Shown here piece by piece: positions 1 to 64,000 of a stretch of DNA of 64,000 nucleotides. How positions within the stretch are numbered: the first letter of the stretch is position 1; every line of letters begins with the position of its first letter. The notes below the pieces were generated by a model. That model saw only the letters and a program-made list of their open reading frames with translations, did not search any database and was not told where the DNA came from. The stretch spans positions 1,784-65,783 of the forward strand of contig SKSM01000067.1 of the NCBI GenBank assembly GCA_007122985.1, given 5' to 3'. Position numbers and translations under genes: made by a program. Source of the stretch: Nitriliruptoraceae bacterium (GTDB lineage Bacteria; Actinomycetota; Nitriliruptoria; Nitriliruptorales; Nitriliruptoraceae).

Positions 1-106
1 GTCCGATCGTGGTGTGGATCGGGTCGTGCTCGCGTATTCGCGCCCACATGCCGTGCGATTCGCCGCGCAGCGCCGGGTCCCAGATCGGATAGGTGGTGGT
101 CGACAT
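1..106 (-). CDS. 5' end of a CDS that continues past the left window edge; function not assignable
   Basis: Minus-strand ATG at 106-104 with a GGGAG-like SD just upstream. Reads MSTTTYPIWDPALRGESHGMWARIREHDPIHTTIG with G/C-rich third positions. Only 35 codons visible. Confidence 0.3.
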   Translation of the reverse strand, partial: MSTTTYPIWDPALRGESHGMWARIREHDPIHTTIG

Positions 107-231
107 GCCCGAGCTCCCGACGCCGTCGTCGTGACGACGCTAGTGGGGTGGGGCGCACCGCACACCGCACGGGGCCGTGCCACACGTCCAGAGGGCGACG
201 GCGTGGACCTCCGGAGCGGTACACGGGTGGG

Positions 232-2877
232 TCATGACCCGGGAACCAGCAGCAGCCGGTCTCGCGCCGCGCCGTCGGCCGCGTCACCGCTGAAGGCGAT
301 CGGGATGGTCTCGCCGTCGCGCCACGGTTCGGCCTGGTCGGTGTAGTGCGGGTGGAACGGGCGGCCCGACTGCCCGGTGAGGTGGATCCATCGGCCGGCA
401 TCGAGGTCGCCGAGGTCGAGCACCATGCGCATCGACGGCACCCAGATCACCTCGTAGCCGTTGGGCGCCCACCAGCCGGTGGCGTTGACGATGTCCGTGC
501 CGCCGCCGAGCTCCAGCGGCCCACGGTTGAACAGCGCCTCGACCGGCCCGATGCCCGAGGCGCCGAACGTGCCGTGGACCAGATCCAGGGTGTGCAGCTC
601 GCCCCAGGCCCAGTCGTCGGGGTCGCCGCCCAGCTCTTCGGTGAGCTCGTCGTGGGCGTCGGCCAGCGCGGCCCGCAGCTGATCGTCACGCACCTCGGTG
701 GTGTCGGTGGTGGGGTCGTCCCACCACACCGCGTCAGGCTCGTCGAGCAAACCGCGGACCACCTCCCACCAGCGTGCGCCGCCCGACGGCCAGGCGAACT
801 CGGGCAGATCGGCGTGGAAGGTGTGCACCAGCAGGTGGCGCCAGGTGGCGTTGAACGCGGCGGCAGCGGCCGAATCGGCGGCGTCCACGCGGTCCCAGTC
901 CGCCAGAAGCGTCTGCATGGTGGTCACGCGGTCGTCTCCCGCGGCATCGAGCTCGACGAGGAACGGCACGAGGGTGTCGGCGTTGGCGTTGTGCTCGTCG
1001 AGCTGCAGGTCGAGGAAGTCCCGGGGGGCGAACCGCTCGCGCTGCTCGAGCAGTTCGACGATGCGGGCGGCGCGGAAGCCGTAGTGGGCGTCCGCGGTGA
1101 GGAAGGGCAGCTGGCCGTCGGGCAGCACCGCCTGGTTGGCCGTCACGACGTAGCCGCGGTCGGGATCGACGATCCAGGGCAGCTCATCGAAGTCGAGGTA
1201 CCGGTCCCAGCCGTACTGGCCGGTCCAGCCGGGGACCGGCAGCGTCCCGTCGCCGGCGCGTCGGACCGGGATGCGGCCCGGTGCCTGGTAGCCGATGTGC
1301 CCCTCGACGTCCGCGTAGACCAGGTTCTGGCTGGGCACGGCGAAGTCCCGCGCCGCGTCACGGAACTCCGGCCAGTTCTGGGCCTGCATGAACGCCGGCA
1401 GCGCGTCCATGGTGTTGGCCGGCTCCAGCGCGACCCAGCGCAGCGCCACCGCGTGTTCCTGCGCCGGCTCGCCACCGGTGCCCGCCTCGCCGAGCGGGCC
1501 GTCGTCGATGCCGCTGCCGACGCCGCCAGCCACCTCGTCGGCCCCGTCCGAGACGTCGGAGAACAGCGGTCCATGCCGGGTCGCGCGCACGGTGACGTCG
1601 ACGTCGTCGCCGCCGGCCACGCGGATGGTCTCGGTGTGCTGCTCCAGCGGCTCCCAGCCGTCCTCGGTCAGGTAGCGGTCGTCCTCGATGCGCTCGACGA
1701 ACAGGTCGGCGACGTCCGCGCCCAGGTTGGTGAACCCCCATCCGATCGATGCGTTGTGCCCGATCACGATGCCGGGGACGCCCGAGAACGAGAAGCCGAC
1801 GTTGTGGAACGGACAGGCGTCGCTGACCGGTTCGCAGCGCAGCCCGACCTGATACCACAGCGACGGCTGCGACGGGCCGAGATGCGGATCGTTGGCCAGC
1901 AGGGCGGTGCCGGTCGTGGACCGTTCGGGGCCGACCACCCACGAATTGGATCCCAGGCCGCCACCCGCGCCGTCGCCGAGCAGCCGCGGCGCCCGCGACA
2001 GGGCCTGCTGGGCTGCGGCGAGCGTCGCGTCGACCTGTGTGCCGGCGGCCAGCGTGGGCCCGTCGTCGGACCGCGCGCCGGGTCGCGGGGATGGCGTCCC
2101 GGCACGCACATCGAGCTGGGCCGGGTCGCCCACGTCCGTGCCGGCCGGAACGAAGCGACCGTCGACGATCTCGCCGCCGTCAGGCAGGATCGGCGGGAAG
2201 CGGGTGTCGTCGAGCGGCGGGAACAGCTCGCGCCAGTCACGTTCGCCGGGCAGGTCGGTGACCTGCAGGCGGCCGCGTTGGAGCTCGTCCTCGAGGTTGG
2301 CACGCAGGTCCCAGGCCATCGCCTTGAGCCACGCGATCGAGTCGACTGGGCCCCACGGCTCGGGCTCATAGCCGCTCGGGCCCGCGAGGGGCAGCAGTGC
2401 GTGTTCCAGCGACAGCCGGCGGCCGGTGCGCCCCGCCATCCACGCGTTCACCCCCTCCGCGTACGCCTCGAGCATCGCGACCGTGTCGTCCTCGAGCAGC
2501 CCGAGCTCCTGCTCGGCGACCCGCCGCCAGCCGAGCGTGCGCACGAACCGGTCGGTGTCGACCTGGTCCTGCCCGAACAGCTCAGCGACCCGGCCGGCGG
2601 TCACGTGCCGGCGGAAGTCCATCTCCCAGAAGCGGTCCTGTGCATGCACGTAGCCCTGGGCGCGGAACAGGTCGTCGCTGGTGCTGGCGACGATCGTGGG
2701 CACACCGTGGTCGTCGCGCAGCACCTCGACGCTGTCGTCGAGCCCAGCGAGCACGTGTTCGCCGTCGGTCGTGGGAAAGCTCCCGCGGACGGCCATCACC
2801 CCGGTGACGGCCCCCGCGACCACGATCACGACGACCAGCCCCGCCACTGCGAGCAGCAGCCGTTTGCCCCACCCCAT
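232..2877 (-). CDS. penicillin acylase / Ntn-hydrolase family protein with N-terminal membrane anchor
   Basis: 881-aa ORF. Hydrophobic N-terminus LLLAVAGLVVVIVVAGAVTGV. Internal GGLGSNSWVVGP matches the Ser-nucleophile context of penicillin/AHL acylases. Size is typical of the family. Confidence 0.85.
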   Translation of the reverse strand: MGWGKRLLLAVAGLVVVIVVAGAVTGVMAVRGSFPTTDGEHVLAGLDDSVEVLRDDHGVPTIVASTSDDLFRAQGYVHAQDRFWEMDFRRHVTAGRVAELFGQDQVDTDRFVRTLGWRRVAEQELGLLEDDTVAMLEAYAEGVNAWMAGRTGRRLSLEHALLPLAGPSGYEPEPWGPVDSIAWLKAMAWDLRANLEDELQRGRLQVTDLPGERDWRELFPPLDDTRFPPILPDGGEIVDGRFVPAGTDVGDPAQLDVRAGTPSPRPGARSDDGPTLAAGTQVDATLAAAQQALSRAPRLLGDGAGGGLGSNSWVVGPERSTTGTALLANDPHLGPSQPSLWYQVGLRCEPVSDACPFHNVGFSFSGVPGIVIGHNASIGWGFTNLGADVADLFVERIEDDRYLTEDGWEPLEQHTETIRVAGGDDVDVTVRATRHGPLFSDVSDGADEVAGGVGSGIDDGPLGEAGTGGEPAQEHAVALRWVALEPANTMDALPAFMQAQNWPEFRDAARDFAVPSQNLVYADVEGHIGYQAPGRIPVRRAGDGTLPVPGWTGQYGWDRYLDFDELPWIVDPDRGYVVTANQAVLPDGQLPFLTADAHYGFRAARIVELLEQRERFAPRDFLDLQLDEHNANADTLVPFLVELDAAGDDRVTTMQTLLADWDRVDAADSAAAAAFNATWRHLLVHTFHADLPEFAWPSGGARWWEVVRGLLDEPDAVWWDDPTTDTTEVRDDQLRAALADAHDELTEELGGDPDDWAWGELHTLDLVHGTFGASGIGPVEALFNRGPLELGGGTDIVNATGWWAPNGYEVIWVPSMRMVLDLGDLDAGRWIHLTGQSGRPFHPHYTDQAEPWRDGETIPIAFSGDAADGAARDRLLLVPGS

Positions 2878-3040
2878 CGTGCGCTCCCGGTCGTGGTGGT
2901 GTCAGCAGTGGTGGCAGCAGTGGTGTCAGCAGCCGCGGACCGAGCCACCGTGGCGTCGCCCCAGTGGAGGGACGCACGCTAGCGAGCGGTGGGTAGCTGC
3001 GCTCGCGACGTCGCCGGTGTCGCCCCGTACGCTGGGGGCG

Positions 3041-4048
3041 ATGCAGTTCACCCTCGCCCACGGCACCGCCAACGACTTCGTCGTGCTGCCGGACACCGGC
3101 GACCAGCTCGTGCTGTCCGCCGAGCTGGCCCGGTCGTTGGCGGACCGACGGCGTGGTCTCGGCGGTGACGGGGTGATCCGCATCGGCGCGCCGCCGGACG
3201 ACCAGCCGTCGGCGCAGGCGTTCATGGACCACCGCAACGCCGACGGCTCGCATGCGCAGATGTGCGGCAACGGGGTGCGGGTGGTCGCCAAGCACCTCGT
3301 CGACCACGGCCTGGTGGCACCCGACCACGCCGACACCGTGCACGTCGCGACCCGCGGCGGCACCAAGACGGTCCGGATCGTCGCGCGCCACGACGACGGC
3401 ACCGTCGCAACCGTGGCGGTGGACATGGGCCCTCCGCAGTTCGAACCCGCCCGGGTGCCGTTCGTCGCCGCCGACCCCACGGCCGTGCGCCACGCCGTGG
3501 AGCTCGATCGTGCGGCGGCTGACGCGGCCGGACGCGACCACCTCGACGTCGAGGTGGTGTCGATGGGCAATCCTCACGCGGTCGTGACGGTCGGCTCGGT
3601 CGACACCGCCCCCGTCGAGGTCCTCGGACCGGCGCTCGAGCGGCACGAGCGGTTCCCCGACGGCGCCAACGTCGGCTTCGTCGAGGTGGTCGACGCCTCC
3701 ACCGTGCGTCTGCGGGTGTTCGAGCGCGGTGTCGGGGAGACCGCCGCCTGCGGCACCGGCGCCTGCGCGGCGGTGGTGGCCCTGCAGCGCAGCGGGACGG
3801 TCGGTGACCGCGTCGAGGTGAATCTGCCTGGCGGTGTCCTGACGGTCGAGCACGCCGACGGCGGGTCGGTCACCATGACCGGACCGGCGGTCGAGGTCGC
3901 GCACGGCCGGCTCACCGACCGTTGGCTCGCCGAGATCGGCGGGGCGCAGTCCGCCACATCCGGGGCCACCGCCGGTCCCGGTCCCGCCCCGGCAACGGCC
4001 GCACCGGCCGCTTCAGCCGCGAGCACTGCACCCAGCGGCAGCGCCTGA
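3041..4048 (+). CDS. dapF: diaminopimelate epimerase with Ala/Pro-rich C-terminal tail
   Basis: Starts at ATG 3041 inside the longer ORF 2681-4048. MQFTLAHGTANDFVVL N-terminus; both catalytic Cys contexts (MCGNGVR and ETAACGTGACAA); SMGNPHAV motif. Confidence 0.9.
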   Translation: MQFTLAHGTANDFVVLPDTGDQLVLSAELARSLADRRRGLGGDGVIRIGAPPDDQPSAQAFMDHRNADGSHAQMCGNGVRVVAKHLVDHGLVAPDHADTVHVATRGGTKTVRIVARHDDGTVATVAVDMGPPQFEPARVPFVAADPTAVRHAVELDRAAADAAGRDHLDVEVVSMGNPHAVVTVGSVDTAPVEVLGPALERHERFPDGANVGFVEVVDASTVRLRVFERGVGETAACGTGACAAVVALQRSGTVGDRVEVNLPGGVLTVEHADGGSVTMTGPAVEVAHGRLTDRWLAEIGGAQSATSGATAGPGPAPATAAPAASAASTAPSGSA

Positions 4049-4081
4049 GCCGCTGGTCACACCCACGACGCGGAGGCTGCT

Positions 4082-5542
4082 CTGAGCACCACCCACGGCC
4101 CCCAACCGCATCCGACCCCGTCACCGGACGACGGTGGACCGAGCCGGGCGGAGCTGCGCCGACGCCGGCGCGCGGTCATCGAGGAGGGCGCTCCGCGTGA
4201 AGGCGTCGACATCATCCGTCCGGTCGAGCGGGCGGTGATCGTCGGCGTCCAGCTGCCGGGCCGGACCGCGGCGGATGTGGATGCTTCGCTCGACGAGTTG
4301 ACCGCGCTGCTCGACACGGCCGGTGCCGAGGTCGTCGACCGCGTCGTGCAGCGGCGCGACGCACCGGACGCGGCCACCTACATCGGTGGCGGCAAGGTCG
4401 ACGAGCTCGCCGAGGTCGTGACCGCCGTCGGCGCGGACGCGGTGGTGTTCGACGACGATCTGTCACCGGCGCAGCAACGCACGCTCGAGGAGCGGGTCGG
4501 CCAGAAGGTGCTCGACCGCACCATCGTCATCCTCGACATCTTCGCCCAGCATGCCACCTCGAAGGAGGGCAAGGCGCAGGTCGAGCTCGCCCAGCTGACC
4601 TACCTGCTGCCGCGTCTGCGCGGCTGGGGGACCGCCCTGTCACGGCAGGCCGGTGGTCGCGCCGCCGGCGGTGTCGGCATCGGCGGTCGCGGGCCGGGGG
4701 AGACCCAGCTGGAGGTCGACCGGCGGCGGATCATGCGCCGGATCGCCAAGCTGCGTCGCGACCTGCAGTCCTACGCGCAGATCCGCGAGACCAAGGCCAA
4801 CGAGCGCGAGCGCAACCAGGTCCAGGTCGCTGCGCTCGTTGGCTACACCAACGCCGGCAAGTCGTCGCTGCTCAACGCCCTGACCGGCGCGGACGTGCGG
4901 GTCGAGGACAAGCTGTTTGCGACCCTGGACCCGACCGTACGGCAGCTCCCGCTCGACGACGGTCGGCACATCGTGGTCACCGACACCGTCGGGTTCATCG
5001 CGAAGCTGCCGCACGGTCTCGTCGAGGCGTTCACCTCGACCCTGGAGGAGTCGACCCGGGCCGACCTGCTCCTGCACGTGGTCGACGCCGCCCACCCGGA
5101 GGCCGAGGCACAGATCCTCGCCGTGCGTGAGGTGCTCGATGAGATCGGCGCCGGCCACCGGCCGGATCAGCTGGTCTTCAACAAGATCGACGACGTCGAC
5201 CGCGCCACCGTCGACGCGCTCGTCCGCCGGGTGCAGGTGGAGCTCGGCGCCGATCCGGTGCTGGTCTCCGCCCACACCGGCGAGGGGCTCGACGACCTCG
5301 TGGACCGGATCCGGCACCGGCTGCCTGGTACCCGCTACCGGGTGTCGGGGCACGTGCCATACGCCCGGCAGGACCTCGTGGCGCTCGCCCACCGCTCTGG
5401 GTCGGTGCTCGAGGAGGGGCACGACGCCACGGGCACCACCCTGGTGGCCGACGTGGACAAGGACGCCGCGCTCGAGCTACGCGACTACCTCGACGAGGAT
5501 CCGTTCGCCGCCGAGCCCGAGCCGTGGGAGCGGGGCGGCTAG
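4082..5542 (+). CDS. hflX: GTPase HflX (start probably a non-canonical CTG)
   Basis: G1 GYTNAGKSSLLNALTG, G3 DTVGF, G4 NKID. The conserved N-terminal region (RAELRRRRRAV...VERAVIVGV) lies upstream of the first ATG/GTG/TTG (GTG 4235). The only in-frame candidate is CTG 4082, 5 nt after GGAGG (4072-4076). Confidence 0.8.
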   Translation: MSTTHGPQPHPTPSPDDGGPSRAELRRRRRAVIEEGAPREGVDIIRPVERAVIVGVQLPGRTAADVDASLDELTALLDTAGAEVVDRVVQRRDAPDAATYIGGGKVDELAEVVTAVGADAVVFDDDLSPAQQRTLEERVGQKVLDRTIVILDIFAQHATSKEGKAQVELAQLTYLLPRLRGWGTALSRQAGGRAAGGVGIGGRGPGETQLEVDRRRIMRRIAKLRRDLQSYAQIRETKANERERNQVQVAALVGYTNAGKSSLLNALTGADVRVEDKLFATLDPTVRQLPLDDGRHIVVTDTVGFIAKLPHGLVEAFTSTLEESTRADLLLHVVDAAHPEAEAQILAVREVLDEIGAGHRPDQLVFNKIDDVDRATVDALVRRVQVELGADPVLVSAHTGEGLDDLVDRIRHRLPGTRYRVSGHVPYARQDLVALAHRSGSVLEEGHDATGTTLVADVDKDAALELRDYLDEDPFAAEPEPWERGG

Positions 5543-5573
5543 GGTCTGTCCGGCAACGGCCAAGGAGCGGGGG

Positions 5574-7169
5574 ATGGGCAGGTTGCCGAACGAAGACGTC
5601 AGGCTGCTCGGGCTGGCCGAAGCCAGCCGTCGCCTCGCCGTCGTCACCGGCCGGGAGCAGCTCTACCCGCTGGCCGGCCGACTGGCCCTGGACGTGCTCG
5701 CCGCGAGCAGCGCGTCGATCGCACGGCTCGAGCGTGACCGCGGCCTGGTCCGGGTGTTGCGCAACGTCGGCGAGCTCGCCGACGGGGAGCACGAGCAGCC
5801 GGTCGACGAGGTCTACCGGCTCGCAGACTGTCCGGAGCTGGCGGCAGCCGCCGAGGACGCACGCCCCCGCTACGGCCACGTCGACGATCCGCAGACCGGC
5901 GCGGCCCACCAGCAGCGGCTGCGCGCGAAGGGCATGCACAGCTCGATCTCGGTCCCGATCGTGCTCGCAGGCGCGGTCTGGGGTGAGCTGAGCGTGGCGC
6001 GCACCGCCACGCTCCCACCGTTCTCCCGGGCCGACGCTGCCGCCGCCGAGGCACTCGGCGGCCTGGTTGCCGCGGCGCTGATGCGCCTGCAGGACGTGCG
6101 CGAGCTCCACGAGCTCGCCCACCACGATGCGCTCACCGGGCTCGGCAGCCGCCGCGCGGTGGACAAGCACCTCGAGCGGCTCTTCACACCACCTGGGCCG
6201 GCACGTCCGGTGGCGGCGGTCATCTGCGACGTCGACGGGCTCAAGGCGGTCAACGACCGGTTCGGTCACGACGCCGGGGACCAGCTGCTGCGCGAGGTCG
6301 CGGCGTCGCTGTCGCTGCTTGCCAGCCGCCACCCCGACACGCTGGCCGTGCGGCTCGGCGGCGACGAGTTCTGCCTGGTGCTCGAAGGCCTGAGCGATGC
6401 CGAGGTCGCCGAGGTGGGTGACCAGCTCACCGCGTCCGCAGCGCAGCTGCCGCACGGTGCCGGCCTGTCGTGCGGGTGGGCCCGGGTGACCGGCCGTCCG
6501 GGGGAGGCGCCCACACCGGCCGCTGCGGCACAGGCCCTGTTGCGGCTGGCCGACGCCGCTCGGTACCGCGCGAAGCGGGCCGGACGGTCGTCGGCGACCG
6601 TCTCGACGGCGGCTGCGGTGGAGCCGGGCGCGGTGCAGCGTGGGTTGGCCCGCACGGCAGTGGCTGCGCTTCGAGCTGCCGACCCCTCGGTCGAGGCCCG
6701 CCTCGCGGCGGTGACCGCGGTTGCGGCGGAGCAGCTCCACGCTGGTGCCTGGGGCGTCTCGCGACGGTGCGGCGAGGGACCCATGCAGGTCGTGGCGCGT
6801 GATGCACAGCGTGGCGTCAGCCTCACGCCGAACCCCATGTGGGCCCAGGGCGTCGAGGTCGACGTCGCCGACTACCCCGACAGCCTCGCTGCGCTCGAGG
6901 GTGGCAGCTTCCATGCGACCATGGCGGACGGGGAGGTGTCCGAGCGCGAGTTCCTGGCCGGTTTCGGCTGCGACGAGGTCATCGCCGCCGGTGTGCGCAG
7001 TGACCCGCAGACGGCATGGCTGGTCGAGATCTACGGCGATGCCGTGACCGCGCCGCTGGGCCCGCACGAGGGGCTGCTCCGCGTGCTCGTGGAGCTGGCC
7101 GCAGCCGCGCCTGCGCCGGTGCCGCCGGCGCCCGACGCGTCCCTCGCTGCGCTACGCGTCACGCTGTGA
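5574..7169 (+). CDS. GAF-GGDEF diguanylate cyclase with extra C-terminal GAF-like region
   Basis: ATG 5574 preceded by AAGGAG. GAF-like N-terminal part; GGDEF domain with HDALTGLGSRR and RLGGDEFCLV. The ~190-aa C-terminal region has no assignment. The upstream part of ORF 4917-7169 overlaps hflX and is rejected. Confidence 0.85.
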   Translation: MGRLPNEDVRLLGLAEASRRLAVVTGREQLYPLAGRLALDVLAASSASIARLERDRGLVRVLRNVGELADGEHEQPVDEVYRLADCPELAAAAEDARPRYGHVDDPQTGAAHQQRLRAKGMHSSISVPIVLAGAVWGELSVARTATLPPFSRADAAAAEALGGLVAAALMRLQDVRELHELAHHDALTGLGSRRAVDKHLERLFTPPGPARPVAAVICDVDGLKAVNDRFGHDAGDQLLREVAASLSLLASRHPDTLAVRLGGDEFCLVLEGLSDAEVAEVGDQLTASAAQLPHGAGLSCGWARVTGRPGEAPTPAAAAQALLRLADAARYRAKRAGRSSATVSTAAAVEPGAVQRGLARTAVAALRAADPSVEARLAAVTAVAAEQLHAGAWGVSRRCGEGPMQVVARDAQRGVSLTPNPMWAQGVEVDVADYPDSLAALEGGSFHATMADGEVSEREFLAGFGCDEVIAAGVRSDPQTAWLVEIYGDAVTAPLGPHEGLLRVLVELAAAAPAPVPPAPDASLAALRVTL

Positions 7170-7175
7170 GCACCT

Positions 7176-7943
7176 TCAGCGCACGCTGCGCAGGACCGTG
7201 ACGACCTTGCCCATGATCGTCGCGTCCTGATCGGAGGCGACCGGGATCGGCTCGTAGCGCTCGTTCGCGGGGTCGAGGAACACCTCGCCGCGACGGGTGC
7301 GGCGGAAGAACTTCACCGTGGCCTCACCGTCGATCAGCGCCGCACACATCTCGCCCTGCTCCACGCTGGGCTGTGCCCGCACGACCACGAGATCGCCGTC
7401 GAGCACCCCCGCCTCGAGCATCGACTCGCCACGGATGCGCAGCATGAACAACTGGCCGTCGCCGACGAGCTCCTCGGGCAGCTGATAGACCGCGTCGACG
7501 CGCTCCTCGGCCAGGATCGGCCCACCCGCGGCGATTTCGCCCACGAGCGGCACGTTACGGGCCGGCGTCGGGCGCAACTCGAGGGCGGTCTCCGGATCGC
7601 GGCCGAGCTCGAGCGCCCGGGGCTTGGTGGGGTCGCGCTTGAGGTAGCCCTTCCTGGCCAATGCCTCGAGCTGGCCGTGCACCGAGGAGGGTGACTTCAG
7701 CCCGACGGCGTCGCCGATCTCGCGCACCGACGGCGGGTAGCCGTGCTCGGCCACGTGCGCGTGGATGACCTCGAGGATCGCCCGTTGACGCTCGGTCAGG
7801 TCGCTGGCGGCGGCCAGGGTCGTGACGTTGACCGGATCCCCGGCCGGCTCGGTCGAAGCGGTGGCCGCGGCTGGCTCGGGCATCGGGGTGGTCGACGCGG
7901 TGGTGGACGGCTCGCTCGGGGGGAGGGGACGGTCGGCGCTCAC
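7176..7943 (-). CDS. lexA: LexA repressor (SOS regulator) with ~45-aa low-complexity N-terminal extension
   Basis: [52 protein letters not shown] winged-helix region. C-terminal S24 peptidase part (GESM...VVVR...GKV). GTG 7943 preceded by AAGGAG. Confidence 0.95.
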
Positions 7944-7977
7944 GGGAGTCTCCTTGGCTGGCTGATCCGGCGGGAAC

Positions 7978-7991
7978 CGAACCTGCGTTCG
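7978..7991. promoter_or_regulatory. SOS (LexA) box CGAACCTGCGTTCG
   Basis: Matches the GAAC-N4-GTTC core of the actinobacterial/Gram-positive LexA operator. Lies ~35 nt upstream of the lexA start. Confidence 0.7.
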
Positions 7992-8020
7992 CGGACGCTA
8001 GCACGCAGACGCCGTGATCG

Positions 8021-8034
8021 CGAACACCCGTTCG
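8021..8034. promoter_or_regulatory. SOS (LexA) box CGAACACCCGTTCG
   Basis: GAAC-N4-GTTC palindrome in the lexA / LysM-gene divergent intergenic region. Confidence 0.7.
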
Positions 8035-8051
8035 CATCCGTGCTTGACCCG

Positions 8052-8065
8052 GGAACACCCGTTCG
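8052..8065. promoter_or_regulatory. SOS (LexA) box GGAACACCCGTTCG
   Basis: Same 13-mer GAACACCCGTTCG as the box at 8021. Confidence 0.65.
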
Positions 8066-8078
8066 GTTCACTGACGCA

Positions 8079-8092
8079 CGAACGGGTGTTCG
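8079..8092. promoter_or_regulatory. SOS (LexA) box CGAACGGGTGTTCG
   Basis: Exact reverse complement of the 13-mer in the two preceding boxes. Lies ~70-100 nt upstream of the LysM gene. Confidence 0.7.
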
Positions 8093-8162
8093 CAGTGTCA
8101 CACCCCCGACGTAACGTCATCCATGCACGCGCCCTGCGATTCCCCGAACCGCGCGTGCGAGC

Positions 8163-8615
8163 TTGCCCCACCCGCCCACTGCGTCAGGATCGACCGTGAC
8201 CACCACCCCGGCCACGTCAGCCACCCGGGCCAGCGCGTCGACGACCACGGTTGCGCTGCGGCAGGTCCCCGAGCCGTCGTCGTCCGACGCCCCGCCGAGC
8301 CGGCGACCCGGCAGCGGGCCCACCGCATCCCGGGCGACTTACCGTCGCCGTCGGATCGTGGTGGTCACCGCACTGCTGCTGCTCGTGCTCCTGGCGGGTG
8401 TCGTGCTCGGTCGCGTGACCGCGCAGGCGCAGCTCGAGGATCCGATCGCGGGTCAGCACGTGGTCGAGCCCGGCCAGACGCTCTGGCAGGTGGCCGTCGA
8501 CACTGCGCCGGACGGCGTGGACCCACGCCGCCAACTGCATGAGCTGCGGCAGCTCAATGACGTCGACGGTGGGCACGTGGAGGCCTGGACGGTGCTGCAG
8601 ATCCCTGCCTGGTGA
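8163..8615 (+). CDS. LysM-domain membrane protein, ChiZ-like (putative SOS-induced cell-division/cell-wall protein)
   Basis: Disordered Arg/Ser/Pro-rich N-terminus, one TM helix (IVVVTALLLLVLLAGVVLG) and a C-terminal LysM-like segment (HVVEPGQTLWQVAV...LNDVDGGHVEAWTVLQIP). Position between lexA and nrdR mirrors M. tuberculosis Rv2720-Rv2719c-Rv2718c. Start uncertain (TTG 8163 or GTG 8196). Confidence 0.7.
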   Translation: MPHPPTASGSTVTTTPATSATRASASTTTVALRQVPEPSSSDAPPSRRPGSGPTASRATYRRRRIVVVTALLLLVLLAGVVLGRVTAQAQLEDPIAGQHVVEPGQTLWQVAVDTAPDGVDPRRQLHELRQLNDVDGGHVEAWTVLQIPAW

Positions 8616-8632
8616 CACGCCTCGCGCCGCCC

Positions 8633-9100
8633 TCACGCGGACTTGGGCGGCTCCTCCTTGCGCAGACTCGACAGCTCCTGCTCGAAGTCCTCGGGGCCCT
8701 GGAAGTCCTTGTACACGCTGGCGAAGAGCACGTAGGCCACCTGATCGAGCTCCCGCAGCCGCATCAGCACCTGCAGGCCGACCTGCTCGGAGGTGACCTC
8801 GCGCTGACCGGAGGCCCGAAGCGCGTTCTCCACCTCGGCGGCGGCTGACTCGAGCACGTCGGGCTCGAGCCGGCCCTTGCCCGCGCGGGCCATGCCGTCG
8901 ACCACCTTCGCCCGTGAGAACGGGACGACCGCGCCGGAGCGTTTGACGACGAGCAGCTCCGGCTGCTCCACCCGCTCGAAGGTGGTGAAGCGCAGTCCGC
9001 AGGCACGACACTCCCGTCGCCGGCGGATGGCGTCGCCGGAGGAGGAGGGCCGGCTGTCGACGACCCGATCGTCGTCGGCACCGCAGCTCGGGCAGCGCAC
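8633..9100 (-). CDS. nrdR: transcriptional repressor NrdR
   Basis: MRCPSCGADDDRVVDSR...CRACGLRFTTFE zinc ribbon followed by an ATP-cone. 155 aa. Confidence 0.95.
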   Translation of the reverse strand: MRCPSCGADDDRVVDSRPSSSGDAIRRRRECRACGLRFTTFERVEQPELLVVKRSGAVVPFSRAKVVDGMARAGKGRLEPDVLESAAAEVENALRASGQREVTSEQVGLQVLMRLRELDQVAYVLFASVYKDFQGPEDFEQELSSLRKEEPPKSA

Positions 9101-9265
9101 GCTGGTCTCCTCAAACTCGCGGGTTTGGTCCCGGCCCGCGGCCGCGGACGGGCTGACCGGGGCCCGTCTGCGGCTGACCGTACGGCCGCCGCCGACGGGA
9201 GGCGAGCACCCTCGGTCGGCACGGACATCACGGCTGCGGCGGTTCGGCGGCTAGGGTCTGCGCCC

Positions 9266-10114
9266 ATGAGCGACCCACTTCCTGCCGGCCCACCCAAGCT
9301 CGGGCTCGAGCTCAGCCCCGACACGCGCATCACCGACGACGGCTGGCTGGAGCGCGAGTTGTACGCCGCCGCCGGGTTGGACGGGCCGCCCGGCATCCTC
9401 CAGGGCGGGCTGGCCGCCGGTGTCACGGCGTCGATCGCGCGTCTGGTCGATCGGTACCGGGCACCGCTGACGTCGCTCGACGCGCGCCTGTATGCGCCGA
9501 CACCGCTCGAGGTGCCGGTGCGCGCGCGGGTACGGGCCACCGACGATGCGGCGCGCTACCTGGTCGAGACCCGGCACGGCGACACCCGCCTGGTCGGTGC
9601 TGAGGTGGAGCTCGCCGGACACGAGCCGGCGCCGCAGGCGTTCGATCTGGCGGAGCTCGCCCGCGTGCCGCTGCCTGAGCCGGTCCCACAGCACGTCTTC
9701 CCCAGCTGCTTCGTGTGCGGTCCGGAGCCGTCCCACCCGTACGGCCAGCGGCTCCATCCGCGCTACCACGGTGATGGAGCGATCGTGCAGCCCTGGGTGG
9801 TCGAGCCCGAGCTCGGCGACGCGCGCAGCGTGGTCGACCCGCTGCTGATCAGTGCGGTGCTGGACTGCCCGACCGTGTGGGCCTCGATCGGCCACGTCCA
9901 GGCACAGGGTCACAAGGGCGCGCTGCTCGCCGGCTACCACCTGCGCAGCTTCCGCGACGCGCCCGTGATGGAGCCGCTGCGGCTCGTCGCGCGCTTGGAC
10001 GAGGGTGACGGCCGCAAGATCCGTGCCCGCGGCGCGCTGGTCGACGAGGACGGCGTGATCTACGCGGTGGTGTCCGCGTTCCACGTCTCCGTGCCGGACG
10101 TGCCGGGCCGTTGA
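9266..10114 (+). CDS. hotdog-fold (PaaI-type thioesterase-like) protein, tandem arrangement
   Basis: ATG 9266 inside ORF 9125-10114. GILQGGLAAGV and CFVCGPEPSHPYGQRL segments are typical of PaaI/hotdog proteins. Confidence 0.55.
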   Translation: MSDPLPAGPPKLGLELSPDTRITDDGWLERELYAAAGLDGPPGILQGGLAAGVTASIARLVDRYRAPLTSLDARLYAPTPLEVPVRARVRATDDAARYLVETRHGDTRLVGAEVELAGHEPAPQAFDLAELARVPLPEPVPQHVFPSCFVCGPEPSHPYGQRLHPRYHGDGAIVQPWVVEPELGDARSVVDPLLISAVLDCPTVWASIGHVQAQGHKGALLAGYHLRSFRDAPVMEPLRLVARLDEGDGRKIRARGALVDEDGVIYAVVSAFHVSVPDVPGR

Positions 10115-10393
10115 GCAGGCCGGCGTTCGGCCGTGGTGGGCACCCAGGGTGGCAGCGCGACCGCACGTGTGGGGCGGACGACGAGCGCCGGCCGGGACTC
10201 CGGTCGGGCCGACGTCGCCAGCGGGCGGTGATGAGGCAGGGCCAGAGCGGGGCACGCCTGCCCGATCGGCGAACGGGGCAGGTGCCATCGGCACGATCGC
10301 ACGACGACGGCTGGAGTTGGCATGGAGGTCCTAGCCACGCTGCCGTGTGCCTCGACACGGGCGCACCGTGCAGCGGCCCGTTCCGGGCGTTGG

Positions 10394-10711
10394 TCACTGC
10401 AGGTCCAGGACCGTCTCCAGGGCGAGGTCGACGCCCCACTGTTCCTCAACGGTGAGGTGGCCCTGGTGGTCACCGAGCCTGCTCACGTCGATCGCGCCAG
10501 TCTGCTCCACCAGCACTCGTGTCGTCGATCCGTTGATCTCGATCTCGGGACGAAACGAGGCGCCACGCGCTGCAGTGGAGGTCGGCGCGACGAGCACGGT
10601 CGACAGCCGCATCAACGCGTCGGACTGCACGATGACGCCGTAGCGAACGCCGGACTGCTCGTGTCCTTGCCGACGCCCGAGCCGTAGCCGGAACACCTCA
10701 CCCCGGCGCAC
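10394..10711 (-). CDS. type II toxin, MazF/PemK family endoribonuclease
   Basis: MRRGEVFRLRLG...GVRYGVIVQSD...VLVAPTS pattern typical of PemK/MazF. Overlaps the upstream antitoxin gene by 14 nt. Confidence 0.8.
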   Translation of the reverse strand: MRRGEVFRLRLGRRQGHEQSGVRYGVIVQSDALMRLSTVLVAPTSTAARGASFRPEIEINGSTTRVLVEQTGAIDVSRLGDHQGHLTVEEQWGVDLALETVLDLQ

Positions 10712-10937
10712 GCAGGTCCTCCATCATCGCAGCCACCTCGGCGGCCTCGGCCCGATCGGCTTCGTCGGCGGCGAGTTCGGCCACCTCGTCGATCAGGCGC
10801 TGGCGGTCGCGTAGCCGCAGCGCGGCGGCGACCAGACCACGCCGGACCGCTTCCGAGCGGGACAGGCCGGTGGCCTCGAGTTCAGCCAGTGCGCGCTGCG
10901 CATCGTCGTCGAGCCGTACGGAGATGAGTTCGCTCAT
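10698..10937 (-). CDS. ribbon-helix-helix (CopG-type) antitoxin
   Basis: ISVRLDDDAQRALAELEATGLSRSEAVRRGL RHH motif, acidic C-terminal tail, immediately upstream of the MazF-like gene. Confidence 0.75.
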   Translation of the reverse strand: MSELISVRLDDDAQRALAELEATGLSRSEAVRRGLVAAALRLRDRQRLIDEVAELAADEADRAEAAEVAAMMEDLRAPG

Positions 10938-11042
10938 GAACGAACTGTATCACAAAACGTCTGACAGGAGCCCAGTCCGACGTTCCGTCGTCGTCGATCG
11001 GGGAGAAGATCCGGGCGATATCCCTCGGTCCAGGCGAGGTGT

Positions 11043-11318
11043 CTACGAGTGCTCTGGAACCGCTGGTCTGCTCCTGGCATGCAGAATGCGAGGCGAGATA
11101 TCGGCCCCGTTCGGCCACACGATCGTGCCCGCTTCAGGATCCACTCGTACCTGTTTGAACAGGTCGTAATCGGCTGTCAGCGGCTCGAACACCGGACCGT
11201 TCAACAGCGGCTCCAGGTCCAGCACCCGGACATCACCGCTCTCGAAGGTGAGCTCGACGACGTAACGCGATAGCACGCGCACCGCGACGACGTCGTTGAT
11301 CGGTTCCATGGCACTCAC
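11043..11318 (-). CDS. DUF2442 family protein
   Basis: 91 aa. VVAVRVLSRYVVELTFESGDVRVLDL...VRVDPEAGTIVWPNGADISP matches my recollection of DUF2442. Lies 3 nt downstream of the DUF4160 gene. Confidence 0.65.
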   Translation of the reverse strand: MSAMEPINDVVAVRVLSRYVVELTFESGDVRVLDLEPLLNGPVFEPLTADYDLFKQVRVDPEAGTIVWPNGADISPRILHARSRPAVPEHS

Positions 11319-11321
11319 CTC

Positions 11322-11573
11322 CTACGACAGGCTATCCGGACGCTCTCGCCGCTGTGTGGCGAGCCAGGCGGTGAACGCCTCCTCGCGGTGCTCGGCCAGG
11401 AACCGGCGCACGGCCCGATGCACGTTCGCCGGCAGGGAGCCGGCCAGGATCTCCCCGTCCTGCAGACGCACCGTCGCCCGATGCTCGCCGCGAACGGCGA
11501 CGTGCGGCAGATGGTGCTCCTCGTGGTAGTAGAACCACAGGCCATGCCCGGCCACCGTCGCCCATCGGGGCAT
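11322..11573 (-). CDS. DUF4160 family protein
   Basis: 83 aa. FYYHEEHHLPHVAV signature (His-rich N-terminal strand) as recalled for DUF4160. Paired with DUF2442. Confidence 0.65.
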   Translation of the reverse strand: MPRWATVAGHGLWFYYHEEHHLPHVAVRGEHRATVRLQDGEILAGSLPANVHRAVRRFLAEHREEAFTAWLATQRRERPDSLS

Positions 11574-11851
11574 GCATCCGCCTCCTCTCGACCGCAGGGA
11601 CGAACGTAAGCCACGGGCGCGACATCACTGCGGCCGGTCGCGAGCACCCAGGGGATAGCCGCCGTGTTGTTACGGTCGAAGGGCGGTGTCTCCCCGACGC
11701 GAGCACATGGAGCGACAGCTGGCCGAGCCGTCGCGTCCACCGGTCGAACTCGCAGCAACGAGGTCCTGCCCGCTCCGACCCGGTCCAGTAGCCACGGCAG
11801 CAGCGGCAGGCACATCCGTTCGAGCCCATCGGGCAACGCGCACTGCCGAAC

Positions 11852-12769
11852 TCAGGTCGAACTGAAGCGCTGGACCATCACCCGGCGACCGTGCTGGCCG
11901 CGGTCGTCGGACCACTGGTCGACGACCTCGAGCCGGCCGTCCTCGCGTCGCTGGATCCGGGCTCGGCCACGTCCGAGCGCTTCGTCGGTGGTGCCGCCGC
12001 GGTGCTCCTCGGTATGCACGAAGCGGTAGCGCAGCAGGTCACCGGTGAGGATGCCGGCCAGCTCACCGTCGAAGACCCGGTCGGCGTCGTAGCGGCAGAT
12101 GACGCGTCGTCCCTCCTGCAGGAACGTCGCTAGCATGCCCTGCGCGGGCGGCCCCTCAGCGACCTCGTCGATCTCGAACCGCAGCCCGTGCAGGTCGTAG
12201 CCTTGGTTGCCTTCGCGGTGACGGCCGGCCGCCCAGTCACTGCGGGTCAGGGCGTAGCCCCACTCGGCAGCGAAGCGTCCGTCGGCCTGCTCGACCGCAT
12301 CGCGGTAGCGCGCCTCCATCCGGAAGCCGGCGGCGTTGAAGACCCGCTGCATGGGCACGTTGTGCTCGTGGGCCCGGCCCGTGAGCCGCATGAGGTGCTC
12401 ATTCGCCGAGAAGTGGTGGTCGGCGAGCTGCCGAAGGACCTCCCGGCCGACGCCGCGGCCGCGGACCTTCGGGCTGATGCGGATGGTCATCTCCGCGTCG
12501 TGATCGGCCAGTCCGGTCACCAGGGCGAACCCGCACGGTTCGCCGTCGACCATCACCGCCCATGCCCAGCGGTCGTCAGAGGCCCAGGTGCCTTCGTCGA
12601 GCTCCGCGGCGAGCTTGCCCTCCTCCCAGCCGTGTTGACCTGCCAGGGGGGTCGCAGCCGCGCGGTCGACGGCGACGACCCAGTCGGCGTCGTCGGCCAC
12701 GAGCATCCGCAGGTGGACCTCTGGACGGTCGGAGGGCGGCGTGTCGAGGTGGTCGGGCTGGTCGGCCAC
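11852..12769 (-). CDS. GNAT N-acetyltransferase fused to a C-terminal domain of unknown function
   Basis: Acetyl-CoA binding stretch ISPKVRGRGVGREVLRQL and NVPMQRVFNAAGFRMEA. The ~120-aa C-terminal extension has no assignment. Confidence 0.75.
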   Translation of the reverse strand: MADQPDHLDTPPSDRPEVHLRMLVADDADWVVAVDRAAATPLAGQHGWEEGKLAAELDEGTWASDDRWAWAVMVDGEPCGFALVTGLADHDAEMTIRISPKVRGRGVGREVLRQLADHHFSANEHLMRLTGRAHEHNVPMQRVFNAAGFRMEARYRDAVEQADGRFAAEWGYALTRSDWAAGRHREGNQGYDLHGLRFEIDEVAEGPPAQGMLATFLQEGRRVICRYDADRVFDGELAGILTGDLLRYRFVHTEEHRGGTTDEALGRGRARIQRREDGRLEVVDQWSDDRGQHGRRVMVQRFSST

Positions 12770-13028
12770 TGGTGTCTCCGTCGTCAGCGGTCACCCGGAG
12801 CACCTGCTGGTGTCCGTCGCGCCTCGGCAGCGGCGTGCATCGCGTCGCCCTGCGGTCGTTCGGCCAAGCGGTGGGGCCGTCGGGCGTGACTGAGCGGGCG
12901 CGGGCGGGCCGGGTGTGGGCGCGCCGGCTGCGGGTCGGCCGGGCGAGCATGGGCAACGCGTCGTGTGGTCGCCCCATGGTGCCAGACCGGGCGCGTCCGT
13001 GACGCCATCGTGACGGTCTGCGCGCAGC

Positions 13029-14477
13029 TCACCGCCGGCGCGCGACCGGCGGATGCCGGTCGGCGTCGCCGCCGCGCCGCAGCCGACCGAGACCGGCGAG
13101 CAGTGCAGCCAGGGCGACCGCGCCCAGGGTCACCGCCAGCAGACCGCCGAGATCGTCGAGCAGCTGCGGGGCGGCGACCATGACCACGCCCAAGGCCACC
13201 ATCAGCGAGCCACCAACGAGCTTGAGAGCGCGACCGTGGCGCTCCTCGAACTGCGTCATGCGCAGGGTGACGACCACGACGCCGAAGAGGACCAGTTCGA
13301 GTCCGACGTAGATCAGCAGGTAGAGCAGCAGCAGCGCCGTGAACGGCGCACCGCCCTCGATCCCCATGCTGCGAAGGGTGCCGGTCCAGATCACGGGGAA
13401 TCCGGCGGTGCACGGCAGCTCGATCAGCGCCACCCCGGTGGCGAGCACCACGGTGGTGGCCAGCACCGACAGCAGCGAGCGGCGCTGGTCGCGGATGGCG
13501 CGTCCCCCGCGGTAGATGCGCGGCTTGTAGCGGTCGGGGATGGTGAACGACAGCCCACGCTTGTAGGCGAAGAAGTCCTTGATGTTGACCAGTCCGACCA
13601 CCAGCGCGACGACGGCGACGGCGGCCCGGATCGCGCCGAGCTGCTCGATGAATCCGAGCACGGTGAACAGCCCCACGATGAACGCGCCGTAGATCAGGCC
13701 GGTGACCGTGAGGAAGGTGACCCCGACCGCAGCGACCCGGCCGCGCGAGGCTCCTGCGTTGAGCACCATGGCCAGCAGCACTGTGAGCACCCACAGCGAA
13801 CACGGGTTGAACCCGTCGACGAACGCGATCAGGGCCGTCACCCCGACGCTGGAACGCTCGGCGAGCTCCACCTCGCCGAGGACGGGCAGGTGGATGGTTC
13901 CGACCTCGTCAGTGGTGCCGGTCGGGTCCGGCGGTGACGGGGTCGGCTCCGGCTCAGCGGCGTCATCGGCCGCATCGACGGCCTGCTCGACCGCGAGAGT
14001 GATCTCGGCGGCGATCGACTCGTCGAAGCCGACCCACACCTGATCGTCGAGCACGGTGGACGGCACGCCGCGCGCCTCGTGGCCACGCTCGTGCAGCTCG
14101 CGCTGCCACATCGACCGAGCCATCGGATCCTGGGAGACCTCGAACCGACGGACCTCGAGGGCCGGACCGACCTGGTCCTCGAGCTCGTCGAGGAAGACCT
14201 CCATGTGCGCGCAGTACGGACATCCGTCCGCACCGAAGTACAGCAGTTCGACCGTGTCAGGCTCGGTGGCGACCGGCACGACCGGGGTCGACACGCCGGA
14301 TGCGGTGTCCGCACCGGCCGCCAGTGACACCGGCGGCGGACCGGTGGCCGCGGCCAGCAGCCACGGACCGCTGAGCACGGCCACCACCGCCGCGGCCAGC
14401 AACCAGCGCCGTGGACCGGTCCGGTCCGGCGCCGATCCGCCTCGCACCCTTCGCACAGGCCACACCTCCACGCTCAC
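13029..14477 (-). CDS. membrane thiol-disulfide oxidoreductase: thioredoxin-fold (CPYC) domain fused to a DsbD/CcdA-like polytopic domain
   Basis: N-terminal anchor; LYFGADGCPYCAHME redox motif; then ~6 TM helices with GFNPCSLWVL and IELPCTAGFP Cys contexts. Confidence 0.6.
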   Translation of the reverse strand: MSVEVWPVRRVRGGSAPDRTGPRRWLLAAAVVAVLSGPWLLAAATGPPPVSLAAGADTASGVSTPVVPVATEPDTVELLYFGADGCPYCAHMEVFLDELEDQVGPALEVRRFEVSQDPMARSMWQRELHERGHEARGVPSTVLDDQVWVGFDESIAAEITLAVEQAVDAADDAAEPEPTPSPPDPTGTTDEVGTIHLPVLGEVELAERSSVGVTALIAFVDGFNPCSLWVLTVLLAMVLNAGASRGRVAAVGVTFLTVTGLIYGAFIVGLFTVLGFIEQLGAIRAAVAVVALVVGLVNIKDFFAYKRGLSFTIPDRYKPRIYRGGRAIRDQRRSLLSVLATTVVLATGVALIELPCTAGFPVIWTGTLRSMGIEGGAPFTALLLLYLLIYVGLELVLFGVVVVTLRMTQFEERHGRALKLVGGSLMVALGVVMVAAPQLLDDLGGLLAVTLGAVALAALLAGLGRLRRGGDADRHPPVARRR

Positions 14478-14634
14478 TGTGCGGATTGCGCGGGCGTGAC
14501 GACGCGGCCGGCCGGCCTGACCCGGGAGGGTCGAGAGTCACTGCCCATCAGCAGTTGCGCAACGGCCACCAACCGGGTGACGCGTTGCCCGGTGCTCTAC
14601 GGTGTGCGTTGCGACGGCGGCAGTAGGAGGGCAC

Positions 14635-16005
14635 GTGGAGCTCGTGGGACGCACGGCGATCGACCTGGCGGCTGCGGTCCGTGCCGGCCACGCGTCGGCC
14701 ACCGAGGTGGTCCGCCAGCACTTCGACCACCTCGCTGCGGTCGAGCACCGGCTCGGTGCGTTCGTGGCGACCCGGCGGCGTGAGGCGCTCGACGATGCAC
14801 AGGCGCTGGACGCCGCCGACGATCGTAGCGACCTGCCGTTGGCCGGCGTCCCGATCGGGGTCAAGGACACCCTGGACGTGGTGGGGCTGCCGACCCGCTT
14901 CGGCTCGCGCGCGACGTCGGCGGAGCCGGCTGTCGACGACGACCCGGCGGTCGCACGCCTGCGTGCCGCCGGGGCGATCGTGCTCGGCAAGACCCGCTGC
15001 TCGGAGCTGTCGCTATGGGGTACCTGCGACGATCCGGACGGTACGACGGTCAGCCCGTGGGATCCGACGCGCAGCGCCGGAGGCTCGTCGGGTGGTTCAG
15101 CCGCGGCGGTTGGCGCCGGGGTGGTGCCGCTGGCGGTCGCGCCCGACGGGCTCGGGTCCGCGCGCAACCCTGCCGCGGCGTGCGGCGTGGTCGGGATGCG
15201 CCCGGCGGAGGGGCTGCTGCCCGTCGAGGTGGCGGGTCGGCCACACTGGTTCGGCATGACCAGGTGCGGCGGGATCGGGACCACCGTCGCCGATACCGCA
15301 CTGCTGCTGGACGTGATGGCCGGTCAGGACCGGCTGCGGGCGTTGAAGACGATCGACCAGCCGCTGAAGGCGGCCGTGTCGTGGCGACCTCCGGCGCCCG
15401 GTGTGGTCGTCGCCGGGGCGTGGCGTGAGGCCGCACTCGAGGCCGGCCGGCTGTTGCACCATGCGGGACACACCGTTGTGCATGAGGATCCACCCTATGA
15501 CCGCGCCGCGACCCAGGCCGTGATCGCCCGCTGGACCCAGGGTGCGGGCAGCGACGTCGAAGCCCTGGGACTCGACACCGACCTGCTCCAGCCGCGGACC
15601 CGCGCACACATCGCAGCGGGGGAGCGCTTGGCGCGGCTCGCTGAGGTCGACGAGTCCGACGCCGACGCCTGGCGTGAGCGGCTCGGGCCGTTCTTCGCCG
15701 AGCACGACCTGCTGATCACCCCGGCGCTGGCACGGACGCAGCCGGCGGCAGCCGCCTGGCACGAGCGGCCGTGGGCGGCGAACATCGCGACCAACCTCTC
15801 GGCCTACCCGTTCGGCTACCCGTGGAACCTCGCCGACCTGCCGGCGATCGTGGTGCCGCTGTGGCAGGACGGCGGGCGGCCGCTGAGTGTCCAGATCGTG
15901 ACCGGACCCGGCCGCGAGGACCTGGCGCTGTCGGTCGCGGCGCGGTTGGAGGCGATGGTGCCGTGGGCTCGGCATGCGCCCGGCTGGGGCGTCTCGATCG
16001 CCTGA
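14635..16005 (+). CDS. amidase (amidase-signature family)
   Basis: GGSSGGSAAAVGAG signature and GVPIGVKD. GTG 14635 lies 4 nt after AGGAGG (14625-14630); the longer ORF start at 14602 lacks an SD. Confidence 0.85.
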   Translation: MELVGRTAIDLAAAVRAGHASATEVVRQHFDHLAAVEHRLGAFVATRRREALDDAQALDAADDRSDLPLAGVPIGVKDTLDVVGLPTRFGSRATSAEPAVDDDPAVARLRAAGAIVLGKTRCSELSLWGTCDDPDGTTVSPWDPTRSAGGSSGGSAAAVGAGVVPLAVAPDGLGSARNPAAACGVVGMRPAEGLLPVEVAGRPHWFGMTRCGGIGTTVADTALLLDVMAGQDRLRALKTIDQPLKAAVSWRPPAPGVVVAGAWREAALEAGRLLHHAGHTVVHEDPPYDRAATQAVIARWTQGAGSDVEALGLDTDLLQPRTRAHIAAGERLARLAEVDESDADAWRERLGPFFAEHDLLITPALARTQPAAAAWHERPWAANIATNLSAYPFGYPWNLADLPAIVVPLWQDGGRPLSVQIVTGPGREDLALSVAARLEAMVPWARHAPGWGVSIA

Positions 16006-16016
16006 GCCCCGGGGAC

Positions 16017-17624
16017 TCAGCGGGCAGACCCACTGCTGGGGTCATCGCTCGGCGACGGATCGTCATCGGACGCTGCCTGGCGTTTCGATGCCGGATCCGT
16101 GTCGTCGTCACCGGCTATGACGTCGGCCTCGAGGTCTGCGCCAGCGTCGGCGGACGCCGGTGTGTTCGCGTCCGTCCGGCGGCGCAGGTCCTGCAGTTCG
16201 CTGGTCTGCAGGTCGCCGAGGTCGTCGATCTCGCCGGTGTCGAAGCCGTCGGGGTCGAGTTCCTCGCGCTCGACGACCTCGACCGAGCCGTCGGGTTGAA
16301 TGCGTTCGCGGGTGCGGGGGCGGCGACGGCGGCGACGTCCCGCCGAGCGAAGGCGTGTGTCCTCGGGGAACTGGACGGTGACCGTCTCCGGGTCGACGCC
16401 CGGACCACCGATCGGCGAGGGGCCCGCGACGCCGCCACGCTTGGCGATCTCGCTGCGCAGGCGCAGTTCGTTGCCGACGGCGGCGGCCACGGCCGTCACC
16501 GGCACGGCCAGGAACGCGCCCACCAGCCCGATCAGCACGGCGCCGGCGGTCAGCACGCCGAGGATCACCACCGGGTGCAGCGCGACGGCACGCCGCATGA
16601 TGGTCGGTTGCAGCACGTTGGACTCGAACTGCTGCACGGCGAGCACGATCGCGGTGACGATCAGGGCGGCCACCAGCCCCTCGCTCGCCAACGCGACGAG
16701 CACCGCAAGGATGCCGGTGACGGTCGCGCCGATCACCGGAATGAATCCGCCGAAGAACACCAGCACCGCCAGCGGCAGCACCAGCGGGACCCCGACGATG
16801 GCCAGGCCGACGCCAATGCCGATCGCGTCGACCAGGGCGACGAACGCTGTGCCGCGCACGAAGCCCGACAACGCCACCCAGGCACGTGCACCGACGGCGC
16901 GCATGGTATTGCGGTGCTGCTCGGGTGCGCGGTCGATGAACCAGCCGACGAGCTGATTGCCGTCCTTGACGAAGAAGAACAGCAGCACTAGGGCCAGTAC
17001 CAGGGCGGTCAGGCCCTGGCCGACGGCGAGCGCGATCGTGCCGACCTGTGCGGCGATGGCGGCCGCCGAGTCCTCCAGCGCGTCCATGCCCTGCTGGGCG
17101 AAGTCCTCGAGCTGCTCCCGGTCGTAGCCGATGGGGCCTTCCTCGATCCACACCAGCGTGGTCTCGACCCCTTCGACGACCGTCGGGACCAGCTGTTGGA
17201 TCTGGTTGATGAACGCAGGCGCCATCAGCGCGAGGATCCCGATCAGCGAGCCGATGCCGCCGAGCACCACGATGACGGCTGCGAGCAGTCGGGGCACGCC
17301 ACGTCGTTCGAGCTTGCGCGCCGGTGGGACGCACAGCGTCGCGAGGATCAGGGCGATGATGACCGGCAGGGTCACCAGGTAGAGCCGGGTGAGGACCCAC
17401 AGCACCGCGGCCAGGCCGACGATCAGCAGCAGGCCGCGCCAGGTGTACTGCGTGGCGGTGTCCAGCCACTCCGGGACACGTTCGTTGCGTCCGCGCCGCA
17501 CGACGCTGCCGCGACGCCGGCGATCCTCGACGACCTCGTCGCCGTCGGTGGCGTCGGGTGGTCCGGCCGACCCTGGTCCGTCGTGCTCGGAGCGGTCGTG
17601 CTCGGAGCGGTCGTGCTCTGTCAT
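16017..17624 (-). CDS. AI-2E (PerM/UPF0118) family transporter with acidic C-terminal tail
   Basis: ATG 17624 (MTEHDRSEHDRSEHD...). Multiple TM helices; FIPVIGA and AVQQFESNVLQP motifs typical of the family. The upstream 99 codons of ORF 16017-17921 are rejected. Confidence 0.8.
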   Translation of the reverse strand: MTEHDRSEHDRSEHDGPGSAGPPDATDGDEVVEDRRRRGSVVRRGRNERVPEWLDTATQYTWRGLLLIVGLAAVLWVLTRLYLVTLPVIIALILATLCVPPARKLERRGVPRLLAAVIVVLGGIGSLIGILALMAPAFINQIQQLVPTVVEGVETTLVWIEEGPIGYDREQLEDFAQQGMDALEDSAAAIAAQVGTIALAVGQGLTALVLALVLLFFFVKDGNQLVGWFIDRAPEQHRNTMRAVGARAWVALSGFVRGTAFVALVDAIGIGVGLAIVGVPLVLPLAVLVFFGGFIPVIGATVTGILAVLVALASEGLVAALIVTAIVLAVQQFESNVLQPTIMRRAVALHPVVILGVLTAGAVLIGLVGAFLAVPVTAVAAAVGNELRLRSEIAKRGGVAGPSPIGGPGVDPETVTVQFPEDTRLRSAGRRRRRRPRTRERIQPDGSVEVVEREELDPDGFDTGEIDDLGDLQTSELQDLRRRTDANTPASADAGADLEADVIAGDDDTDPASKRQAASDDDPSPSDDPSSGSAR

Positions 17625-17918
17625 GCGGGCTCCGCGGTCGCGCGTGCGATCATGCCCGCGGGCGGGCTCGAGAGGACCACGATAGGCGACTGTCGCCGGG
17701 TGTGACCGCAGGCAACGCTCACGCTGGCGGACCGTGCGCGATCGACCGGCCACGCTGCGGACGTGCCTGTGCGGGCAGCGGCACGCCCCCCGACATTGTG
17801 CGCGCTCTGCGTCCGCACGGTGCCCCGATCGCGGCGGTGAAGCTGTGGACAGAACCTGTGGACAACGTCGCTCCCGCTGGGGATGAGTCGGGGGACACGG
17901 CGGGGGACCGGCAGTGAA

Positions 17919-17934
17919 CAACTACATGTAGTGG
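17919..17934. promoter_or_regulatory. NrdR-box-like palindrome CAACTACATGTAGTGG
   Basis: Perfect 12-bp palindrome ACTACATGTAGT. Resembles the NrdR box consensus acaCwAtATaTwGtgt. Lies ~190 nt upstream of nrdJ. Confidence 0.55.
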
Positions 17935-17951
17935 TTATACCCTGGCAAGAC

Positions 17952-17967
17952 CCACCACCTGTGGTGC
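17952..17967. promoter_or_regulatory. second NrdR-box-like palindrome (CACCAC-CT-GTGGTG)
   Basis: Perfect 6-bp arms. Centre lies ~33 bp from the first box, and NrdR boxes usually occur in tandem about 3 helical turns apart. Confidence 0.45.
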
Positions 17968-18126
17968 CGGCTCGCCGTCGACCCGGCAACGGATGCTTGC
18001 CAAGCTGCCCTGTGGCCGGTTCAGTGCCCGGACCTCATCACACGCGTGTAGTTCCCACGCCGTCGTTACCACGACACCCGCCGTGTGCATCCCGGTCGGG
18101 GCAGGAGACGAAGGAGACCGACACCG

Positions 18127-21100
18127 ATGGCCGACACCACCCGCGCCGACGAGCCCGAGATCGTCACCGACCTGCCGGAGCCGCGCCCGGAGATGCACGT
18201 CGTCTCCGATGGCGAACGCGCCGGTCTGGTCCTGCAGCGCTACTTCACCCGCGAGGACACCCACCCCTACGACGAGCTCGAGTGGGAGTTGCGCGACGCG
18301 GTGCTGACCAACTGGCGTGACGGGACCACCTCGTTCGAGCAGCGCGGGGTCGAGTTCCCGACGTCGTGGTCGATGATGGCTACACAGATCGTGTCGCAGA
18401 AGTACTTCCGCGGGACGCTCGGCACACCGGAGCGCGAGAGCTCGGTCAAGCACATGATCGACCGGGTGGCCGACACCATCACCGCGTGGGGGCTCGACGG
18501 CGGCTACTTCGCCGACGAGCGCTCCGCGCAGGTGTTCAACCACGAGCTAAAGCACCTGCTCGTCCACCAGAAGGCGGCGTTCAACTCGCCGGTGTGGTTC
18601 AACGTCGGGGTCGAGGAGCAGCCGCAGTGCTCGGCATGCTTCATCCTCTCGGTCGAGGACACGATGTCCTCGATCCTCAACTGGTATGTCGAGGAAGGCC
18701 AGATCTTCAAGGGCGGCTCCGGCGCGGGGATCAACCTGTCCTCGATCCGTTCGTCGAAGGAGACGCTCAAGGGTGGCGGCGAGGCCTCCGGACCGGTCAG
18801 CTTCATGCGCGGTGCGGACGCATCGGCAGGGACCATCAAGTCGGGCGGCAAGACACGTCGTGCGGCCAAGATGGTGATCCTCAACGTCGATCACCCGGAC
18901 GTCGAGGAGTTCGTCTGGACCAAGGCCCGTGAGGAGCGCAAGGTCCGGGCCCTGCGCGAGGCCGGGTTCGACATGGATCTCGACGGTGAGGACTACGCCT
19001 CGATCCAGTACCAGAACGCCAACAACTCGGTGCGCGTCACCGACGAGTTCATGCGCGCCTACGAGCAGGGCACCTCCTTCCCCGTGCGTGCGGTCACCAC
19101 CGGCGAGGTGATCGAGGAGAAGGACGCGCGTGAGGTCATGCGCCAGATCTCCGAGGCCGCCTGGGAGTGCGCAGACCCCGGCCTGCAGTACGACACGACG
19201 ATCAACGACTGGCACACCTCGCCGGAGTCGGGCCGTATCAACGGCTCCAACCCGTGCTTCCCGGCCGACGCGTTGGTGCACACCGACAAGGGGTTGATCC
19301 GCTTCGACCAGCTGATCGACCGGGTGAACCACGGTGAGGCCTTCGGTGTCTACACCCACGACGCCACGAACCTCGATGAACCGTCCGAGCGTGTCGAGGT
19401 GACGACGCCGGAGGCATTCATGCTGACCGGCACCAACGAGATCGTGCGTTTGACGTTCTCCAACGGGATGCAGCTTCGATGCACGCCCGGTCACCGCATC
19501 TGGACCGCAAACCGCGGGTATGTCGAGGCCAAGGACCTGGCCGAAGACGACCAGGTCAAGATCCTCAACCTGCCCGCCCCCGCGGTCCACGCGCAGTGGT
19601 CGTTGCCGGTCACCAGCGACGTCGAGCACTACCACCAGAAGGGCGACCACGCGGCGGTGATCCGGTTGCCGGAGAAGTGGACCGACGACTTCGCTCACTA
19701 CCTCGGCTGGCTGGTCGGTGACGGCAGCATCTCCGGTGACGTGGTGTCAGCGATCTACGGCACCGCGGAGGAGCAGGAGCACGTCCTGCCGCGCCACCGG
19801 CAGCTGGTCACCGACATCAACGACGGGCGGGCCCCGACACCGTCCCAGCAGGCCAACGGCACGGTCCAGCTGCGGCAGAGCCGGCGAGCGGTCCGCAGCT
19901 TCCTCGAAGCGCTCGGTATGAGTGACGCGAACGCCGCCGACAAGCGGCTGCCGTGGAGCATCCGTGAAGCACCACCGGAAGCGCTCGGCTCGTTCCTGCA
20001 GGGTCTGTTCGACGCCGACGGCTGCGTGTCGGATTCCGACAAGGGGCGCTACGTCGGCCTGGGGTCCCGCTCGCTCGAGCTGCTCCGCGACGTGCAGGTC
20101 GTGCTGACCACGTTCGGGATCCACTCGCGCATCTACACCATCGAGCACGGCACGACCTCTGCCTTCGCCTACACGCGCAAGGACGGCTCCGAAGCGTCGT
20201 ATGAGGGAGCTTCCACGGGCTACGACCTGCGCATCTCCGGCCGGTCTGTGGAGGCGTTCGCGAGCTCCATCGGCTTCTCGCTGCCATCCAAGGCCGACGC
20301 CCTGGCGGGGGCGCTGGCGGAGCACGTTCGCTACCGCACCGACGAGACGGTTCGGCTTGTGGAGCGCACCTCGGAGGGGTTCGAGCAGACCTACAACCTC
20401 TCCGAGCCTCGCAACCACAGCTACGTCGTGGGCGGCACGGTCGTACGCAACTGCTCGGAGTACATGCACCTCGACAACTCAGCTTGCAACCTCGCCAGCC
20501 TGAATCTCAAGAAGTTCTACGACTACGACGCCGGCCGGTTCGACGTCGATGCGTACAAGCGGGCGGTGGAGATCGTCTTCACCGCGCAGGAGATCATCGT
20601 CGGCTACTCGAGCTACCCCACCGACAAGATCCGCGAGAACGCCTTGGCGTTCCGTGAGCTCGGGCTCGGCTACGCGAACCTCGGCGGGCTGCTGATGAGC
20701 CTGGGGCTGCCCTACGACTCCGACGAGGGTCGCGCATGGGCCGGCGCCCTGACCGCGCTGATGACCGGCCACGCCTATCGCACCTCCGCGGAGCTTGCCA
20801 GGGTCAAGGGCCCGCACACCGGCTATGCGAAGAACGAGCAGCCGATGCTGCGCGTGATCGCTAAGCACCGCGACGCGGTCGACGACGTCGATCCGCGGCC
20901 GGTACCGCGTGAGGTGATGGACGCCACCCGGACGGCCTGGGACGAGGCGCTCGCGCTCGGCCGGGAGCACGGCTACCGCAACGCGCAGGCCACGGTGCTC
21001 GCTCCCACCGGCACCATCGGGCTGATGATGGACTGCGACACCACCGGCATCGAGCCCGACCTCGGGCTGATCAAGACCAAGAAGCTGGTCGGTGGCGGCT

Positions 21101-22140
21101 CGATCACCATCGTCAACCACACCGTGCCGCAGGCGCTGGCCCACCTCGGCTACACCGACGAGCAGGTCGAGGCGATCGTCGCCTACATCGACGAGCACAA
21201 GACCATCCACGGTGCGCCGGCGCTCAAGGCCGAGCACACCAAGGTCTTCCAGTGCGCGATGGGCGACGACGCGATCCACTACTACGGTCACGTGAAGATG
21301 ATGGCGGCCGCCCAGCCGTTCATCTCCGGGGCGATCTCCAAGACCGTCAACCTCCCCGAGGAGGCAACGGTCGAGGACATCGAGCAGCTCCACCTCGATG
21401 CCTGGAAGCTCGGCATCAAGGCGATCGCCATCTACCGCGACAACTGCAAGACCGCCCAGCCGCTGAGCGTCGCCAAGCGGGCAGGCAAGGCCGCCGAGGT
21501 GGCGGACGCGCCGGAGGCGGCCCACGTACCGGTGCGGCGCAAGCTGCCGAAGACCCGTCCGTCGCAGACGATCAGCTTCCGGGTCGGTGAGGCCAAGGGC
21601 TACATCACCGCTGGTGAGTACCCGGGCGACGGCGTCGGCGAGCTGTTCGTCAAGCTCGGCAAGCAGGGATCGACGCTGTCTGGGCTGCTGGACGCGTTCG
21701 CGATCTCGATGTCGATCGGGCTGCAGTACGGCGTGCCGCTGGAGGCCTACGTCTCGAAGTTCATGAACATGCGCTTCGAGCCGGCCGGCCTGACCGACGA
21801 TCCCGAGATCCGGTTCGCGACGTCGCTGGTGGACTTCATGGCGCGCAAGATGGCGCTGGAGTACCTGCCCTACGACAAGCGTGCGGAGCTTGGCATCTTC
21901 TCGCTCGCCGAGCGGACCCAGATGGTCGAGGAGGAGCACGCCTCCGAGCCGGAGGTCCCGAGCGGCCCGAGCGCGGAGGAGGTCACCGCCGCCGGTCCCG
22001 TCGCAGACGACACGTTTGCAGCAGGCGGGGTGCGGATCGACAACGACGCGCCGATGTGCTTCGACTGCGGTATCAAGATGAAGCGCGCCGGCGCTTGCCA
22101 CGTCTGTGAGAGCTGCGGCACCACGAGCGGGTGCTCGTAA
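18127..22140 (+). CDS. nrdJ: class II (adenosylcobalamin-dependent) ribonucleotide reductase NrdJ, interrupted by an intein
   Basis: MADTTRADEP start at ATG 18127. NrdJ-type motifs throughout; the active-site loop SNP|C-SEY is split by the intein. Cys-rich C-terminal tail CFDCG...CHVCESCG. Confidence 0.95.
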   Translation: MADTTRADEPEIVTDLPEPRPEMHVVSDGERAGLVLQRYFTREDTHPYDELEWELRDAVLTNWRDGTTSFEQRGVEFPTSWSMMATQIVSQKYFRGTLGTPERESSVKHMIDRVADTITAWGLDGGYFADERSAQVFNHELKHLLVHQKAAFNSPVWFNVGVEEQPQCSACFILSVEDTMSSILNWYVEEGQIFKGGSGAGINLSSIRSSKETLKGGGEASGPVSFMRGADASAGTIKSGGKTRRAAKMVILNVDHPDVEEFVWTKAREERKVRALREAGFDMDLDGEDYASIQYQNANNSVRVTDEFMRAYEQGTSFPVRAVTTGEVIEEKDAREVMRQISEAAWECADPGLQYDTTINDWHTSPESGRINGSNPCFPADALVHTDKGLIRFDQLIDRVNHGEAFGVYTHDATNLDEPSERVEVTTPEAFMLTGTNEIVRLTFSNGMQLRCTPGHRIWTANRGYVEAKDLAEDDQVKILNLPAPAVHAQWSLPVTSDVEHYHQKGDHAAVIRLPEKWTDDFAHYLGWLVGDGSISGDVVSAIYGTAEEQEHVLPRHRQLVTDINDGRAPTPSQQANGTVQLRQSRRAVRSFLEALGMSDANAADKRLPWSIREAPPEALGSFLQGLFDADGCVSDSDKGRYVGLGSRSLELLRDVQVVLTTFGIHSRIYTIEHGTTSAFAYTRKDGSEASYEGASTGYDLRISGRSVEAFASSIGFSLPSKADALAGALAEHVRYRTDETVRLVERTSEGFEQTYNLSEPRNHSYVVGGTVVRNCSEYMHLDNSACNLASLNLKKFYDYDAGRFDVDAYKRAVEIVFTAQEIIVGYSSYPTDKIRENALAFRELGLGYANLGGLLMSLGLPYDSDEGRAWAGALTALMTGHAYRTSAELARVKGPHTGYAKNEQPMLRVIAKHRDAVDDVDPRPVPREVMDATRTAWDEALALGREHGYRNAQATVLAPTGTIGLMMDCDTTGIEPDLGLIKTKKLVGGGSITIVNHTVPQALAHLGYTDEQVEAIVAYIDEHKTIHGAPALKAEHTKVFQCAMGDDAIHYYGHVKMMAAAQPFISGAISKTVNLPEEATVEDIEQLHLDAWKLGIKAIAIYRDNCKTAQPLSVAKRAGKAAEVADAPEAAHVPVRRKLPKTRPSQTISFRVGEAKGYITAGEYPGDGVGELFVKLGKQGSTLSGLLDAFAISMSIGLQYGVPLEAYVSKFMNMRFEPAGLTDDPEIRFATSLVDFMARKMALEYLPYDKRAELGIFSLAERTQMVEEEHASEPEVPSGPSAEEVTAAGPVADDTFAAGGVRIDNDAPMCFDCGIKMKRAGACHVCESCGTTSGCS
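19255..20451 (+). mobile_element. intein (399 aa) with LAGLIDADG homing-endonuclease domain inside nrdJ
   Basis: Begins CFPADALVHTD (Cys1). Block B is TPGH (TxxH). LAGLIDADG motifs are LGWLVGDGSIS and FLQGLFDADGCVS. Ends GGTVVRN, followed by +1 Cys (CSEYMHLDNSACNLASLNL). In frame with both exteins. Confidence 0.9.
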
Positions 22141-22196
22141 TGCGGATGGCCACGCTGAAACCCGGGGTTCTGGCCACGTCGTTTCAGTGGTTGGTC

Positions 22197-22281
22197 GTCG
22201 ACTGAGAAGGGTCCGCGGCGACGCGGACGCACCATCACGGAGGGGCCCTGCCGGGCCCCTCCGCCCGTTCGGGAGGGTGAC
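22197..22281 (+). repeat. 85-nt repeat copy 1 (sense with nrdJ, 57 nt past its stop)
   Basis: GTCGACTGAGAAGGGTCCGCGGCGACGCGGACGCACCATCACGGAGGGGCCCTGCCGGGCCCCTCCGCCCGTTCGGGAGGGTGAC. About 76 of 85 aligned positions are identical to the reverse complement of 23431-23514 (hand alignment). Confidence 0.85.
22239..22262 (+). terminator. GC-rich hairpin GGAGGGGCCC-TGCC-GGGCCCCTCC (possible I-shaped terminator of nrdJ)
   Basis: Perfect 10-bp stem with a 4-nt loop and no U-tract. The 3' arm can alternatively pair with the downstream GGGAGGG. Confidence 0.4.
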
Positions 22282-22477
22282 GGTTTGGGCGCTGCCGGGC
22301 TGCGCCGTAACACCATCAGCGAGTTGGAAGCCGGTCGCTCGTCTTCGGACTGGCCGACGATCGTCCGCCCCGAGCCGCCACCTGTCCGCTGAACCTCGAG
22401 CGGCATGGACTTCCCTCGCGGAGCAGTACGGAGCGGAGCGGGCGAGCCGTTCGCTGTCGGCTGCCGTCCAGCCGTCA

Positions 22478-22849
22478 TCAGAGCCGTAGCGCCGGGGGCA
22501 GCACCTCGGGGAAGAGCTTCGGCAGAGCGAAGACCCACAGCAGGCTGATCGGGTGGAAGTCGACCACGATGCCGAGCAGCGGTACCGAGGCTGCGGCCAG
22601 GAGGATCGCCAGCAGCCACTGCAACGGCAGGGGCAGCCGCGTCGTGCCGGGTGGCAGGTGGAGCCGACCGACCATGCCGACACCGGCGATGATCGGGAGC
22701 AGCGTGAAGTAGGGGCGGGCGGCGAGCGGCCAGGCGTCACCGATGGCGATGGTGGTGCCGACGGCGGCCATGGCGAGCGTCGTCGCGATGATGCCGGCCG
22801 CAGGTCCACGCCGTGGTGGCGGCCAACGGTCCAGATCGCTGTCGGACAT
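22478..22849 (-). CDS. small hypothetical membrane protein (about 3 TM helices)
   Basis: ATG 22849. MSDSDLDRWPPPRRGPAAGIIATTLAMAAVG... is hydrophobic with a plausible TM pattern. No family recognised. The upstream part of ORF 22478-23317 is rejected. Confidence 0.4.
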   Translation of the reverse strand: MSDSDLDRWPPPRRGPAAGIIATTLAMAAVGTTIAIGDAWPLAARPYFTLLPIIAGVGMVGRLHLPPGTTRLPLPLQWLLAILLAAASVPLLGIVVDFHPISLLWVFALPKLFPEVLPPALRL

Positions 22850-23091
22850 ACAGCTGTTCCCCCTGTGGCGCACATCGTCCCGCTGATGGTCCGGGTCCGA
22901 TCCGTCTCCGCCATCAGCATCCCCGCCAGCGTAAGGCTGGGGGCGATGCCAAACCAGCGCGGCCAGGCTTCCCAGACCCGAGCCTGCACTGGCCCGAGTC
23001 CAAGTGGAACCTTTCGACGTCTTGCAAGACTGCACAGAACGGGGGTCACGTCCGTCAAGGTGGTGTATGGGGGGTGCGCCATCCGGCCGCG

Positions 23092-23262
23092 TCAGGCGGC
23101 GTCGGGTAGGGCGTGTGGGTCCTCCTGGTCGTCGGGTTGGGGGTCCCGGGTGCGTGCTGTGGCAGGAGATTCTTGGGACATGTAGCGATGGGCGACCTGC
23201 CATTCGTCGTGCTGTTCGGCGAGCACCGCACCTACCGGCCGGCACCGCCCCGCGCCAGCGCT
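23092..23262 (-). pseudogene. C-terminal remnant of an IS256/Mutator-family transposase
   Basis: Minus-frame peptide ...[31 protein letters not shown]...*. The GAVLxExHDEWQ..RY stretch is what I recall from IS256-family transposase C-termini. The frame is closed upstream by TAG (23265-23263) and no N-terminal part is present. Confidence 0.5.
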
Positions 23263-23430
23263 CTACCCAACCAACCTCCGGCAGGCCGGGCTGACGGCAG
23301 ATCGGACATGCCAGCATCGTTCAAACGCACTATGACCGCTTTCGTGAGGTGCGGAACGTCCTCGCGGCGGTCGATGCCGATCGAGATCCGGTCCCGATGA
23401 GAACGACGTCCTTCGACCGACCCATCTCTA

Positions 23431-23514
23431 GTCACCCTCCCAGACGGGCGGAGGGGCCCCGCAGGGTCCCTCCGTGGTGTTGCGTCAGCCTCGCCGCGGA
23501 CCCTTTCAGTCGAC
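23431..23514 (-). repeat. 85-nt repeat copy 2 (sense with the ribokinase gene, starts at its last two codons plus stop)
   Basis: Reverse complement reads GTCGACTGAAAGGGTCCGCGGCGAGGCTGACGCAACACCACGGAGGGACCCTGCGGGGCCCCTCCGCCCGTCTGGGAGGGTGAC. Confidence 0.85.
23450..23473 (-). terminator. GC-rich hairpin in repeat copy 2 (possible terminator of the EthD-ribokinase operon)
   Basis: Same stem as 22239-22262 with one A/C mismatch. The remaining differences between the hairpin regions of the two copies fall in the loops. Confidence 0.4.
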
Positions 23515-24435
23515 CCCGTGCATGTCCATAGGCAGGTCAGCTGCTTCTGGAAAACTCGTCTGTGTACCCCGGTACGCCACGCTGAAGGAAGCCACCTTCG
23601 AGGCTCGAGCGGCTGCCTGGCGAGTCGTAGCACCGCGGCCGAGGTAGTGCGCCAGACTGCCAACGAAGGCGTCGCCGGCCCCGGTCGTGTCGACCACCTC
23701 GACCTCGTCGCTCGGAAACGTCGTCGCGCCTTCATCGTCCACGACAAGGCAGCCGCGCTCACCGAGTGTCAGCACGACGGCCCCCGCGCCATATCTCCGC
23801 AGGACCTCAGCCTGCTGGATGGCCTGGTCGGGCGTGTGCAGTGTGCCGCCGGTCAGCAGCTCCGTCTCTGGCTCGTTTGGGCAGAAGATGTCTGCCAGGG
23901 TGTAGGCCTCGGCCGGGAGATCCGTGCGAGCCGGCGCGGGGTTGAGGATCGTCTGGACGCCTTCCTCGCGTGCTATCCGCAGTGCAGCGAGGGTGACGTC
24001 GATCGGGATCTCGAGCTGACACACGACAACGTTGGCTGCTGCGATCGCCGGGCGAGCTGCTTCGACGTCCTCGATACCGAGGTGGTCGTTCGCACCCGCG
24101 ACGATGATGATCGCGTTACGGCCCTCTTCGTCGACAGCGATGGGTGCGACGCCCGAGAACGCAGCACTGGTTTGATGGACATGAGTGGTGTCCACACCCT
24201 GTTCACGGAAGTTCTCCACCGTGCCATCGCCGAAGACGTCGGTCCCGAGCTTGACGACCATGGTGACCGACGAGCCGAGTTTGGCAGCCATCACTGCCTG
24301 GTTCGCTCCCTTACCGCCGTAGCCCATCCGAAACGATGAACCGTGCAGGGTCTCGCCCGGGACCGGCAGTCGCGGGACGTAGCTGATGAGGTCGAGCATC
24401 GATGCTCCGACCACGACGATGGAGCCGGCGTTCAT
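23506..24435 (-). CDS. rbsK: ribokinase (PfkB family sugar kinase)
   Basis: VVVGASMLDL...GGKGANQAVMAAKLG, NEPETELLTG and DTTGAGDAFVGSLA motifs. ATGA overlap with the upstream EthD gene. Confidence 0.85.
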   Translation of the reverse strand: MNAGSIVVVGASMLDLISYVPRLPVPGETLHGSSFRMGYGGKGANQAVMAAKLGSSVTMVVKLGTDVFGDGTVENFREQGVDTTHVHQTSAAFSGVAPIAVDEEGRNAIIIVAGANDHLGIEDVEAARPAIAAANVVVCQLEIPIDVTLAALRIAREEGVQTILNPAPARTDLPAEAYTLADIFCPNEPETELLTGGTLHTPDQAIQQAEVLRRYGAGAVVLTLGERGCLVVDDEGATTFPSDEVEVVDTTGAGDAFVGSLAHYLGRGATTRQAAARASKVASFSVAYRGTQTSFPEAADLPMDMHGVD

Positions 24436-24779
24436 ACTCCTGCTTCCTGGTCAAGCACGATCGCCTCACGTGTGTAGATGTGCGTGAGCGTCCTTGTGAA
24501 CGCGGCAACATCGGCGGCGGCGGCTTCACCGGCCTCTGAGGCAAAATCCTCCTGCATCTCCTCCAAGCTGTCCCACCAGAGTTCCGCGGTGCCGTCGTAC
24601 GGGAGCTCACCCTCGATCTCCTGGTACTCGTCGATCGCGATGTTGATCCGGTATCCCTTGAGGTGTGTGAACTGGAGGGTGAGCGGGGCGTGCTCGTCGA
24701 GCCATCGTCGCTCGAACGCTTCACGGCTCATGCCGGGAGCGGCCTTGAGCATGGCGATCAACTTCACCTGCCGTGACAT
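24432..24779 (-). CDS. EthD-domain protein (dimeric alpha/beta-barrel family)
   Basis: 115 aa. KLIAMLKAAPGMSREAFERRWLDEHAPL N-terminus typical of EthD-like proteins. GAGGAG SD upstream. Confidence 0.7.
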   Translation of the reverse strand: MSRQVKLIAMLKAAPGMSREAFERRWLDEHAPLTLQFTHLKGYRINIAIDEYQEIEGELPYDGTAELWWDSLEEMQEDFASEAGEAAAADVAAFTRTLTHIYTREAIVLDQEAGV

Positions 24780-25550
24780 TTCGTTCTCCTCTGAATCTTC
24801 GCGTCCACGAGGTCTGGGAGGTACGGGTCCTGGTGCCGTACCGGCGCACCGACGTGTCCGGCTTCTACCGTCACCTCGCCTGGGGGCGCGCCGGCCGTCA
24901 GGGGCCCCCAGGCACCTCCGGCATCCGTTCTGAAGGACGAGGCCCCGGTTGGCAGGCGTCCAGACGGTTCAGCCTCGCGCCGCACCGCAGGGGCGGGCGG
25001 CGGCGTCCCCATCGCGCGGATCGGAGAGGGATGAGGCGCTGAAGACGGTCGACCTCTGCTGCCTGCGCCGCGGCGTGACTGGAAACCTTGTACGACCGTG
25101 TCCGTGAGCCAGTAGTCACCTGGCGAGTCCGCCGCTGACGTCCGCCCGATCGACGAGACCACCATGCAGGGGGCTTGGATGGTGTTGAAGATGGGGATGG
25201 CGAACATGCAACCAAGTTACACCATGCCCGAGCTGCGGTGATGATCGTCACAACATGCTCCTCGGACACGCTGTGGCGGCTGTGTTGGCGAGGGTGTTAC
25301 CAAGTCCGGGGCCGCCGGCGCTGAGCGGGCCGGTCTCCGCTCCTCCTCACAGACTGCGTGGCAAGGCGCCGTGACGGCACCTTGGGCTCGCAGCTCTGAG
25401 CCCGAGTGCGTCGTTCTACGGCAATACCCCCACGACTCAACCGACGGACGACATGGACTGGGTGCGCGTCCACGATGGGGGGCGCAATCGGCTGGGGCAG
25501 TCGGCCCGGGCGACTCCCACCCGCCGCTCACTCCCGGAGCGAGGGAGACC

Positions 25551-25596
25551 TTGACGGTGGGACAGCAGCGGGCCATACTGATGTAACACTGTTACA
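25551..25596 (+). promoter_or_regulatory. sigma70-type promoter (TTGACG-17 nt-CATACT) overlapped by 15-bp palindromic operator TGTAACACTGTTACA
   Basis: -35 at 25551-25556, -10 at 25574-25579, palindrome at 25582-25596. Lies 45 nt upstream of the first gene of the island operon. Confidence 0.5.
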
Positions 25597-25640
25597 CGGT
25601 CCGTGCTCCAACTGCTGCTCTGGTATGGGAAGGACAGTCG

Positions 25641-26543
25641 ATGCGGGTCGCCGGTCACACGATGGGTACACCTGACATGGATCTGGCCGATGCGTTCAGG
25701 CTGTTCCGGCGTGCCGGTCTCGATGCAGCTGAGGTCGTGTGGCAGGACGGCTACCGAGCTGGAATCCCGGCCTCCGGGGGGAGCACCGATGTCGAAGAGG
25801 CGGCCCGTCTTCAAGACGAGCTCGGCGTGAAGATCATCTGCCTGACCCCATACATGAGTGAAATCAACAGTCTGAATGATCGCGAGCGGGAGGCCGGGAT
25901 AGCGGCGTTCCAGAAGTGCATCCGTGATGCCGAACGTTTGTCTTGTGGACGCATTCGCGTATATGCCGGCAGTTTCCTGGCAGGGGAAGAGGAGGTCTAC
26001 GACACCAAGTGGCAGCGGCTCATCGAATCGCTCCGCTTCCTCGGCCCTATCGCAGACGCTGCCGGGGTCACCCTGTGCGTCGAGAACCACTTCAACACGA
26101 TGGCGGCGACTGCTCAACAGACGGCCGCGTTGCTAGAGGACGTTGCCACGAAAGGGGTGGGCGTCCTCTATGACCAGGCCAACCTGGATTTTGCCCATCA
26201 GGAACCCTACGAGGTGGCTTTGCCGCTGCTCCTGCCGTGGATCGAACACGTGCAGGTCAAGGACTTCGTATTCACCGATCCCGATGCGCCGTTCGAGGCA
26301 GCCGCCGTAGAAACGGTCGATTCCAGCAAGCGTGCGGTTCAGTCCCGACCGGTCGGAGACGGTGTCATGGATTGGAAGGCCATCCTTGGCAAGCTTCATG
26401 CGGCGGGATACGACGGGTATCTGTCGCTGGAATACGAGTACAGATGGCATCCCCAGGACCTGCCACCACCGGACGTCGGATTCCCACGGAGCGCATCGGT
26501 CGTGCGGTCCCTGCTTGCTGAGCTAGAAGGGAATACGCCGTGA
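25641..26543 (+). CDS. sugar phosphate isomerase/epimerase (xylose isomerase-like TIM barrel)
   Basis: 300 aa. CVENHFNT and YDGYLSLEYEY metal-site contexts typical of the AP_endonuc_2 / IolE / dehydroshikimate-dehydratase superfamily. Confidence 0.8.
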   Translation: MRVAGHTMGTPDMDLADAFRLFRRAGLDAAEVVWQDGYRAGIPASGGSTDVEEAARLQDELGVKIICLTPYMSEINSLNDREREAGIAAFQKCIRDAERLSCGRIRVYAGSFLAGEEEVYDTKWQRLIESLRFLGPIADAAGVTLCVENHFNTMAATAQQTAALLEDVATKGVGVLYDQANLDFAHQEPYEVALPLLLPWIEHVQVKDFVFTDPDAPFEAAAVETVDSSKRAVQSRPVGDGVMDWKAILGKLHAAGYDGYLSLEYEYRWHPQDLPPPDVGFPRSASVVRSLLAELEGNTP

Positions 26544-27412
26544 AACTCTCCGTCGTTACTGATGAGGTAAGCGCAGATCTGGAGACGTCGCTTGAAATCA
26601 TCAGCGGGTGGGGGGTCGACGCAGTGGAACTGCGCGGCATTGGTGAGCGCCGCTATCCGGCGGTCTCCGAATTCTGGCGGGCCCGCGTCCCTGAACTGAT
26701 CTATGAGTCGGGCCTCGAAGTCGCAGCTCTTTCACCCGGGCTCTTCAAGATCCCTTACCCGACGCGTCCAGGGGACGACACGCGGATCCTCCGGTGGGAG
26801 GATGCGCTGCTCTTTCAGCGATATCAAGAGGCGGAAGCCCTCGTGCGACACCACCTCGAAGTCTTGTTGCCGCAGAGCATCGAAGCGGCTCAGCAGTTGG
26901 GTGCGCCGACCGTGGTGTGCTTCAGCTTCGATCGGGTCGGTTCGGACGCAGGCGAACATGTGGCGCCGGAAGCGGTCGTTGACATCCTCCGCCATGCAGC
27001 TGCGCAGACCGCTGAGGCCGGCCTAACGCTCGCGATCGAGGTCGAACACGTCTGCTGGGGCGACACGGGCGCCCGCACCGCCGAGCTACTTCGCCGGATC
27101 GACCATCCCGCGGTCGGTATCAACTGGGACCCCGCCAATGCCTACCGAAGCGGCGAGGATCACCCATTCCCCCACGGCTACGGCGACGTTCGCGACCGTC
27201 TGCGGCACGTCCACTTCAAGGATGCCTATACGGATCCGTCCACCGGTCTCCGTTGGTTTGGATCCGAGGGCGTCGTGGACTGGGAGGGACAAGTGGCTGC
27301 GCTGCGTGACGATGGCTATGACGGGTTCATCTCTGTCGAAACCCACGATCGACCGAAGGTCGCACGTACGAGAGATGCGGTCGAGCGTCTGAGAGGTCTG
27401 GGCGTGCAATGA
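26540..27412 (+). CDS. sugar phosphate isomerase/epimerase (xylose isomerase-like TIM barrel), second paralogue
   Basis: 290 aa. LAIEVEH, HVHFKD and YDGFISVETHD motifs. GTGA overlap with the previous gene. Confidence 0.8.
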   Translation: MKLSVVTDEVSADLETSLEIISGWGVDAVELRGIGERRYPAVSEFWRARVPELIYESGLEVAALSPGLFKIPYPTRPGDDTRILRWEDALLFQRYQEAEALVRHHLEVLLPQSIEAAQQLGAPTVVCFSFDRVGSDAGEHVAPEAVVDILRHAAAQTAEAGLTLAIEVEHVCWGDTGARTAELLRRIDHPAVGINWDPANAYRSGEDHPFPHGYGDVRDRLRHVHFKDAYTDPSTGLRWFGSEGVVDWEGQVAALRDDGYDGFISVETHDRPKVARTRDAVERLRGLGVQ

Positions 27413-28311
27413 CTACGCGGCCTGGTGGGATCGTCTGTCCCCTCGCGACACCCCTCGACCATGACGAGCGACTCGATCGAGCGGGCCTAGTGCAGTTGAT
27501 CGACCGAGTGCTGCCATACGTCGATGGAATCTTCCTCCTTGGGTCCTCTAGCGAGTACCCACTCCTGCGGGACGAAGTCGCGGCCGAAGTCGTCGAGGTA
27601 GCGATCGATCACATTGCTGGCGTCGTTCCCGTGTACATCGGCGTGGGAGACACGAGCACGGCTCGTGCCGTCGATCGGCTCCCGAAGGCTGCAGAGTCCG
27701 GCGCCAATTATGCGGTCGCCTTGTCGGGGTTCTACCACTCCGTGCCGGTCCAGTCGGCGCTCGAGCGGCACTTCCTTCAGATCGCAGAATCCTCACGATT
27801 GCCGGTGATCCTTTACAACATCCCCCAGAACACGGCAAACGCGTTAACGCCTCAAACGGTGGTCTCGCTAGCTGAACATCCTAATATCGTGGGGATAAAG
27901 GACAGCTCTGGGGACATGATCTCGTTCTCGGGTTTTCTAGGTGCACAATCGCCGTCCTTCAGCGTCATGCAGGGGCGTGAGCATCTCGCTGCCGCTTCCA
28001 TGTGGCTAGGGGCAGACGGGGTCATATCCGCGCTCGGGAACCTCACGCCGAACCTGCTCCAGCGGCTCGCGATGGCGGTAAGGCAAGGGGAGCGTGTTGC
28101 AGCTCTCGAACTGCAACGTGAGGTAGAGACTGTTGCCCAGGTATTCGCTCAAGGGCACTGGCTCAGCGCCCTCAAAGTTAGCCTAGGAGTGCTCGGGATT
28201 GGCTCGGGGCAAATCGTCTCGCCGCAGCCAGCGCTTACTGATGATCAGTACAGCGCAGTGTTGGGAATCCTGAAGAAGGTCGGACTTCTATCGGAGGCAG
28301 GACATGGATGA
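27409..28311 (+). CDS. DHDPS/N-acetylneuraminate-lyase family class I aldolase or dehydratase
   Basis: LLGSSSEYPLL and VGIKDSSGD (Schiff-base Lys context). ATGA overlap with the previous gene. Confidence 0.85.
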   Translation: MTTRPGGIVCPLATPLDHDERLDRAGLVQLIDRVLPYVDGIFLLGSSSEYPLLRDEVAAEVVEVAIDHIAGVVPVYIGVGDTSTARAVDRLPKAAESGANYAVALSGFYHSVPVQSALERHFLQIAESSRLPVILYNIPQNTANALTPQTVVSLAEHPNIVGIKDSSGDMISFSGFLGAQSPSFSVMQGREHLAAASMWLGADGVISALGNLTPNLLQRLAMAVRQGERVAALELQREVETVAQVFAQGHWLSALKVSLGVLGIGSGQIVSPQPALTDDQYSAVLGILKKVGLLSEAGHG

Positions 28312-29137
28312 TACTGAGATCCAGAAGAAGTCCCCTTCCGGGCCGACCGCTGCAAGTATTCGCTGGAAGGCGTTGGGATCAGCTGCCTCGATATTCGGTA
28401 CACCGTTGCTCACGGCTATCGGACTGTTCGTCGCATGGGAGTTGCTCGTACCCGCGTTTGACGTGCCCTCTTACATCCTGCCAGTTCCTACCGCCTTCTT
28501 TGCGTACATCGTGGAAGAGGCGGCGTTACTCTGGGAGCATACGCAGGTGACGGCCACGGAGATAATCTGGGGTTTTCTCATCGCTACAGCGACGAGCATT
28601 CCATTAGGTTTGATCATCGCATCGGTTAAGTGGGTCGAAAGAGCTTTCTATCCGTTGATCGTCTTTTTTCAAATCATTCCGAAGATCGCGATCGCACCTC
28701 TTTTTATCATCTGGTTCGGATTTGGTATCACACCCAAGATCCTCGTCACGTTCCTATTGTGTTTCTTCCCAACACTTGTGTCGAGCATCTTCGGCTTCAA
28801 AGCGGTTAGTCAGCAACTCCTCTACATTACACAGACCATGGGAGCGAGTCGTTGGCAGACTTTCCGATACATCCGACTACCTGTAGCGTTGCCACACATC
28901 TTTTCCGGCCTCCAGGTTTCCGTTGTACTAGCGGCGACAGGCGCGATCGTTGGTGAGTTCGTTGGCGCGCAAGCTGGCCTTGGTTACCTGTTGATGCGAG
29001 GTACAGCCTTCTTGAACACCGAACTCGTATTCGCGGCCTTGGCCGTGCTGAGCGTCATGGGGGTGGTATTTAGCTACCTAGTAACGATGGCGGAGAATCT
29101 GTTGATGCCGTGGCGAAGGAAGTCGGTATCGACATGA
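28304..29137 (+). CDS. ABC transporter permease (NitT/TauT-type, BPD transport domain)
   Basis: 277 aa. Six hydrophobic segments and an EAA-like loop (TQTMGASRWQTFRYIRLPVALP). Confidence 0.85.
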   Translation: MDDTEIQKKSPSGPTAASIRWKALGSAASIFGTPLLTAIGLFVAWELLVPAFDVPSYILPVPTAFFAYIVEEAALLWEHTQVTATEIIWGFLIATATSIPLGLIIASVKWVERAFYPLIVFFQIIPKIAIAPLFIIWFGFGITPKILVTFLLCFFPTLVSSIFGFKAVSQQLLYITQTMGASRWQTFRYIRLPVALPHIFSGLQVSVVLAATGAIVGEFVGAQAGLGYLLMRGTAFLNTELVFAALAVLSVMGVVFSYLVTMAENLLMPWRRKSVST

Positions 29138-29267
29138 CACGGAGCGTAGCCATGCCGCATGAGAGCGTCCGGGCGACCCGCTCGGTCAGGGGCCTATACC
29201 CATCGGGCCCACAGGGTCGGTTCGGCCTCTGGCCGGCCCGACGAATCAGCCCCGCGAGGTGATGAAC

Positions 29268-30353
29268 ATGAGACGATTCACTAGATATTTCGCACTACTC
29301 GCCGTTGGCGCGCTAGTGCTGGTCGCATGCGACGCCGAGGAGCCCGAGGTCACCGATGACCCCGACGAGGTCGCAGAGCCAGAAGAGGTCGAGGAGCCCG
29401 AGGAAGAGCCCGAGGAGGTGGAGGAACCGGAAGCGGACAGTGTCACTTTGACACTGAACTGGCTGGCTGGTGGGCCACAGGCTGGATTCACGTACGCGAA
29501 GGACCTGGGCTACTACGAAGAGGAGAACCTGGACGTCGAGATTCAAGAGGGCGAGGGTTCGGTCACCACGGCCCAGCTCGTCGCTACCGGCGGGACTGAC
29601 ATCGGTTTCGCTGATGGTATGGCGGCGATGCAGCTGCGAGGGCAAGACGCTCCGGTCACAATCGTGAGCCCGATCTTGCAGACGAACGCTTATGCCACGA
29701 TCTCCCTGGCCGAGACCGGAATCGAATCGATCGAGGATCTTGAGGGCAAGCGCGTCGGCGTTCAGCCGGACGGATCTCCGGGCTTGATGCTGCCGGCGAT
29801 CCTGCAGGCCCACGGCCTGACGGAGGACGATATCGATCGGGTGGACTCCGACCCCGCCGCGCTCGTGCCGGCTCTGCTCCAGGGCGAGGTGGATGCGATC
29901 CTGGGTGGAGCCGATGCCCAGGCAGTGAGCATCCGAGCCGAAGGTGAAGAGACCAACGAGCAGTTCCACGCGGAGAGCGGTGCTCCGACGATCGGCCTGT
30001 CGATTCTCGTCAATGACTCCATGATCGACGAGCAGCCTGATGTGATCGAGCGGTTCGTTCGTGCAAGCATCCGGGGATGGGCCGCGGCGCGTGAGGATCC
30101 GACTGCTGCAGCTCAGTCGATCGCCGACGCCTTCCCGACGTCAGCGACAGACCTCGATCAGGTCGAGGAGCAACTGCGCGTGGACCTCTCGGTGTTGTGC
30201 GCTGAAGGCGCCGAGGATGTCGGCGACGCACCGGATGACGTGTGGGAGTCGTCACATCAGATCGGGATCGACTACATGGAACTGAACCCTGATCTCCCGC
30301 TCGATGAGTACTTCACCCGCCAGTTCCTCCCCGACGACGCACCAGCCTGCTGA
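29268..30353 (+). CDS. ABC transporter substrate-binding lipoprotein (NMT1/THI5-like, NitT/TauT-type) with acidic PEE-repeat linker
   Basis: Signal peptide plus lipobox LVLVAC; linker PEEVEEPEEEPEEVEEPE; SBP body (LTLNWLAGGPQAGF...). Start could be 29259, 29262 or 29268. Confidence 0.8.
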   Translation: MRRFTRYFALLAVGALVLVACDAEEPEVTDDPDEVAEPEEVEEPEEEPEEVEEPEADSVTLTLNWLAGGPQAGFTYAKDLGYYEEENLDVEIQEGEGSVTTAQLVATGGTDIGFADGMAAMQLRGQDAPVTIVSPILQTNAYATISLAETGIESIEDLEGKRVGVQPDGSPGLMLPAILQAHGLTEDDIDRVDSDPAALVPALLQGEVDAILGGADAQAVSIRAEGEETNEQFHAESGAPTIGLSILVNDSMIDEQPDVIERFVRASIRGWAAAREDPTAAAQSIADAFPTSATDLDQVEEQLRVDLSVLCAEGAEDVGDAPDDVWESSHQIGIDYMELNPDLPLDEYFTRQFLPDDAPAC

Positions 30354-30375
30354 GTAAGCACGAAGGAGTCACGGA

Positions 30376-31182
30376 GTGAGCGCCTCAACGCCTTCAGGCG
30401 AGCAAGAGACGACTGGTCACCAGGTGACCATCGACGACGTCTCAAAGACGTACGTCTCTTCAAAGAAGTACGTTGAGGCGCTCAAGCCGATCAGTCTAGA
30501 CATCGATGCAGGCGAATTCGTCAGCGTTGTTGGTCCGAGCGGGTGCGGCAAGAGCACACTGCTGCTGTTGATCGCCGGCTTGATCAAGCCATCCTCTGGT
30601 GAGATCCGGGTCGGTGGGGAACGAGTCACGGAACCACTCACCGACGTTGGCATCGTCTTCCAGGATCATCTGCTGCTCGAGTTTCGAACGGCTGAGGAGA
30701 ACGTCCTCCTTCAGACCCAAGTACGGAAGCACCCCAAAGATGAAGCGAAAGAGGCTGCAGCTGCGCTGTTCACGCAGCTAGGTCTTGAGGACGCAGAATC
30801 GCGGTATCCCAAGCAGCTCTCTGGTGGGATGCAACAACGGGTGTCGATCGCTCGGGCGCTCATTCATGACCCGTCGATCCTGATGATGGATGAACCGTTC
30901 GGGGCTCTCGACGCGCTCACACGAGCACAGATGCGTGAAGACGTCGAAGCACTTTGGCTCGCGAAGCGCAAGACAGTGTTCTTCATCACGCACAGTGTTG
31001 AGGAAGCGGTAGGTCTGTCCGACCGGGTCATTGTCTTCTCAACGTCGCCCGGCCATATCGTCGACGAACTGAAAATCGAACTTCCTCGTCCCCGCCCCGT
31101 TGAACTTGGCAGCGAGCGCGCTTTCGTTGAATATTCGGAACGCATATACGCCCGATTTCGAGAGATGGGTGTCTTGAAATAG
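30376..31182 (+). CDS. ABC transporter ATP-binding protein (NitT/TauT-type)
   Basis: Walker A GPSGCGKST, signature LSGGMQQRV, Walker B ILMMDEP. GTG start 7 nt after AAGGAG. Confidence 0.9.
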   Translation: MSASTPSGEQETTGHQVTIDDVSKTYVSSKKYVEALKPISLDIDAGEFVSVVGPSGCGKSTLLLLIAGLIKPSSGEIRVGGERVTEPLTDVGIVFQDHLLLEFRTAEENVLLQTQVRKHPKDEAKEAAAALFTQLGLEDAESRYPKQLSGGMQQRVSIARALIHDPSILMMDEPFGALDALTRAQMREDVEALWLAKRKTVFFITHSVEEAVGLSDRVIVFSTSPGHIVDELKIELPRPRPVELGSERAFVEYSERIYARFREMGVLK

Positions 31183-31201
31183 TTGGAGAAGGAGGCTGCT
31201 G

Positions 31202-32191
31202 GTGTCAACAAATCCGATACGCGTGGGACTGGTGGGCGCAGGTGCCATCGCACAGGTAGCACAACTGCCAGCCCTAGCAACACATCCCGACGTGGAGATC
31301 GCCGGAGTCGTGACACGTTCGGAAGATAGCGCTCGCCGTAATCTTCGACGCTGGCCGATCGATGCTTCCTATGGCAGTGTTGAAGCCATGATCGAGGCAG
31401 CACATCTCGACGCGCTGTTCGTGCTAACTCCAAAGCATGATCACGTCCGGTTTGTCGAGGTCGGCTTACGTTCGGGACTTGATGTGTTCTGTGAGAAGCC
31501 GCTGGCTACCACAGCGTTTCAAGCGAGCGAACTCGCGCAGCTGGCGGAGGAGTCTGGGCAGCTGTTGATGGTTGGCTTCAATCGGCGCTACGCGGAGGTG
31601 TATCGACGGGCCTATGATCAGCTGAATGGCAAGCAGATACGTTTCTGCGTCGCCCAGAAGAACAGGCCTGGATCTGAGTATCGCGCAACGCTTGAGAACG
31701 CGATACATATGGTCGATCTCCTGCGGTGGTTCTGTGGTGAAGCCACGGATATTGCTGCACATTCAGTGGCTTCTGAACCGTATGAAGAAGAAGGAACAAT
31801 GGCACTAATTCGGTTTGACACCGGGGCCATTGGAACACTCGTTGCTGCGCGATGTGCCGGAGAATGGGATGAGCGACTAGATCTATATGGCGGCATGACA
31901 TCACTCCGAGTGACTGCACCCGATCAGCTCGCTACCAGCGCTGATGGTGTGACCTCCCTTGTGGAGATGCGGCCGCGAGCGAGCGGTTGGGCACAAGCGA
32001 CAGAAACCATGGGTTTCGCCCCGGCTGTGCGGCATTTCATCGATCGTGTTGCCGACCGTCAGCAGCCGTTAACGAACGGACGTGACGCCGCACGTACCCA
32101 ACAGCTGATCGAAGACGTCATCACCGCTGCAGGTCTACCGACGGAAGATCACCCGGATGTCTCGTCGATGTGGAAGTCTGTCGCACAGTAG
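31202..32191 (+). CDS. Gfo/Idh/MocA family NAD(P)-dependent oxidoreductase
   Basis: Rossmann N-terminus RVGLVGAGAIAQ and the EKP motif (FCEKPLA). Confidence 0.85.
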   Translation: MSTNPIRVGLVGAGAIAQVAQLPALATHPDVEIAGVVTRSEDSARRNLRRWPIDASYGSVEAMIEAAHLDALFVLTPKHDHVRFVEVGLRSGLDVFCEKPLATTAFQASELAQLAEESGQLLMVGFNRRYAEVYRRAYDQLNGKQIRFCVAQKNRPGSEYRATLENAIHMVDLLRWFCGEATDIAAHSVASEPYEEEGTMALIRFDTGAIGTLVAARCAGEWDERLDLYGGMTSLRVTAPDQLATSADGVTSLVEMRPRASGWAQATETMGFAPAVRHFIDRVADRQQPLTNGRDAARTQQLIEDVITAAGLPTEDHPDVSSMWKSVAQ

Positions 32192-32209
32192 GATCAGACA
32201 GGAGCGAAC

Positions 32210-33223
32210 ATGACCACTTTGAAGATCGGCACCTATCTCCCGAACTTCTCGTACGGAGATGACGGGCTCGATCATTCAGCGCGCCTGAAGAACTGGATCA
32301 TCCGCTCGGAGGAGCTGGGGCTTGACTCGATCTGGGTGACGGACCATCTCCTGCGTGCACGGGACATGTACGCCCGGACATGGCTGGAGCCGCTTACGAG
32401 CCTGTCCTTCGCAGCGGGGCTGACAAGGCGTGTGCAGCTGGGACCAGGCGTCCTACTTCTCCCGCTTCGGGACCCGGTCCTGCTCGCCAAGGAGATCGCC
32501 AGCATCCAGGCGCTCTCAGGTGGACGCTTCATCCTGGGTGCAGGGACGGGTTGGTTCGGTCCTGAGTTCGAGGCAACAGGTACCTCGAAGGCGGTTCGTG
32601 GTGCGCGGACGGATGAGGTCTTGGAGGTGGTCCGCGAGCTGTTGACAGGCAAGCCGGTCACGTTCAAGGGTCAGTTCGTCGACATCTCGGATGTCACGAT
32701 CGAACCGTCCCCGAGCCCGACGCCGATCTGGGCAGGAGGTGGAAGCCAGCTTGCCCATCCGGGGTCCGTCGAGAAGCCACGCTTGGCTGCGCCTGTGGCT
32801 AGGCGGATCGCACGAGCAGACGGTTGGTTCACGCGCCCGACGGCTCAACCCTCGCAGATTGTTGAGGATTGGAAGCAACTACAGCCGTACATCGAGGAGG
32901 TTGGACGTAGCCCAACGGATATCGAGCTGGGTCACGGTCAACTTCTTTACCTGAGTGACAAGCGTGACCGTGCGAGCGCGCTAGAGGAACAGCATCGAGT
33001 TGCGGCGGACATCCTAGGTCACAACCGGAGCCGTGAGCAGCTTGAGCAGTCCTACCTGTTCGGAACCATCGATGAGGTGATCGAAGAGTGTCGCCGCCGC
33101 GCTGACATCGGTGTGGAGCATCTGATTCTGCATCCTCTGACGGATGATCCCGAGCAGATGGAATTGTGGGGACGCGAGCTGATCCCAGCGCTCAAGGAGA
33201 TGGAAGTCGGTCCGCGGCTATGA
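32210..33223 (+). CDS. LLM-class (luciferase-like) flavin/F420-dependent oxidoreductase
   Basis: 337 aa. SIWVTDHL and GRFILGAGTGW motifs typical of luciferase-like monooxygenases. Confidence 0.8.
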   Translation: MTTLKIGTYLPNFSYGDDGLDHSARLKNWIIRSEELGLDSIWVTDHLLRARDMYARTWLEPLTSLSFAAGLTRRVQLGPGVLLLPLRDPVLLAKEIASIQALSGGRFILGAGTGWFGPEFEATGTSKAVRGARTDEVLEVVRELLTGKPVTFKGQFVDISDVTIEPSPSPTPIWAGGGSQLAHPGSVEKPRLAAPVARRIARADGWFTRPTAQPSQIVEDWKQLQPYIEEVGRSPTDIELGHGQLLYLSDKRDRASALEEQHRVAADILGHNRSREQLEQSYLFGTIDEVIEECRRRADIGVEHLILHPLTDDPEQMELWGRELIPALKEMEVGPRL

Positions 33224-34092
33224 CAGTGCTTGCACGTCTGCAGTGGGGGGACGCAACACCACGTATTGGGATCGTAGAAGACGGCCTGGTTCACCTGACG
33301 TATTTCGAGTCGCTCCTTGACTGGTTCGAGGCTGAGCGGACGTCGTGGGCGGGTATATCACTTGATTGGGATCAGCTCCTCCGTGGGTCTGTGGAGGGGT
33401 ACCGTGTCCTTGCGCCACTTGCTCCACCGGAGGTTTGGGGCTATGGCTTCACCTACGAGCGTGGTTCGCAGTTCACAACATCTCCCGTGATCCCTACTGG
33501 AGCGGCATACGAACATGCGATCGCCTCTGGGCGCCCCGAGATCTTCTTCAAGACGACCGCCTGGCGTGTGGTGGGGCCAGAACAGGAGATCGGCATTCGT
33601 GGCGATGCGGGCTACACAGCAGCGGAAGCAGAGCTGTGTGTCATCATCGACGGTGACGCTCGCCCGATACTCTTCACGGCCGGCAACGATGTATCCGCCT
33701 GGGACATCGAGGCGCGTAATCCGCTCTGGCTCGCTCAAGGCAAGACCTACGAGTCATGCTGTTCCCTTGGGCCCGTCGCTGTGACCAGGGACGAGCTGCG
33801 ACCGAACGCAGAGATCCGGTGCCGCATCTCCCGTTCCGGTGAGCCGCTATTCGAAGGCAGCAACCGCATCGACAGGATGCATTGGAGTTTCGACGAGCTT
33901 GCACAGTTCGCTGCGGCGTTCAATCCGCTTCCACCAGGCACGGTGTTGATGACCGGAACGGGGATCGTCCGACCAGACGCGGAGAGTCTCGTTGACGGTG
34001 ACATCGTCGAGATCAGCATCGAGGGCATCGGCGTCCTGCGCAACCGTGCTGCAAAGCTCTCGTCCCCCGTTCCCTACCGTCCCTATGAGTGA
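33220..34092 (+). CDS. fumarylacetoacetate hydrolase (FAH) family protein
   Basis: ATG 33220 (ATGA overlap with the LLM gene). EAELCVIIDG and GNDVSAWDIE metal/active-site contexts of the FAH fold. Confidence 0.8.
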   Translation: MTVLARLQWGDATPRIGIVEDGLVHLTYFESLLDWFEAERTSWAGISLDWDQLLRGSVEGYRVLAPLAPPEVWGYGFTYERGSQFTTSPVIPTGAAYEHAIASGRPEIFFKTTAWRVVGPEQEIGIRGDAGYTAAEAELCVIIDGDARPILFTAGNDVSAWDIEARNPLWLAQGKTYESCCSLGPVAVTRDELRPNAEIRCRISRSGEPLFEGSNRIDRMHWSFDELAQFAAAFNPLPPGTVLMTGTGIVRPDAESLVDGDIVEISIEGIGVLRNRAAKLSSPVPYRPYE

Positions 34093-34103
34093 CAGGACGG
34101 ACC

Positions 34104-34863
34104 GTGAGTGTCTTGACAGGTCGGGTCGTTCTCGTGGCGGGTGGAAGTAGGGGCATTGGGGCCGCCGTCGCCAGGTCCGTAGCGAAAGAACGCGCACGAG
34201 TTGGATTCTGCTACCGCAGTGCACACGAAGCGGCCCAGCAGCTCTGCACGACGCTCGAGAGCCTCGGAGCTGAGTCTCGGTGCTATAAGACCGACGTGCC
34301 AGACAGGGGAGCAGGTGCAGGACCTCGTTGCAAAGGTGGAGCGCGACTTCGGGCGCACCGATGGCCTCGTGAACAACGCCAGGATTATGCCAATGGGTCA
34401 ATCGATCGAGGTAGGCGGGGACACCTGGTGCATCGTGCTAGATGCCAACCTCAGTGGTGCGTTCTTCTGTACGCAGTCTGCGGTGCCGGGGATACTCGCG
34501 TAGGGGAACGGTAGCGTTGTGATGGTCACCTCCCGGCTCGCACAGGTTGGGCTAGCACCGACTGCTGCCTACTGCGTAAGTAAGACGGGACTGATCGGGC
34601 AAACACAGTCGCTCGCCATCGAGTTCGCGTCGGGAGGTGTTCGTGTCAATGTCGTTGCACCAGCGGTTGTGAATAACGATTTGAGCGCGGCGAGTCTGAA
34701 GACCGGAGCTAGCGCTCCCCATGCCTCAGAGTTTCCTCTTGGCTGCTTCGCAGAGCCGAATGAGATCGTGGCGAGCGTGCTGTTCCGCCTGAGCGATTCC
34801 GCAGCCCACTCTACGGGACAGGCGCTGAACCCGAACGTGGGTAGCTACATGCAACAAACATGA
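34104..34863 (+). pseudogene. short-chain dehydrogenase/reductase (SDR) gene disrupted by a frameshift and an in-frame TAG
   Basis: Frame 0 carries VLVAGGSRGIGAAV (cofactor motif) up to about 34305. Frame +1 then carries EQVQDLVAKVERDFGRTDGLVNNA...AVPGILA, stopped by TAG 34501-34503. The same frame continues GNGSVVMVTS...AAYCVSKTGL (catalytic YxxxK). Confidence 0.75.
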
Positions 34864-34876
34864 GATCGGTATCACG

Positions 34877-36451
34877 ATGAAGTTGATAACGGTGCAGGAT
34901 GCTGTCCAACTCGTGCCCGACGAAGCAACGTTGCTCATCGTAGGCGCTGGTGATGGCCTTGTCGTCCCTCAACTCTTCATAGATCAGTTGGCCCAATACT
35001 TTGTTGAGACAGGTCGACCGCGTGAACTGACAACCGTACGTGTTGTCGGGATTGGCGATTGGGCTGATCGCGGATTCTCTCAGCTCGCCATACCTGGATT
35101 GATGAAGAGAACCATCGGAAGCAATATTGGTAATGAGCCAGAGCTCGGAGAGATGGTTCGTCGCAATGAGATCGAGGCCTACTCATTGCCTCAAGGTGTC
35201 CTCTCGCAACTGATACGTGATATCGGAGGGGGGCGGCCTGGCGCGATCACACGAACCGGACTCCACACCTTTGTTGACCCTCGGCAGTCGGGTGGGAAAC
35301 AGAACGACATCACGACATGTGACATAGTGGAAGTCGTTACGCTGAAGAATGAAGAGTATCTCTTCTATCACGCCTTTCCTATAGATGTAGCTGTCATTCG
35401 TGGCACGACTGCAGATGAAGATGGAAACCTCACCATGGACGGTGAAGTCTTTGAGGGCGAGATGTTGGCATCTGCGATCGCTGCCCGCAACAGCGGGGGC
35501 ATCGTGATAGCACAAGTGAAGTACCTTGCAGCCCGTGGCTCCCTAGCCCAACGGATGGTGCGTGTTCCAGGGGCACTGATCGATTACGTGTATGTGGACG
35601 CCGCTCAGCGGCAGACCTATGCGACGGAGAACTCCCCCTACTACTCGGGTGCACTTCGGCGGCCGCCGACGGTGGCGGAGTACGTTGGGCTTGACAGACG
35701 GAAGGTGATCGCGCGCCGAGCGCTCTTGGAGTTCAGAGCGGGCGATATCGTGAACCTTGGTTTCGGCATAAGCATGGGCATCGGCGCCATTGCATTCGAG
35801 GAGGGCATCGCCGACAGGTTGTGCTTGACGGTAGAGGTAGGAGTCTTCGGGGGCGTTCCCATGTCTGGCGAGGACGGTGGTGCCGGTTTCAACTACCAGG
35901 CAATCATCGGACAACCCTCAATGTTCGACCTCTACGACGGTGGTGGACTCGACATCGCGAGCCTGTCGTTCGCTGAGGTCGACGCGGTGGGGAATGTGAA
36001 CGTGCACGCATTCGCTGGTCGTCTTCGGGGCCCGGGCGGTTTTCCGAACATCAGCTCGAAGACGAAGCGTCTCTGCTTCGTGGGTTCGTTGACAAGCGGT
36101 GGTCTACACACCGAAGTTGTCGATGGCTCGATCCAGATATCCAGGGAAGGTGATGTGCAGAAGTTCGTTCCTGAGGTGAATGAGATCACTTTCAATGGTC
36201 GCGTTGCACGTGAGCGAGGACAGCAGGTTCTTTTCATCACCGAGCGGGCAGTGTTTGCCCTGACCGACAGAGGGGTGACTTTGACCGAGATTGCTCCAGG
36301 TCTCGACATCGAGCGGGATGTCATCGAGCATATGGGCTTTCGTCCAGCGATCGCGCAGGAGGTGCGGTCTATGGATCCAAGATTGTTCATGCCGGAACAG
36401 ATGGGATTAGTTGCGGACTTGGGTAAGTCAGATCGGATCGGACGTGGATGA
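34877..36451 (+). CDS. family I CoA-transferase (acyl-CoA:acetate/3-ketoacid CoA-transferase, YdiF-like fused alpha-beta)
   Basis: 524 aa single-chain enzyme. N-terminal VQDAVQLVPDEATLLIVG; mid-protein LTVEVGVFGGVP (catalytic Glu context). Confidence 0.8.
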   Translation: MKLITVQDAVQLVPDEATLLIVGAGDGLVVPQLFIDQLAQYFVETGRPRELTTVRVVGIGDWADRGFSQLAIPGLMKRTIGSNIGNEPELGEMVRRNEIEAYSLPQGVLSQLIRDIGGGRPGAITRTGLHTFVDPRQSGGKQNDITTCDIVEVVTLKNEEYLFYHAFPIDVAVIRGTTADEDGNLTMDGEVFEGEMLASAIAARNSGGIVIAQVKYLAARGSLAQRMVRVPGALIDYVYVDAAQRQTYATENSPYYSGALRRPPTVAEYVGLDRRKVIARRALLEFRAGDIVNLGFGISMGIGAIAFEEGIADRLCLTVEVGVFGGVPMSGEDGGAGFNYQAIIGQPSMFDLYDGGGLDIASLSFAEVDAVGNVNVHAFAGRLRGPGGFPNISSKTKRLCFVGSLTSGGLHTEVVDGSIQISREGDVQKFVPEVNEITFNGRVARERGQQVLFITERAVFALTDRGVTLTEIAPGLDIERDVIEHMGFRPAIAQEVRSMDPRLFMPEQMGLVADLGKSDRIGRG

Positions 36452-37229
36452 CGACCTTGTTCGTGTTGTGCTCGGCCCCGTGGCAGAGATCCATCTCATA
36501 CATCCCCCTCTCAACCTCATAACGGCCGTGGTAACCCGTCAACTGGCTACCGCTCTGGACCAGATTGAGAGCGACCATGAGATTCGAGCGGTGGTGCTTT
36601 CCGCGGCCGGAGATCGCGCCTTCTGTGCAGGTTCGGATATCAAAGAGACTGCTGAGCTTCGGGGGACGATCGCACAAGGTAAGCTGCTGCTGGAGAAGTT
36701 TGTTTTCCGTCGTCTCAGTAAACTAGCTGTGCCGACCATCGCCGCGATCCAAGGGCATGCGCTGGGCGGGGGTCTTGAGCTTGCGCTGTGTTGTGATCTG
36801 CGTATTGCAGACTCGACCGCTCGGCTCGGGCTCCCAGAGGTATGTCTCGGAGCGGTTCCAGGTAGTGGTGGCACGCAGCGCTTGCCACGTGTGGTTGGCC
36901 CTGCGCATGCGAAGAAGCTTCTGTTTACTGGCGAGTCCATCGGCTCCGCTGTGGCGGCGCAGATCGGTTTGCTCAATGAGGTGGTGCCGACTGGCTCCGC
37001 ACGTGGTCGGGCCTTGGAGATCGGCCAGACCATCGCCTCACGCGGGCCAGAGGCCGTCCGCGAAGTCAAGCGTTTGGTCGACAATGCAACGGAGACCGAA
37101 CTCGATCACGGATTGGCCTTGGAACTTGACGCGTCCCAACGGCTATCAGCGACCGACAATGCGATCGAAGGATTCCGCGCGTTCTTCGAGAAGCGGGAGC
37201 CATTCTTCACCGGGATACAGGAGGATTAG
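36444..37229 (+). CDS. enoyl-CoA hydratase/isomerase (crotonase) family protein
   Basis: AFCAGSDIKE and IAAIQGHALGGGLELALCCDLRIA oxyanion-hole motifs. GTG 36444 overlaps the upstream stop. Confidence 0.85.
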   Translation: MDDDLVRVVLGPVAEIHLIHPPLNLITAVVTRQLATALDQIESDHEIRAVVLSAAGDRAFCAGSDIKETAELRGTIAQGKLLLEKFVFRRLSKLAVPTIAAIQGHALGGGLELALCCDLRIADSTARLGLPEVCLGAVPGSGGTQRLPRVVGPAHAKKLLFTGESIGSAVAAQIGLLNEVVPTGSARGRALEIGQTIASRGPEAVREVKRLVDNATETELDHGLALELDASQRLSATDNAIEGFRAFFEKREPFFTGIQED

Positions 37230-38093
37230 GTGGAGGGTCGCGTAGCATTGATCGGAAAGCCGTTGCGTCGGCGACATGGTGCAGTTATGCACAATGCGGC
37301 CTTCGCAGCTTGCGGTATGAGAGCTCAAGCAGAGTTGGTGGAGTTGGATGAGGTCGAACTGCCTAGCTTCGTGGAGTCACTGAAGAAGCCTATGTGGATT
37401 GGGTTCCAGGTCACCTCTCCATACAAGCGGTCCATCATGGGACTGCTCGATCACATTGAAGACGATGCTGAGATCATTGGGGCTGTCAACAGTGGTATTC
37501 GCGAACCGAATGCTACGCTGACAGGATTCAATACGGATATGCCTGGCTGGCTCGACGCGGTGCGACGTGAACTATCGTTCGATATCCGTGGTTCACGTGT
37601 CTTGCTGCTCGGAGCAGGAGGTGTTGCACATGCGATCGCATACGCCTGTGTCGCACAGGGAGCTGATGCACTGACGATTGCTGATCAGATGCCTGAGGCT
37701 GCCGCTCGCCTGGCGAAACGCTTGAGGAGTGTTGATACGCAAGTGACGAGTACTAGAACTGGCACCGACTGGGCGCATGCTTCCTTGCTCGATTGTGATC
37801 TGCTGATCAATGCAACGACGGTTGGTATGACGGTTCCAGGGCCCTTAGTTGACGTCTCTGCCTGTCAACCGCATACCCGGGTCTTTGACGCCGTGTTCTC
37901 CCCACCCATGACGGAACTCGTGAGGGCGGCTCGCGCACGAGGCTTGATGGCAGTGAACGGGGGAGGGATGCTGGTCTCGCAGGCGGCGATCGCGTTCGAG
38001 CGGTGGACGGGTCGAACCGACGTGTATGATGTTATGGAGGCGGCAGTCCGGCCATTGTTAATGGCAATGCCGGGCTCGCACCCTCCGGACTAG
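37230..38093 (+). CDS. shikimate/quinate dehydrogenase family protein (divergent substrate-site motif)
   Basis: QVTSPYK (catalytic Lys), GFNTD (catalytic Asp) and GAGGVAHAIAYA Rossmann motif. The canonical N-terminal HSxSP is replaced by RRRHGAV. Confidence 0.8.
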   Translation: MEGRVALIGKPLRRRHGAVMHNAAFAACGMRAQAELVELDEVELPSFVESLKKPMWIGFQVTSPYKRSIMGLLDHIEDDAEIIGAVNSGIREPNATLTGFNTDMPGWLDAVRRELSFDIRGSRVLLLGAGGVAHAIAYACVAQGADALTIADQMPEAAARLAKRLRSVDTQVTSTRTGTDWAHASLLDCDLLINATTVGMTVPGPLVDVSACQPHTRVFDAVFSPPMTELVRAARARGLMAVNGGGMLVSQAAIAFERWTGRTDVYDVMEAAVRPLLMAMPGSHPPD

Positions 38094-38359
38094 AACGAAG
38101 GGCGGGCGACGTCAGGACGTAACCCTCCGATCACATATCGGCTTCCGTGAAACGAACTGCATGAGGATCTGCGTAACTTGCCGTCAGCGCCAAGTCGGCT
38201 TGGATCCGTCCGACCGGTGGTGAGGGCGTCGAGCACATTGTGGGCTACCTGGCAGGATCCGTTAACCTTGTTGGACGGAGAGGCTGTACGGAGCGGGCCG
38301 GCACGTGAATCTAAAGGTGCCGCACGGTGTAGGAGTTGCTCGTAAGTCCGAACGAACTC

Positions 38360-39181
38360 ATGAGAGAAGCGCAGATGTCGAACAACTCAGGGCATGGGCA
38401 GGCGGTTGGCCGGGCGCTGCGTATACTTGAGCTTCTTGCCCCAGAGCGTGATGGTTTGCGCGTTACGGATATCGCGAACGCTTTGCAGCTAAACAAGGCA
38501 ATCGTTTTTCGGATCCTTAGTGAGTTGGTTAGGAACCGTTATGTAGCCCAAGATCCAAATAGCCAGCGATATGTAGCAACCTTCACCCTGGCTGCTGTCG
38601 GTTTGCAGAAGCTCGAGTCAGGCAATTTGAACGAGTGGGCTCAGGAGCCCCTCGATCGGCTTGCGGCAAGAACGAAGGAACTCGTCCGACTTGCTGTCGC
38701 TGAAGGGAGTTCACTTCACTGGATTGCGAAAGCTCAGGGTGCGAACTCGGGATTGATGGTCGACGCCGCGGCGGGCAAGGGCGTACAGCTCCATGCAACT
38801 GCTACAGGTAAAGCGTGGCTCTCGACGCTCGACAATGATCATGTTCGCGACATCATCTCGAGGGTTGGCTTGCCTGCGCAAACGCCGAACACGATCACGG
38901 ACATCGAGACGCTGCTAGCGGATCTCGAGACTGTGCGTCAACATGGCTTTGCCACGACCACGGAGGAGATGGACCCCGGTATCACGGCGGTGGCGGCTCC
39001 GATTGTGCGTGGAGGAGGGCACGCAGGAGCAGCGGTGGGGACCGTCAGCGTCGCCGGTCCGGCGGCGAGGCTGGGACCGGAGATGCTGGAGCACTTCGCT
39101 CCGGATGTAATAGCCACAGCGTCCGAACTCGCCACGAGATGGTCGATCTACGAGCAGGGGCCGAACTTCGTTGTGCAATAG
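38360..39181 (+). CDS. IclR family transcriptional regulator
   Basis: HTH region GRALRILELLAPERDGLRVTDIANALQLNKAIVFRIL and a C-terminal IclR effector domain. Start is ATG 38360 or 38375. Confidence 0.85.
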   Translation: MREAQMSNNSGHGQAVGRALRILELLAPERDGLRVTDIANALQLNKAIVFRILSELVRNRYVAQDPNSQRYVATFTLAAVGLQKLESGNLNEWAQEPLDRLAARTKELVRLAVAEGSSLHWIAKAQGANSGLMVDAAAGKGVQLHATATGKAWLSTLDNDHVRDIISRVGLPAQTPNTITDIETLLADLETVRQHGFATTTEEMDPGITAVAAPIVRGGGHAGAAVGTVSVAGPAARLGPEMLEHFAPDVIATASELATRWSIYEQGPNFVVQ

Positions 39182-39444
39182 TGATTAGTCTGGGCTGTTG
39201 GACCTGAGGGCGATGACTTTGTGAGAGAGTCTCATGGTGTGGTGTAGGAGGGTGCCCCTGTCACGGCTGATGTGATGGAGTGGGCCACCGTGTGTCAGCG
39301 GTTGTTGAAGTCTGAGCACTTCGCGGTCGGGTTGGTGTGCGGGGACACGGCATTCTCCCCGTAGGCGGTCACGAGACCTCCCCGGCCCTGACCGTCTGTG
39401 CCTGTCTCGGGGCGTTCTGAGATGGGTGTTCCTCCCGGTATGAC

Positions 39445-40861
39445 GGCTCTTCGGATTCCAGCGGGGTCAGGCGGGCTGCACGGTGCTGAGCAGCGACCAG
39501 TTGGGCTGTCCGGCGTAGAGAAGGACACGGATGTGCCAGTGGACGAAGTTGGTCATCCCGAACGCGACCCTCTTGACGCGTTTTGAGAGATTGTTCATCG
39601 ACTCGGTGGGCCCGTTGGGCACCTGCGCGCCGTGCCACGCCGCGATCTGCTCCCGCCATCGGCGTATCGTGCGGCCGAGCTGACGCACCTCGGGAGGGCA
39701 GCCGCGGTCCTGCATGTCGGCGGAGAGCTGATCGACCCATTCGACCGCGAGGTCGGGGTTCCGGTGGGCATACAGCTCCCTGACAGCCTCCTTCGCGTGC
39801 CACGCAGTGGCGACCTCCCCTCGAGGGTCGCCGGCCGCGAGCAGCCCGACCAGCTTGTCCTGCCGGGGCTCGTCGAGACGTTCCTGAGCGAGCACCAGCA
39901 GCTTGCGGGCACGGTAGAGCGGATCGCTCTTGCGGCCGCGATGTCCGAGCGTCTCCTGCTGAACTCGGCGGCGGACCTCATCGAGCTTCTGGGCTGCCAG
40001 CCGGTGGACGTGGAACGGATCCGCGACCTGGGTGGCCTCGGGCAGCATCGTGTCGAACACTGCCCGATACGAACCGGAGAGATCCAGGGTTCCGTAGCGG
40101 ATCTTGCCGCACCAGCCCGGACCGCGATTCGCCAGCCAACGGCATGCAGGAGCCGAATCTCGGCCTTCCACGACATCCAGCAGCCGTCCCGCTCGTACGT
40201 CCACGATCGAGGTCGACCACTGCCGGATGCGCCACTCACCACGCCGGGAGAACAGCACCTCGTCGAGTCCCAACGCCTCGACATCACCGATCCGATCAGG
40301 GTGGTCGACCAGGGCGGTGCCGTTGGCGATCACCGCGTCATTGATCGTGTGCCAGTCGGCGCCGAGCTCGTCGGCGACCTCCGACACAGTGCGTCCGTAC
40401 TTGCCGACCTGCAGCGTCGACCAGCGTCCTGCCCTCGAGGTCATAGACATCCGTGGCGCGGCGATACGCGGCTCGAGCTCGGTCCACGAACCCGTCACGC
40501 ACCGAGGATCAGGGCACTCCCACCGGCGCTTGATCCACACCAGCCGGGTCGCTCTTCCGAAGGCGGGCAGGTCAACCAGCGGCACGGGCGGGCGGTCCTT
40601 GATCTTGGCAACCGCCCCGCAGCCGGCACAGACCACCGGGGTCTCGACGCGGGTCTCGATCTCCACCCGCAGCGGCGTGGTTGCGCTGCGATCGTGCACG
40701 GCGAGGACGTTGACGTCGGGCAGTCCGACCAGCAGCTCACACATCTCGGTAGGGTCGTGCGACACGGGAGTCCTGTTCGAGGAGAGGTCATAGGCACCCT
40801 CAGCCTCGCAGGGCTCCCGTGCTGTTCAGCGGAACCCGACCCCGCTCATCTCCGAAGCTCC
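39445..40861 (-). mobile_element. ISL3-family insertion sequence (~1.4 kb)
   Basis: Terminal inverted repeats GGCTCTTCGGATTCCAGCGGGGTCAGG (39445-39471) and CCCGACCCCGCTCATCTCCGAAGCTCC (40835-40861), 20 of 27 positions complementary. Encloses a single transposase gene. Confidence 0.75.
39467..40765 (-). CDS. ISL3 family transposase
   Basis: 432 aa. N-terminal zinc-finger region (VVCAGCGAVAKIKD...WECPDPRC). Overall pattern typical of ISL3 transposases (LDEVLF..., FHVHRLAA...). Confidence 0.9.
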   Translation of the reverse strand: MSHDPTEMCELLVGLPDVNVLAVHDRSATTPLRVEIETRVETPVVCAGCGAVAKIKDRPPVPLVDLPAFGRATRLVWIKRRWECPDPRCVTGSWTELEPRIAAPRMSMTSRAGRWSTLQVGKYGRTVSEVADELGADWHTINDAVIANGTALVDHPDRIGDVEALGLDEVLFSRRGEWRIRQWSTSIVDVRAGRLLDVVEGRDSAPACRWLANRGPGWCGKIRYGTLDLSGSYRAVFDTMLPEATQVADPFHVHRLAAQKLDEVRRRVQQETLGHRGRKSDPLYRARKLLVLAQERLDEPRQDKLVGLLAAGDPRGEVATAWHAKEAVRELYAHRNPDLAVEWVDQLSADMQDRGCPPEVRQLGRTIRRWREQIAAWHGAQVPNGPTESMNNLSKRVKRVAFGMTNFVHWHIRVLLYAGQPNWSLLSTVQPA

Positions 40862-41351
40862 GGCATTGCTCGGCCCACTCGCCGGTGAACGGTTGGAGTT
40901 GGTGCCCTCCACGCTGACCGATTGGGCAACGTGGCGCCGCGAGCATCCCGGCACGCTCGCCCTCGATGCCCAGGGTGGGATGACCGGGATCGACGTCGAT
41001 GCCACCCACATCGTCATCGACCTTGACGAAGAGTCGTTGGCGGTCCCTGTCTCGGAACTGCGCGACCACGGGGTTGCCAACGTCGAGGTCGCAGGTGTCG
41101 CTGTCGCGGTGGTCGCCGAGCCCGTCCCCGGCGGGTGGTGGGTGGTGTACTCCCGACAGCTCGACGAGCGGGTCGTGACCCTCGAGCTCGAGGGCGACAC
41201 GCTGATCGAGGTGGATGGTCCTGGCCGGTGGGGCGGTGCACGCGGGCTGCCCGAGGACGGCGGTGAACGACTCGATCCGCTCGGCGCGCTGACCCTTCTC
41301 CCCAAGGACTTCGAGGTGCACTTCCCCGACGGGCAGGTGTGGACACCCTGA
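40862..41351 (+). pseudogene. 5'-truncated DUF3179-family gene (C-terminal part only), cut by the ISL3 element
   Basis: LLGPLAGERLELVPSTLTDWATWRREHPGTLAL corresponds to the distal part of the DUF3179 domain as I recall it. The frame is open into the IS end. No start codon with an SD, and no N-terminal half on the other IS flank. Confidence 0.5.
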
Positions 41352-41543
41352 CGGCGGTCACCCAGTGGCAGCGGCCGTGGCGCGGACGGCGCGTCTGCGG
41401 AGTCGGAGAACGCGCGGTCGCGAGGTCAAGCGGGTCGAGGTGCTCGGCGATGGAGCCGGATCAGTAGTTCTACCGATGCGGAGCCGGCGCCTGCGCGTAG
41501 AGACTGGGTGGCATCGCAGTAGGCGGACAGGAGGATCCCGCGC

Positions 41544-42365
41544 ATGACGACGAACGAGCTGCGCACGTCCCAGACGACGTCGGCCGACGACACGACCATC
41601 GCGTGGTTCAGCAGCGGCGAGGGCCCCCCGCTGCTGCTGGTCCACGGCAGCGCGGGCGACCACAGCCGCTGGAACACGCTGCGCCCTCACCTCGAGCCGC
41701 ACTTCACGGTGCACGCGATGGACCGGCGCGGGCGGGGCGCCAGCGGCGACGGCCCGGAGTACGCGATCGAGCGCGAGCACGAGGACGTCGCCGCGGTCGT
41801 GGACGCCATCGCCGACGAGCACGGCCAGTCGGTGGACGTCTACGGCCACTCCCACGGTGGGTTCGCGGCCTTCGGGGCACCGGTGCTCACCGCCAATCTG
41901 CGGCGGCTGGTGCTCTACGAGGCCTGGCCGATGGAGGATCCCTCGGCGGTCACCCCACCCGTGGAGTTCGTGGAACGGATGGAGGCGCTGCTCGCCGAAG
42001 GCAAGGACGAAGAGGCCGTCGTGACCCTCTTCCGTGACGCCGTCGGGTCCACCGACGAGGAGCTTCAGATCGTGCGCTCCCAGCCGTCGTGGCCCGGGCG
42101 CGTTGCCGCCGCCCACACCCTCCCGCGCGAGCTGCGGGTCCACGACGAGCATCGCTTCGACCCTGAGGCGGCGGCACGGATCGCGGTGCCGACGCTGCTG
42201 CTGGTGGGCGCCGACGCACCGGACCGCTTCCAGCCCGAGCCCGTGCTCGATGCCCTGCCCGACGGCGAGCTCGCCGAGCTCGCGGGTCAGGAGCACGAGG
42301 CGGACATCGTCGCCCCGCAGCTCGTCGCCGAACAGCTCGTCCGCTTCCTCCTCGACGACGCCTGA
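41544..42365 (+). CDS. alpha/beta hydrolase
   Basis: LLLVHGSAGD (HG oxyanion) and the GHSHGG nucleophile elbow. ATG preceded by CAGGAGGA. Confidence 0.85.
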   Translation: MTTNELRTSQTTSADDTTIAWFSSGEGPPLLLVHGSAGDHSRWNTLRPHLEPHFTVHAMDRRGRGASGDGPEYAIEREHEDVAAVVDAIADEHGQSVDVYGHSHGGFAAFGAPVLTANLRRLVLYEAWPMEDPSAVTPPVEFVERMEALLAEGKDEEAVVTLFRDAVGSTDEELQIVRSQPSWPGRVAAAHTLPRELRVHDEHRFDPEAAARIAVPTLLLVGADAPDRFQPEPVLDALPDGELAELAGQEHEADIVAPQLVAEQLVRFLLDDA

Positions 42366-42388
42366 GGGCGCGCCACCGGCCGCTGGCC

Positions 42389-44719
42389 CTACTGGCGGGC
42401 CTCGGCCGTCGCCCGCGGGGCCTGGACGGCACGCCAGATGCGTTCAGGGGTGCAGGGCATCTCGACGTCGTCGATGCCGAGGTGGCGCAGGGCGTCGACG
42501 ACCGCGTTGACCACGGCCGGCGGCGCACCGATGGCACCGGCCTCGCCGGCGCCCTTGACGCCAAGCGGATTGTGCGGGCTCGGCGTCACGGTGCGGTCGA
42601 GCTCGTAGTGGGGCAGATCGGGTGCTCCAGGCACGACGTAGTCGATCAGTGACGAGGTCTGCAGGTTGCCGTCCTCGTCGTACTCCACGCCCTCATAGAG
42701 GGCCTGGGCGATGCCCTGGGCGATCCCGCCGTGGCGCTGCCCGTCGAGCACCGCCGGGTTGAGGACCCGGCCGACGTCGTCGACCGCGACGAACCGACGG
42801 ATGGAGACCAGGCCGGTCTCCGTATCCACCTCGACGACACAGGCGTGCGCGCCGAACGGGATCGTCAGCCCGTCCGGCTGGTACTGCGTCGACGCCTCGA
42901 GTCCGGGCGTCATCCCTTCGGGAACGTCACCACGGGCAGCCGCAGCGGCCACCTGTGCGAGGCTGACCGCGGCGTCCGGGGAGCCGCGCACGGTCAGCTG
43001 CCCGTCGGCGACCACGATGTCCTCGGCTGCGGCCTCGAGCAGGTGCGCGGCCACCCGGCGGGCCTTGTCGGCGACCTGCCTGGCCGTGATGTGCACGGCG
43101 CTGCCGCCGACCGACATCGCACGCGATCCGAAGGATCCGGTCCCGGTCGGTACGGCAGCGGTGTCGCCGTGGATGACGGTCACCTCGGTCGGCTCCACAC
43201 CCAGCTCGTCGGCGGTCAGCTGGGCGAGGCTCGTGGCCGTGCCCTGTCCGGTCGGTCCGAGTCCCGTGGACACCTCCACCCGGCCGTCGGCGCGGACCCG
43301 CACCCCACCGCTCTCTGGCGTTCCCGGTCCGAAGCCGCAGATCTCGACGTAGCTCGAGAGCCCGACGCCAAGCAGCAGCCGGTCACCACGCTCGCGGCGG
43401 TCGCGTTGCTCGACCCGGACCGTGTCGTAGTCGACCAGCTCCAGCGCACGGTCGAGCGCAGCGCCGTAGTCACCCGAGTCGTACTCCAGCCCCGCAATGT
43501 TGGTGAACGGGAACTCCTCGGGGGCAGGCAGGTTGCGCCGACGCAGCTCTGCCGGGTCCATGCCGAGCTCGGCGGCCAGGTCGTCGATGACCCGCTCGAC
43601 CGCGAAGGTGGCCTCGGGACGCCCGGCGCCGCGGTAGGCGTCGGTGGGTGTGGCGTTGGTGAACAGCCCCGTCGCCGTGAACTGGAACGCCTGCCACCGG
43701 TAGCAGCCGGGCAGCATCCGCCGTCCGGACATCGGCACGCCGGCGGTCAGCAGCATCAGGTAGGCGCCGCAGTCGGCGGTGATGTCGGCCCGCAGGCCGA
43801 GGAGGGTGCCGTCGGCCTGCGCTGCCACGGCGACGTGCTGGACCTGCCCACGTCCGTGGTTGGTGGTCTGCATGTCCTCGCTGCGTGACGCCGTCCAACG
43901 CACCGGCTGTGACAGCCGCAGCGCGAGGGCCGCACACAGCAGGTCCTCCGGGTAGGGGTTCATCTTCGCCCCGAACCCGCCACCGACGTCGAGGGCGACC
44001 ACCCGAACCTCGCGCTCGTCCATGTCCAGGCAGTCGGCGAGGTGTCTGCGGATGCGGTGGGGGACCTGCGTCGAGGTGTAGAGCACCAGACCGCCGGCCG
44101 GCTCCGGGACCGCCAGCACCGACCGCGGCTCGAGCGGGGTCGGCACGAGCCGTTGCTGCACGTAGCGTCGTTCGATGACGACGTCGGCCTGCGCGAAGGC
44201 CGCGTCGACGTCGCCCCGGGGCCTGCCCTGGTAGCGGAAGGCGACGTTGTCCTCGAACCCGTCGTGGATCCGGGTGTCGCGGTTCTGTGCCGCCTCCACG
44301 TCGGTGACGGCCGGCAGCGGCTCGTAGTCGATGTCAACGAACTCGACGCCGTCGGCGGCAGCGGCCGCCGAATCGGCGACCACGACCGCGACGGGCTCGC
44401 CGACGTGGCGTACCCGGTCGGTCGCCAGCGGCCAGTGATCGGGAACGTCTGCCTTGCCCACAGTGCCGCCGGGCAGTGGTGCGTGCCACGCGTCGGCGAG
44501 GTCCAGGGCGCTGTAGGCCGCGACGACGCCGGGCGCCTCGAGGGCGGGTGCGACGTCGACCTTCCGCAGCACGGCGTGTGCGATCGGTGAGCGGACGACG
44601 CCGAGGTAGAGCTGCCCCTCGACGCGGAGGTTGTCCACCCACCGGGCCCGTCCGGTGACCAGACGCTGGTCCTCGATCCGCGGTGTGGACCGACCGACGT
44701 GCCCTTGCTGCTCGTTCAT
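42389..44719 (-). CDS. molybdopterin-binding large subunit of the xanthine dehydrogenase / CoxL-like family
   Basis: ATG 44719 ([23 protein letters not shown]). [10 protein letters not shown] active-site loop, the generic/form-II type rather than the form-I CO-dehydrogenase motif. ~776 aa. Confidence 0.9.
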
Positions 44720-44928
44720 CGTCGGCTCCGGGCAGGGCGCGTGGTCTGCTGGTCCAGACCTGCACACCGTAGCCGCGGTCGCCTTCGGTCAAGGTGCGTC
44801 CCGATTGTGACGACGCAAGTACAGACGAGGTACAGGCTCGGTACAGACCCTACGGCCAGCGCGTCGCTGGTCACCCGACCTCCCGATGCTCGCGCGCGGG
44901 TGGGCACCGCCTGTCGGGAAGGACGCTG

Positions 44929-46440
44929 ATGGCCGCCGCAGTGACACGGCTCGTCGCCGCGGCTGCTGCGGGCACGGCGCTCGTGCAGGACGGCGATCCC
45001 TCGGGGGATGCCCCTGCAGAAGCTGGACGGCGCGCCTGGCGCTACCTGCTCGTCGGTGGGTTGCTGCTGTCCGGGCTGTATGTCGTCATCCCCTACGGGC
45101 TGGCCGCAAGCGGGCTGTACGTCGCCACCTCGGCCGTGGCGGCCGTCGCCGTTGGCCTGGCCGTGCTCTCCCGTCGGCCGCGCCCGTACTGCCCGGCCGC
45201 CTGGAAGCTGGTCGCCGGCGGACTGGCCGTGTCAGCGGGTGGTCATGCCGTCTGGTACTGGCTCGATCTGCGCGGCCTCGAGCCCTTCCCATCGGTCGCG
45301 GATGCGTTCTACCTCGTGGCCTACCCCCTGTTCGGAGTCGCGCTGTGGCTGCTCGGGCGCAACAGCGGCCGTCGGGACGGTGCGCTCAGCGACGCCCTCA
45401 TCGTCGGGGTGTCGGCGGCCGTGCTCGGGTGGGCCCTGCTGATCGCGCCCTACGTCTACGATCCCGCGCTCACCACCGCTGAGCTCCTGGTCTCCGCCGG
45501 GTACCCGGTCGCAGATCTGATCCTGCTGCCGCTGATCCTGCGGCTGGTCTTCCTCCACCGGACGGGAGCGGTCGCGCACGTGCTGCTGCTGATGGGCATG
45601 CTCGCCTATCTGGTCGCGGACATGCTCTACGCCCATGGGAACGCGACCGGCTGGTACGCCCCGGGCGGGCTGACCGACGCGCTGTGGTTGCTCGCCTACA
45701 CGTTGTTCGTTGCCGCGGTCTGGCATCCCTCGGCGGTGAGGACGCCACGATCGCGGGCCTCGCGGGCGGAGCTGTCGGGCCGGCGGCTGGTCGTGCTCGG
45801 CACGGCGTCGGTGCTCGCCCCCACCGTCATCCTGCTCACTGCGGGCAGCGATCTGGACACGGTGCGCATCGCGGCGATCGGCTCGATCGTGCTGTTCCTG
45901 CTGGTCATGCACCGCATGGCCGGCCTCATGCGCCAGACCCACCGGCAGGCCGACGAGCTCGAACGCCTGGCGGGGACCGATCCGCTGACCGGCGTCGCCA
46001 ACCGTCGGCACCTCGAGCAGGCATTGACGCGCGAGGTCTCCCGATCCGAGCGGACCCACCGGCCGCTGTGTGTGGCCTACCTCGACCTGGACCACTTCAA
46101 GCAGTTCAACGACGCCCACGGGCACACGGCCGGTGACGCCCTGCTGCAGGAGCTCACCGCCGCGTGGAGCGACGTCCTGCGGCCCACCGACCTGCTGGCA
46201 CGGGTCGGCGGTGAGGAGTTCGTGATCGTCTTCCCCGACCTCGCCGAGCACTCCTGCCGGACGGTGCTCGACCGCCTGCGCCGGCTGGTGCCGCACGGGC
46301 AGACCTGCTCGGCCGGGATCGCAGCGCTGCTCCCCGGAGAGACCGCGGAGGGCCTGCTCGCCCGCGCCGATCGGGCGCTGTACGCCGCCAAGGAGGACGG
46401 CCGCGATGTGACGGTCCTCGCCCCGCGACCGGCGGGCTAG
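44929..46440 (+). CDS. integral-membrane GGDEF diguanylate cyclase with RxxD I-site
   Basis: ~8 predicted TM segments followed by a GGDEF domain (TDPLTGVANRR, RVGGEEFVIVF). RPTD lies 5 residues before GGEEF. Confidence 0.85.
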   Translation: MAAAVTRLVAAAAAGTALVQDGDPSGDAPAEAGRRAWRYLLVGGLLLSGLYVVIPYGLAASGLYVATSAVAAVAVGLAVLSRRPRPYCPAAWKLVAGGLAVSAGGHAVWYWLDLRGLEPFPSVADAFYLVAYPLFGVALWLLGRNSGRRDGALSDALIVGVSAAVLGWALLIAPYVYDPALTTAELLVSAGYPVADLILLPLILRLVFLHRTGAVAHVLLLMGMLAYLVADMLYAHGNATGWYAPGGLTDALWLLAYTLFVAAVWHPSAVRTPRSRASRAELSGRRLVVLGTASVLAPTVILLTAGSDLDTVRIAAIGSIVLFLLVMHRMAGLMRQTHRQADELERLAGTDPLTGVANRRHLEQALTREVSRSERTHRPLCVAYLDLDHFKQFNDAHGHTAGDALLQELTAAWSDVLRPTDLLARVGGEEFVIVFPDLAEHSCRTVLDRLRRLVPHGQTCSAGIAALLPGETAEGLLARADRALYAAKEDGRDVTVLAPRPAG

Positions 46441-46502
46441 CAACCGGCCATCCACGTACGCGCCGGCGCTCGGTAGCCTGGCAGTGACGGCGTGGAGGCG
46501 GT

Positions 46503-48170
46503 GTGAGCCCGGGACGCTGTGCACGCTGTGCGGTGCACACGGGGGACCGCGACGCGCGGTTCTGCCGTTCGTGTGGTGCGGTGCTCTCGCAGCCGGTGGT
46601 GACGTCTGCGGATCGCCCCGCCGAGGCCGACGCAGGCGTGACCATGCGAAGGCAGCCGCTCGGACCTGCGGCCCGCAGGCTCCGGCGAGCGGCACCGGCG
46701 GGCGTTGCGGCCGTCGTGCTGATCGCAGTCGTCGCCGGCATCGGCGGCAGCCCCACGTCGACGACGACCGCCGTCGATCTGCACGTCGATCTGCACGTCG
46801 ATCTGCCGGACCCCGCGGAGGTCGTACGGCCCGCCGGCGACCGGGTCATGGCAGGCCGGCCACCCGAGGGCGGCTGTGCGCCGCCGGGCTGTGAGGCGTG
46901 GTCGGCGACGGCGGGCTTCGGTCCGGTGCTGGTGCACGACGGCAGGGTCTTCCACCTCGATGCCGGGGAGCTCGTCGTGTGGGACGCCACCAGCGGCGAG
47001 GAGCTCACCCGCGCCCGGTCCTTGGTCGGGGCACCGGTGATGCAGCCGTGGTTCACGCTGGTCGAGCGTCCGGCGGGTGACCTGGTGGTGGCGGCCGCGG
47101 CTGTCGGCGGCGGGCTCGAGGCCTGGCGCGCCGACGACCTCGACCTGGCCTGGCGGCTTCCCGCCGGCGGGGCCAGCGACGGTGTCGGACACCTGCTGCA
47201 GGCGTCGGCGGCGTCGATCGTCACGGTGCGGCCACGGCTGGGCGGCGACGACGTCGGTCAAGGCGTCGAGGTGGTCGGCCACGATCCCGACAGCGGCGCG
47301 GAGCGCTGGTCGGCAATCGGGCGTCCGACCGACGCCGACGGCCTGATCGTGGTCCGGCCGGAGGACGCGGCGGCGGTGGAGCAGCTGCTCGATCCGGCGA
47401 CCGGCGAGACGGTGCTGACCACACCGATCGGTTCCTACGCGGGCAGCAGCGCGGATCGTGTCGCTGTGGACCGCGGCGGGGTCGTCGAGGTGCTGTCCTG
47501 GCCTGGGAACGGACGTGTGGCCGAGGTGGTTTCGCAGGGGGACGAGCAGGTGCGGTTCGTCGGCGGGCTCGTCGCGCGTGGACCGTCCGGATGGGCGGCG
47601 ACCCCGGAGGACTGGCTGGGCACGGTCAGGCTGGATGCTGCGCTGACCACCGAGGTGGTCGACCCCGCCGACGGGCGCAGGCTGGCCTCGTTCGACGACC
47701 GTCCGGCGACGGTGGTCTCGGCACCGGGTGGGAGCGACGTGATCATCGTCGAGGAGCATGGCGCGGCCACGACCGTCACGCGCGTCGGGCCATCGTTCGA
47801 GCAGCGGTGGCGCTCGGAGCTTCCGTGGGAGTCGCAGCGGGTGCTACGGGTCCGCACGACGGCACAGGGGAGGGTCGTCGTCGACACGGTCGGAGCGGAC
47901 GGCGCCGTGGTGTACTGGCGGTTCGACGCGCGAACCGGGCTGCCCGTGGCCGAGGGGGGATTCGGCTCCACGGCGCCCAACCCCAGTGGCACCGTCAGGT
48001 TCGACGATCTGTCGATCCGCTGGGAGCCGGATCAGACGGTGGTGCTCGGTCCAGCCGGGCTGGTCCGGTTCGCCGGCGACGTCGAGGTGCTGCATCCGGC
48101 CGAGCCGCTGCTCGTCCGCGACGGTGACCAGCTGATCGCGGTCGACCAGGCGCGTGCATCTGCGCGCTGA
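46503..48170 (+). CDS. zinc-ribbon / TM-anchored beta-propeller (PQQ-like repeat) protein
   Basis: N-terminal CARC...CRSCG zinc ribbon, one TM segment (AAVVLIAVVAGIGG) and a long repetitive beta-rich region. Family assignment tentative. Confidence 0.55.
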   Translation: MSPGRCARCAVHTGDRDARFCRSCGAVLSQPVVTSADRPAEADAGVTMRRQPLGPAARRLRRAAPAGVAAVVLIAVVAGIGGSPTSTTTAVDLHVDLHVDLPDPAEVVRPAGDRVMAGRPPEGGCAPPGCEAWSATAGFGPVLVHDGRVFHLDAGELVVWDATSGEELTRARSLVGAPVMQPWFTLVERPAGDLVVAAAAVGGGLEAWRADDLDLAWRLPAGGASDGVGHLLQASAASIVTVRPRLGGDDVGQGVEVVGHDPDSGAERWSAIGRPTDADGLIVVRPEDAAAVEQLLDPATGETVLTTPIGSYAGSSADRVAVDRGGVVEVLSWPGNGRVAEVVSQGDEQVRFVGGLVARGPSGWAATPEDWLGTVRLDAALTTEVVDPADGRRLASFDDRPATVVSAPGGSDVIIVEEHGAATTVTRVGPSFEQRWRSELPWESQRVLRVRTTAQGRVVVDTVGADGAVVYWRFDARTGLPVAEGGFGSTAPNPSGTVRFDDLSIRWEPDQTVVLGPAGLVRFAGDVEVLHPAEPLLVRDGDQLIAVDQARASAR

Positions 48171-48549
48171 TCAGCTGGCAGCGGTGTCAGGGTCGGGTCA
48201 GCAGCCGCAGCAGCAGCCAGGCGGCCAGGAGCCCTGCGGCCACCAGCACGAGCGTGTCGGTGTTCTGGGCGACCCAGTCACCGACCATCAGCACGGTGTC
48301 GCCGACGGCGCGCACCCACCCGGACCCGTCGACGGTCCGAGTGTCCATCTCGACCCCACCCATCCGCGCTCCCGCCCCGGCCGAACGGCACGTGGTCGTT
48401 CCCGGCACACGTGCCGTCGGGGATGCGGTCACTGTGCACGAGATTCGCGCGTCGGTCGAGACCTTCCCGCCCCGTGCCGGGGACTGCCCTCGTGTCGCAG
48501 CTGGCCGTGCAGCGACCCGTCACCACGACGTGACGGTGTCCGGCGGTGG

Positions 48550-49812
48550 TCACCGGGTGTCGCGCAGCCCCAGTGAGGTCGGCGTGCCGCTGCCGATGAA
48601 GGTGGCGTAGGCAGGGTGGTCGAACCGGTGGAGGGTGTAGATGCACTGGTGCCATCCGAGCTGGCGGGGGTACGTCGCGAACGTGCGGTCGCGCGCGATC
48701 TTCGTGCTGGCGTTGGACTCGTTGAACTCCGCGATCGCCAGCAGCTCACCGGTGAACTCGTTGTAGTCCTGGCCGCTCTTGCCGACCACGTCGTCGAAGT
48801 AGAGCTTGGGTCGGGGCAAAAACGTCCCCTCGGCCACGTTGTCACCGAGGTGGCGCAGGACGGCGGTCGTTGCCGAGTAGAAGTCCATGTCGAACGACAT
48901 CATCCCGATCGGCGCCATGCCGGACCGGAGGGTCTCGCCGAACGTCTCGCCCGCGTCACCGAGCACGAGGTGTGCGCGAGTCAGACGCCGCCGCAGCGCA
49001 TCGACGTCCATGCGGTAGTTGCCGCCCGCGAAGAAGTAGGGCAGGTCACGGATGTCCTCGGGCTCGAACAGCCCGGCGCCGGTGTCGAAGCCGTAGACGT
49101 CGACCGAGACGCCGAATGCCTCCTCGATGCGCTCGGCGTGCCGTTCCAGGGCGAGCAGGCCGTTGCCTCCGGCGACACCGAACTCCACGGCGCTGATGCG
49201 TCGGATGCCCAGTTGCTGCGCCTGCTTGCTCGCGCGCAGCAGGCAGTAGGCGTAGGCGGGCTTCTCGATCACCGACAGCTCGACGCGTCGCGGCAGGGTC
49301 AGTCGCGCGGCGACGTCCCGCGGCACCGGCTGCTCCGACTCCTGCGCGAGACGGTCGGCGCGTCGGTAGGCGGAAGCTGCCCGGTCCCAGTCCGAGACCG
49401 CTTCCAGGGCGCGGCCGAGTCGGTAGTGATAGGCGGCGGATCGTGGGTTGCGGGCGATCGCGGCCTGGTAGGCCAGGACGGCGCCTTCCCAGTTCTTGAG
49501 CTTGGCCTGAGCCCGGCCGAGGTCGTGGTGCCACCCGGCCTTCGACGGATCGAGGTCGACGGCGCGCTGGTAGGTCTTGGCGGCTGCCGCCCACCTGCGC
49601 TTGTCGGCGGCGAGCCGTCCCTGCTGGTGGTAGCGGTGGGCGGCCGGAGAGGTCGACGGTGCCGCGTCGGCCCAGGCGCCTCGCAGACGGGCGGCGCGTG
49701 CGATGATCGGCCGGCCACCGCGGCGCGCGGCCGCCTTCAGGGCGCCCACGACACCTCTGCTGCGGATGCCCCGGCGGACGTCGCGGAGACGGTCGACTGT
49801 GTAGAGCGCCAC
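48550..49812 (-). CDS. TPR-repeat protein with C-terminal methyltransferase-like domain (function uncertain)
   Basis: GTG 49812 lies 5 nt after GGGGAG. TPR-like repeats (AAAKTYQRAVDLDP..., VLAYQAAIARNP..., ASAYRRADRL). C-terminal part contains AVEFGVAGGNG. The upstream 190 codons of ORF 48550-50391 are rejected. Confidence 0.5.
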   Translation of the reverse strand: MALYTVDRLRDVRRGIRSRGVVGALKAAARRGGRPIIARAARLRGAWADAAPSTSPAAHRYHQQGRLAADKRRWAAAAKTYQRAVDLDPSKAGWHHDLGRAQAKLKNWEGAVLAYQAAIARNPRSAAYHYRLGRALEAVSDWDRAASAYRRADRLAQESEQPVPRDVAARLTLPRRVELSVIEKPAYAYCLLRASKQAQQLGIRRISAVEFGVAGGNGLLALERHAERIEEAFGVSVDVYGFDTGAGLFEPEDIRDLPYFFAGGNYRMDVDALRRRLTRAHLVLGDAGETFGETLRSGMAPIGMMSFDMDFYSATTAVLRHLGDNVAEGTFLPRPKLYFDDVVGKSGQDYNEFTGELLAIAEFNESNASTKIARDRTFATYPRQLGWHQCIYTLHRFDHPAYATFIGSGTPTSLGLRDTR

Positions 49813-50126
49813 GATGCTCCCCGTTCCGGCTGTGCAGGCCGGCGTGTCGGTCTCGTGCGACGCACCGGCAGGTGGCATCGACGGTAACGCCGGCCGATCC
49901 CGGGTCCATGTACGAACGCCGGCACCCCGGACAGGACCTCCCGGCCGGTGGCCGGCGGGACGGGCAGCTGCGTGCGGTGAGCTGCCGACGGCGCTGGGGG
50001 ACGCCGGAGCAGTAGACTGCCCGTCGGGGCACGGGCGTGGTTGGTGACCGCGACCGATCGAACGTGTCATGCGTGCGATCGACCTCGTCCCCGAACGTGC
50101 TGTCGTCGTGCTTTGCGAGGTAGTCC

Positions 50127-50900
50127 ATGCGCATCCATCCCCGACCCACGCTGGCGTTGCTGGCCGCTGCAGCACTGTTGGCTGCCGCCTGCGGTGACGA
50201 GGACGCGGGCGAGACCGCAGCACCGGCTGCGGAAACGGAGGACGCCGGCGACGAGGACGCCGACGACGAGGCGACCGCCGACGACCAGGACGACGACGTC
50301 GCGGACGACGAGGCGGCCCCCGATGCCGACGAGTCGGACGAGTCGCCGGACGACGGACTGCTCGAGGGGCTGTCCTTCGATCCGCAGCCACTGTTCATCG
50401 AGTACCGGTTCGTACACGATCAGCCGGAGGCCCCTGAACGCATGACCATCGCCCAGGACGGTGATCGAATCGCGACCTCGTTCACGGCCCAGGGCATGGA
50501 GATGGCCAGCTTCGTCGACGGCGACGAGCTCGTCGCGTCCTGCTTCGACGACGGCAGCGGCTGGATGTGCTTGGAGCAGGATGTCGGCGACCAGGTGCCG
50601 GACGCCTCACCCGGCACCGAGCTCTTCGAGGACCCCACCCTCGACGAGGCCGAGCTGCGCGACCACTTCCTCGACCCGTACCCGGACGAGATCCAGGGCC
50701 GTGAGGTGGTCTGTGGCCGCAGCAGCGAGGTAGCGCCCGGTGAGGGCGAGATCTGCTTCGACACGGCCACCGGCGTGCTCCTGCGGGCCGAGACGAGCGC
50801 GGGCGCTGAGGGTGACCTGCTGGTCGAGGCGGTCGAGATCCGCGAGGCAACCGACGACGACTTCACACCGCCGGCCGAGCCGCAGTCGTTCGGAGGCTGA
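50127..50900 (+). CDS. putative secreted lipoprotein with acidic N-terminal linker
   Basis: Signal peptide ending LLAAAC followed by a DE-rich region. No family recognised. Confidence 0.55.
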   Translation: MRIHPRPTLALLAAAALLAAACGDEDAGETAAPAAETEDAGDEDADDEATADDQDDDVADDEAAPDADESDESPDDGLLEGLSFDPQPLFIEYRFVHDQPEAPERMTIAQDGDRIATSFTAQGMEMASFVDGDELVASCFDDGSGWMCLEQDVGDQVPDASPGTELFEDPTLDEAELRDHFLDPYPDEIQGREVVCGRSSEVAPGEGEICFDTATGVLLRAETSAGAEGDLLVEAVEIREATDDDFTPPAEPQSFGG

Positions 50901-51049
50901 GCCGACCCGACGGCGCCGGCACTGCTGTTCCCGGCCTGCTTCGCGAAGCGCGTGGGGCAGGTCGGGACGTTCGGCAGTGGGCGTGCCCGGCCCGCGGTGC
51001 CACCGTCATGTGGTGGCGGTCGGATCGGCCGGCCGCCCAGGAGCGGACC

Positions 51050-51571
51050 ATGCGTGCGCTGGTGGTGTACGAGTCGATGTTCGGCAACACCCAGACCATC
51101 GCCGAGGCGGTGGCGCAGGGGTTGTCTGAGCACCTGCATGTCGTGCTCGTCGAGGTCGAGGACGCGCCGGATCAGATCGATGCCGACATCGGGCTGGTCG
51201 TCGTCGGCGGGCCGACCCATGCATTCGGCATGAGCCGCCCCGCAACGCGCGAGGATGCCGCGGGTGAGGCGGGGGAGGGGCTGGTCTCGCGGGGGCCGGG
51301 TGTACGTGAGTGGCTCGCCGGGCTCCGCGGCGGCGCATCGGGGGTGTCGGCCGCTGCCTTCGACACCCATGTCGACAAGCGCCTGCCCGGCTCCGCGTCG
51401 CAGGCCGCCGCCAAGCGCCTGCGGCGGCTCGGCTTCCGGCTGATCGCGCGCCCGGAGAGCTTCTTCGTCGCCGACAAGGCGGGGCCGCTTCTCGTCGGCG
51501 AGGAGGAGCGTGCACGGCGCTGGGCAGCGGCGCTCGCGACGCAGACCGAGCGCGGCCGGAGCGTCAGCTGA
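51050..51571 (+). CDS. flavodoxin-like domain protein
   Basis: MRALVVYESMFGNTQTIAEAV N-terminus typical of flavodoxin-fold proteins. ATG 51050 preceded by AGGAGCGG. Confidence 0.7.
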   Translation: MRALVVYESMFGNTQTIAEAVAQGLSEHLHVVLVEVEDAPDQIDADIGLVVVGGPTHAFGMSRPATREDAAGEAGEGLVSRGPGVREWLAGLRGGASGVSAAAFDTHVDKRLPGSASQAAAKRLRRLGFRLIARPESFFVADKAGPLLVGEEERARRWAAALATQTERGRSVS

Positions 51572-51653
51572 GCTGTCAGCCGGATCCGTCGGCTTCGCGC
51601 TCGTAGACTGCTGCGTCAGCGACTCCTGCGTGCAGCGATGTGGCGGAGGGCGC

Positions 51654-52337
51654 ATGAAGCCGGCCATCCTCTGGGATTTCGACGGCACGTTGGCGACGCG
51701 GCCGGGCCACTGGTCACAGGCGATGCTCGAGGTCCTTGACGACCACGCTCCGGGGCATGGCGTCTCGCGCGAGGACCTGCGTGCCACGCTTCGCGGTGGC
51801 TTCCCGTGGCACCGGCCGTACGAGCCCCATCCCCACCTCGATGACCCGGAGCGTTGGTGGGCGGAGGTCGGACGGACACTGGCCGCCGGCTTTGCGCAGG
51901 TCGGCTATGCGCGCGACGCGGCGCTGCTGGTCGCCTCGTTCCGCGAGCAGTTCTGTGACCCCACCGGCTGGGTCGTCTTCGACGACACCGTCCCGTCGCT
52001 CGAGTCTCTGCGCGAGGCAGGCCTGCGGCACGTGATCGTGTCCAACCACATGCCCGAGCTGCCTGACCTCGTCGACGCACTGGGGATCGGCTCCTACGTG
52101 GATGCTGTCATCTGCTCGGCGTCGTTCGGACACGAGAAGCCACACCCCGCGATCTACCAGGCCGCGGTCGAAGCGACCGACGGCGCCGCGCAGCTGATGG
52201 TCGGTGACAACCCCGTGGCCGACGTCCAGGGGGCGCTGGACGTCGGGTTGGACGCTGTCCTGGTTCGACGTCGCGACGACCGCTTCCGATGGTTCGATGA
52301 TCTCGCCGGTCTCACCGCCAGCCTGCTTCAGGGCTGA
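51654..52337 (+). CDS. HAD-superfamily hydrolase
   Basis: Motif I ILWDFDGTL, motif II VSNH, motif IV MVGDNPVADV. Confidence 0.8.
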   Translation: MKPAILWDFDGTLATRPGHWSQAMLEVLDDHAPGHGVSREDLRATLRGGFPWHRPYEPHPHLDDPERWWAEVGRTLAAGFAQVGYARDAALLVASFREQFCDPTGWVVFDDTVPSLESLREAGLRHVIVSNHMPELPDLVDALGIGSYVDAVICSASFGHEKPHPAIYQAAVEATDGAAQLMVGDNPVADVQGALDVGLDAVLVRRRDDRFRWFDDLAGLTASLLQG

Positions 52338-52446
52338 CCTTGCCGTGGGCGAAGCGCCCCGACAGCTACCCTCGCCGCTGGGCCGACGACCGCGACGAGG
52401 GTCGGGGCAGACAGGCTCTTCCGGTCCGACGTCGTCGAGGAAGACC

Positions 52447-52752
52447 ATGCTCGAGATCGAGCTCACGACCGAGGCCGCTGACCTGATCCGCCGCAAGGGT
52501 GGGACGGTCGCGTTGGACTTCATCCGCGCCGTCGGCTGAGGTGGCCAGGCCGAGGTGTCGGTCGACACCTACCTGAAGGGCAAGGACACCAGCAGCTATC
52601 TGCAGGCTGCGCGTGACGACGTCGCGGTGCTGGTCTCGCCGGTGATGGCCCGTTGGTCGCAGCGGGTCAGCGTCGACGTCAAGGGCGCGCTGTTCTGGCA
52701 GTCGCTGGACGTCCGTGTCGAGCACGAGCACGGACCCGCCTGCCGGCACTGA
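52447..52752 (+). CDS. candidate small selenoprotein (in-frame UGA at 52537-52539); alternatively two short ORFs or a pseudogene
   Basis: ATG 52447 follows a GAGG SD. There are 30 high-GC3 codons, then TGA, then 70 more codons in the same frame. A SECIS-like hairpin lies downstream. The joined product resembles small CC/Se-motif proteins (recollection only). Confidence 0.45.
52546..52575 (+). promoter_or_regulatory. SECIS-like stem-loop downstream of the in-frame UGA
   Basis: Lower stem CAGG (52546-49) / CCUG (52572-75). Upper stem AGGUGUC / GACACCU (52553-59 / 52564-70). Apical loop GGUC (52560-63), with the loop about 20 nt after the UGA. Confidence 0.35.
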
Positions 52753-52766
52753 CCCGTGCGGCAGGG

Positions 52767-53405
52767 TCAGGTCGAGGCGGACGGCAGTTCGCTGGCAACC
52801 AACAGCTCGACCTGCGGATGGACCCCCTCGTTGACGTGCTCATGGAGGACGTCCGTGCTGAGCCGGGTGAAGCCAGGGATCGGCTGCGCGAGCAGGTCGG
52901 CGTCGGTGAAGGTGGAGTAGAACCGCGGCGGGTGGAGATCATCGTCGGGCAGTGGACCTTGACGATTGACGCCACCCCACCGGACCACGGTCAGCAGGCC
53001 CCCGACAGCGAGCACCCGCCGGATCTCGGTGAAGGCGGCGGACAGCTCAGCCTGCGGGACGTGGAGCAGGGAGTTGAACGCCAGTGCGGCGTCGAAGGAC
53101 GCGTCTGCGAACGGCAGCCGGGTGAAGTCGGCCACGAGTGCGTCCACGCCGCGGGCACGCGCGCGGCCGACCATCGCCGGCGACAGGTCGACCGCGACGA
53201 CCTGCAGGCCGGTGTCGCCGAGCCGCTGTGCGAGTTGGCCGGTACCGCAGCCGAGCTCCAGCGCGCGATCGCCGCCGCCTGCCCCGAGCACGCGGGCGGC
53301 CAGGTCGTCGACGATGGCCAGGCGCCAGGCGTCGGGCTCCACACGGTCACGCCGATCGGCGTCCTCGTCGTAGGCACGTCGCAGTGCGGCGGTGAACTCG
53401 TTCAT
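52767..53405 (-). CDS. class I SAM-dependent methyltransferase
   Basis: ATG 53405. ALELGCGTGQLAQRL motif I and VAVDLSPAMV post-I. The longer ORF 52767-54050 is rejected because it overlaps the GNAT gene. Confidence 0.85.
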   Translation of the reverse strand: MNEFTAALRRAYDEDADRRDRVEPDAWRLAIVDDLAARVLGAGGGDRALELGCGTGQLAQRLGDTGLQVVAVDLSPAMVGRARARGVDALVADFTRLPFADASFDAALAFNSLLHVPQAELSAAFTEIRRVLAVGGLLTVVRWGGVNRQGPLPDDDLHPPRFYSTFTDADLLAQPIPGFTRLSTDVLHEHVNEGVHPQVELLVASELPSAST

Positions 53406-53475
53406 TCTGTGCACCGTCGTTTCCGGCTGCTGCCTGCCGTGGACGAGCCGTCGGTTGTCGCACGCGTGGTCGGTG

Positions 53476-53943
53476 TCAGATCCGTACCGGGGAGGAGGGA
53501 GCGAGCGTCTTCTCGTACCGCACCTCGTGCTCGTCGGCGACGACGTAGTCGAGTGAGGTGAACGGTTCGTCGATCTGTCCATCCGGGCGGCGCGTCGCGA
53601 TGACCTCGACCCCGGTGCAGCCGTGGCGTGCGGCGAGCGACTCCGCCTCGGACACCAGGGCGCGTTCGATGCGGTCGCGCGCTCCACCAGGTGGCACGGC
53701 CAGGGTGGTGATCCGGGCGAACCGTCCAGCGACGACGAACCGGGGGACGACGCTGAGCGTGAGCAGCCCGACCGCCTCGGCGTCACTGACAGCCGCAAGG
53801 ACGTGGTCGGCGCCGGAGCGGCTGAACCACCGTAGCCGGTCGGCGATGTCGTCGTCCGACGCCGGGTATCCCAGCTCGTCCAGCAGCCGCGTGACGCTGC
53901 CGGCGTCGGCGGGCTCGGCTTTGCGTACCTGTAGTTGGTCCAT
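53476..53943 (-). CDS. GNAT family N-acetyltransferase
   Basis: 155 aa. LAVPPGGARDRIERALVSEAESLAARHG acetyl-CoA binding region. Confidence 0.8.
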   Translation of the reverse strand: MDQLQVRKAEPADAGSVTRLLDELGYPASDDDIADRLRWFSRSGADHVLAAVSDAEAVGLLTLSVVPRFVVAGRFARITTLAVPPGGARDRIERALVSEAESLAARHGCTGVEVIATRRPDGQIDEPFTSLDYVVADEHEVRYEKTLAPSSPVRI

Positions 53944-54166
53944 ACCCCGACGCTACGCCGCCGTGCGGATGACGGCTGACCAACCGGCCCGGTCGTCCGG
54001 TCACCGCAATCGGCGGGTCCGGGACGCTGTGCTGCTCGCCAGGCGCGCACCGATGGAACGGCGGCCCTGAGCTAGCGTCGGTGGTCCCGTCCGACCGGGT
54101 CGGGCCTCTGACCTCGGTCGCGCCGGTTCCACGTCCCGTGCACGTCCATCAACCGGAAGGTGACCC

Positions 54167-55816
54167 GTGAGCGACCACCACTACGACTACGTGATCGTCG
54201 GCGGGGGATCGGCCGGCAGCGCGCTGGCGAACCGGCTCAGTGCCGACCCCGCCAATGAGGTGCTCGTGCTGGAGGCCGGGCGGCGGGACTACCGCTGGGA
54301 CGTGTTCATCCACATGCCGGCTGCACTGACCTACCCGATCGGCAGCCGGTTCTACGACTGGTGCTACGAGTCCGAGCCCGAGCCCAACATGCACGGCCGC
54401 CGGGTGTTCCACGGCCGAGGCAAGGTGTTGGGCGGCTCGTCGAGCATCAACGGGATGATCTTCCAGCGCGGCAATCCGCTCGACTTCGACCACTGGGCCA
54501 GCGAGCCGGGCATGGACAGCTGGGACTACGCCCACTGTCTGCCGTACTTCAAGCGCATGGAGACCTGCCTGGCCGGTGCCGACCAGTGGCGCGGCGGCGA
54601 CGGACCGCTCGTGCTCGAGCGCGGCGAGGCGGACAACCCGCTGTTCACCGCGTTCCTCCAGGCAGCCCAGCAGGCCGGCTATCCGCTGACCGACGACGTC
54701 AACGGCTACCGGCAGGAGGGGTTCGCCCGGTTCGACCGGACCGCCTACCGGGGACGCCGACTCAGTGCCTCGCAGGCCTACCTCCACCCGGTGGAGGACC
54801 GCGCCAACCTCACGGTCATCACCCGGGCGCATGCGGCGCGGGTGGTCTTCGACGACGACCGCCGTGCCCGTGCGGTCGACTACATCCACCGGGGCCGGCT
54901 GCGGCGGGTGCACGCCGCCGAGATCATCCTCTGCGGCGGCGCGGTCAACACCCCGCAGCTGCTGCAGCTCTCCGGCGTCGGCAACGCGCGCGAGCTCGAG
55001 CAGGTCGGCGTGCGACCGGTCCACGACCTGCCCGGGGTCGGCGAGAACCTCCAGGACCACCTCGAGGTCTACATCCAGCACGCCTCGAGCCAGCCGGTGT
55101 CCCTCCAGCCCCAGCTGGCGTGGTGGCGCCGACCGCTGATCGGTGCACAGTGGCTGTTCCTGCGCTCTGGGCCAGGGGCGACCAACCACTTCGAAGCAGG
55201 CGGGTTCGTCCGGACCAACGACGCGGTGGACCGACCGAACCTGATGTTCCACTTCCTGCCCATCGCCATCCGCTACGACGGCACCGCACCCGCAGAGGCA
55301 CACGGCTACCAGGTGCACATCGGGCCGATGTTCTCCGACGTCCGCGGGACGGTGAAGATCGCCTCACGCGATCCGCGTGACCCACCGAAGCTGCGCTTCA
55401 ACTACCTCTCCACCGAACGTGACCGCAGCGAATGGGTCGAGTCGGTGCGCACCGCTCGCGAGATTCTCGCCCAGCCCGCGTTCGAGGAGTTCGACGCCGG
55501 CGAGCTACAGCCCGGAGCCGACGTCCAGACCGACGAGCAGATCCTCGACTGGGTCGCCAGCGACGCCGAGACGGCCTACCACCCCTCGTGCACGGCCAGG
55601 ATGGGCACCGACGGCCAGTCGGTGGTCGATCCCGACACGATGAAGGTGCACGGGCTCGAGGGCCTGCGCGTCGTCGACGCCTCGGTGATGCCGCGCATCA
55701 CCAACGGCAACATCTACGCGCCGGTGATGATGATCGCGGAGAAGGCCGCAGACCTCGTCCTCGGCAACACCCCACTGCCCGCCGAGCACGTACCCGTCTA
55801 TCACCACGGCGGCTGA
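54167..55816 (+). CDS. GMC family oxidoreductase (choline dehydrogenase-like)
   Basis: [23 protein letters not shown] motif, [13 protein letters not shown] and C-terminal HPSCTARMG active-site context. Confidence 0.85.
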
Positions 55817-55824
55817 GCCGGCCC

Positions 55825-56916
55825 TCAGCAGATGCGTGGCAGTGGGTCGCCGACCAGCATGTCCACCACACGGCTGCCGCCCATGGCGGTGCGCATCACC
55901 ACGGTGCTCGCTGGCTCGGCGCGGATCTCGCCGATCACGGCGGCGTCCGCACCGAGCGGATGGGCGCGCAGCGCGTCGATCGCGGCCTCGGTCTGCGCGG
56001 CCGGGACGACCGCGACCAGCTTGCCCTCGTTGGCCACGTAGATCGGATCGATGCCCAGCAGGTCGCAGGCGCCGGCCACCGTCGGTCGCACCGGCAGTGC
56101 CTCCTCTGCGAGGATGACCCCGCAGCCGGCGGCCTCGGCCAGCTCGTTGAGCGAGGTGCCGAGCCCCCCGCGGGTCGGGTCGCGCAGCCAGCGGGTGTCG
56201 GGAGCGGCGGCCAGTAGGGCCTCGGCGAGCTCGTGCAGCGCAGCGGTGTCGGAGGCGATGTCGGCCTCGATCGCGAGCTCGCCCCGGGCGAGCATCACGG
56301 CCATGCCGTGGTCGGCCAGCGTGCCGGTGAGCACCACCGCGTCGCCCGGCTCGACCGTGCGCGCGTCCAGCCGGCGTCCGACCGGGACGTGGCCGACGCC
56401 GGTGGTGGTGATGTAGACGCCGTCGGCGGCGCCGGCTTGCACGACCTTGGTGTCGCCGGTGACGATCCGCACGCCGGCCGCACGCGCGGCCGCGGCCATG
56501 TCGGCGACGATGGCGCGCAGCTCGGCGACCGCGAAGCCCTCCTCGATCACGAACGCGACCGACAGCCAGTCGGGGCGGCCGCCGCCGGCCACGACGTCGT
56601 TGATCGTGCCGTTGACGGCCAGGTCGCCGATCGAACCGCCGGGAAACCGGCGCGGCTGGACCACGAAGGAGTCGGTGCTGATCGACAGCTGTTCGCCGAC
56701 GGCAGGCGGGTCGAGCACGGCCGCGTCACCAAGCGCGGCGAGCGCGGGATCGTCGAACACCTCGAGGAACACCGCGTCGACCAGCGCCCGCGACGCCTTG
56801 CCCCCGGCGCCGTGGGCGAGGGTTACCCGTTCGTCACGCAGCCTCGGCCGGCGCGCGCGGACCGCGGCGATCCGCTCGTCGACGGTCGCGCGGTCGGGAC
56901 GGTCCGGACCGGTCAT
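55825..56916 (-). CDS. hypE: hydrogenase maturation protein HypE
   Basis: ATG 56916. LAHGAGGKASRALV N-terminal motif and C-terminal PRIC. ATGA overlap with hypD. Confidence 0.9.
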   Translation of the reverse strand: MTGPDRPDRATVDERIAAVRARRPRLRDERVTLAHGAGGKASRALVDAVFLEVFDDPALAALGDAAVLDPPAVGEQLSISTDSFVVQPRRFPGGSIGDLAVNGTINDVVAGGGRPDWLSVAFVIEEGFAVAELRAIVADMAAAARAAGVRIVTGDTKVVQAGAADGVYITTTGVGHVPVGRRLDARTVEPGDAVVLTGTLADHGMAVMLARGELAIEADIASDTAALHELAEALLAAAPDTRWLRDPTRGGLGTSLNELAEAAGCGVILAEEALPVRPTVAGACDLLGIDPIYVANEGKLVAVVPAAQTEAAIDALRAHPLGADAAVIGEIRAEPASTVVMRTAMGGSRVVDMLVGDPLPRIC

Positions 56917-58067
56917 CGGCGGGCCCGATCGGCGCTGACCAGCGGCAGCGGGTCGGGCTCGTCGGCCACCCGCAGCCGCCCGAACTCGTAGTAGGCGGCG
57001 CAGGCACCCTCCGACGACACCATGCAGGTGCCGATCGGCGTTTCCGGCGTGCAGGCGGTGCCGAACACCCCGCACTCCCAGGGCTTGAGCACCCCGCGCA
57101 GCACCGGGCCGCACTCACAGGCCGGCGGGTCCTCCACACGCGCTCCGGGCAGGGTGAAGCGGCGTTCGCTGTCGAGGTCGGCGTAGGGCTCAGCGATGGC
57201 CATGCCGCTGTGCGGGATCCAGCCGAGCCCGCGCCACTCGAAGGTGTCGCGGGTGGTGAACACCTCCTCGAGCAGCTGCTGTGCCCGGAGGTTGCCTTCG
57301 TCCCGCACCACGCGGGTGTACTGGTTCTCGACCCGGCAACGCCCCTCGTCGTACTGTCGCAGCAGCATCTCGATCGCCTGGATCACGTCCAGCGGCTCGA
57401 ACCCCGCGGTCACCAGCGGGATCGAGAACTCGTCGGGGATGAACTGGTACGGCCGGTTGCCGATGACCGTCGACACGTGCCCCGGGCCGATGAAGCCGTC
57501 CAGGTCGAGTTCGGGCGCCGTGAGGATCGCCCGCAGCGGCGGGACGATGCGCACGTGGTTGCTGAAGACGCTGAAGTTGTCGATGCCGAGCGCCCGGGCG
57601 CGCTGCAGCGTCACCGCCGTCGACGGCGAGGTCGTCTCGAACCCGACGGCGAAGAACACCACGTGCCGATCGGGCTCACGCTCGGCGACCGCGAGCGCGT
57701 CGAGCGGGGAGTAGACCATCCGCACGTCCGCGCCGCCGGCCTTGGCGTCCAGCAACGTCGAGGTGGAGCCCGGCACACGCATCATGTCGCCGAACGAGGT
57801 CAAGGTCACCCCGGGCTGCGCCGCGAGGTGCAGCGCGTCGTCGACCCTGCCCATCGGGATCACGCAGACCGGGCAGCCGGGGCCGTGGACCAGCTCGACC
57901 GGAGCGGGCAGCAGCTGCTCGATGCCGTGGCGGTAGATGGTGTGGGTGTGGCCTCCGCACACCTCCATGAACTTAAAGCCGCGGTCCTGCGCGGCGGCGA
58001 GCGCAGTGATGCGCTCGATCGCGGCGCGGCCGGCCGCCGGGTCGCGGAACTCGTCGACGAACTTCAC
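56913..58067 (-). CDS. hypD: hydrogenase maturation protein HypD
   Basis: GTG 58067 (VKFVDEFRD). FMEVCGGHTH, GPGCPVCV and C-terminal CxxC-rich region. Confidence 0.9.
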   Translation of the reverse strand: MKFVDEFRDPAAGRAAIERITALAAAQDRGFKFMEVCGGHTHTIYRHGIEQLLPAPVELVHGPGCPVCVIPMGRVDDALHLAAQPGVTLTSFGDMMRVPGSTSTLLDAKAGGADVRMVYSPLDALAVAEREPDRHVVFFAVGFETTSPSTAVTLQRARALGIDNFSVFSNHVRIVPPLRAILTAPELDLDGFIGPGHVSTVIGNRPYQFIPDEFSIPLVTAGFEPLDVIQAIEMLLRQYDEGRCRVENQYTRVVRDEGNLRAQQLLEEVFTTRDTFEWRGLGWIPHSGMAIAEPYADLDSERRFTLPGARVEDPPACECGPVLRGVLKPWECGVFGTACTPETPIGTCMVSSEGACAAYYEFGRLRVADEPDPLPLVSADRARR

Positions 58068-58333
58068 GGGCTGGACTCCGGTGCGGGGTCGGGTGGCAGG
58101 TCGGTGATGGCGGTGCCGGCGTGGACCAGCACCCGGTCGCCGACGGCCACCGTCGCCAGCAGCGTCGTGTCGACCGTCTGGACTCCGGCGGAGGTGCGCG
58201 CCCGCACGGTGTGGTCGTCCACCACCTCGACGACCTGGGCGACCTGGCCGTCGTCGGAGCAGGTCACGCACACCTGGGCCGGGCCGGGTGCCGCGACGCT
58301 GACGGCGGGACGGACGGGCCGGTCGGCGTTCAC
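58064..58333 (-). CDS. second HypC/HupF-like chaperone paralogue (start uncertain)
   Basis: C-terminal VAVGDRVLVHAGTAI matches the HypC fold. GTG 58333 overlaps the hypC stop behind GGAGGAGG. The alternative GTG 58273 would give a Met-Cys N-terminus (MCVTCSDDG). Confidence 0.55.
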   Translation of the reverse strand: MNADRPVRPAVSVAAPGPAQVCVTCSDDGQVAQVVEVVDDHTVRARTSAGVQTVDTTLLATVAVGDRVLVHAGTAITDLPPDPAPESSP

Positions 58334-58680
58334 GGCGCCTCCTCCGGGCCAGTCGGCGTCGACGGCCGGGGTGCGCCGCCACCGAACTGCACCAACGGGT
58401 CCATCGCGCTGGCGGCGGCGAACTCCTCGCGCTCGCCTTCGTAGACCTCGCCGAGGGCACGCAGTGAGCGCAGTGTCTCGTTGGCCTCGGCCTCGTCGAT
58501 GCGTGACATCGCGAAGCCGACGTGGATCAGCACCCACTCGCCCTGCTCGATCGGTGGCTCGGCGCCGTCGGCGAACAACGCGATGGAGATCTCACGGCGC
58601 GCGCCCTCGACCTCCGCGGTCGCGCGGTGGGGATCGTCGGCGTCGAGCGCGACGACCTGACCGGGGATCCCGAGACACAT
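58330..58680 (-). CDS. hypC: hydrogenase assembly chaperone HypC
   Basis: Canonical MCLGIPGQVV N-terminus and WVLIHVGFAM core, with a longer than usual C-terminal tail. Confidence 0.85.
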   Translation of the reverse strand: MCLGIPGQVVALDADDPHRATAEVEGARREISIALFADGAEPPIEQGEWVLIHVGFAMSRIDEAEANETLRSLRALGEVYEGEREEFAAASAMDPLVQFGGGAPRPSTPTGPEEAP

Positions 58681-58947
58681 GCGAGCTCCTCTGACGGGGG
58701 CAAAGGGTGCGGCAGCTCAAACCGGGGTCGGCCGGTCTGAGGACGATGCTAGAGGTGTGGCGTGTCGTCGACCCGGGCCACAGGCCCCTGCCTGCGGGGG
58801 ACGTGCGAACCTAGATCCGAAGGTCTCTGTGGTGGTCTGATCGGTGGTGCACACAGGGCCGGACGGCCGGTGGGGACGTCTGCGCGTCGCGGGCGGGGCG
58901 GCCCTACCGTTGCCGGAGCGGACACCGACGACGGCGGAAGGCGCGCA

Positions 58948-61269
58948 GTGGCCGAGGCGACGCGTCGGCACCTGCGGGTGCAGGGCACCGTCCAGGGCGT
59001 CGGCTTCCGGCCCTACGTCCATGCGCTGGCGACGGGGCTCGGGCTCGTCGGCCGGGTCGGCAACGATGCACGCGGCGTGTTCATCGAGGTGGAGGGGCCG
59101 TCGGCGGCGGTGGTGAGCTTCGTGGAGCGGCTGGCGGTCGAGGCGCCGCCGCTGGCCTCGATCGACGGCATCGACGTCGACACCATGCCGGTGGCCGGCG
59201 ACACGGCCTTCACCATCGCCGCGAGCCCCCCCGGAGGGCAGCGCCGTACGCTCGTGCCACCAGACGTCGCCACCTGCGACGACTGCCTCGCCGAAGTGCT
59301 CGATCCAGCCGACCGTCGGTACGGCTATGCGTTCACCAACTGCACCAACTGCGGCCCGCGCTACTCGATCGTCACCGACGTGCCCTACGACCGGCCGAAC
59401 ACCACCATGGCCGGCTTCACGCTGTGTCGTGACTGTCGGGCGGAGTACGAGGACCCGACCGACCGGCGGTTCCACGCCCAGCCGACCTGCTGCCCCGACT
59501 GTGGGCCGAGGCTCGCGTTCACCCACCCCGACGGTGCGCCGATCGACGGCGCGCCGCTCGAGACCGCAGCCGCCTGGCTGTGTGGCGGGCGGGTGGTGGC
59601 GGTCAAGGGGATCGGGGGCTACCACCTCGCCGTCGACGCCGGCGACGACACCGCAGCGGCCACGCTGCGGGCCCGCAAGCTGCGCGAGGACAAGCCGTTC
59701 GCCCTGATGGTCGCCGACCTCGCCGGCGCACGTCGGCTGTGTCGGGTGGACGCCGCCGCCGAGGGGCTCCTGGTCGACCCGTCACGGCCGATCGTGCTGC
59801 TGCCGCGCCGGCACGACGGGCAGCAGGTGGCCGACGCGGTCGCGCCAGGCCGTGACGAGCTCGGGGTCATGCTGGCCTACACCCCGCTGCACCACCTGCT
59901 GCTGCGGGCGGTCGACCGCCCGTTGGTGATGACCAGCGGCAACCGCTCCGACGAGCCGATCGTCCACCGTGATGCGGACGTGGCCGCAGCACTCGGCGAC
60001 ATCGCCGATGCGGTGCTCACCCACGACCGGCCGATCCACGTACGGGTGGAGGACTCGGTCGTGCAGGTGGTCGACGGCGCCACGGTCCCGATCCGCCGTG
60101 CCCGTGGCGCGGCGCCCCGGCCGCTGCCCCTGCCGGTGCAGGCATCGCGTGACCTGCTGGCCGTCGGTGCCGAGCTCAAGAGCACCGTCTGCCTGGTGCG
60201 CGACCGGCAGGCATGGGTCTCGCCCCACCTCGGCGACCTGCAGGACCTCGAAGCGCTGCAGGCCTTCCGCGAGGCCATCGACCACCTCGCCCGGCTCTAC
60301 GACGTGCATCCCGAGATCGTCGCCCACGACCTGCACCCGCGCTACCTGTCCACCCAGCATGCGCTGGAGATGGACGGGGTGGAGACGGTCGCGGTGCAGC
60401 ACCACCACGCGCACATCGCCGCGTGTCTGGCCGACAACGACCGCACCGGCCCGGTGATCGGCGTCGCCTACGACGGCACGGGCTACGGGACCGACGGCAC
60501 CGTGTGGGGTGGTGAGCTGCTGGTGGCCGACCTGGCCGGATTCGAGCGGGTCGGGCACCTCGCGCCGGTCCCGCTGCCCGGCGGCGAGCAGGCGATCCGC
60601 GAGCCCTGGCGGATGGCCGCCAGCTACCTCGACGTCGCACTGTCGGGGTCGGTGCCGTCGTCGCTGCGGCTGGTGGGGCGACACCGCGACCGCTGGGACG
60701 ATGTGGTGGCCGTCGCCCGCGACGGCCGGTTCGCGCCCGACACCACCAGCATGGGCCGGCTGTTCGACGCTGTCGCGGCGCTGCTCGGCATCCGCGACGT
60801 GACCACCTACGAGGGTCACGCCGCGATCGAGCTCGAGCAGGCCGCCCGCCGCGCCGACGGGGACGGGCGTGGACTGGCCGGCACGGGCGGGCTCGTGCCC
60901 GACGAGCAATCCGGTCGGCTCGTGTTGCCCGGTCCAGCGGTGGTCGCCGCCGTGGTCGAGGAGCTGCGCGCCGGCACGCCGGTCGCGCAGATCGCCGCAC
61001 GCTTCCATGTCACGGTCGCGGAGCTGACGACCGCGGCCTGTGTGCGCATCGGTGAGCGCACAGGGCTCGGCACCGTCGCCCTGTCCGGCGGCGTCTTCCA
61101 GAACGTGCTGCTCTCGCGCCTGCTGACCCGGCTGCTGTCGGCGCACGGCTTCGAGGTGCTGCGCCACCGGCGCGTACCGCCCAACGACGGCGGCATCAGC
61201 TTCGGGCAGGCGGCGGTCGCCGCCGAACTGGACGGCAGTCGGGCGGCCCCGGAGGTCAGGGGGGTCTAG
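58948..61269 (+). CDS. hypF: carbamoyltransferase HypF
   Basis: GTG 58948 after GGAAGG. Acylphosphatase domain (VQGTVQGVGFRPYV); two Zn-finger pairs (CDDC...CTNCGPRY, CRDC...CPDCGPRL); YrdC- and Kae1-like domains. Confidence 0.9.
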   Translation: MAEATRRHLRVQGTVQGVGFRPYVHALATGLGLVGRVGNDARGVFIEVEGPSAAVVSFVERLAVEAPPLASIDGIDVDTMPVAGDTAFTIAASPPGGQRRTLVPPDVATCDDCLAEVLDPADRRYGYAFTNCTNCGPRYSIVTDVPYDRPNTTMAGFTLCRDCRAEYEDPTDRRFHAQPTCCPDCGPRLAFTHPDGAPIDGAPLETAAAWLCGGRVVAVKGIGGYHLAVDAGDDTAAATLRARKLREDKPFALMVADLAGARRLCRVDAAAEGLLVDPSRPIVLLPRRHDGQQVADAVAPGRDELGVMLAYTPLHHLLLRAVDRPLVMTSGNRSDEPIVHRDADVAAALGDIADAVLTHDRPIHVRVEDSVVQVVDGATVPIRRARGAAPRPLPLPVQASRDLLAVGAELKSTVCLVRDRQAWVSPHLGDLQDLEALQAFREAIDHLARLYDVHPEIVAHDLHPRYLSTQHALEMDGVETVAVQHHHAHIAACLADNDRTGPVIGVAYDGTGYGTDGTVWGGELLVADLAGFERVGHLAPVPLPGGEQAIREPWRMAASYLDVALSGSVPSSLRLVGRHRDRWDDVVAVARDGRFAPDTTSMGRLFDAVAALLGIRDVTTYEGHAAIELEQAARRADGDGRGLAGTGGLVPDEQSGRLVLPGPAVVAAVVEELRAGTPVAQIAARFHVTVAELTTAACVRIGERTGLGTVALSGGVFQNVLLSRLLTRLLSAHGFEVLRHRRVPPNDGGISFGQAAVAAELDGSRAAPEVRGV

Positions 61270-61294
61270 GCTGCATCGTGCGGAGGGGGTGGCC

Positions 61295-62731
61295 GTGAAG
61301 AGGTCAGACTGGGACGCGGTGCTCGACGCGGCCGTGGCGGCGGCGCGCTCCTACCTCGCCTCACTGCCCGATCGACGCGTCTATCCCGACACCTCGCCCG
61401 ACGAGGTCCGGGCGGTCGTCGACGTCCCCCTGCCCGACCGTTCGCTGCCGCCCGCGGAGGTCGTAGCCGAACTCGCCCGCGAGCTCGAGCCGTTCGTGAC
61501 CGCGCACGCCTCGGGCCGCTACTTCGGGTTCGTCATCGGCGGGCTGCACCCGGCCGCCTACGGCGCGGAGCTGCTGGTGTCCACGTGGGACCAGAACGCC
61601 GGGCTGTACGCGCCGACCCCCGGTGTCGCCATCGTGGAGGAGGTCGCGGTCCGGTGGCTCGTCGATCTCCTCGGGCTGCCCGAGCACAGCTCGGTCGGCC
61701 TCGTCACCGGTGGGCAGATGGCCAACTTCACCTGCCTGGCGGCGGCCCGCGACCACGTCCTGCGGACGGTCGGATGGGACGTCGAGGCCGACGGGCTCCC
61801 GGGTGCGCCACGGATCCACGTGGTGGTCAAGACCGGCCGGCACACGACGGTCACCCGCGCGCTGCGGTACCTCGGGCTGGGCGAGCGCACGATCATCGAG
61901 GTCGGCTGCGACGACCAGGACCGCCTGCTGGTCGAGGAGCTGCGGGCGACGCTGGCCTCCCTGGAGGGCCCCACGATCGTCTGCGTGGAGGCCGGCAACA
62001 TCAACACCGGCTCGTTCGACCCGTTCGACGCGGTCGCCGACGTCGCCGATGGGCACCGCGCCCGGGGCAACCCGACGTGGGTCCACGTCGACGGCGCCGT
62101 GGGGCTGCTGGCGGCCGCGTCGGCGGCGCACGTCGACCTCACCGCCGGCGTCGAGCGGCTGGACTCCTGGTCCACCGACGGCCACAAGCTGCTCAACGTG
62201 GCCTACGACTGCGGGATCGCGATCTGTCGCGATCCGGCGCCGCACCGCGCAGCGATGAGCGTGCGGGCGAGCTACCTGGTCCAGGGTGACGGCGAGACCC
62301 GCGAGGCGATGGACTGGAACCCGGAGTTCTCCCGCCGCGCGCGCGGAGTCGGCGTCTACGCCACCCTGCGCTCGCTCGGACGCGACGGCGTGGCCGACCT
62401 CGCGGTGCGCACCACCCGGCTCGCACGGCGCTTCGCGGCGGCGCTGGCAGCCGATCCCCGCGCTGAGGTCGTCAACGACGTGGTCTTCAACCAGGTCCTG
62501 GTGCGGTGGCTCCCACCCGACGATCACGACCCGGACGACTTCAACGACCGCGTCGTCGCGGCCATCCAGGCCGACGGGACCGCGTTCGTCAGTGGCACCA
62601 CCTGGCGGGATCACCGGCTGATGCGCATCTCGGTGTCCGACTGGGCGACCGACGAGCCCGACGTCGATCGCACGGTCGCGGCGATGCTGCGCTGTGCGCA
62701 GCGGCTCGCAGCGGGCGCCGACGCGCGGTGA
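61295..62731 (+). CDS. PLP-dependent (group II) decarboxylase family protein
   Basis: TGGQMANFTCLAAAR and the STDGHKLLNV PLP-Lys context. GTG 61295 lies 8 nt after GGAGG and only ~25 nt after the hypF stop. Confidence 0.8.
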   Translation: MKRSDWDAVLDAAVAAARSYLASLPDRRVYPDTSPDEVRAVVDVPLPDRSLPPAEVVAELARELEPFVTAHASGRYFGFVIGGLHPAAYGAELLVSTWDQNAGLYAPTPGVAIVEEVAVRWLVDLLGLPEHSSVGLVTGGQMANFTCLAAARDHVLRTVGWDVEADGLPGAPRIHVVVKTGRHTTVTRALRYLGLGERTIIEVGCDDQDRLLVEELRATLASLEGPTIVCVEAGNINTGSFDPFDAVADVADGHRARGNPTWVHVDGAVGLLAAASAAHVDLTAGVERLDSWSTDGHKLLNVAYDCGIAICRDPAPHRAAMSVRASYLVQGDGETREAMDWNPEFSRRARGVGVYATLRSLGRDGVADLAVRTTRLARRFAAALAADPRAEVVNDVVFNQVLVRWLPPDDHDPDDFNDRVVAAIQADGTAFVSGTTWRDHRLMRISVSDWATDEPDVDRTVAAMLRCAQRLAAGADAR

Positions 62732-62812
62732 GCCCGCCCTCGACGGCTCAACGCAGCTGACCCCGGTGGGCGCAACCGCCGGTTGCACCCATGTGGCCTG
62801 CGACGCGGACGG

Positions 62813-63235
62813 TCAGGCCGGCTGGATGCAGCGCTCGCGCAGCAGGGCGACCGCCCGCTCGACAGCGGCGGCGGCCGGTGCCGAGAGCTGCGTGCCGAGC
62901 CCGAGGTCGTGCACCGGCAGGCTGATCACCTCCACGTGCACCGGTGGTTCGCCGAGCAGGGCGGCGATCGCGAGCAGCGCCGCCGGGTCCACGTGGTGGG
63001 TCAGCGCCGCCGGCGCAGCGGGGCGTTCGATGCCGCGCACCGTGACGTCTGCCACCTCGACGTCCGCATCGACGACGATCACCATCCGTCGCCCGAGCCA
63101 GTCGGCCGCGAGCTCCGGGGTGAGCTGATGGGCCGAGCGGGCCTCGACGCCAGGCAGGCCGAGGTCTGCGACCTGTTCGGCCACGATCCGCCCGGCGGCG
63201 TCGTCGCCCCGCAGCGGGCTGCCGACCCCGATCAC
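62813..63235 (-). CDS. hydrogenase maturation endopeptidase (HyaD/HupD/HoxW family)
   Basis: IGVGSPLRGDDAAG and THHVDP metal-ligand contexts. The start is uncertain: GTG 63235 is the first canonical start not deeply overlapping the large-subunit gene. Confidence 0.75.
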   Translation of the reverse strand: MIGVGSPLRGDDAAGRIVAEQVADLGLPGVEARSAHQLTPELAADWLGRRMVIVVDADVEVADVTVRGIERPAAPAALTHHVDPAALLAIAALLGEPPVHVEVISLPVHDLGLGTQLSAPAAAAVERAVALLRERCIQPA

Positions 63236-63266
63236 CAGGACCGGGGCACTCGCGGCATCGGGACGG

Positions 63267-64000
63267 TCAGTGACGGTGCACCTCGCAGACCTGCCTGCCC
63301 TGCGGGTCGAGCAGCTCCAACGACATCGGCATCTGCCCGAGCGCGTGCGTCGAGCACGACAGGCACGGGTCGTAGGCGCGGATGCCGGCCTCGACGCGGT
63401 TGAGCACGCCATCGGAGAGGCTGGGTCCGTCGACGAACTCGCGGGCGATCTCCAGGATCGTGCGGTTCATCGCCAGCTCGTTCTGGCCGGTGGCGATGAT
63501 CAGGTTGACGTCGGTGACCATCCCGTCGCCGTCGACCCGATAGTCGTGGAACAGCGTGCCCCGTGGCGCCTCGGAGGCACCGACCCCCCGCAGGGCGTTG
63601 ACCCCGCCCTGGGCACGCACCCGCGACTCGAGCAGCACCGGGTCGTCGAGCAGCCGACCGATCAGCTCGATCGAGGCGATCACCTCCAGGATCCGGGCCG
63701 CGTGGTAGTGGAACGCCGAGGAGACCACCCGGCCGACGCGGCTGCGGAACTCGTCGAGCAGTCCGTCGGCGATGGGCGTGCCGAACCGCTCTGCCACGTT
63801 GATCCGGGCCAGCGGACCGACGCGGTACATACCCGGTCGCGGGTCGTCGTCGGGGACCAGTGCCTTCCAGTACGGCGACTTGAGGTAGGAGTCGGGGTTG
63901 GCCGCCTCACCGAGGTACTGGCGGTAGTCGGCCGGGTCGAGCTGGTCGACCACGATGGCACCGTCGGCGTCGACGACCCGCAGCCCGCCCTCGTAGTGCT
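63267..64000 (-). CDS. [NiFe]-hydrogenase large subunit, 3' part (continues past the right window edge); group 3-like
   Basis: C-terminal Ni-binding motif DPCLSCSTH followed by a cleavable extension ALGQMP...CEVHRH. SEAPRGTLFH motif. The frame is open to position 64000. Confidence 0.9.
   Translation of the reverse strand, partial: HYEGGLRVVDADGAIVVDQLDPADYRQYLGEAANPDSYLKSPYWKALVPDDDPRPGMYRVGPLARINVAERFGTPIADGLLDEFRSRVGRVVSSAFHYHAARILEVIASIELIGRLLDDPVLLESRVRAQGGVNALRGVGASEAPRGTLFHDYRVDGDGMVTDVNLIIATGQNELAMNRTILEIAREFVDGPSLSDGVLNRVEAGIRAYDPCLSCSTHALGQMPMSLELLDPQGRQVCEVHRH

Follow-up and report, generated by a model that had tools for sequence, protein, structure and literature searches.

A catabolic operon of Nitriliruptoria, probably gained by horizontal transfer and apparently fusing two functional modules

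An AT-richer segment of the window, as we call the whole 64,000-nucleotide stretch of DNA analysed here, is best explained as a catabolic operon that was horizontally acquired by a Nitriliruptoria chromosome and that would fuse two functional modules. Module A (25641-34092) carries genes for uptake and oxidation, and module B (34089-38093) carries CoA-dependent genes together with an SDR pseudogene. The most likely substrate class is a polyhydroxylated carbocycle or a closely related sugar-like acid, such as a cyclitol or a quinate/shikimate-like hydroaromatic acid. This explanation, taken as a whole, is held with moderate confidence. Acquisition is argued for by a break in GC and GC3, an ISL3 element beside a truncated DUF3179 gene, diverged copies of the island elsewhere and the assignment of the host.

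Composition, borders and host of the island

An earlier, sequence-only reading had proposed an accessory island on the basis of a compositional break seen by eye, and windowed statistics bear this break out. GC content in 1-kb windows is 0.55-0.63 between 25 and 39 kb and 0.70-0.75 in both flanks, while GC3 is 0.55-0.74 in the 13 operon genes (mean 0.65, sd 0.05) and 0.80-0.93 in 22 flanking high-GC3 ORFs (mean 0.88, sd 0.04; Mann-Whitney p = 5.5e-7). Island status is further supported by the ISL3 element that abuts a truncated host gene, by a diverged copy in L086/L087 and by another copy of the island genes in yet another context (L144). The L086/L087 copy preserves the whole 13-gene order together with EthD and IclR at ~70% nucleotide identity, with an intact SDR; it has a GC content of 55-58%, and its sequenced right flank climbs to ~70% GC and contains different genes.

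The island, with its operon of ~15 kb, is placed between nrdJ on the left and a 5'-truncated DUF3179 gene of host-like composition on the right (40863-41348, plus strand), whose Pfam match begins at profile position 117 of 292 and ORF residue 3. The left border is diffuse and lies within 23.4-25.6 kb. At the right, the intact ISL3-family insertion sequence (39445-40861, minus strand) proved to have exactly the coordinates previously given: its transposase (39467-40765) exceeds the NCBIfam equivalog threshold (NF033550, 249.5 bits against a cut-off of 180), and its ends form imperfect inverted repeats of 27 bp (GGCTCTTCGG...). The 8-mers on either side, GGTATGAC and GGCATTGC, differ, and no target-site duplication is present. 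A transposase remnant claimed at 23092-23262 was not borne out: five stop-free stretches around it (23058-23504 tested) matched no Pfam family at E<=1, and a tblastn search with the ISL3 transposase returned nothing in that region. Neither a tRNA nor an integrase nor flanking direct repeats were detected at the island borders.

With 80-87% identity between its HflX and proteins of Nitriliruptoraceae and Egicoccus, the host is assigned to Nitriliruptoria, a lineage typical of saline and alkaline waters of the soda-lake type. The island derives from a MAG, and the right junction past the insertion sequence is seen in the window's own contig only.

Operon structure, upstream genes and regulator

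Every family named in the sequence-only reading, for the 13 genes and the IclR regulator alike, was recovered by Pfam, and the proposed chain of overlaps and short gaps agrees with the measured junctions. Neighbouring genes overlap by 4 or 8 nt or are separated by 1-22 nt, with two exceptions, namely 130 nt upstream of the SBP gene (start 29268) and ~280 nt upstream of iclR. Because the genes are overlapping or tightly spaced and their order is conserved in L084 and L086/L087, the 13 genes are predicted to form one operon. The IclR-family regulator (38375-39181, plus strand; PF09339, PF01614) scores below the cut-offs of BhcR (153 bits) and PcaR/PobR (141 bits); its orthologue in L144 (58% identity) sits upstream of the operon there, and its homologue in the Burkholderia locus L138 is 37% identical.

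Upstream, on the minus strand, lie a PfkB-family kinase (23506-24435) that passes the ribokinase equivalog (TIGR02152, 339 bits against 299.65; also Pfam PfkB) and an EthD-family protein divergent from the operon (24432-24779; TIGR02118, 63.5 bits against 30.5). Both genes have a GC3 of 0.77, intermediate between operon and host, which leaves the place of the ribokinase in the island uncertain. The EthD gene is probably part of the island, and an EthD gene occupies the equivalent upstream position in the orthologous islands L086/L087. No gene or RNA family was detected in the 861-bp spacer between ethD and the operon (24780-25640): its two long minus-strand ORFs (24764-25207 and 25217-25576) have no Pfam match, and the spacer has no Rfam match at E<=1. 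A sigma-70-like site at 25551-25579 lies ~60 nt upstream of the first operon gene, the number of promoter-like sites being that expected by chance, and the spacer DNA is not conserved in L086.

Module A

All genes of module A are on the plus strand. Xylose-isomerase-like TIM barrel 1 (25641-26543; PF01261, 144 bits) has iolE as its best NCBIfam model (51 bits against a cut-off of 290) and weak PDB matches to Art22 and IolE. The Gfo/Idh/MocA NAD(P) dehydrogenase (31202-32191; PF01408 plus C-terminal domains) is in turn distantly IolG-like (109 bits against 355), so that IolG and IolE are the best but sub-threshold matches of the two proteins; the dehydrogenase also weakly matches the haloarchaeal xylose dehydrogenase Gfo6, and its orthologues in L144 and L145 are 67% identical. 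On a Herbiconiux plasmid, homologues of TIM barrel 1 (50%) and of the dehydrogenase gene (54%) are immediate neighbours, in that order. TIM barrel 1 is thus predicted to be a distantly IolE-like functional partner of the dehydrogenase. The only similarities of TIM barrel 2 (26540-27412; PF01261, 111 bits) are very weak ones to IolO (33 bits) and QuiC (25 bits), far under the NCBIfam cut-offs, and to QuiC in the PDB (E=1e-4); its L144 orthologue is 67% identical.

The DHDPS/NAL-family Schiff-base lyase (27409-28311; PF00701, 180 bits) has DapA and the YagE 2-keto-3-deoxy-acid aldolase as its nearest PDB relatives, with further NCBIfam scores of 124 bits for HpaI-NOT-DapA and 91 bits for KdgD. 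It retains the GIKDSS lysine and has Asn at the DapA Arg138 position, both positions presumably having their familiar roles. Assignment as DapA itself was rejected (dapA, 150 bits against 206). The FAH-family enzyme (33220-34092; PF01557) is nearest to KdaD, a 2-keto-3-deoxy-D-arabinonate dehydratase (PDB 2q18, E=1.5e-49, 172 bits); the E-x-E...D metal motif is seen in its sequence, and its L144 orthologue is 61% identical. The LLM oxidoreductase (32210-33223) passes the F420-type subfamily model (TIGR03619, 184 bits against 166.9), with 65-70% identity in L144/L145 and 43-46% to the LLM of the Chloroflexota-type module B.

The importer consists of a NitT/TauT-type permease (28304-29137; PF00528; SaoP, TauC and SsuC at 95-111 bits, all under cut-offs), an NMT1/THI5-type lipoprotein SBP (29268-30353; PF09084, 163 bits; lipobox LVAC followed by an acidic linker) and an ATPase (30376-31182; PF00005; SaoA, 237 bits against 360). 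The SBP start codon was set from the L081 gene call and the 361-aa protein P0242. The permease is 62-63% identical in L144, L145 and L146 and 45% in the Burkholderia locus L138, whose ATPase is 58% identical. The SBP passes no NCBIfam equivalog, and its nearest PDB relatives are 4nmy, THI5/THI13 and ThiY, before TauA and SsuA. If the transporter class told the substrate class, the operon would serve an organosulfonate or another NitT/TauT-class solute (taurine-, sulfoquinovose- or DHPS-like). In favour of this are the top permease and ATPase models (SaoP/SaoA, TauC, SsuC), a 48% SBP homologue near TauD-family genes in L146 and the saline, alkaline waters typical of the host lineage. We nevertheless consider it very unlikely: all sulfonate models score far under their cut-offs, the SBP is nearer the THI5/ThiY type, the LLM belongs to the F420 subfamily and not to the SsuD type, and Pfam and NCBIfam reveal no desulfonating enzyme (Xsc, SuyAB, CuyA, SsuD-type LLM) and no sulfite exporter among the island genes. 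Against the preferred substrate class, however, we know of no NitT/TauT/THI5-type binding protein for cyclitols or sugars.

Module B and the SDR pseudogene

Module B, also on the plus strand, begins with the SDR pseudogene (34089-34863). The SDR had been called dead, and aligning it with its 250-aa orthologues in L084 and L086, which are intact, bears this out: a +1 insertion lies somewhere in 34299-34315, and positions 34500-34502 read TAG in frame. Near-identical metagenome contigs (L081 at 99.8%, L082 and L083 at 100% nucleotide identity) likewise have the SDR split into two ORFs. With the SDR inactivated, the beta-oxidation-like step of module B would be missing or supplied from elsewhere.

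The fused family-I (YdiF/Pct-type) CoA-transferase (34877-36451; PF01144) is 45% identical to E. coli YdiF over its full length, with the LTVE(V/T)G glutamate aligned. The crotonase-type enoyl-CoA hydratase (36444-37229; PF00378, 193 bits; generic ECH models <=225 bits, under cut-offs) contains both glutamate motifs, GGGLELAL and LPEV, whose glutamates we take to be catalytic. The shikimate/quinate-dehydrogenase-family enzyme (37230-38093) has the Pfam SDH N-terminal, C-terminal and Rossmann domains, with a best equivalog of 192 bits against 252. Residues K66, N87, D103 and Q251 are invariant in seven cluster orthologues and in AroE, while AroE Ser14 is replaced by Arg and, in this lineage, Ser16 by Gly and Tyr215 by Phe. 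With residue roles as we presume them for AroE, the enzyme appears to keep the catalytic Lys/Asp and to have an altered carboxylate site.

The two SDR lesions, the loss of module B from L144, the metagenomic assembly of the contig and the ISL3 element without target-site duplication could together indicate a decaying relic or a MAG assembly chimera instead of a working pathway. We regard this as improbable, given that 12 operon genes out of 13 are intact, as is the regulator, and that the CoA-transferase, ECH and SDH genes show no acceleration in a relative-rate comparison (window against L084, outgroup L086). Moreover, the island is found again, at 99.8-100% identity, in independent assemblies of three samples, and one contig holds host-like sequence on both sides; one 20-kb contig, judged by coordinates, would extend left into host nrdJ.

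Distribution and modularity

The operon appears to unite two modules, each of which is also found by itself in other phyla, since L085, L088, L089 and L135-L137 have the order SDR-CoAT-ECH-LLM-SDH without module A and L144 and L145 have module A only. The module A orthologues of these two loci have identities of 50-70%; the exceptions are in L145, which has no FAH and only a distant TIM barrel 2 counterpart (27%). In L144, a 76-aa SDR stub remains after FAH where module B was deleted. Module A is evidently able to work alone. Module B is conserved in metagenome contigs of high GC content, for which Chloroflexota (Limnocylindria) MAGs are the only named relatives. Clusters of this Chloroflexota type have additional genes, for LacI regulators, CUT2 sugar transporters and an IolN-like member of the creatininase family. 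A point against the preferred explanation is that clusters with module B alone have FAH and DHDPS genes non-orthologous to those of the island (24-35% identity). In related clusters, the FAHs are similar to 2,4-didehydro-3-deoxy-L-rhamnonate hydrolase (395 bits, under the cut-off of 500). CoA-transferase relatives of at least 65% identity always occur in the SDR-CoAT-ECH-LLM-SDH order, and those below 50% occur without the module, Burkholderiaceae excepted.

In Burkholderiaceae, module B adjoins the same transporter type as in the island. In Burkholderia sp. SFA1, the genes for ECH, FAH, CoAT, SDH and IclR lie beside those for a permease, SBP and ATPase of the NitT/TauT type (45, 38 and 58% identical to those of the island). 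The importer is therefore no oddity of this operon, being found with module A in L144 and L145 and with a module-B-like cluster in this strain; counting against the preferred explanation, its SBP family occurs at <50% identity in unrelated contexts (L146). The CoAT-SDH pairing of module B recurs in E. coli (ydiB-aroD-ydiF) and in P. caribensis.

Proposed pathway and substrate class

The operon had been described as one that was not recognised, and this description stands: neither NCBIfam nor the full-text literature yields a characterised pathway that matches, and NCBIfam equivalogs, PDB relatives and full-text literature give no substrate assignment. The F420-type LLM subfamily model is the only NCBIfam cut-off passed by an operon protein; outside the operon, cut-offs are passed by the ribokinase, EthD and the ISL3 transposase. 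As no pathway enzyme reaches an equivalog threshold, each reaction is deduced from family membership. Composition, gene families, synteny, modularity and the pseudogene are observed; the order of reactions, like the substrate class, is what we infer.

The NitT/TauT-type system would import a small organic solute, which would then be handled without phosphorylation. The Gfo/Idh/MocA dehydrogenase and the F420-type LLM oxidoreductase may oxidise hydroxyl groups, with the paired metal-dependent TIM barrels next dehydrating or isomerising the keto product, as in the IolG/IolE pair. The KdaD-like FAH and the DHDPS-family lyase could convert the 2-oxo-3-deoxy acid thus produced to pyruvate and a second fragment. 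The YdiF-type CoA-transferase would activate a carboxylic acid, the crotonase would hydrate or dehydrate the thioester so formed, and the SDR, a pseudogene in this strain, would oxidise a 3-hydroxyacyl-CoA. The shikimate-dehydrogenase-like enzyme may oxidise a ring-type secondary alcohol. Against this proposal, the island lacks a thiolase, a BadI-type ring hydrolase, an aldonate dehydratase and an aldehyde dehydrogenase, so that the beta-oxidation cycle and the Weimberg route are both incomplete in it.

A possible but less probable alternative is a Weimberg/Dahms-type oxidative, non-phosphorylative pathway for an aldose, deoxy-sugar or sugar acid. Here, the Gfo/Idh/MocA and LLM enzymes would form a lactone or acid, a TIM barrel would act as dehydratase, the KdaD-like FAH and YagE-like aldolase would take the 2-keto-3-deoxy acid, and module B would activate and oxidise a short hydroxy acid (e.g., lactate, glycolate or a 3-hydroxy acid) as its CoA ester. 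The similarity of FAH to Sulfolobus KdaD, the proximity of the lyase to YagE and the Gfo6 match are consistent with such a route, as are the rhamnonate-hydrolase-like FAHs of related clusters, the LacI and CUT2 genes of module-B-only clusters and the ribokinase gene adjoining the island. So is the Herbiconiux sugar cluster, in which the conserved TIM-GFO pair occurs with gluconolactonase, gluconokinase and Eda. It is opposed by the absence from the island of an enolase- or IlvD-type aldonate dehydratase, a lactonase and a KGSA dehydrogenase; it also leaves unexplained the tight coupling of CoA-transferase and shikimate-dehydrogenase family across phyla, and sugars are unusual for the NitT/TauT transporter class.

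The preferred reading, carbocycle or sugar-like-acid chemistry, is suggested by the IolG/IolE best matches and the Herbiconiux pair, by the KdaD-like FAH (E=1.5e-49) and the YagE-like lyase, by the K, N, D and Q residues kept in the SDH-like enzyme, and by the IolN-like, LacI and CUT2 genes of the Chloroflexota-type clusters. A precedent is K. michiganensis, for which a CoA-dependent route of degrading a sugar-derived hydroxy acid has been described (PMC6365646).

Two gene modules joined in one operon

The operon of 13 plus-strand genes at 25641-38093 is a fusion of two modules, each of which was also found alone. Module A (25641-34092) comprises TIM barrels 1 and 2, a DHDPS-family lyase, a NitT/TauT-type importer (permease, binding protein SBP at 29268-30353 and ATPase), a Gfo/Idh/MocA dehydrogenase (GFO; 31202-32191), an LLM oxidoreductase and an FAH-family enzyme, while module B (34089-38093) consists of an SDR pseudogene, a YdiF-type CoA-transferase (CoAT), a crotonase (ECH) and a shikimate-dehydrogenase-like enzyme (SDH; 37230-38093). 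A search with the SBP identified a contig (L144) carrying orthologues, 53-70% identical, of IclR, both TIM barrels, the DHDPS-family lyase, permease, SBP, ATPase, GFO, LLM and FAH. Directly 3' of FAH lies a 76-residue 5' stub of the SDR (L144:14843-15061), and CoAT, crotonase and SDH are absent, a state that is the product of independent decay of module B. The same contig also holds a duplicated IclR fragment (6252-6377). In a second module-A contig (L145), LacI, TIM barrel 1, the DHDPS-family gene, the three transporter genes, GFO and LLM are present at 50-67% identity, with URO-D, a further TIM barrel and a cupin behind them and no CoA genes.

Module B likewise has an existence of its own. 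CoAT relatives at 65-69% identity show the order SDR-CoAT-ECH-LLM-SDH in all six loci inspected (L085, L088, L089, L135, L136 and L137), which are high-GC contigs (0.68-0.72) without module A; the only organism names attached to CoAT hits of this clade are those of Chloroflexota (Limnocylindria) MAGs. These clusters usually add FAH, a DHDPS-family gene, LacI, a GMC oxidoreductase with its small subunit and an aldehyde dehydrogenase, and two of the six include a CUT2 sugar ABC transporter. Apart from L089, the single useful locus of a metagenome scan with CoAT, the hits of that scan were Pct-like, and relatives below 50% identity lacked module B. The LLM of the window is 65-70% identical to module-A LLMs versus 43-46% to module-B LLMs, and is orthologous to the former, not to the latter.

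In half of the module-B-only clusters (L088:15015-15803, L135 and L137), FAH is followed by a creatininase-family gene that scores 99 bits on the IolN model (cut-off 245) and 127 bits on the creatininase model (cut-off 235). IolN is a 3-dehydro-scyllo-inosose hydrolase that opens the diketo-inositol ring, and the creatininase-family gene may encode a ring-opening hydrolase. Among the matches listed for FAH against the genome collection, relatives at 37-48% identity in Acidobacteriota, Poribacteria and Chloroflexota shared no neighbours with the island; CoAT homologues on Rhizobium/Sinorhizobium plasmids stood in unrelated contexts (beside PHA-synthase genes in S. meliloti); and the LLM found plasmid relatives at only about 30%.

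Loss of the SDR and the state of module B

The sequence-only reading had described the SDR as dead, and comparison with intact 250-aa orthologues in two diverged island copies (L084 and L086) establishes it as a true pseudogene, carrying a +1 insertion (within 34299-34315) and a TAG codon (34500-34502). All near-identical contigs share both lesions, and the loss is therefore fixed in this population. The CoAT, ECH and SDH genes of the window are intact, and a relative-rate comparison of the window with L084, using L086 as outgroup, detected no acceleration that would indicate relaxed selection on module B (identity to L086 of 72.5% vs 70.4% for CoAT and 61.7% vs 60.8% for ECH). The SDR was therefore lost recently, or another SDR stands in for it. 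The SDR loss in the window and the deletion of module B from L144 together suggest a selected core in module A and, in some settings, a dispensable module B.

Composition, borders and host of the island

The compositional break perceived by eye is clear in numbers. Over 1-18 kb and 41-64 kb, 1-kb windows have a GC content of 0.70-0.75, against 0.55-0.63 at 25-39 kb. GC3 of the 13 operon genes ranges from 0.55 to 0.74 (mean 0.65), compared with 0.80-0.93 (mean 0.88) for a reference set of 22 flanking ORFs picked for high GC3 (Mann-Whitney p = 5.5e-7); the upstream ribokinase and EthD genes, both at 0.77, lie between operon and flank values. The tight chaining of genes proposed from the sequence holds for most junctions, which are overlaps of 4 or 8 nt or gaps of at most 22 nt, but wider gaps occur 5' of the SBP gene and of iclR (38375-39181).

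The window is part of a 76-kb contig from a metagenome-assembled genome (MAG). The flanks of the island encode penicillin amidase, HflX, LexA, a class II ribonucleotide reductase with an intein, a molybdenum hydroxylase, HypF and others. HflX shares 80-87% identity with proteins from Nitriliruptoraceae MAGs and Egicoccus, and the host is therefore a member of Nitriliruptoria. In the class II (B12-dependent) ribonucleotide reductase gene (18085-22140, plus strand), Pfam Intein_splicing and LAGLIDADG_3 matches within Ribonuc_red_lgC mark an intein that has a homing-endonuclease domain of the LAGLIDADG type.

The left border of the island lies somewhere between 23.4 and 25.6 kb. A transposase remnant had been proposed at 23092-23262; none of five stop-free stretches around it matched a Pfam family at E<=1 or resembled the ISL3 transposase, and the assignment is not supported. 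The whole window contains no tRNA, and neither an integrase nor a direct repeat flanking the island was detected. The sole repeat found is an 85-bp inverted pair (22197-22281 and 23431-23514; 89% identity), with a GC-rich hairpin in each copy, which encloses 1.15 kb between nrdJ and the ribokinase gene. The enclosed stretch holds no Pfam-recognisable gene, and the pair may represent a repeat or terminator of the host, or else the two ends of a mobile element that has decayed. Rfam gave no RNA family, either in the whole window (gathering thresholds) or in the 861-bp spacer between ethD and the operon (E<=1).

On the right side, the ISL3 element noted at 39445-40861 is indeed intact, with 27-bp inverted repeats and a transposase above its NCBIfam equivalog threshold; it had no match among plasmids. 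The 8-mers beside it (39437-39444 and 40862-40869) are unlike (GGTATGAC versus GGCATTGC), and the lack of an intact 8-bp target duplication suggests rearrangement, not simple insertion. The right end of the element directly adjoins an ORF (40863-41348) whose DUF3179 match begins at profile position 117; the ORF is a host DUF3179 gene truncated at its 5' end, with the first ~116 profile positions missing. The missing N-terminal half, which would have pointed to simple insertion, was not found among the tested stretches left of or near the island. The right junction beyond ISL3 is represented in the window's own MAG contig only.

Further copies and probable acquisition of the island

The island, with its split SDR, recurs at 99.8-100% identity in independent assemblies from three samples; one 20-kb contig among them would, going by coordinates, reach leftwards into nrdJ. 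Three diverged copies have an intact SDR. L084 has the same order as the window from the SBP gene to SDH, with a CoAT 81% identical, and L086 and L087 carry EthD, the 13 genes and IclR in full order at ~70% nucleotide identity. The latter two derive from the same samples as the near-exact copies. Contigs L081-L087 come from samples under the accessions ERZ27301261 and SRR7083931. In L086 the ~30% diverged island copy (L086:1-18114) has a GC content of 55-58%, and its right flank, with an SSB gene and small ORFs unlike the genes flanking the island in the window, climbs to ~70% GC. The island copy in L144 likewise has flanks that differ from those of the window on both sides. At least two high-GC genomes from one community therefore carry the segment as an insert richer in AT, which supports horizontal acquisition. 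Overall, it is a typical IS-associated catabolic island, made wholly of well-known enzyme families.

Enzyme families encoded by the operon

Every gene family named in the sequence-only reading was matched by Pfam, and all reaction assignments below derive from family-level homology and synteny. The LLM, at 184.4 bits on TIGR03619 (an F420-dependent subfamily; cut-off 166.9), is the sole operon protein at a curated threshold; no NCBIfam equivalog was passed by any of the others. GFO and TIM barrel 1 have iolG and iolE, respectively, as best NCBIfam matches, both sub-threshold, and TIM barrel 2 displays faint IolO and QuiC likeness alone. FAH is a clear homologue of Sulfolobus 2-keto-3-deoxy-D-arabinonate dehydratase (KdaD; PDB 2q18, E=1.5e-49). 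The DHDPS-family protein is near DapA and the keto-deoxy-acid aldolase YagE, scores below the cut-off of the DapA model (150 vs 206 bits), and has in its YNIPQNT motif an Asn at the position of DapA Arg138, which we take to be the arginine binding aspartate semialdehyde. Both this protein and FAH give sub-threshold matches to HpaI-type and HpaG-type models, respectively.

In module B, CoAT (34877-36451) is a fused alpha/beta chain, 45% identical to YdiF over 511 residues, in which LTVEVG aligns with LTVETG of YdiF; from structure work on YdiF, we take the Glu of this motif to be the thioester-forming residue. The crotonase has both catalytic Glu motifs. For the SDH-like enzyme, an alignment with cluster orthologues and AroE was read on the assumption that in AroE the Lys/Asp pair is catalytic, Asn/Gln bind the ring hydroxyls and Ser/Ser/Tyr form the carboxylate site. 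The Lys/Asp pair and Asn/Gln are kept; the first carboxylate-site serine is replaced by Arg in all actinobacterial- and Chloroflexota-type cluster SDHs, and the lineage of the window has replacements at the second serine and at the tyrosine as well. The family also includes 5-ketofructose reductase (7cok), and a non-shikimate polyol substrate is therefore possible.

Comparison with known catabolic systems

That the operon corresponds to no recognised one is borne out: full-text literature, NCBIfam equivalogs and PDB sequence searches revealed no characterised operon of its composition. The island shares enzyme families with inositol, quinate/shikimate, Weimberg/Dahms and alicyclic acyl-CoA systems and lacks defining features of each.

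As in myo-inositol catabolism (B. subtilis-type IolG/IolE and Thermotoga-type IolN/IolO), a GFO is paired with a xylose-isomerase-like TIM barrel, and the IolN-like creatininase-family gene of related module-B clusters recalls the Thermotoga-type route. However, the island GFO scores 109 bits against 355 on TIGR04380 (IolG) and TIM barrel 1 scores 51 against 290 on TIGR04379 (IolE); IolD, IolB, IolC, IolJ and IolA are missing from the island, which has no ThDP enzyme and no class II aldolase; and the PfkB kinase beside the operon is above threshold on the ribokinase model but below it on iolC (95 vs 300 bits). The transporter type differs as well, and the CoA module and the F420 LLM, FAH and DHDPS-family enzymes are foreign to iol pathways.

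Quinate/shikimate (qui/qsu) systems resemble the island in an SDH-family enzyme with catalytic Lys/Asp and hydroxyl-binding Asn/Gln, in the faintly QuiC-like TIM barrel 2 and in an IclR regulator of the PcaR/PobR kind. The island SDH-like enzyme reaches 192 bits on its best equivalog (cut-off 252), with catalytic residues kept and the carboxylate site altered. Unlike these systems, the island has no dehydroquinase (no AroD or AroQ domain), a QuiC score of 25 bits against 1200, and CoAT plus crotonase instead of protocatechuate genes. In the E. coli cluster ydiN-ydiB-aroD-ydiF-ydiO, a quinate/shikimate-dehydrogenase paralogue and a transporter likewise stand beside a fused family-I CoAT, but AroD, an acyl-CoA dehydrogenase, ETF genes and a transporter of the MFS type are found there, and crotonase, LLM, FAH, DHDPS and TIM barrels are not. 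To our knowledge, its physiological role has not been established.

Alicyclic beta-oxidation (BadK/BadH/BadI; cyclohexanecarboxylate and benzoate) similarly employs a crotonase hydratase and an SDR on a CoA ester, and on the BadH model (cut-off 431) the SDR from module B of L088 reaches 184 bits. The island differs in having neither a BadI-type ring-cleaving crotonase nor a CoA ligase, and its neighbouring genes point to a polyhydroxylated substrate. A further analogy, and only that, is the 2-deoxyribonate acyl-CoA route of Klebsiella michiganensis, in which a sugar-derived hydroxy acid is converted to its CoA ester and oxidised at the beta-hydroxyl, with a CoAT in the cluster; this route uses a CoA synthetase and a thiolase, with no crotonase, SDH-like enzyme, LLM, FAH, DHDPS or TIM barrels (PMC6365646).

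The recurrence of IolG/IolE-like, SDH-like and IolN-like signals points to a polyhydroxylated carbocycle as the probable substrate, either a cyclitol or a quinate/shikimate-like acid. The main alternative is an acyclic sugar acid, as in the oxidative pentose pathways of the Weimberg/Dahms type, with which the island has in common a KdaD-type FAH homologue, a YagE-like DHDPS-family enzyme and a Gfo-type dehydrogenase. The island departs from those pathways in missing the aldonate dehydratase, lactonase and 2,5-dioxopentanoate dehydrogenase, and in possessing the CoA module and the SDH-like enzyme as extras.

The importer and the CoAT-SDH pair in other bacteria

The SBP, with 163 bits on PF09084, is a member of the broader NMT1/THI5-type family. 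None of the TauA/SsuA/NrtA or TauC/SsuC equivalogs was passed by the SBP or the permease (SsuA_fam 76 vs 163.5, TauA 34 vs 304, TauC 106 vs 342 and SsuC 95 vs 347 bits). A sulfonate, riboflavin or pyrimidine substrate, prompted by the SBP family, was set aside as a leading idea, there being no desulfonating or ring-specific enzyme. The SBP also has an unusually acidic linker following its lipobox (29268-29440), rich in Glu, Pro and Asp (DDPDEVAEPEEVEEPEEEPEEVEEPE), which is consistent with a saline habitat and accounts for spurious PDB matches to TAL-effector repeats.

A related importer occurs on a megaplasmid of Burkholderia sp. SFA1 (BSFA1_62930-63010), where LacI is followed by NitT/TauT permease, SBP and ATPase genes 45, 38 and 58% identical to those of the island. 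Beyond the ATPase lie a MaoC hydratase, a crotonase (47%), FAH, a YdiF-type CoAT (51%), an SDH-family gene and IclR (37%). In Paraburkholderia caribensis, the gene after CoAT belongs to the SDH family, and a DHDPS-family gene, a TIM barrel and an MFS transporter come next. The P. caribensis gene beside CoAT (L141:10602-11426; NZ_CP013105.1) is labelled 'ThiF family adenylyltransferase', probably a mis-annotation, and scores 182 bits on a shikimate-dehydrogenase model. In E. coli K-12 (NC_000913.3, 1772512-1778347), the quinate/shikimate-dehydrogenase paralogue and the transporter adjoin YdiF; YdiF is 45% identical to the island CoAT and YdiB 32% identical to the SDH-like enzyme, an enzyme pairing that matches that in the island and in Burkholderiaceae.

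The CoAT-SDH pairing ranges from Nitriliruptoria and high-GC metagenome contigs (named relatives being Chloroflexota (Limnocylindria) MAGs) to Burkholderiaceae and E. coli ydiB-ydiF, and comes with a hydratase (crotonase or MaoC), an SDR and an enzyme of either the FAH or the DHDPS family. TIM barrel 1 and GFO are a conserved pair of their own: a Herbiconiux plasmid (sp. KACC 21604) holds their homologues (50 and 54%) adjacent within a sugar-utilisation cluster.

Proposed pathway and implications

In the scheme that we consider most likely, the ABC system of module A would import a small solute, the hydroxyl groups of which would be oxidised by GFO and the F420-dependent LLM. The resulting keto intermediate would be dehydrated or isomerised by the TIM barrels, and FAH together with the DHDPS-family lyase would turn a 2-oxo-3-deoxy acid into pyruvate plus another fragment, the whole module operating without phosphorylation. 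In module B, a carboxylic acid, whether imported as such or produced by module A, would be activated to its thioester by CoAT, and the thioester hydrated or dehydrated by the crotonase; oxidation of a 3-hydroxyacyl-CoA would be the SDR step, and a ring-type alcohol would be oxidised by the SDH-like enzyme. One chemically coherent version, inferred throughout, would lead from a shikimate-type acid through its CoA ester, hydration, oxidation and ring opening to a C7 dioate, which, in a lower part resembling HpaG/HpaI, would undergo FAH- and DHDPS-type cleavage to pyruvate and succinate semialdehyde. Genes for a thiolase, a BadI-type hydrolase, an aldonate dehydratase and an aldehyde dehydrogenase are all missing from the island.

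Of most interest is the CoAT/SDH-like pairing across phyla, which may represent an as yet undescribed route that breaks down hydroaromatic or carbocyclic acids and bypasses aromatisation. The fuller proposal, that the pairing marks a pathway degrading quinate/shikimate-like or carbocyclic acids without aromatisation and that the island is its NitT/TauT-coupled version, is improbable in our estimate. If the inferred function of the island is right, two widespread gene modules would gain a role, and NMT1/THI5-type ABC importers would serve the carbon catabolism of polyol-like compounds, and not sulfonates, nitrate or vitamin precursors alone. For the source organism, the island indicates a niche-specific carbon source exchanged between high-GC Nitriliruptoria within one community. 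If the substrate is an ordinary sugar or cyclitol, the island would be only another variant oxidative sugar pathway. It also offers a clean natural case of a pathway assembled by module fusion and then decaying piecemeal, through the SDR pseudogene here and the deletion of module B in L144. The module echoed in E. coli ydiB-ydiF is found in well over 100 protein clusters at 90% identity from soils and waters.

What the first reader, a model, noticed from the sequence alone, without database searches (positions are those of the whole stretch)
52447..52752. Candidate selenoprotein gene: in-frame UGA with a SECIS-like hairpin
ATG 52447 (GAGG SD 6 nt upstream) opens a frame with very strong G/C third-position bias. 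It meets TGA at 52537-52539 after only 30 codons. The same frame then stays open for 70 more codons to TGA 52750-52752. Neither half looks like a stand-alone protein. Joined, the product is MLEIELTTEAADLIRRKGGTVALDFIRAVG-U-GGQAEVSVDTYLKGKDTSSYLQAARDDVAVLVSPVMARWSQRVSVDVKGALFWQSLDVRVEHEHGPACRH. This resembles ~100-aa proteins I recall being annotated as a CC/Se motif (seleno)protein family, where Cys or Sec sits just before a GG. Fourteen nt after the UGA lies GGUGUC-GGUC-GACACC, extendable by an A-U pair and a lower CAGG/CCUG stem. The GGUC apical loop and the ~20-nt UGA-to-loop distance resemble the E. coli fdhF SECIS and fit bacterial SECIS models. A [NiFe]-hydrogenase cluster lies 3 kb away, but no sel genes are in this window.
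Basis: partly seen in the sequence, partly recalled or inferred. Interest (0 to 1): 0.75.

Follow-up and report, generated by a model that had tools for sequence, protein, structure and literature searches.

The report
Unannotated small selenoprotein gene, IscA-like fold
This is very probably a real 101-residue selenoprotein gene, whose in-frame UGA and the hairpin after it are kept in some 70 related bacteria; gene callers cut it in half, and it belongs to a known but uncharacterised family whose predicted fold resembles iron-sulfur carrier proteins.

Summary
ATG 52447, with GAGG 6 nt upstream, opens a frame that meets TGA at 52537-52539 and continues to TGA 52750-52752.

Comparative data support selenocysteine (Sec):
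- In 71 distinct homologous loci (window included; Nitriliruptoria, Acidimicrobiia, Dehalococcoidia/Chloroflexota) the same codon is TGA. The 30 upstream codons evolve mainly by synonymous change.
- Five Nitriliruptoraceae loci and about 20 database proteins have Cys there.
- The hairpin GGUGUC-GGUC-GACACC (52554-52569) fits the published bacterial SECIS model. It is invariant in 71/71 Sec forms, synonymous sites included, and absent from the Cys forms.
- Many relatives replace Cys99 with a second UGA followed by its own SECIS-like hairpin.
- Two relatives carry a Sec-containing selD 8 kb away.

The protein is a near-threshold relative of NCBIfam NF041239, the "CC/Se motif family (seleno)protein" (38.7 bits, cutoff 40). 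A modelled Cys homologue has an IscA/SufA-like fold. Sec31, Cys99 and His101 fall at the positions of the IscA ligands Cys35, Cys99 and Cys101.

No selA, selB, selC or selD lies in the window, and the rest of the genome could not be searched.

Verdict: supported; a new member of a known kind.

The parts
52437..52440 (+). Shine-Dalgarno-like GAGG, 6 nt upstream of the ATG
   Evidence: Read directly from the sequence. AGGA is also present in the close relatives L093 and L007.
52447..52752 (+). Complete coding sequence of a 101-residue selenoprotein: MLEIELTTEAADLIRRKGGTVALDFIRAVG-U-GGQAEVSVDTYLKGKD...EHEHGPACRH
   Evidence: Translation. The full length matches NF041239. Full-length Cys homologues exist. 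Seventy other Sec-form loci have the same architecture.
52537..52539 (+). In-frame UGA read as selenocysteine (residue 31); equivalent to Cys35 of E. coli IscA
   Evidence: TGA in 70/70 full-length Sec-form sequences and Cys in the others. hhalign places it on IscA Cys35.
52553..52570 (+). SECIS hairpin A-GGUGUC-[GGUC]-GACACC-U, lying within codons Glu36 to Tyr42
   Evidence: It fits the bSECIS model: 4-nt loop starting GG, 7-bp stem, 20-nt spacing, -10.8 kcal/mol. It is present in 71/71 Sec forms. Synonymous sites are frozen, with third-position entropy 0-0.19 bits against mostly 0.7-1.9 elsewhere. L030 carries a compensatory change (GGUAUC/GAUACC), and L072, L074 and L089 carry G.U changes. 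It is absent from Cys forms.
52555..52752 (+). The 65-residue GTG-started ORF that gene callers report instead of the whole gene (a truncation artefact)
   Evidence: the ORF listing. About 100 database entries of 62-69 aa correspond to this piece alone. One is Egibacter rhizosphaerae ER308_08385.
52741..52749 (+). Cys99-Arg100-His101, the C-terminal ligand-like motif. The Cys99 codon is a second UGA in 29 relatives.
   Evidence: Searches show GPACRH against QPT-U-SH. hhalign puts Cys99 on IscA Cys99. His101 is then in register with IscA Cys101; that last step is my reading of the C-x-H against C-x-C spacing, not the printed column.

Best explanation
52447-52752 encodes one 101-residue polypeptide. 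UGA 52537-52539 is decoded as selenocysteine by the standard bacterial route. In that route the hairpin 52553-52570 acts as the SECIS element, binds SelB carrying Sec-tRNA(Sec), and delivers it to the ribosome paused at the UGA 20 nt upstream of the loop (inferred from the fit to the model and from conservation).

The protein is a divergent member of the CC/Se-motif selenoprotein family (NCBIfam NF041239; Pfam PF28096). Its predicted fold is that of A-type iron-sulfur carrier proteins (IscA/SufA/HesB). Sec31, Cys99 and His101 occupy the positions of the three cluster-ligating cysteines of IscA (Cys35, Cys99, Cys101).

The most likely function is therefore to bind and hand over an Fe-S cluster, or another thiophilic metal, through a Sec/Cys/His site. 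That site is probably formed between the body of the protein and its flexible His-rich C-terminal tail (HxHxxxCxH). A redox-active selenenylsulfide between Sec31 and Cys99 is an alternative chemistry on the same two residues.

Shown: the gene structure, the Sec/Cys pair, the RNA-level constraint and the fold similarity. Inferred: SelB dependence in this organism, and the ligand role.
For: Sec codon.
- TGA sits at the same column in 70/70 non-redundant full-length Sec forms from three classes in two phyla.
- Cys sits there in 5 loci and about 20 database proteins.

Translation on both sides of the UGA.
- Ala-21, Gly-13, Gly-12, Ala-9 and Asp-7 are 69-70/70 conserved, each with 2 to 4 synonymous codons.
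- Gly+1 and Gly+2 are likewise conserved with synonymous variation.
- In the N-terminal segment, all 3 differences between the window and L093 are synonymous. Between the window and L007 my count is about 10 synonymous against 3 non-synonymous.

SECIS.
- All four criteria of the published bSECIS model are met.
- Codons +5 to +10 use one codon in 63-70 of 70 sequences. Ser+7 is TCG in 70/70, whereas Ser+18 uses six codons.
- One compensatory change and three G.U changes keep the stem paired.
- Cys forms encode EVVAD instead of EVSVD and lack the hairpin.

Independent support within the family.
- Twenty-nine relatives carry a second UGA at the Cys99 position.
- Of these, 23/29 have a bSECIS-like hairpin with varying stems and G[GU]-type loops just past the stop. 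Only 4/42 Cys99 controls have one at the same place.
- Two Acidimicrobiales loci carry selD about 8 kb away. That selD itself has UGA at the E. coli Cys17 position (HGAG-U-ACK).

Family. NF041239 is the only NCBIfam hit and is full-length. The true NF041239 member P0189 (63.8 bits) aligns without gaps at 32% identity.

Fold.
- The AlphaFold model of the Cys homologue P0050 (65% identical, pLDDT 85) was searched against the PDB.
- Ten of its 11 best hits (E below 0.1) are IscA/SufA-type or annotated Fe-S-biosynthesis proteins: SufA, IscA, HI1723, DsrR, AQ_1857 and 2p2e. TM-scores normalised to the query are 0.44-0.68.
- A profile-profile alignment gives E = 4.2e-5 over 94 columns, placing Sec31 on Cys35 and Cys99 on Cys99.
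Against: - No selA, selB, selD or tRNA-Sec lies in the 64-kb window. The source genome was not available, and its species is not among the GTDB representatives (best match 80%).
- No Rfam family covers the hairpin. Thermodynamics alone is unremarkable (z = -1.09). A competing local hairpin exists in the window.
- The family HMM score is below the curated cutoff (38.7 against 40).
- Pfam Fe-S_biosyn, TIGR00049 and TIGR01911 do not hit the protein. The link to IscA rests on a model of a homologue and on a moderate hhalign probability (42%, run in global mode).
- The C-terminal tail that carries Cys99 is modelled with low confidence (pLDDT 50-60), so the proximity of Sec31 and Cys99 is not shown.
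- No conserved gene neighbourhood points to a pathway.
Confidence: 0.85

Rival explanations
1. The UGA is a true stop. The locus would encode a 30-residue peptide and, separately, a 65-residue protein started at GTG 52555, which is what gene callers annotate. Alternatively it would be a pseudogene or an assembly error.
For: Every automatic annotation found calls only the 62-69-residue piece, sometimes with a 29-40-residue upstream ORF. The Sec machinery was not seen in the window.
Against: - Full-length Cys forms show that the two parts are one protein.
- The TGA is kept in 70/70 diverged sequences, whereas a pseudogene would decay.
- Codons between the TGA and the GTG are conserved as Gly-Gly.
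- GTG 52555 lies inside the invariant hairpin, and in Cys forms the same Val codon lies within the continuous reading frame.
- An independent contig carries the same TGA.
Confidence: 0.04
2. The UGA is read through, but not as Sec. It could be decoded as Trp or Cys by a near-cognate or suppressor tRNA, or under a reassigned code, with the hairpin merely stimulating read-through.
For: Two JGI gene calls translate these TGA codons as W (P0055, P0058). The machinery for Sec was not verified in this genome.
Against: - The gene's own terminator is TGA (52750-52752), so TGA is not reassigned in this genome.
- The aligned residue in homologues is Cys, never Trp, in real TGG-free sequences.
- The loop and spacing match the SelB-type SECIS model.
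- A Sec-containing SelD lies beside the gene in two relatives.
- The W calls are best explained by gene calling under code 4 or 25.
Confidence: 0.04
3. It is a genuine selenoprotein, but a thiol/selenol oxidoreductase rather than a metal or Fe-S carrier. Sec31 and Cys99 (Sec99 in relatives) would cycle between selenol/thiol and selenenylsulfide (or diselenide), like most uncharacterised small selenoproteins.
For: - Exactly two chalcogen residues are conserved, and the second switches between Cys and Sec.
- The review PMC13188914 notes that most uncharacterised prokaryotic selenoproteins carry redox motifs.
- Redox genes such as flavodoxin, FMN reductase and thioredoxin-like genes appear nearby in some loci.
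Against: - The fold is not thioredoxin-like. Nearly all the best structural matches are IscA/SufA-type proteins.
- The two residues plus His101 map onto the IscA ligand positions.
- A conserved HxH...C/U-x-H tail suggests metal ligation.
- The neighbouring redox genes are not conserved across clades.
Confidence: 0.3

Closest known systems
CC/Se motif family (seleno)protein, NCBIfam NF041239 ('Moor_selen_rel'; hypothetical selenoprotein first predicted in Moorella thermoacetica) and Pfam PF28096
   Same: - The size is the same, about 100 residues.
- It is the only NCBIfam hit and aligns end to end: 3-90 of the protein to 2-89 of 91 profile positions.
- The window protein is 32% identical, without gaps, to the bona fide member P0189.
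- The Sec/Cys position lies in the same G-x-G loop.
- Cys homologues of the window protein carry PF28096, as P0189 does.
   Different: - The score is 38.7 bits, under the curated 40-bit cutoff. Other members of this clade score 19-40.1.
- The motif is G-U-G-G rather than the G-C-C-G of P0189. The window's Sec aligns with the first Cys of that pair.
- The review lists the family as CxxU with one Sec. This clade has no Cys at position -3 and includes two-Sec forms.
- The clade has a His-rich C-terminal HxHxxx[C/U]xH tail.
A-type Fe-S carrier proteins IscA / SufA / ErpA (HesB fold; PDB 1x0g, 1s98, 2d2a)
   Same: - The predicted fold is the same (Foldseek probability 1.00, TM-score 0.53-0.68).
- The N-terminal 'I-x-L-T/S-x-x-A' strand-helix is shared.
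- Sec31 aligns with Cys35 and Cys99 with Cys99. His101 is in register with Cys101.
- The ligand-bearing C-terminal tail is flexible in both.
   Different: - No sequence-family HMM for IscA/HesB matches the protein.
- The ligand set would be Sec/Cys/His rather than Cys3.
- No isc or suf genes are adjacent.
- Cluster binding is untested.
HesB-like selenoprotein (TIGR01911, listed with motif UxGP) and IscA/HesB family NF038090
   Same: These are small HesB-type proteins in which Sec replaces the first conserved Cys. They set a precedent for Sec at this structural position (review table; the models hit E. coli IscA).
   Different: Neither model hits the window protein at E <= 1. The loop sequence differs (U-G-G-Q against UxGP). 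The lineage is different.
E. coli fdhF SECIS
   Same: A short G+C-rich hairpin follows the UGA. It has an apical GGUC loop, with the G-U of the loop about 22-25 nt from the UGA. The E. coli details are from my own knowledge of that element and were not re-derived here.
   Different: The loop lies about 2 nt further from the UGA, and no bulged U is present in the stem. The stem sequence is unrelated.

Membership tests
Bacterial (SelB/SECIS-dependent) selenoprotein gene | In-frame UGA conserved among orthologues, with coding conservation on both sides | tested here: met
   TGA in 70/70 non-redundant full-length Sec forms. Flanking residues are conserved with synonymous variation.
Bacterial (SelB/SECIS-dependent) selenoprotein gene | Cys-containing homologues with Cys aligned to the UGA | tested here: met
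   GVG-C-GK in P0003, P0007, P0008, P0041-P0054 and in loci L017, L021, L022, L036, L067.
Bacterial (SelB/SECIS-dependent) selenoprotein gene | bSECIS model: loop of 3-9 nt with G in its first two positions, stem of 4-16 bp, 16-37 nt between UGA and loop, MFE <= -7.5 kcal/mol | tested here: met
   Loop GGUC, stem of 7 bp, spacing 20 nt, -10.8 kcal/mol. The criteria come from PMC13188914. 71/71 Sec forms have the same hairpin at the same offset.
Bacterial (SelB/SECIS-dependent) selenoprotein gene | selA, selB, selC (tRNA-Sec) and selD present in the same genome | not testable with these tools
   None lies in the 64-kb window. The rest of the genome is not available. In relatives L056 and L084 a Sec-containing selD lies about 8 kb from the gene.
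Bacterial (SelB/SECIS-dependent) selenoprotein gene | Selenium in the protein product | not testable with these tools
   This needs 75Se labelling or mass spectrometry.
CC/Se motif family (seleno)protein, NCBIfam NF041239 | HMM score at or above the curated cutoff of 40 bits | tested here: not met
   38.7 bits, E = 7.9e-10, with U replaced by C. Clade members score 19.1-40.1, and the true member P0189 scores 63.8.
CC/Se motif family (seleno)protein, NCBIfam NF041239 | Adjacent Cys-Cys/Sec pair (as in GCCG of P0189), or CxxU as listed in the review | tested here: not met
   The window has R-A-V-G-U-G-G, with no Cys at -1, +1 or -3. Which residue is Sec in canonical members could not be checked.
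Pfam PF28096 | Match to the Pfam model | tested here: inconclusive
   The local Pfam copy lacks PF28096: neither the window protein nor P0003 gives any hit. Precomputed annotation assigns PF28096.1 to Cys homologues 51-65% identical to the window protein and to P0189.
A-type Fe-S carrier (IscA/SufA/HesB; Pfam Fe-S_biosyn, TIGR00049) | Match to the sequence family models | tested here: not met
   No hit at E <= 1 in Pfam or NCBIfam. The PDB sequence-profile search finds no IscA.
A-type Fe-S carrier (IscA/SufA/HesB; Pfam Fe-S_biosyn, TIGR00049) | HesB/IscA fold | tested here: met
   The model is of homologue P0050, not of the window protein itself. Ten of the 11 Foldseek PDB hits with E below 0.1 are SufA, IscA, HI1723, DsrR, AQ_1857 or the putative Fe-S biosynthesis protein 2p2e.
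A-type Fe-S carrier (IscA/SufA/HesB; Pfam Fe-S_biosyn, TIGR00049) | Three cluster-ligand cysteines (C35, C99, C101 in E. coli IscA) | tested here: inconclusive
   hhalign puts Sec31 on C35 and Cys99 on C99. The third position is His101 (C-x-H against C-x-C). E = 4.2e-5 and probability 42%.
HesB-like selenoprotein TIGR01911 | Match to the model | tested here: not met
   There is no hit at E <= 1.

The most novel reading that the evidence does not exclude
The gene represents a distinct, so far unrecognised selenoprotein subfamily. It is spread through Nitriliruptoria, Acidimicrobiia and Dehalococcoidia and is truncated in the roughly 200 Sec-form database entries seen here. In this reading an IscA-type metal or Fe-S carrier scaffold uses selenocysteine as a direct ligand: Sec/Cys/His, or Sec/Sec/His in the two-Sec forms. 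It would be a natural selenium-ligated A-type carrier. It would also be the first evidence in the searched literature that Nitriliruptoria decode UGA as Sec.
Probability: 0.3. Interest if true: 0.6.

Novelty: new member of a known kind. Interest (0 to 1): 0.45.

Why it matters
Annotation. Every automatic annotation of Sec forms of this gene that I found is a truncated 62-69-residue "hypothetical protein". This includes the complete genome of the isolate Egibacter rhizosphaerae. The curated NCBI model misses the clade by 1-2 bits. Lowering that cutoff, or building a model for the clade, would correct the roughly 200 truncated entries seen here. It would also add Nitriliruptoria to the lineages that use Sec.

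Biology. The CC/Se-motif family is listed as a hypothetical protein in the review read here. The link shown here to the IscA/SufA fold places Sec, Cys/Sec and His on the three cluster-ligand positions. That gives a concrete and testable hypothesis: metal or Fe-S binding through selenium.

SECIS. The element is invariant across two phyla. It constrains the peptide EVSVDT and is lost in Cys forms. This is an unusually clean natural example of an RNA signal constraining protein sequence.

Tried and rejected
- Rfam, at gathering thresholds over the whole window and at permissive E-values over 52400-52800, found no relevant family.
- ARAGORN found no tRNA in the window and no tRNA-Sec in any of the fetched loci.
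- tblastn with E. coli SelA, SelB and SelD found nothing in the window. Only selD in L056 and L084 was found elsewhere.
- The AIRS-domain gene at 55825-57114 was considered as a possible selD. It is hypE (TIGR02124, 407 bits).
- A functional link to the hyp/[NiFe]-hydrogenase genes was rejected. Neighbourhoods differ between clades, and no neighbouring family recurs outside close relatives.
- The alternative hairpin 52548-52563 was also rejected. It is favoured by energy in the window, but its 5' arm lies in variable codons.
- A scan of the window for other TGA-split ORFs with a downstream hairpin found no second candidate selenoprotein.
- A sequence-profile search of the PDB found nothing meaningful.
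- 'Hypothetical protein DG' (NF049953, motif GUxG), seen in the review, was considered. That model does not hit the protein.
The Cys homologue P0050 was modelled instead.
- A literature search for selenocysteine together with Nitriliruptoria, Egibacter or Acidimicrobiia returned nothing relevant.
Full report
**1. The observation**

- GAGG lies at 52437-52440, and ATG at 52447 follows a 6-nt spacer.
- TGA at 52537-52539 comes after 30 codons. The frame then stays open for 70 more codons to TGA 52750-52752.
- G+C at third codon positions is 0.93 in the 28 codons before the internal TGA and 0.86 in the 28 after it.
- The hairpin A-GGUGUC-[GGUC]-GACACC-U occupies 52553-52570. Its dG is -10.8 kcal/mol.

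Two details are weaker than stated.
- The proposed lower CAGG/CCUG stem is not conserved in homologues.
- Folding 52537-52600 as a whole gives only z = -1.09 against shuffles. A competing local hairpin at 52548-52563 appears in the minimum-energy fold.

**2. Homologues show a single gene with a Sec/Cys pair**

I searched the joined product with U written as C.
- It returned three full-length proteins of 101-105 residues from Nitriliruptor-type MAGs and 37 proteins of 62-68 residues. The short ones correspond only to the part downstream of GTG 52555.
- In the full-length proteins, Cys aligns exactly with the UGA: GVG-C-GK against AVG-U-GG.
- I fetched DNA around several of the short proteins. 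Each has the same in-frame TGA, preceded by a conserved N-terminal segment of about 30 residues.

A scan of one genome per GTDB species gave 80 loci. They come from Nitriliruptoraceae/Nitriliruptoria, Acidimicrobiia and Dehalococcoidia/Chloroflexota MAGs.
- Among 76 distinct coding sequences, 71 have TGA at this column and 5 have TGC or TGT. All five Cys forms are Nitriliruptoraceae or unclassified Actinomycetota.
- A profile search of 1.84 billion cluster representatives found only 86 clusters, and most are the truncated piece.
- One truncated entry is the "hypothetical protein ER308_08385" of the complete genome of the isolate Egibacter rhizosphaerae.

**3. Both sides of the UGA are translated**

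Among the 70 full-length Sec forms, several upstream residues are 69-70/70 conserved while each uses two to four synonymous codons. These are Ala-21, Gly-13, Gly-12, Ala-9 and Asp-7. Gly+1 and Gly+2, which lie between the UGA and the gene-callers' GTG, behave the same way.

An independent assembly contig (L093) is about 98% identical in DNA by my estimate from the three-sequence alignment, and it has the same TGA. Its three differences from the window in the N-terminal segment are all synonymous. Against L007 my count is about 10 synonymous and 3 non-synonymous changes in that segment. These data exclude a sequencing error, a pseudogene and a two-gene arrangement.

**4. The hairpin is under RNA-level selection and fits the bacterial SECIS model**

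The review PMC13188914 gives four criteria:
- an apical loop of 3-9 nt and an upper stem of 4-16 bp;
- G in one of the first two loop positions, usually followed by G or U;
- 16-37 nt between the UGA and the loop;
- MFE of -7.5 kcal/mol or lower.

The window element has a GGUC loop, a 7-bp stem, a 20-nt spacing and -10.8 kcal/mol. All 71 Sec forms have the same hairpin at the same offset.

The six codons that encode it are GAG GTG TCG GTC GAC ACC.
- They are essentially fixed at synonymous sites. Third-position entropy is 0-0.19 bits, against mostly 0.7-1.9 bits elsewhere (a few upstream codons are lower, down to 0.42).
- Ser+7 is TCG in 70/70, whereas Ser+18 uses six codons.
- The few changes keep the stem paired. 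L030 has GGUAUC...GAUACC, changed on both sides. L074, L072 and L089 have G.U pairs.
- The Cys forms encode EVVAD instead of EVSVD and cannot form the hairpin.

So the peptide EVSVDT is conserved because the RNA is conserved.

**5. Further support from relatives**

In 29 relatives (Acidimicrobiia, Dehalococcoidia) the codon for Cys99 is a second in-frame TGA, two or three codons before the stop (HKHQPT-U-SH).
- In 23 of these 29, a hairpin meeting the same SECIS criteria lies just past the stop. The stems have different sequences and the loops are of the G[GU] type.
- Only 4 of 42 Cys99 forms have such a hairpin at the equivalent place.

In two Acidimicrobiales loci, selD lies about 8 kb from the gene. 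That selD has TGA at the position of E. coli Cys17 (HGAG-U-ACK). Those genomes evidently decode UGA as Sec.

**6. What could not be shown**

The window contains no tRNA and no selA, selB or selD. The AIR-synthase-like gene at 55825-57114 is hypE. The window's species is not among the GTDB representatives, where the best match is 80%, so its genome could not be examined. No tRNA-Sec lies in any fetched locus. I found no paper on selenocysteine in Nitriliruptoria.

**7. What the protein is**

NCBIfam gives one hit, NF041239 "CC/Se motif family (seleno)protein". It covers the full length, with E = 7.9e-10 and 38.7 bits against a 40-bit cutoff.
- Other members of the clade score 19-40.1 bits.
- P0189 carries a GCCG motif and scores 63.8 bits. 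It aligns with the window protein without gaps at 32% identity, and the window's Sec falls on the first Cys of its pair.
- Both P0189 and the Cys homologues of the window protein carry the precomputed Pfam accession PF28096. The local Pfam copy lacks that model.
- The review lists NF041239 as a hypothetical protein from Moorella thermoacetica, with motif CxxU and one Sec.

This clade is therefore a divergent branch of a known, uncharacterised selenoprotein family. It has G-U-G-G instead of a Cys-Cys/Sec pair, and it has a conserved HxHxxx[C/U]xH C-terminal tail.

**8. Fold and likely mechanism**

- The model has pLDDT 85 and pTM 0.76.
- Ten of its 11 best PDB matches (E below 0.1) are IscA/SufA-type or annotated Fe-S-biosynthesis proteins: SufA 2d2a; IscA 1x0g, 1s98 and 1r94; HI1723; DsrR; AQ_1857; and 2p2e. 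TM-scores normalised to the query are 0.44-0.68.
- A profile of 102 family sequences aligned to IscA/SufA/ErpA gives E = 4.2e-5 over 94 columns.
- That alignment puts Sec31 on IscA Cys35 and Cys99 on IscA Cys99. The C-x-H of the window lies in register with the C-x-C of IscA. This last point is my reading of the spacing; the printed alignment places His101 two template columns further on.

The best-supported reading is an IscA-like carrier with a Sec/Cys(Sec)/His site. It would bind an Fe-S cluster or another thiophilic metal.

A selenenylsulfide redox couple on the same residues is the main functional rival. The tail is modelled with low confidence, so proximity of the residues is inferred by analogy only.

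**9. Context**

The neighbours are as follows.

| Coordinates | Strand | Gene |
|---|---|---|
| 48550-50391 | - | TPR protein |
| 50127-50900 | + | hypothetical protein |
| 51008-51571 | + | flavodoxin |
| 51510-52337 | + | HAD hydrolase |
| 52447-52752 | + | selenoprotein |
| 52767-54050 | - | SAM methyltransferase |
| 54167-55816 | + | GMC oxidoreductase |
| 55825-57114 | - | hypE |
| 56913-58460 | - | hypD |
| 58753-61269 | + | hypF |
| 63267-63998 | - | C-terminal part of a [NiFe]-hydrogenase large subunit |

The four upstream genes are syntenic with L007. Beyond close relatives, no neighbouring gene family recurs. The proximity to the hydrogenase genes carries no weight.

**10. Verdict**

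The gene is very probably a genuine selenoprotein gene that annotation pipelines truncate. It is a new member of a known kind, namely the CC/Se-motif family. It sits just outside the curated family threshold, and it now has a structural hypothesis (IscA-like) that makes its function testable.

The main reservation is that the Sec machinery of the source genome is unverified.

Noticed in passing
Related loci, e.g. L029, L038, L055, L082 (about 10290-10360 in locus coordinates); not in the window: In 29 Acidimicrobiia and Dehalococcoidia homologues the Cys99 codon is a second in-frame TGA, 2-3 codons before the stop. In 23 of these 29 a SECIS-like hairpin follows in the 3' untranslated region, with variable stems and GGUC, GGUG or GUUG loops. 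Only 4 of 42 Cys99 forms have one.
   Followed up: partly
L056:1490-2525 (-) and L084:~1247-2296 (-): selD lies about 8 kb from the family gene in two Acidimicrobiales MAGs. It is itself a selenoprotein gene, with TGA at the position of E. coli SelD Cys17 (MARRLTQFSHGAG-U-ACK). No selA or selB was detected in the same 20-kb loci.
   Followed up: partly
window 18085-22140 (+): A 1351-residue class II (B12-dependent) ribonucleotide reductase is interrupted by an intein that carries a LAGLIDADG homing-endonuclease domain (residues about 426-789).
   Followed up: no
window about 24000-40800: A low-G+C island has 58-64% G+C against about 72% in the flanks, with rising GC skew and genes all on the + strand. 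The genes include two xylose-isomerase-like TIM barrels, a DHDPS-family enzyme, an NMT1-type ABC transporter, a GFO/IDH/MocA oxidoreductase, a luciferase-like monooxygenase and a CoA transferase. The island ends at an ISL3-family transposase (39467-40825, -). It is probably horizontally acquired.
   Followed up: partly
window 55825-63998: The region holds hypE (-), hypD (-), hypF (+), a PLP-dependent decarboxylase (61127-62731, +) and the C-terminal part of a [NiFe]-hydrogenase large subunit, which is cut by the window end. That subunit most resembles VhuA and sulfhydrogenase-type enzymes. Its C-terminal part contains no in-frame TGA, so it is not a [NiFeSe] enzyme.
   Followed up: partly
Database proteins P0055 and P0058 (JGI): These two full-length gene calls carry Trp at both UGA positions (PPLG-W-SG... 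RPT-W-TH). The contigs were apparently called under a genetic code that reads TGA as Trp, and this hides the Sec codons.
   Followed up: no
Database proteins P0127 (7138 aa, 10 matched stretches), P0184 (1698 aa) and P0199 (614 aa, 5 stretches): Large repetitive proteins match the middle of the family profile at E = 1e-15 to 1e-3. P0199 looks like a Gram-positive surface protein with tandem repeats of about 90 residues. I could not tell whether this reflects a shared beta-rich domain or a spurious match to repeats.
   Followed up: no
window 52548-52563 (+): An alternative hairpin GGCCGA-GGUG-UCGGUC overlaps the 5' arm and loop of the conserved SECIS hairpin and is preferred in the local minimum-energy fold. 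Its 5' arm lies in codons that vary among homologues, so it is probably specific to this sequence.
   Followed up: yes
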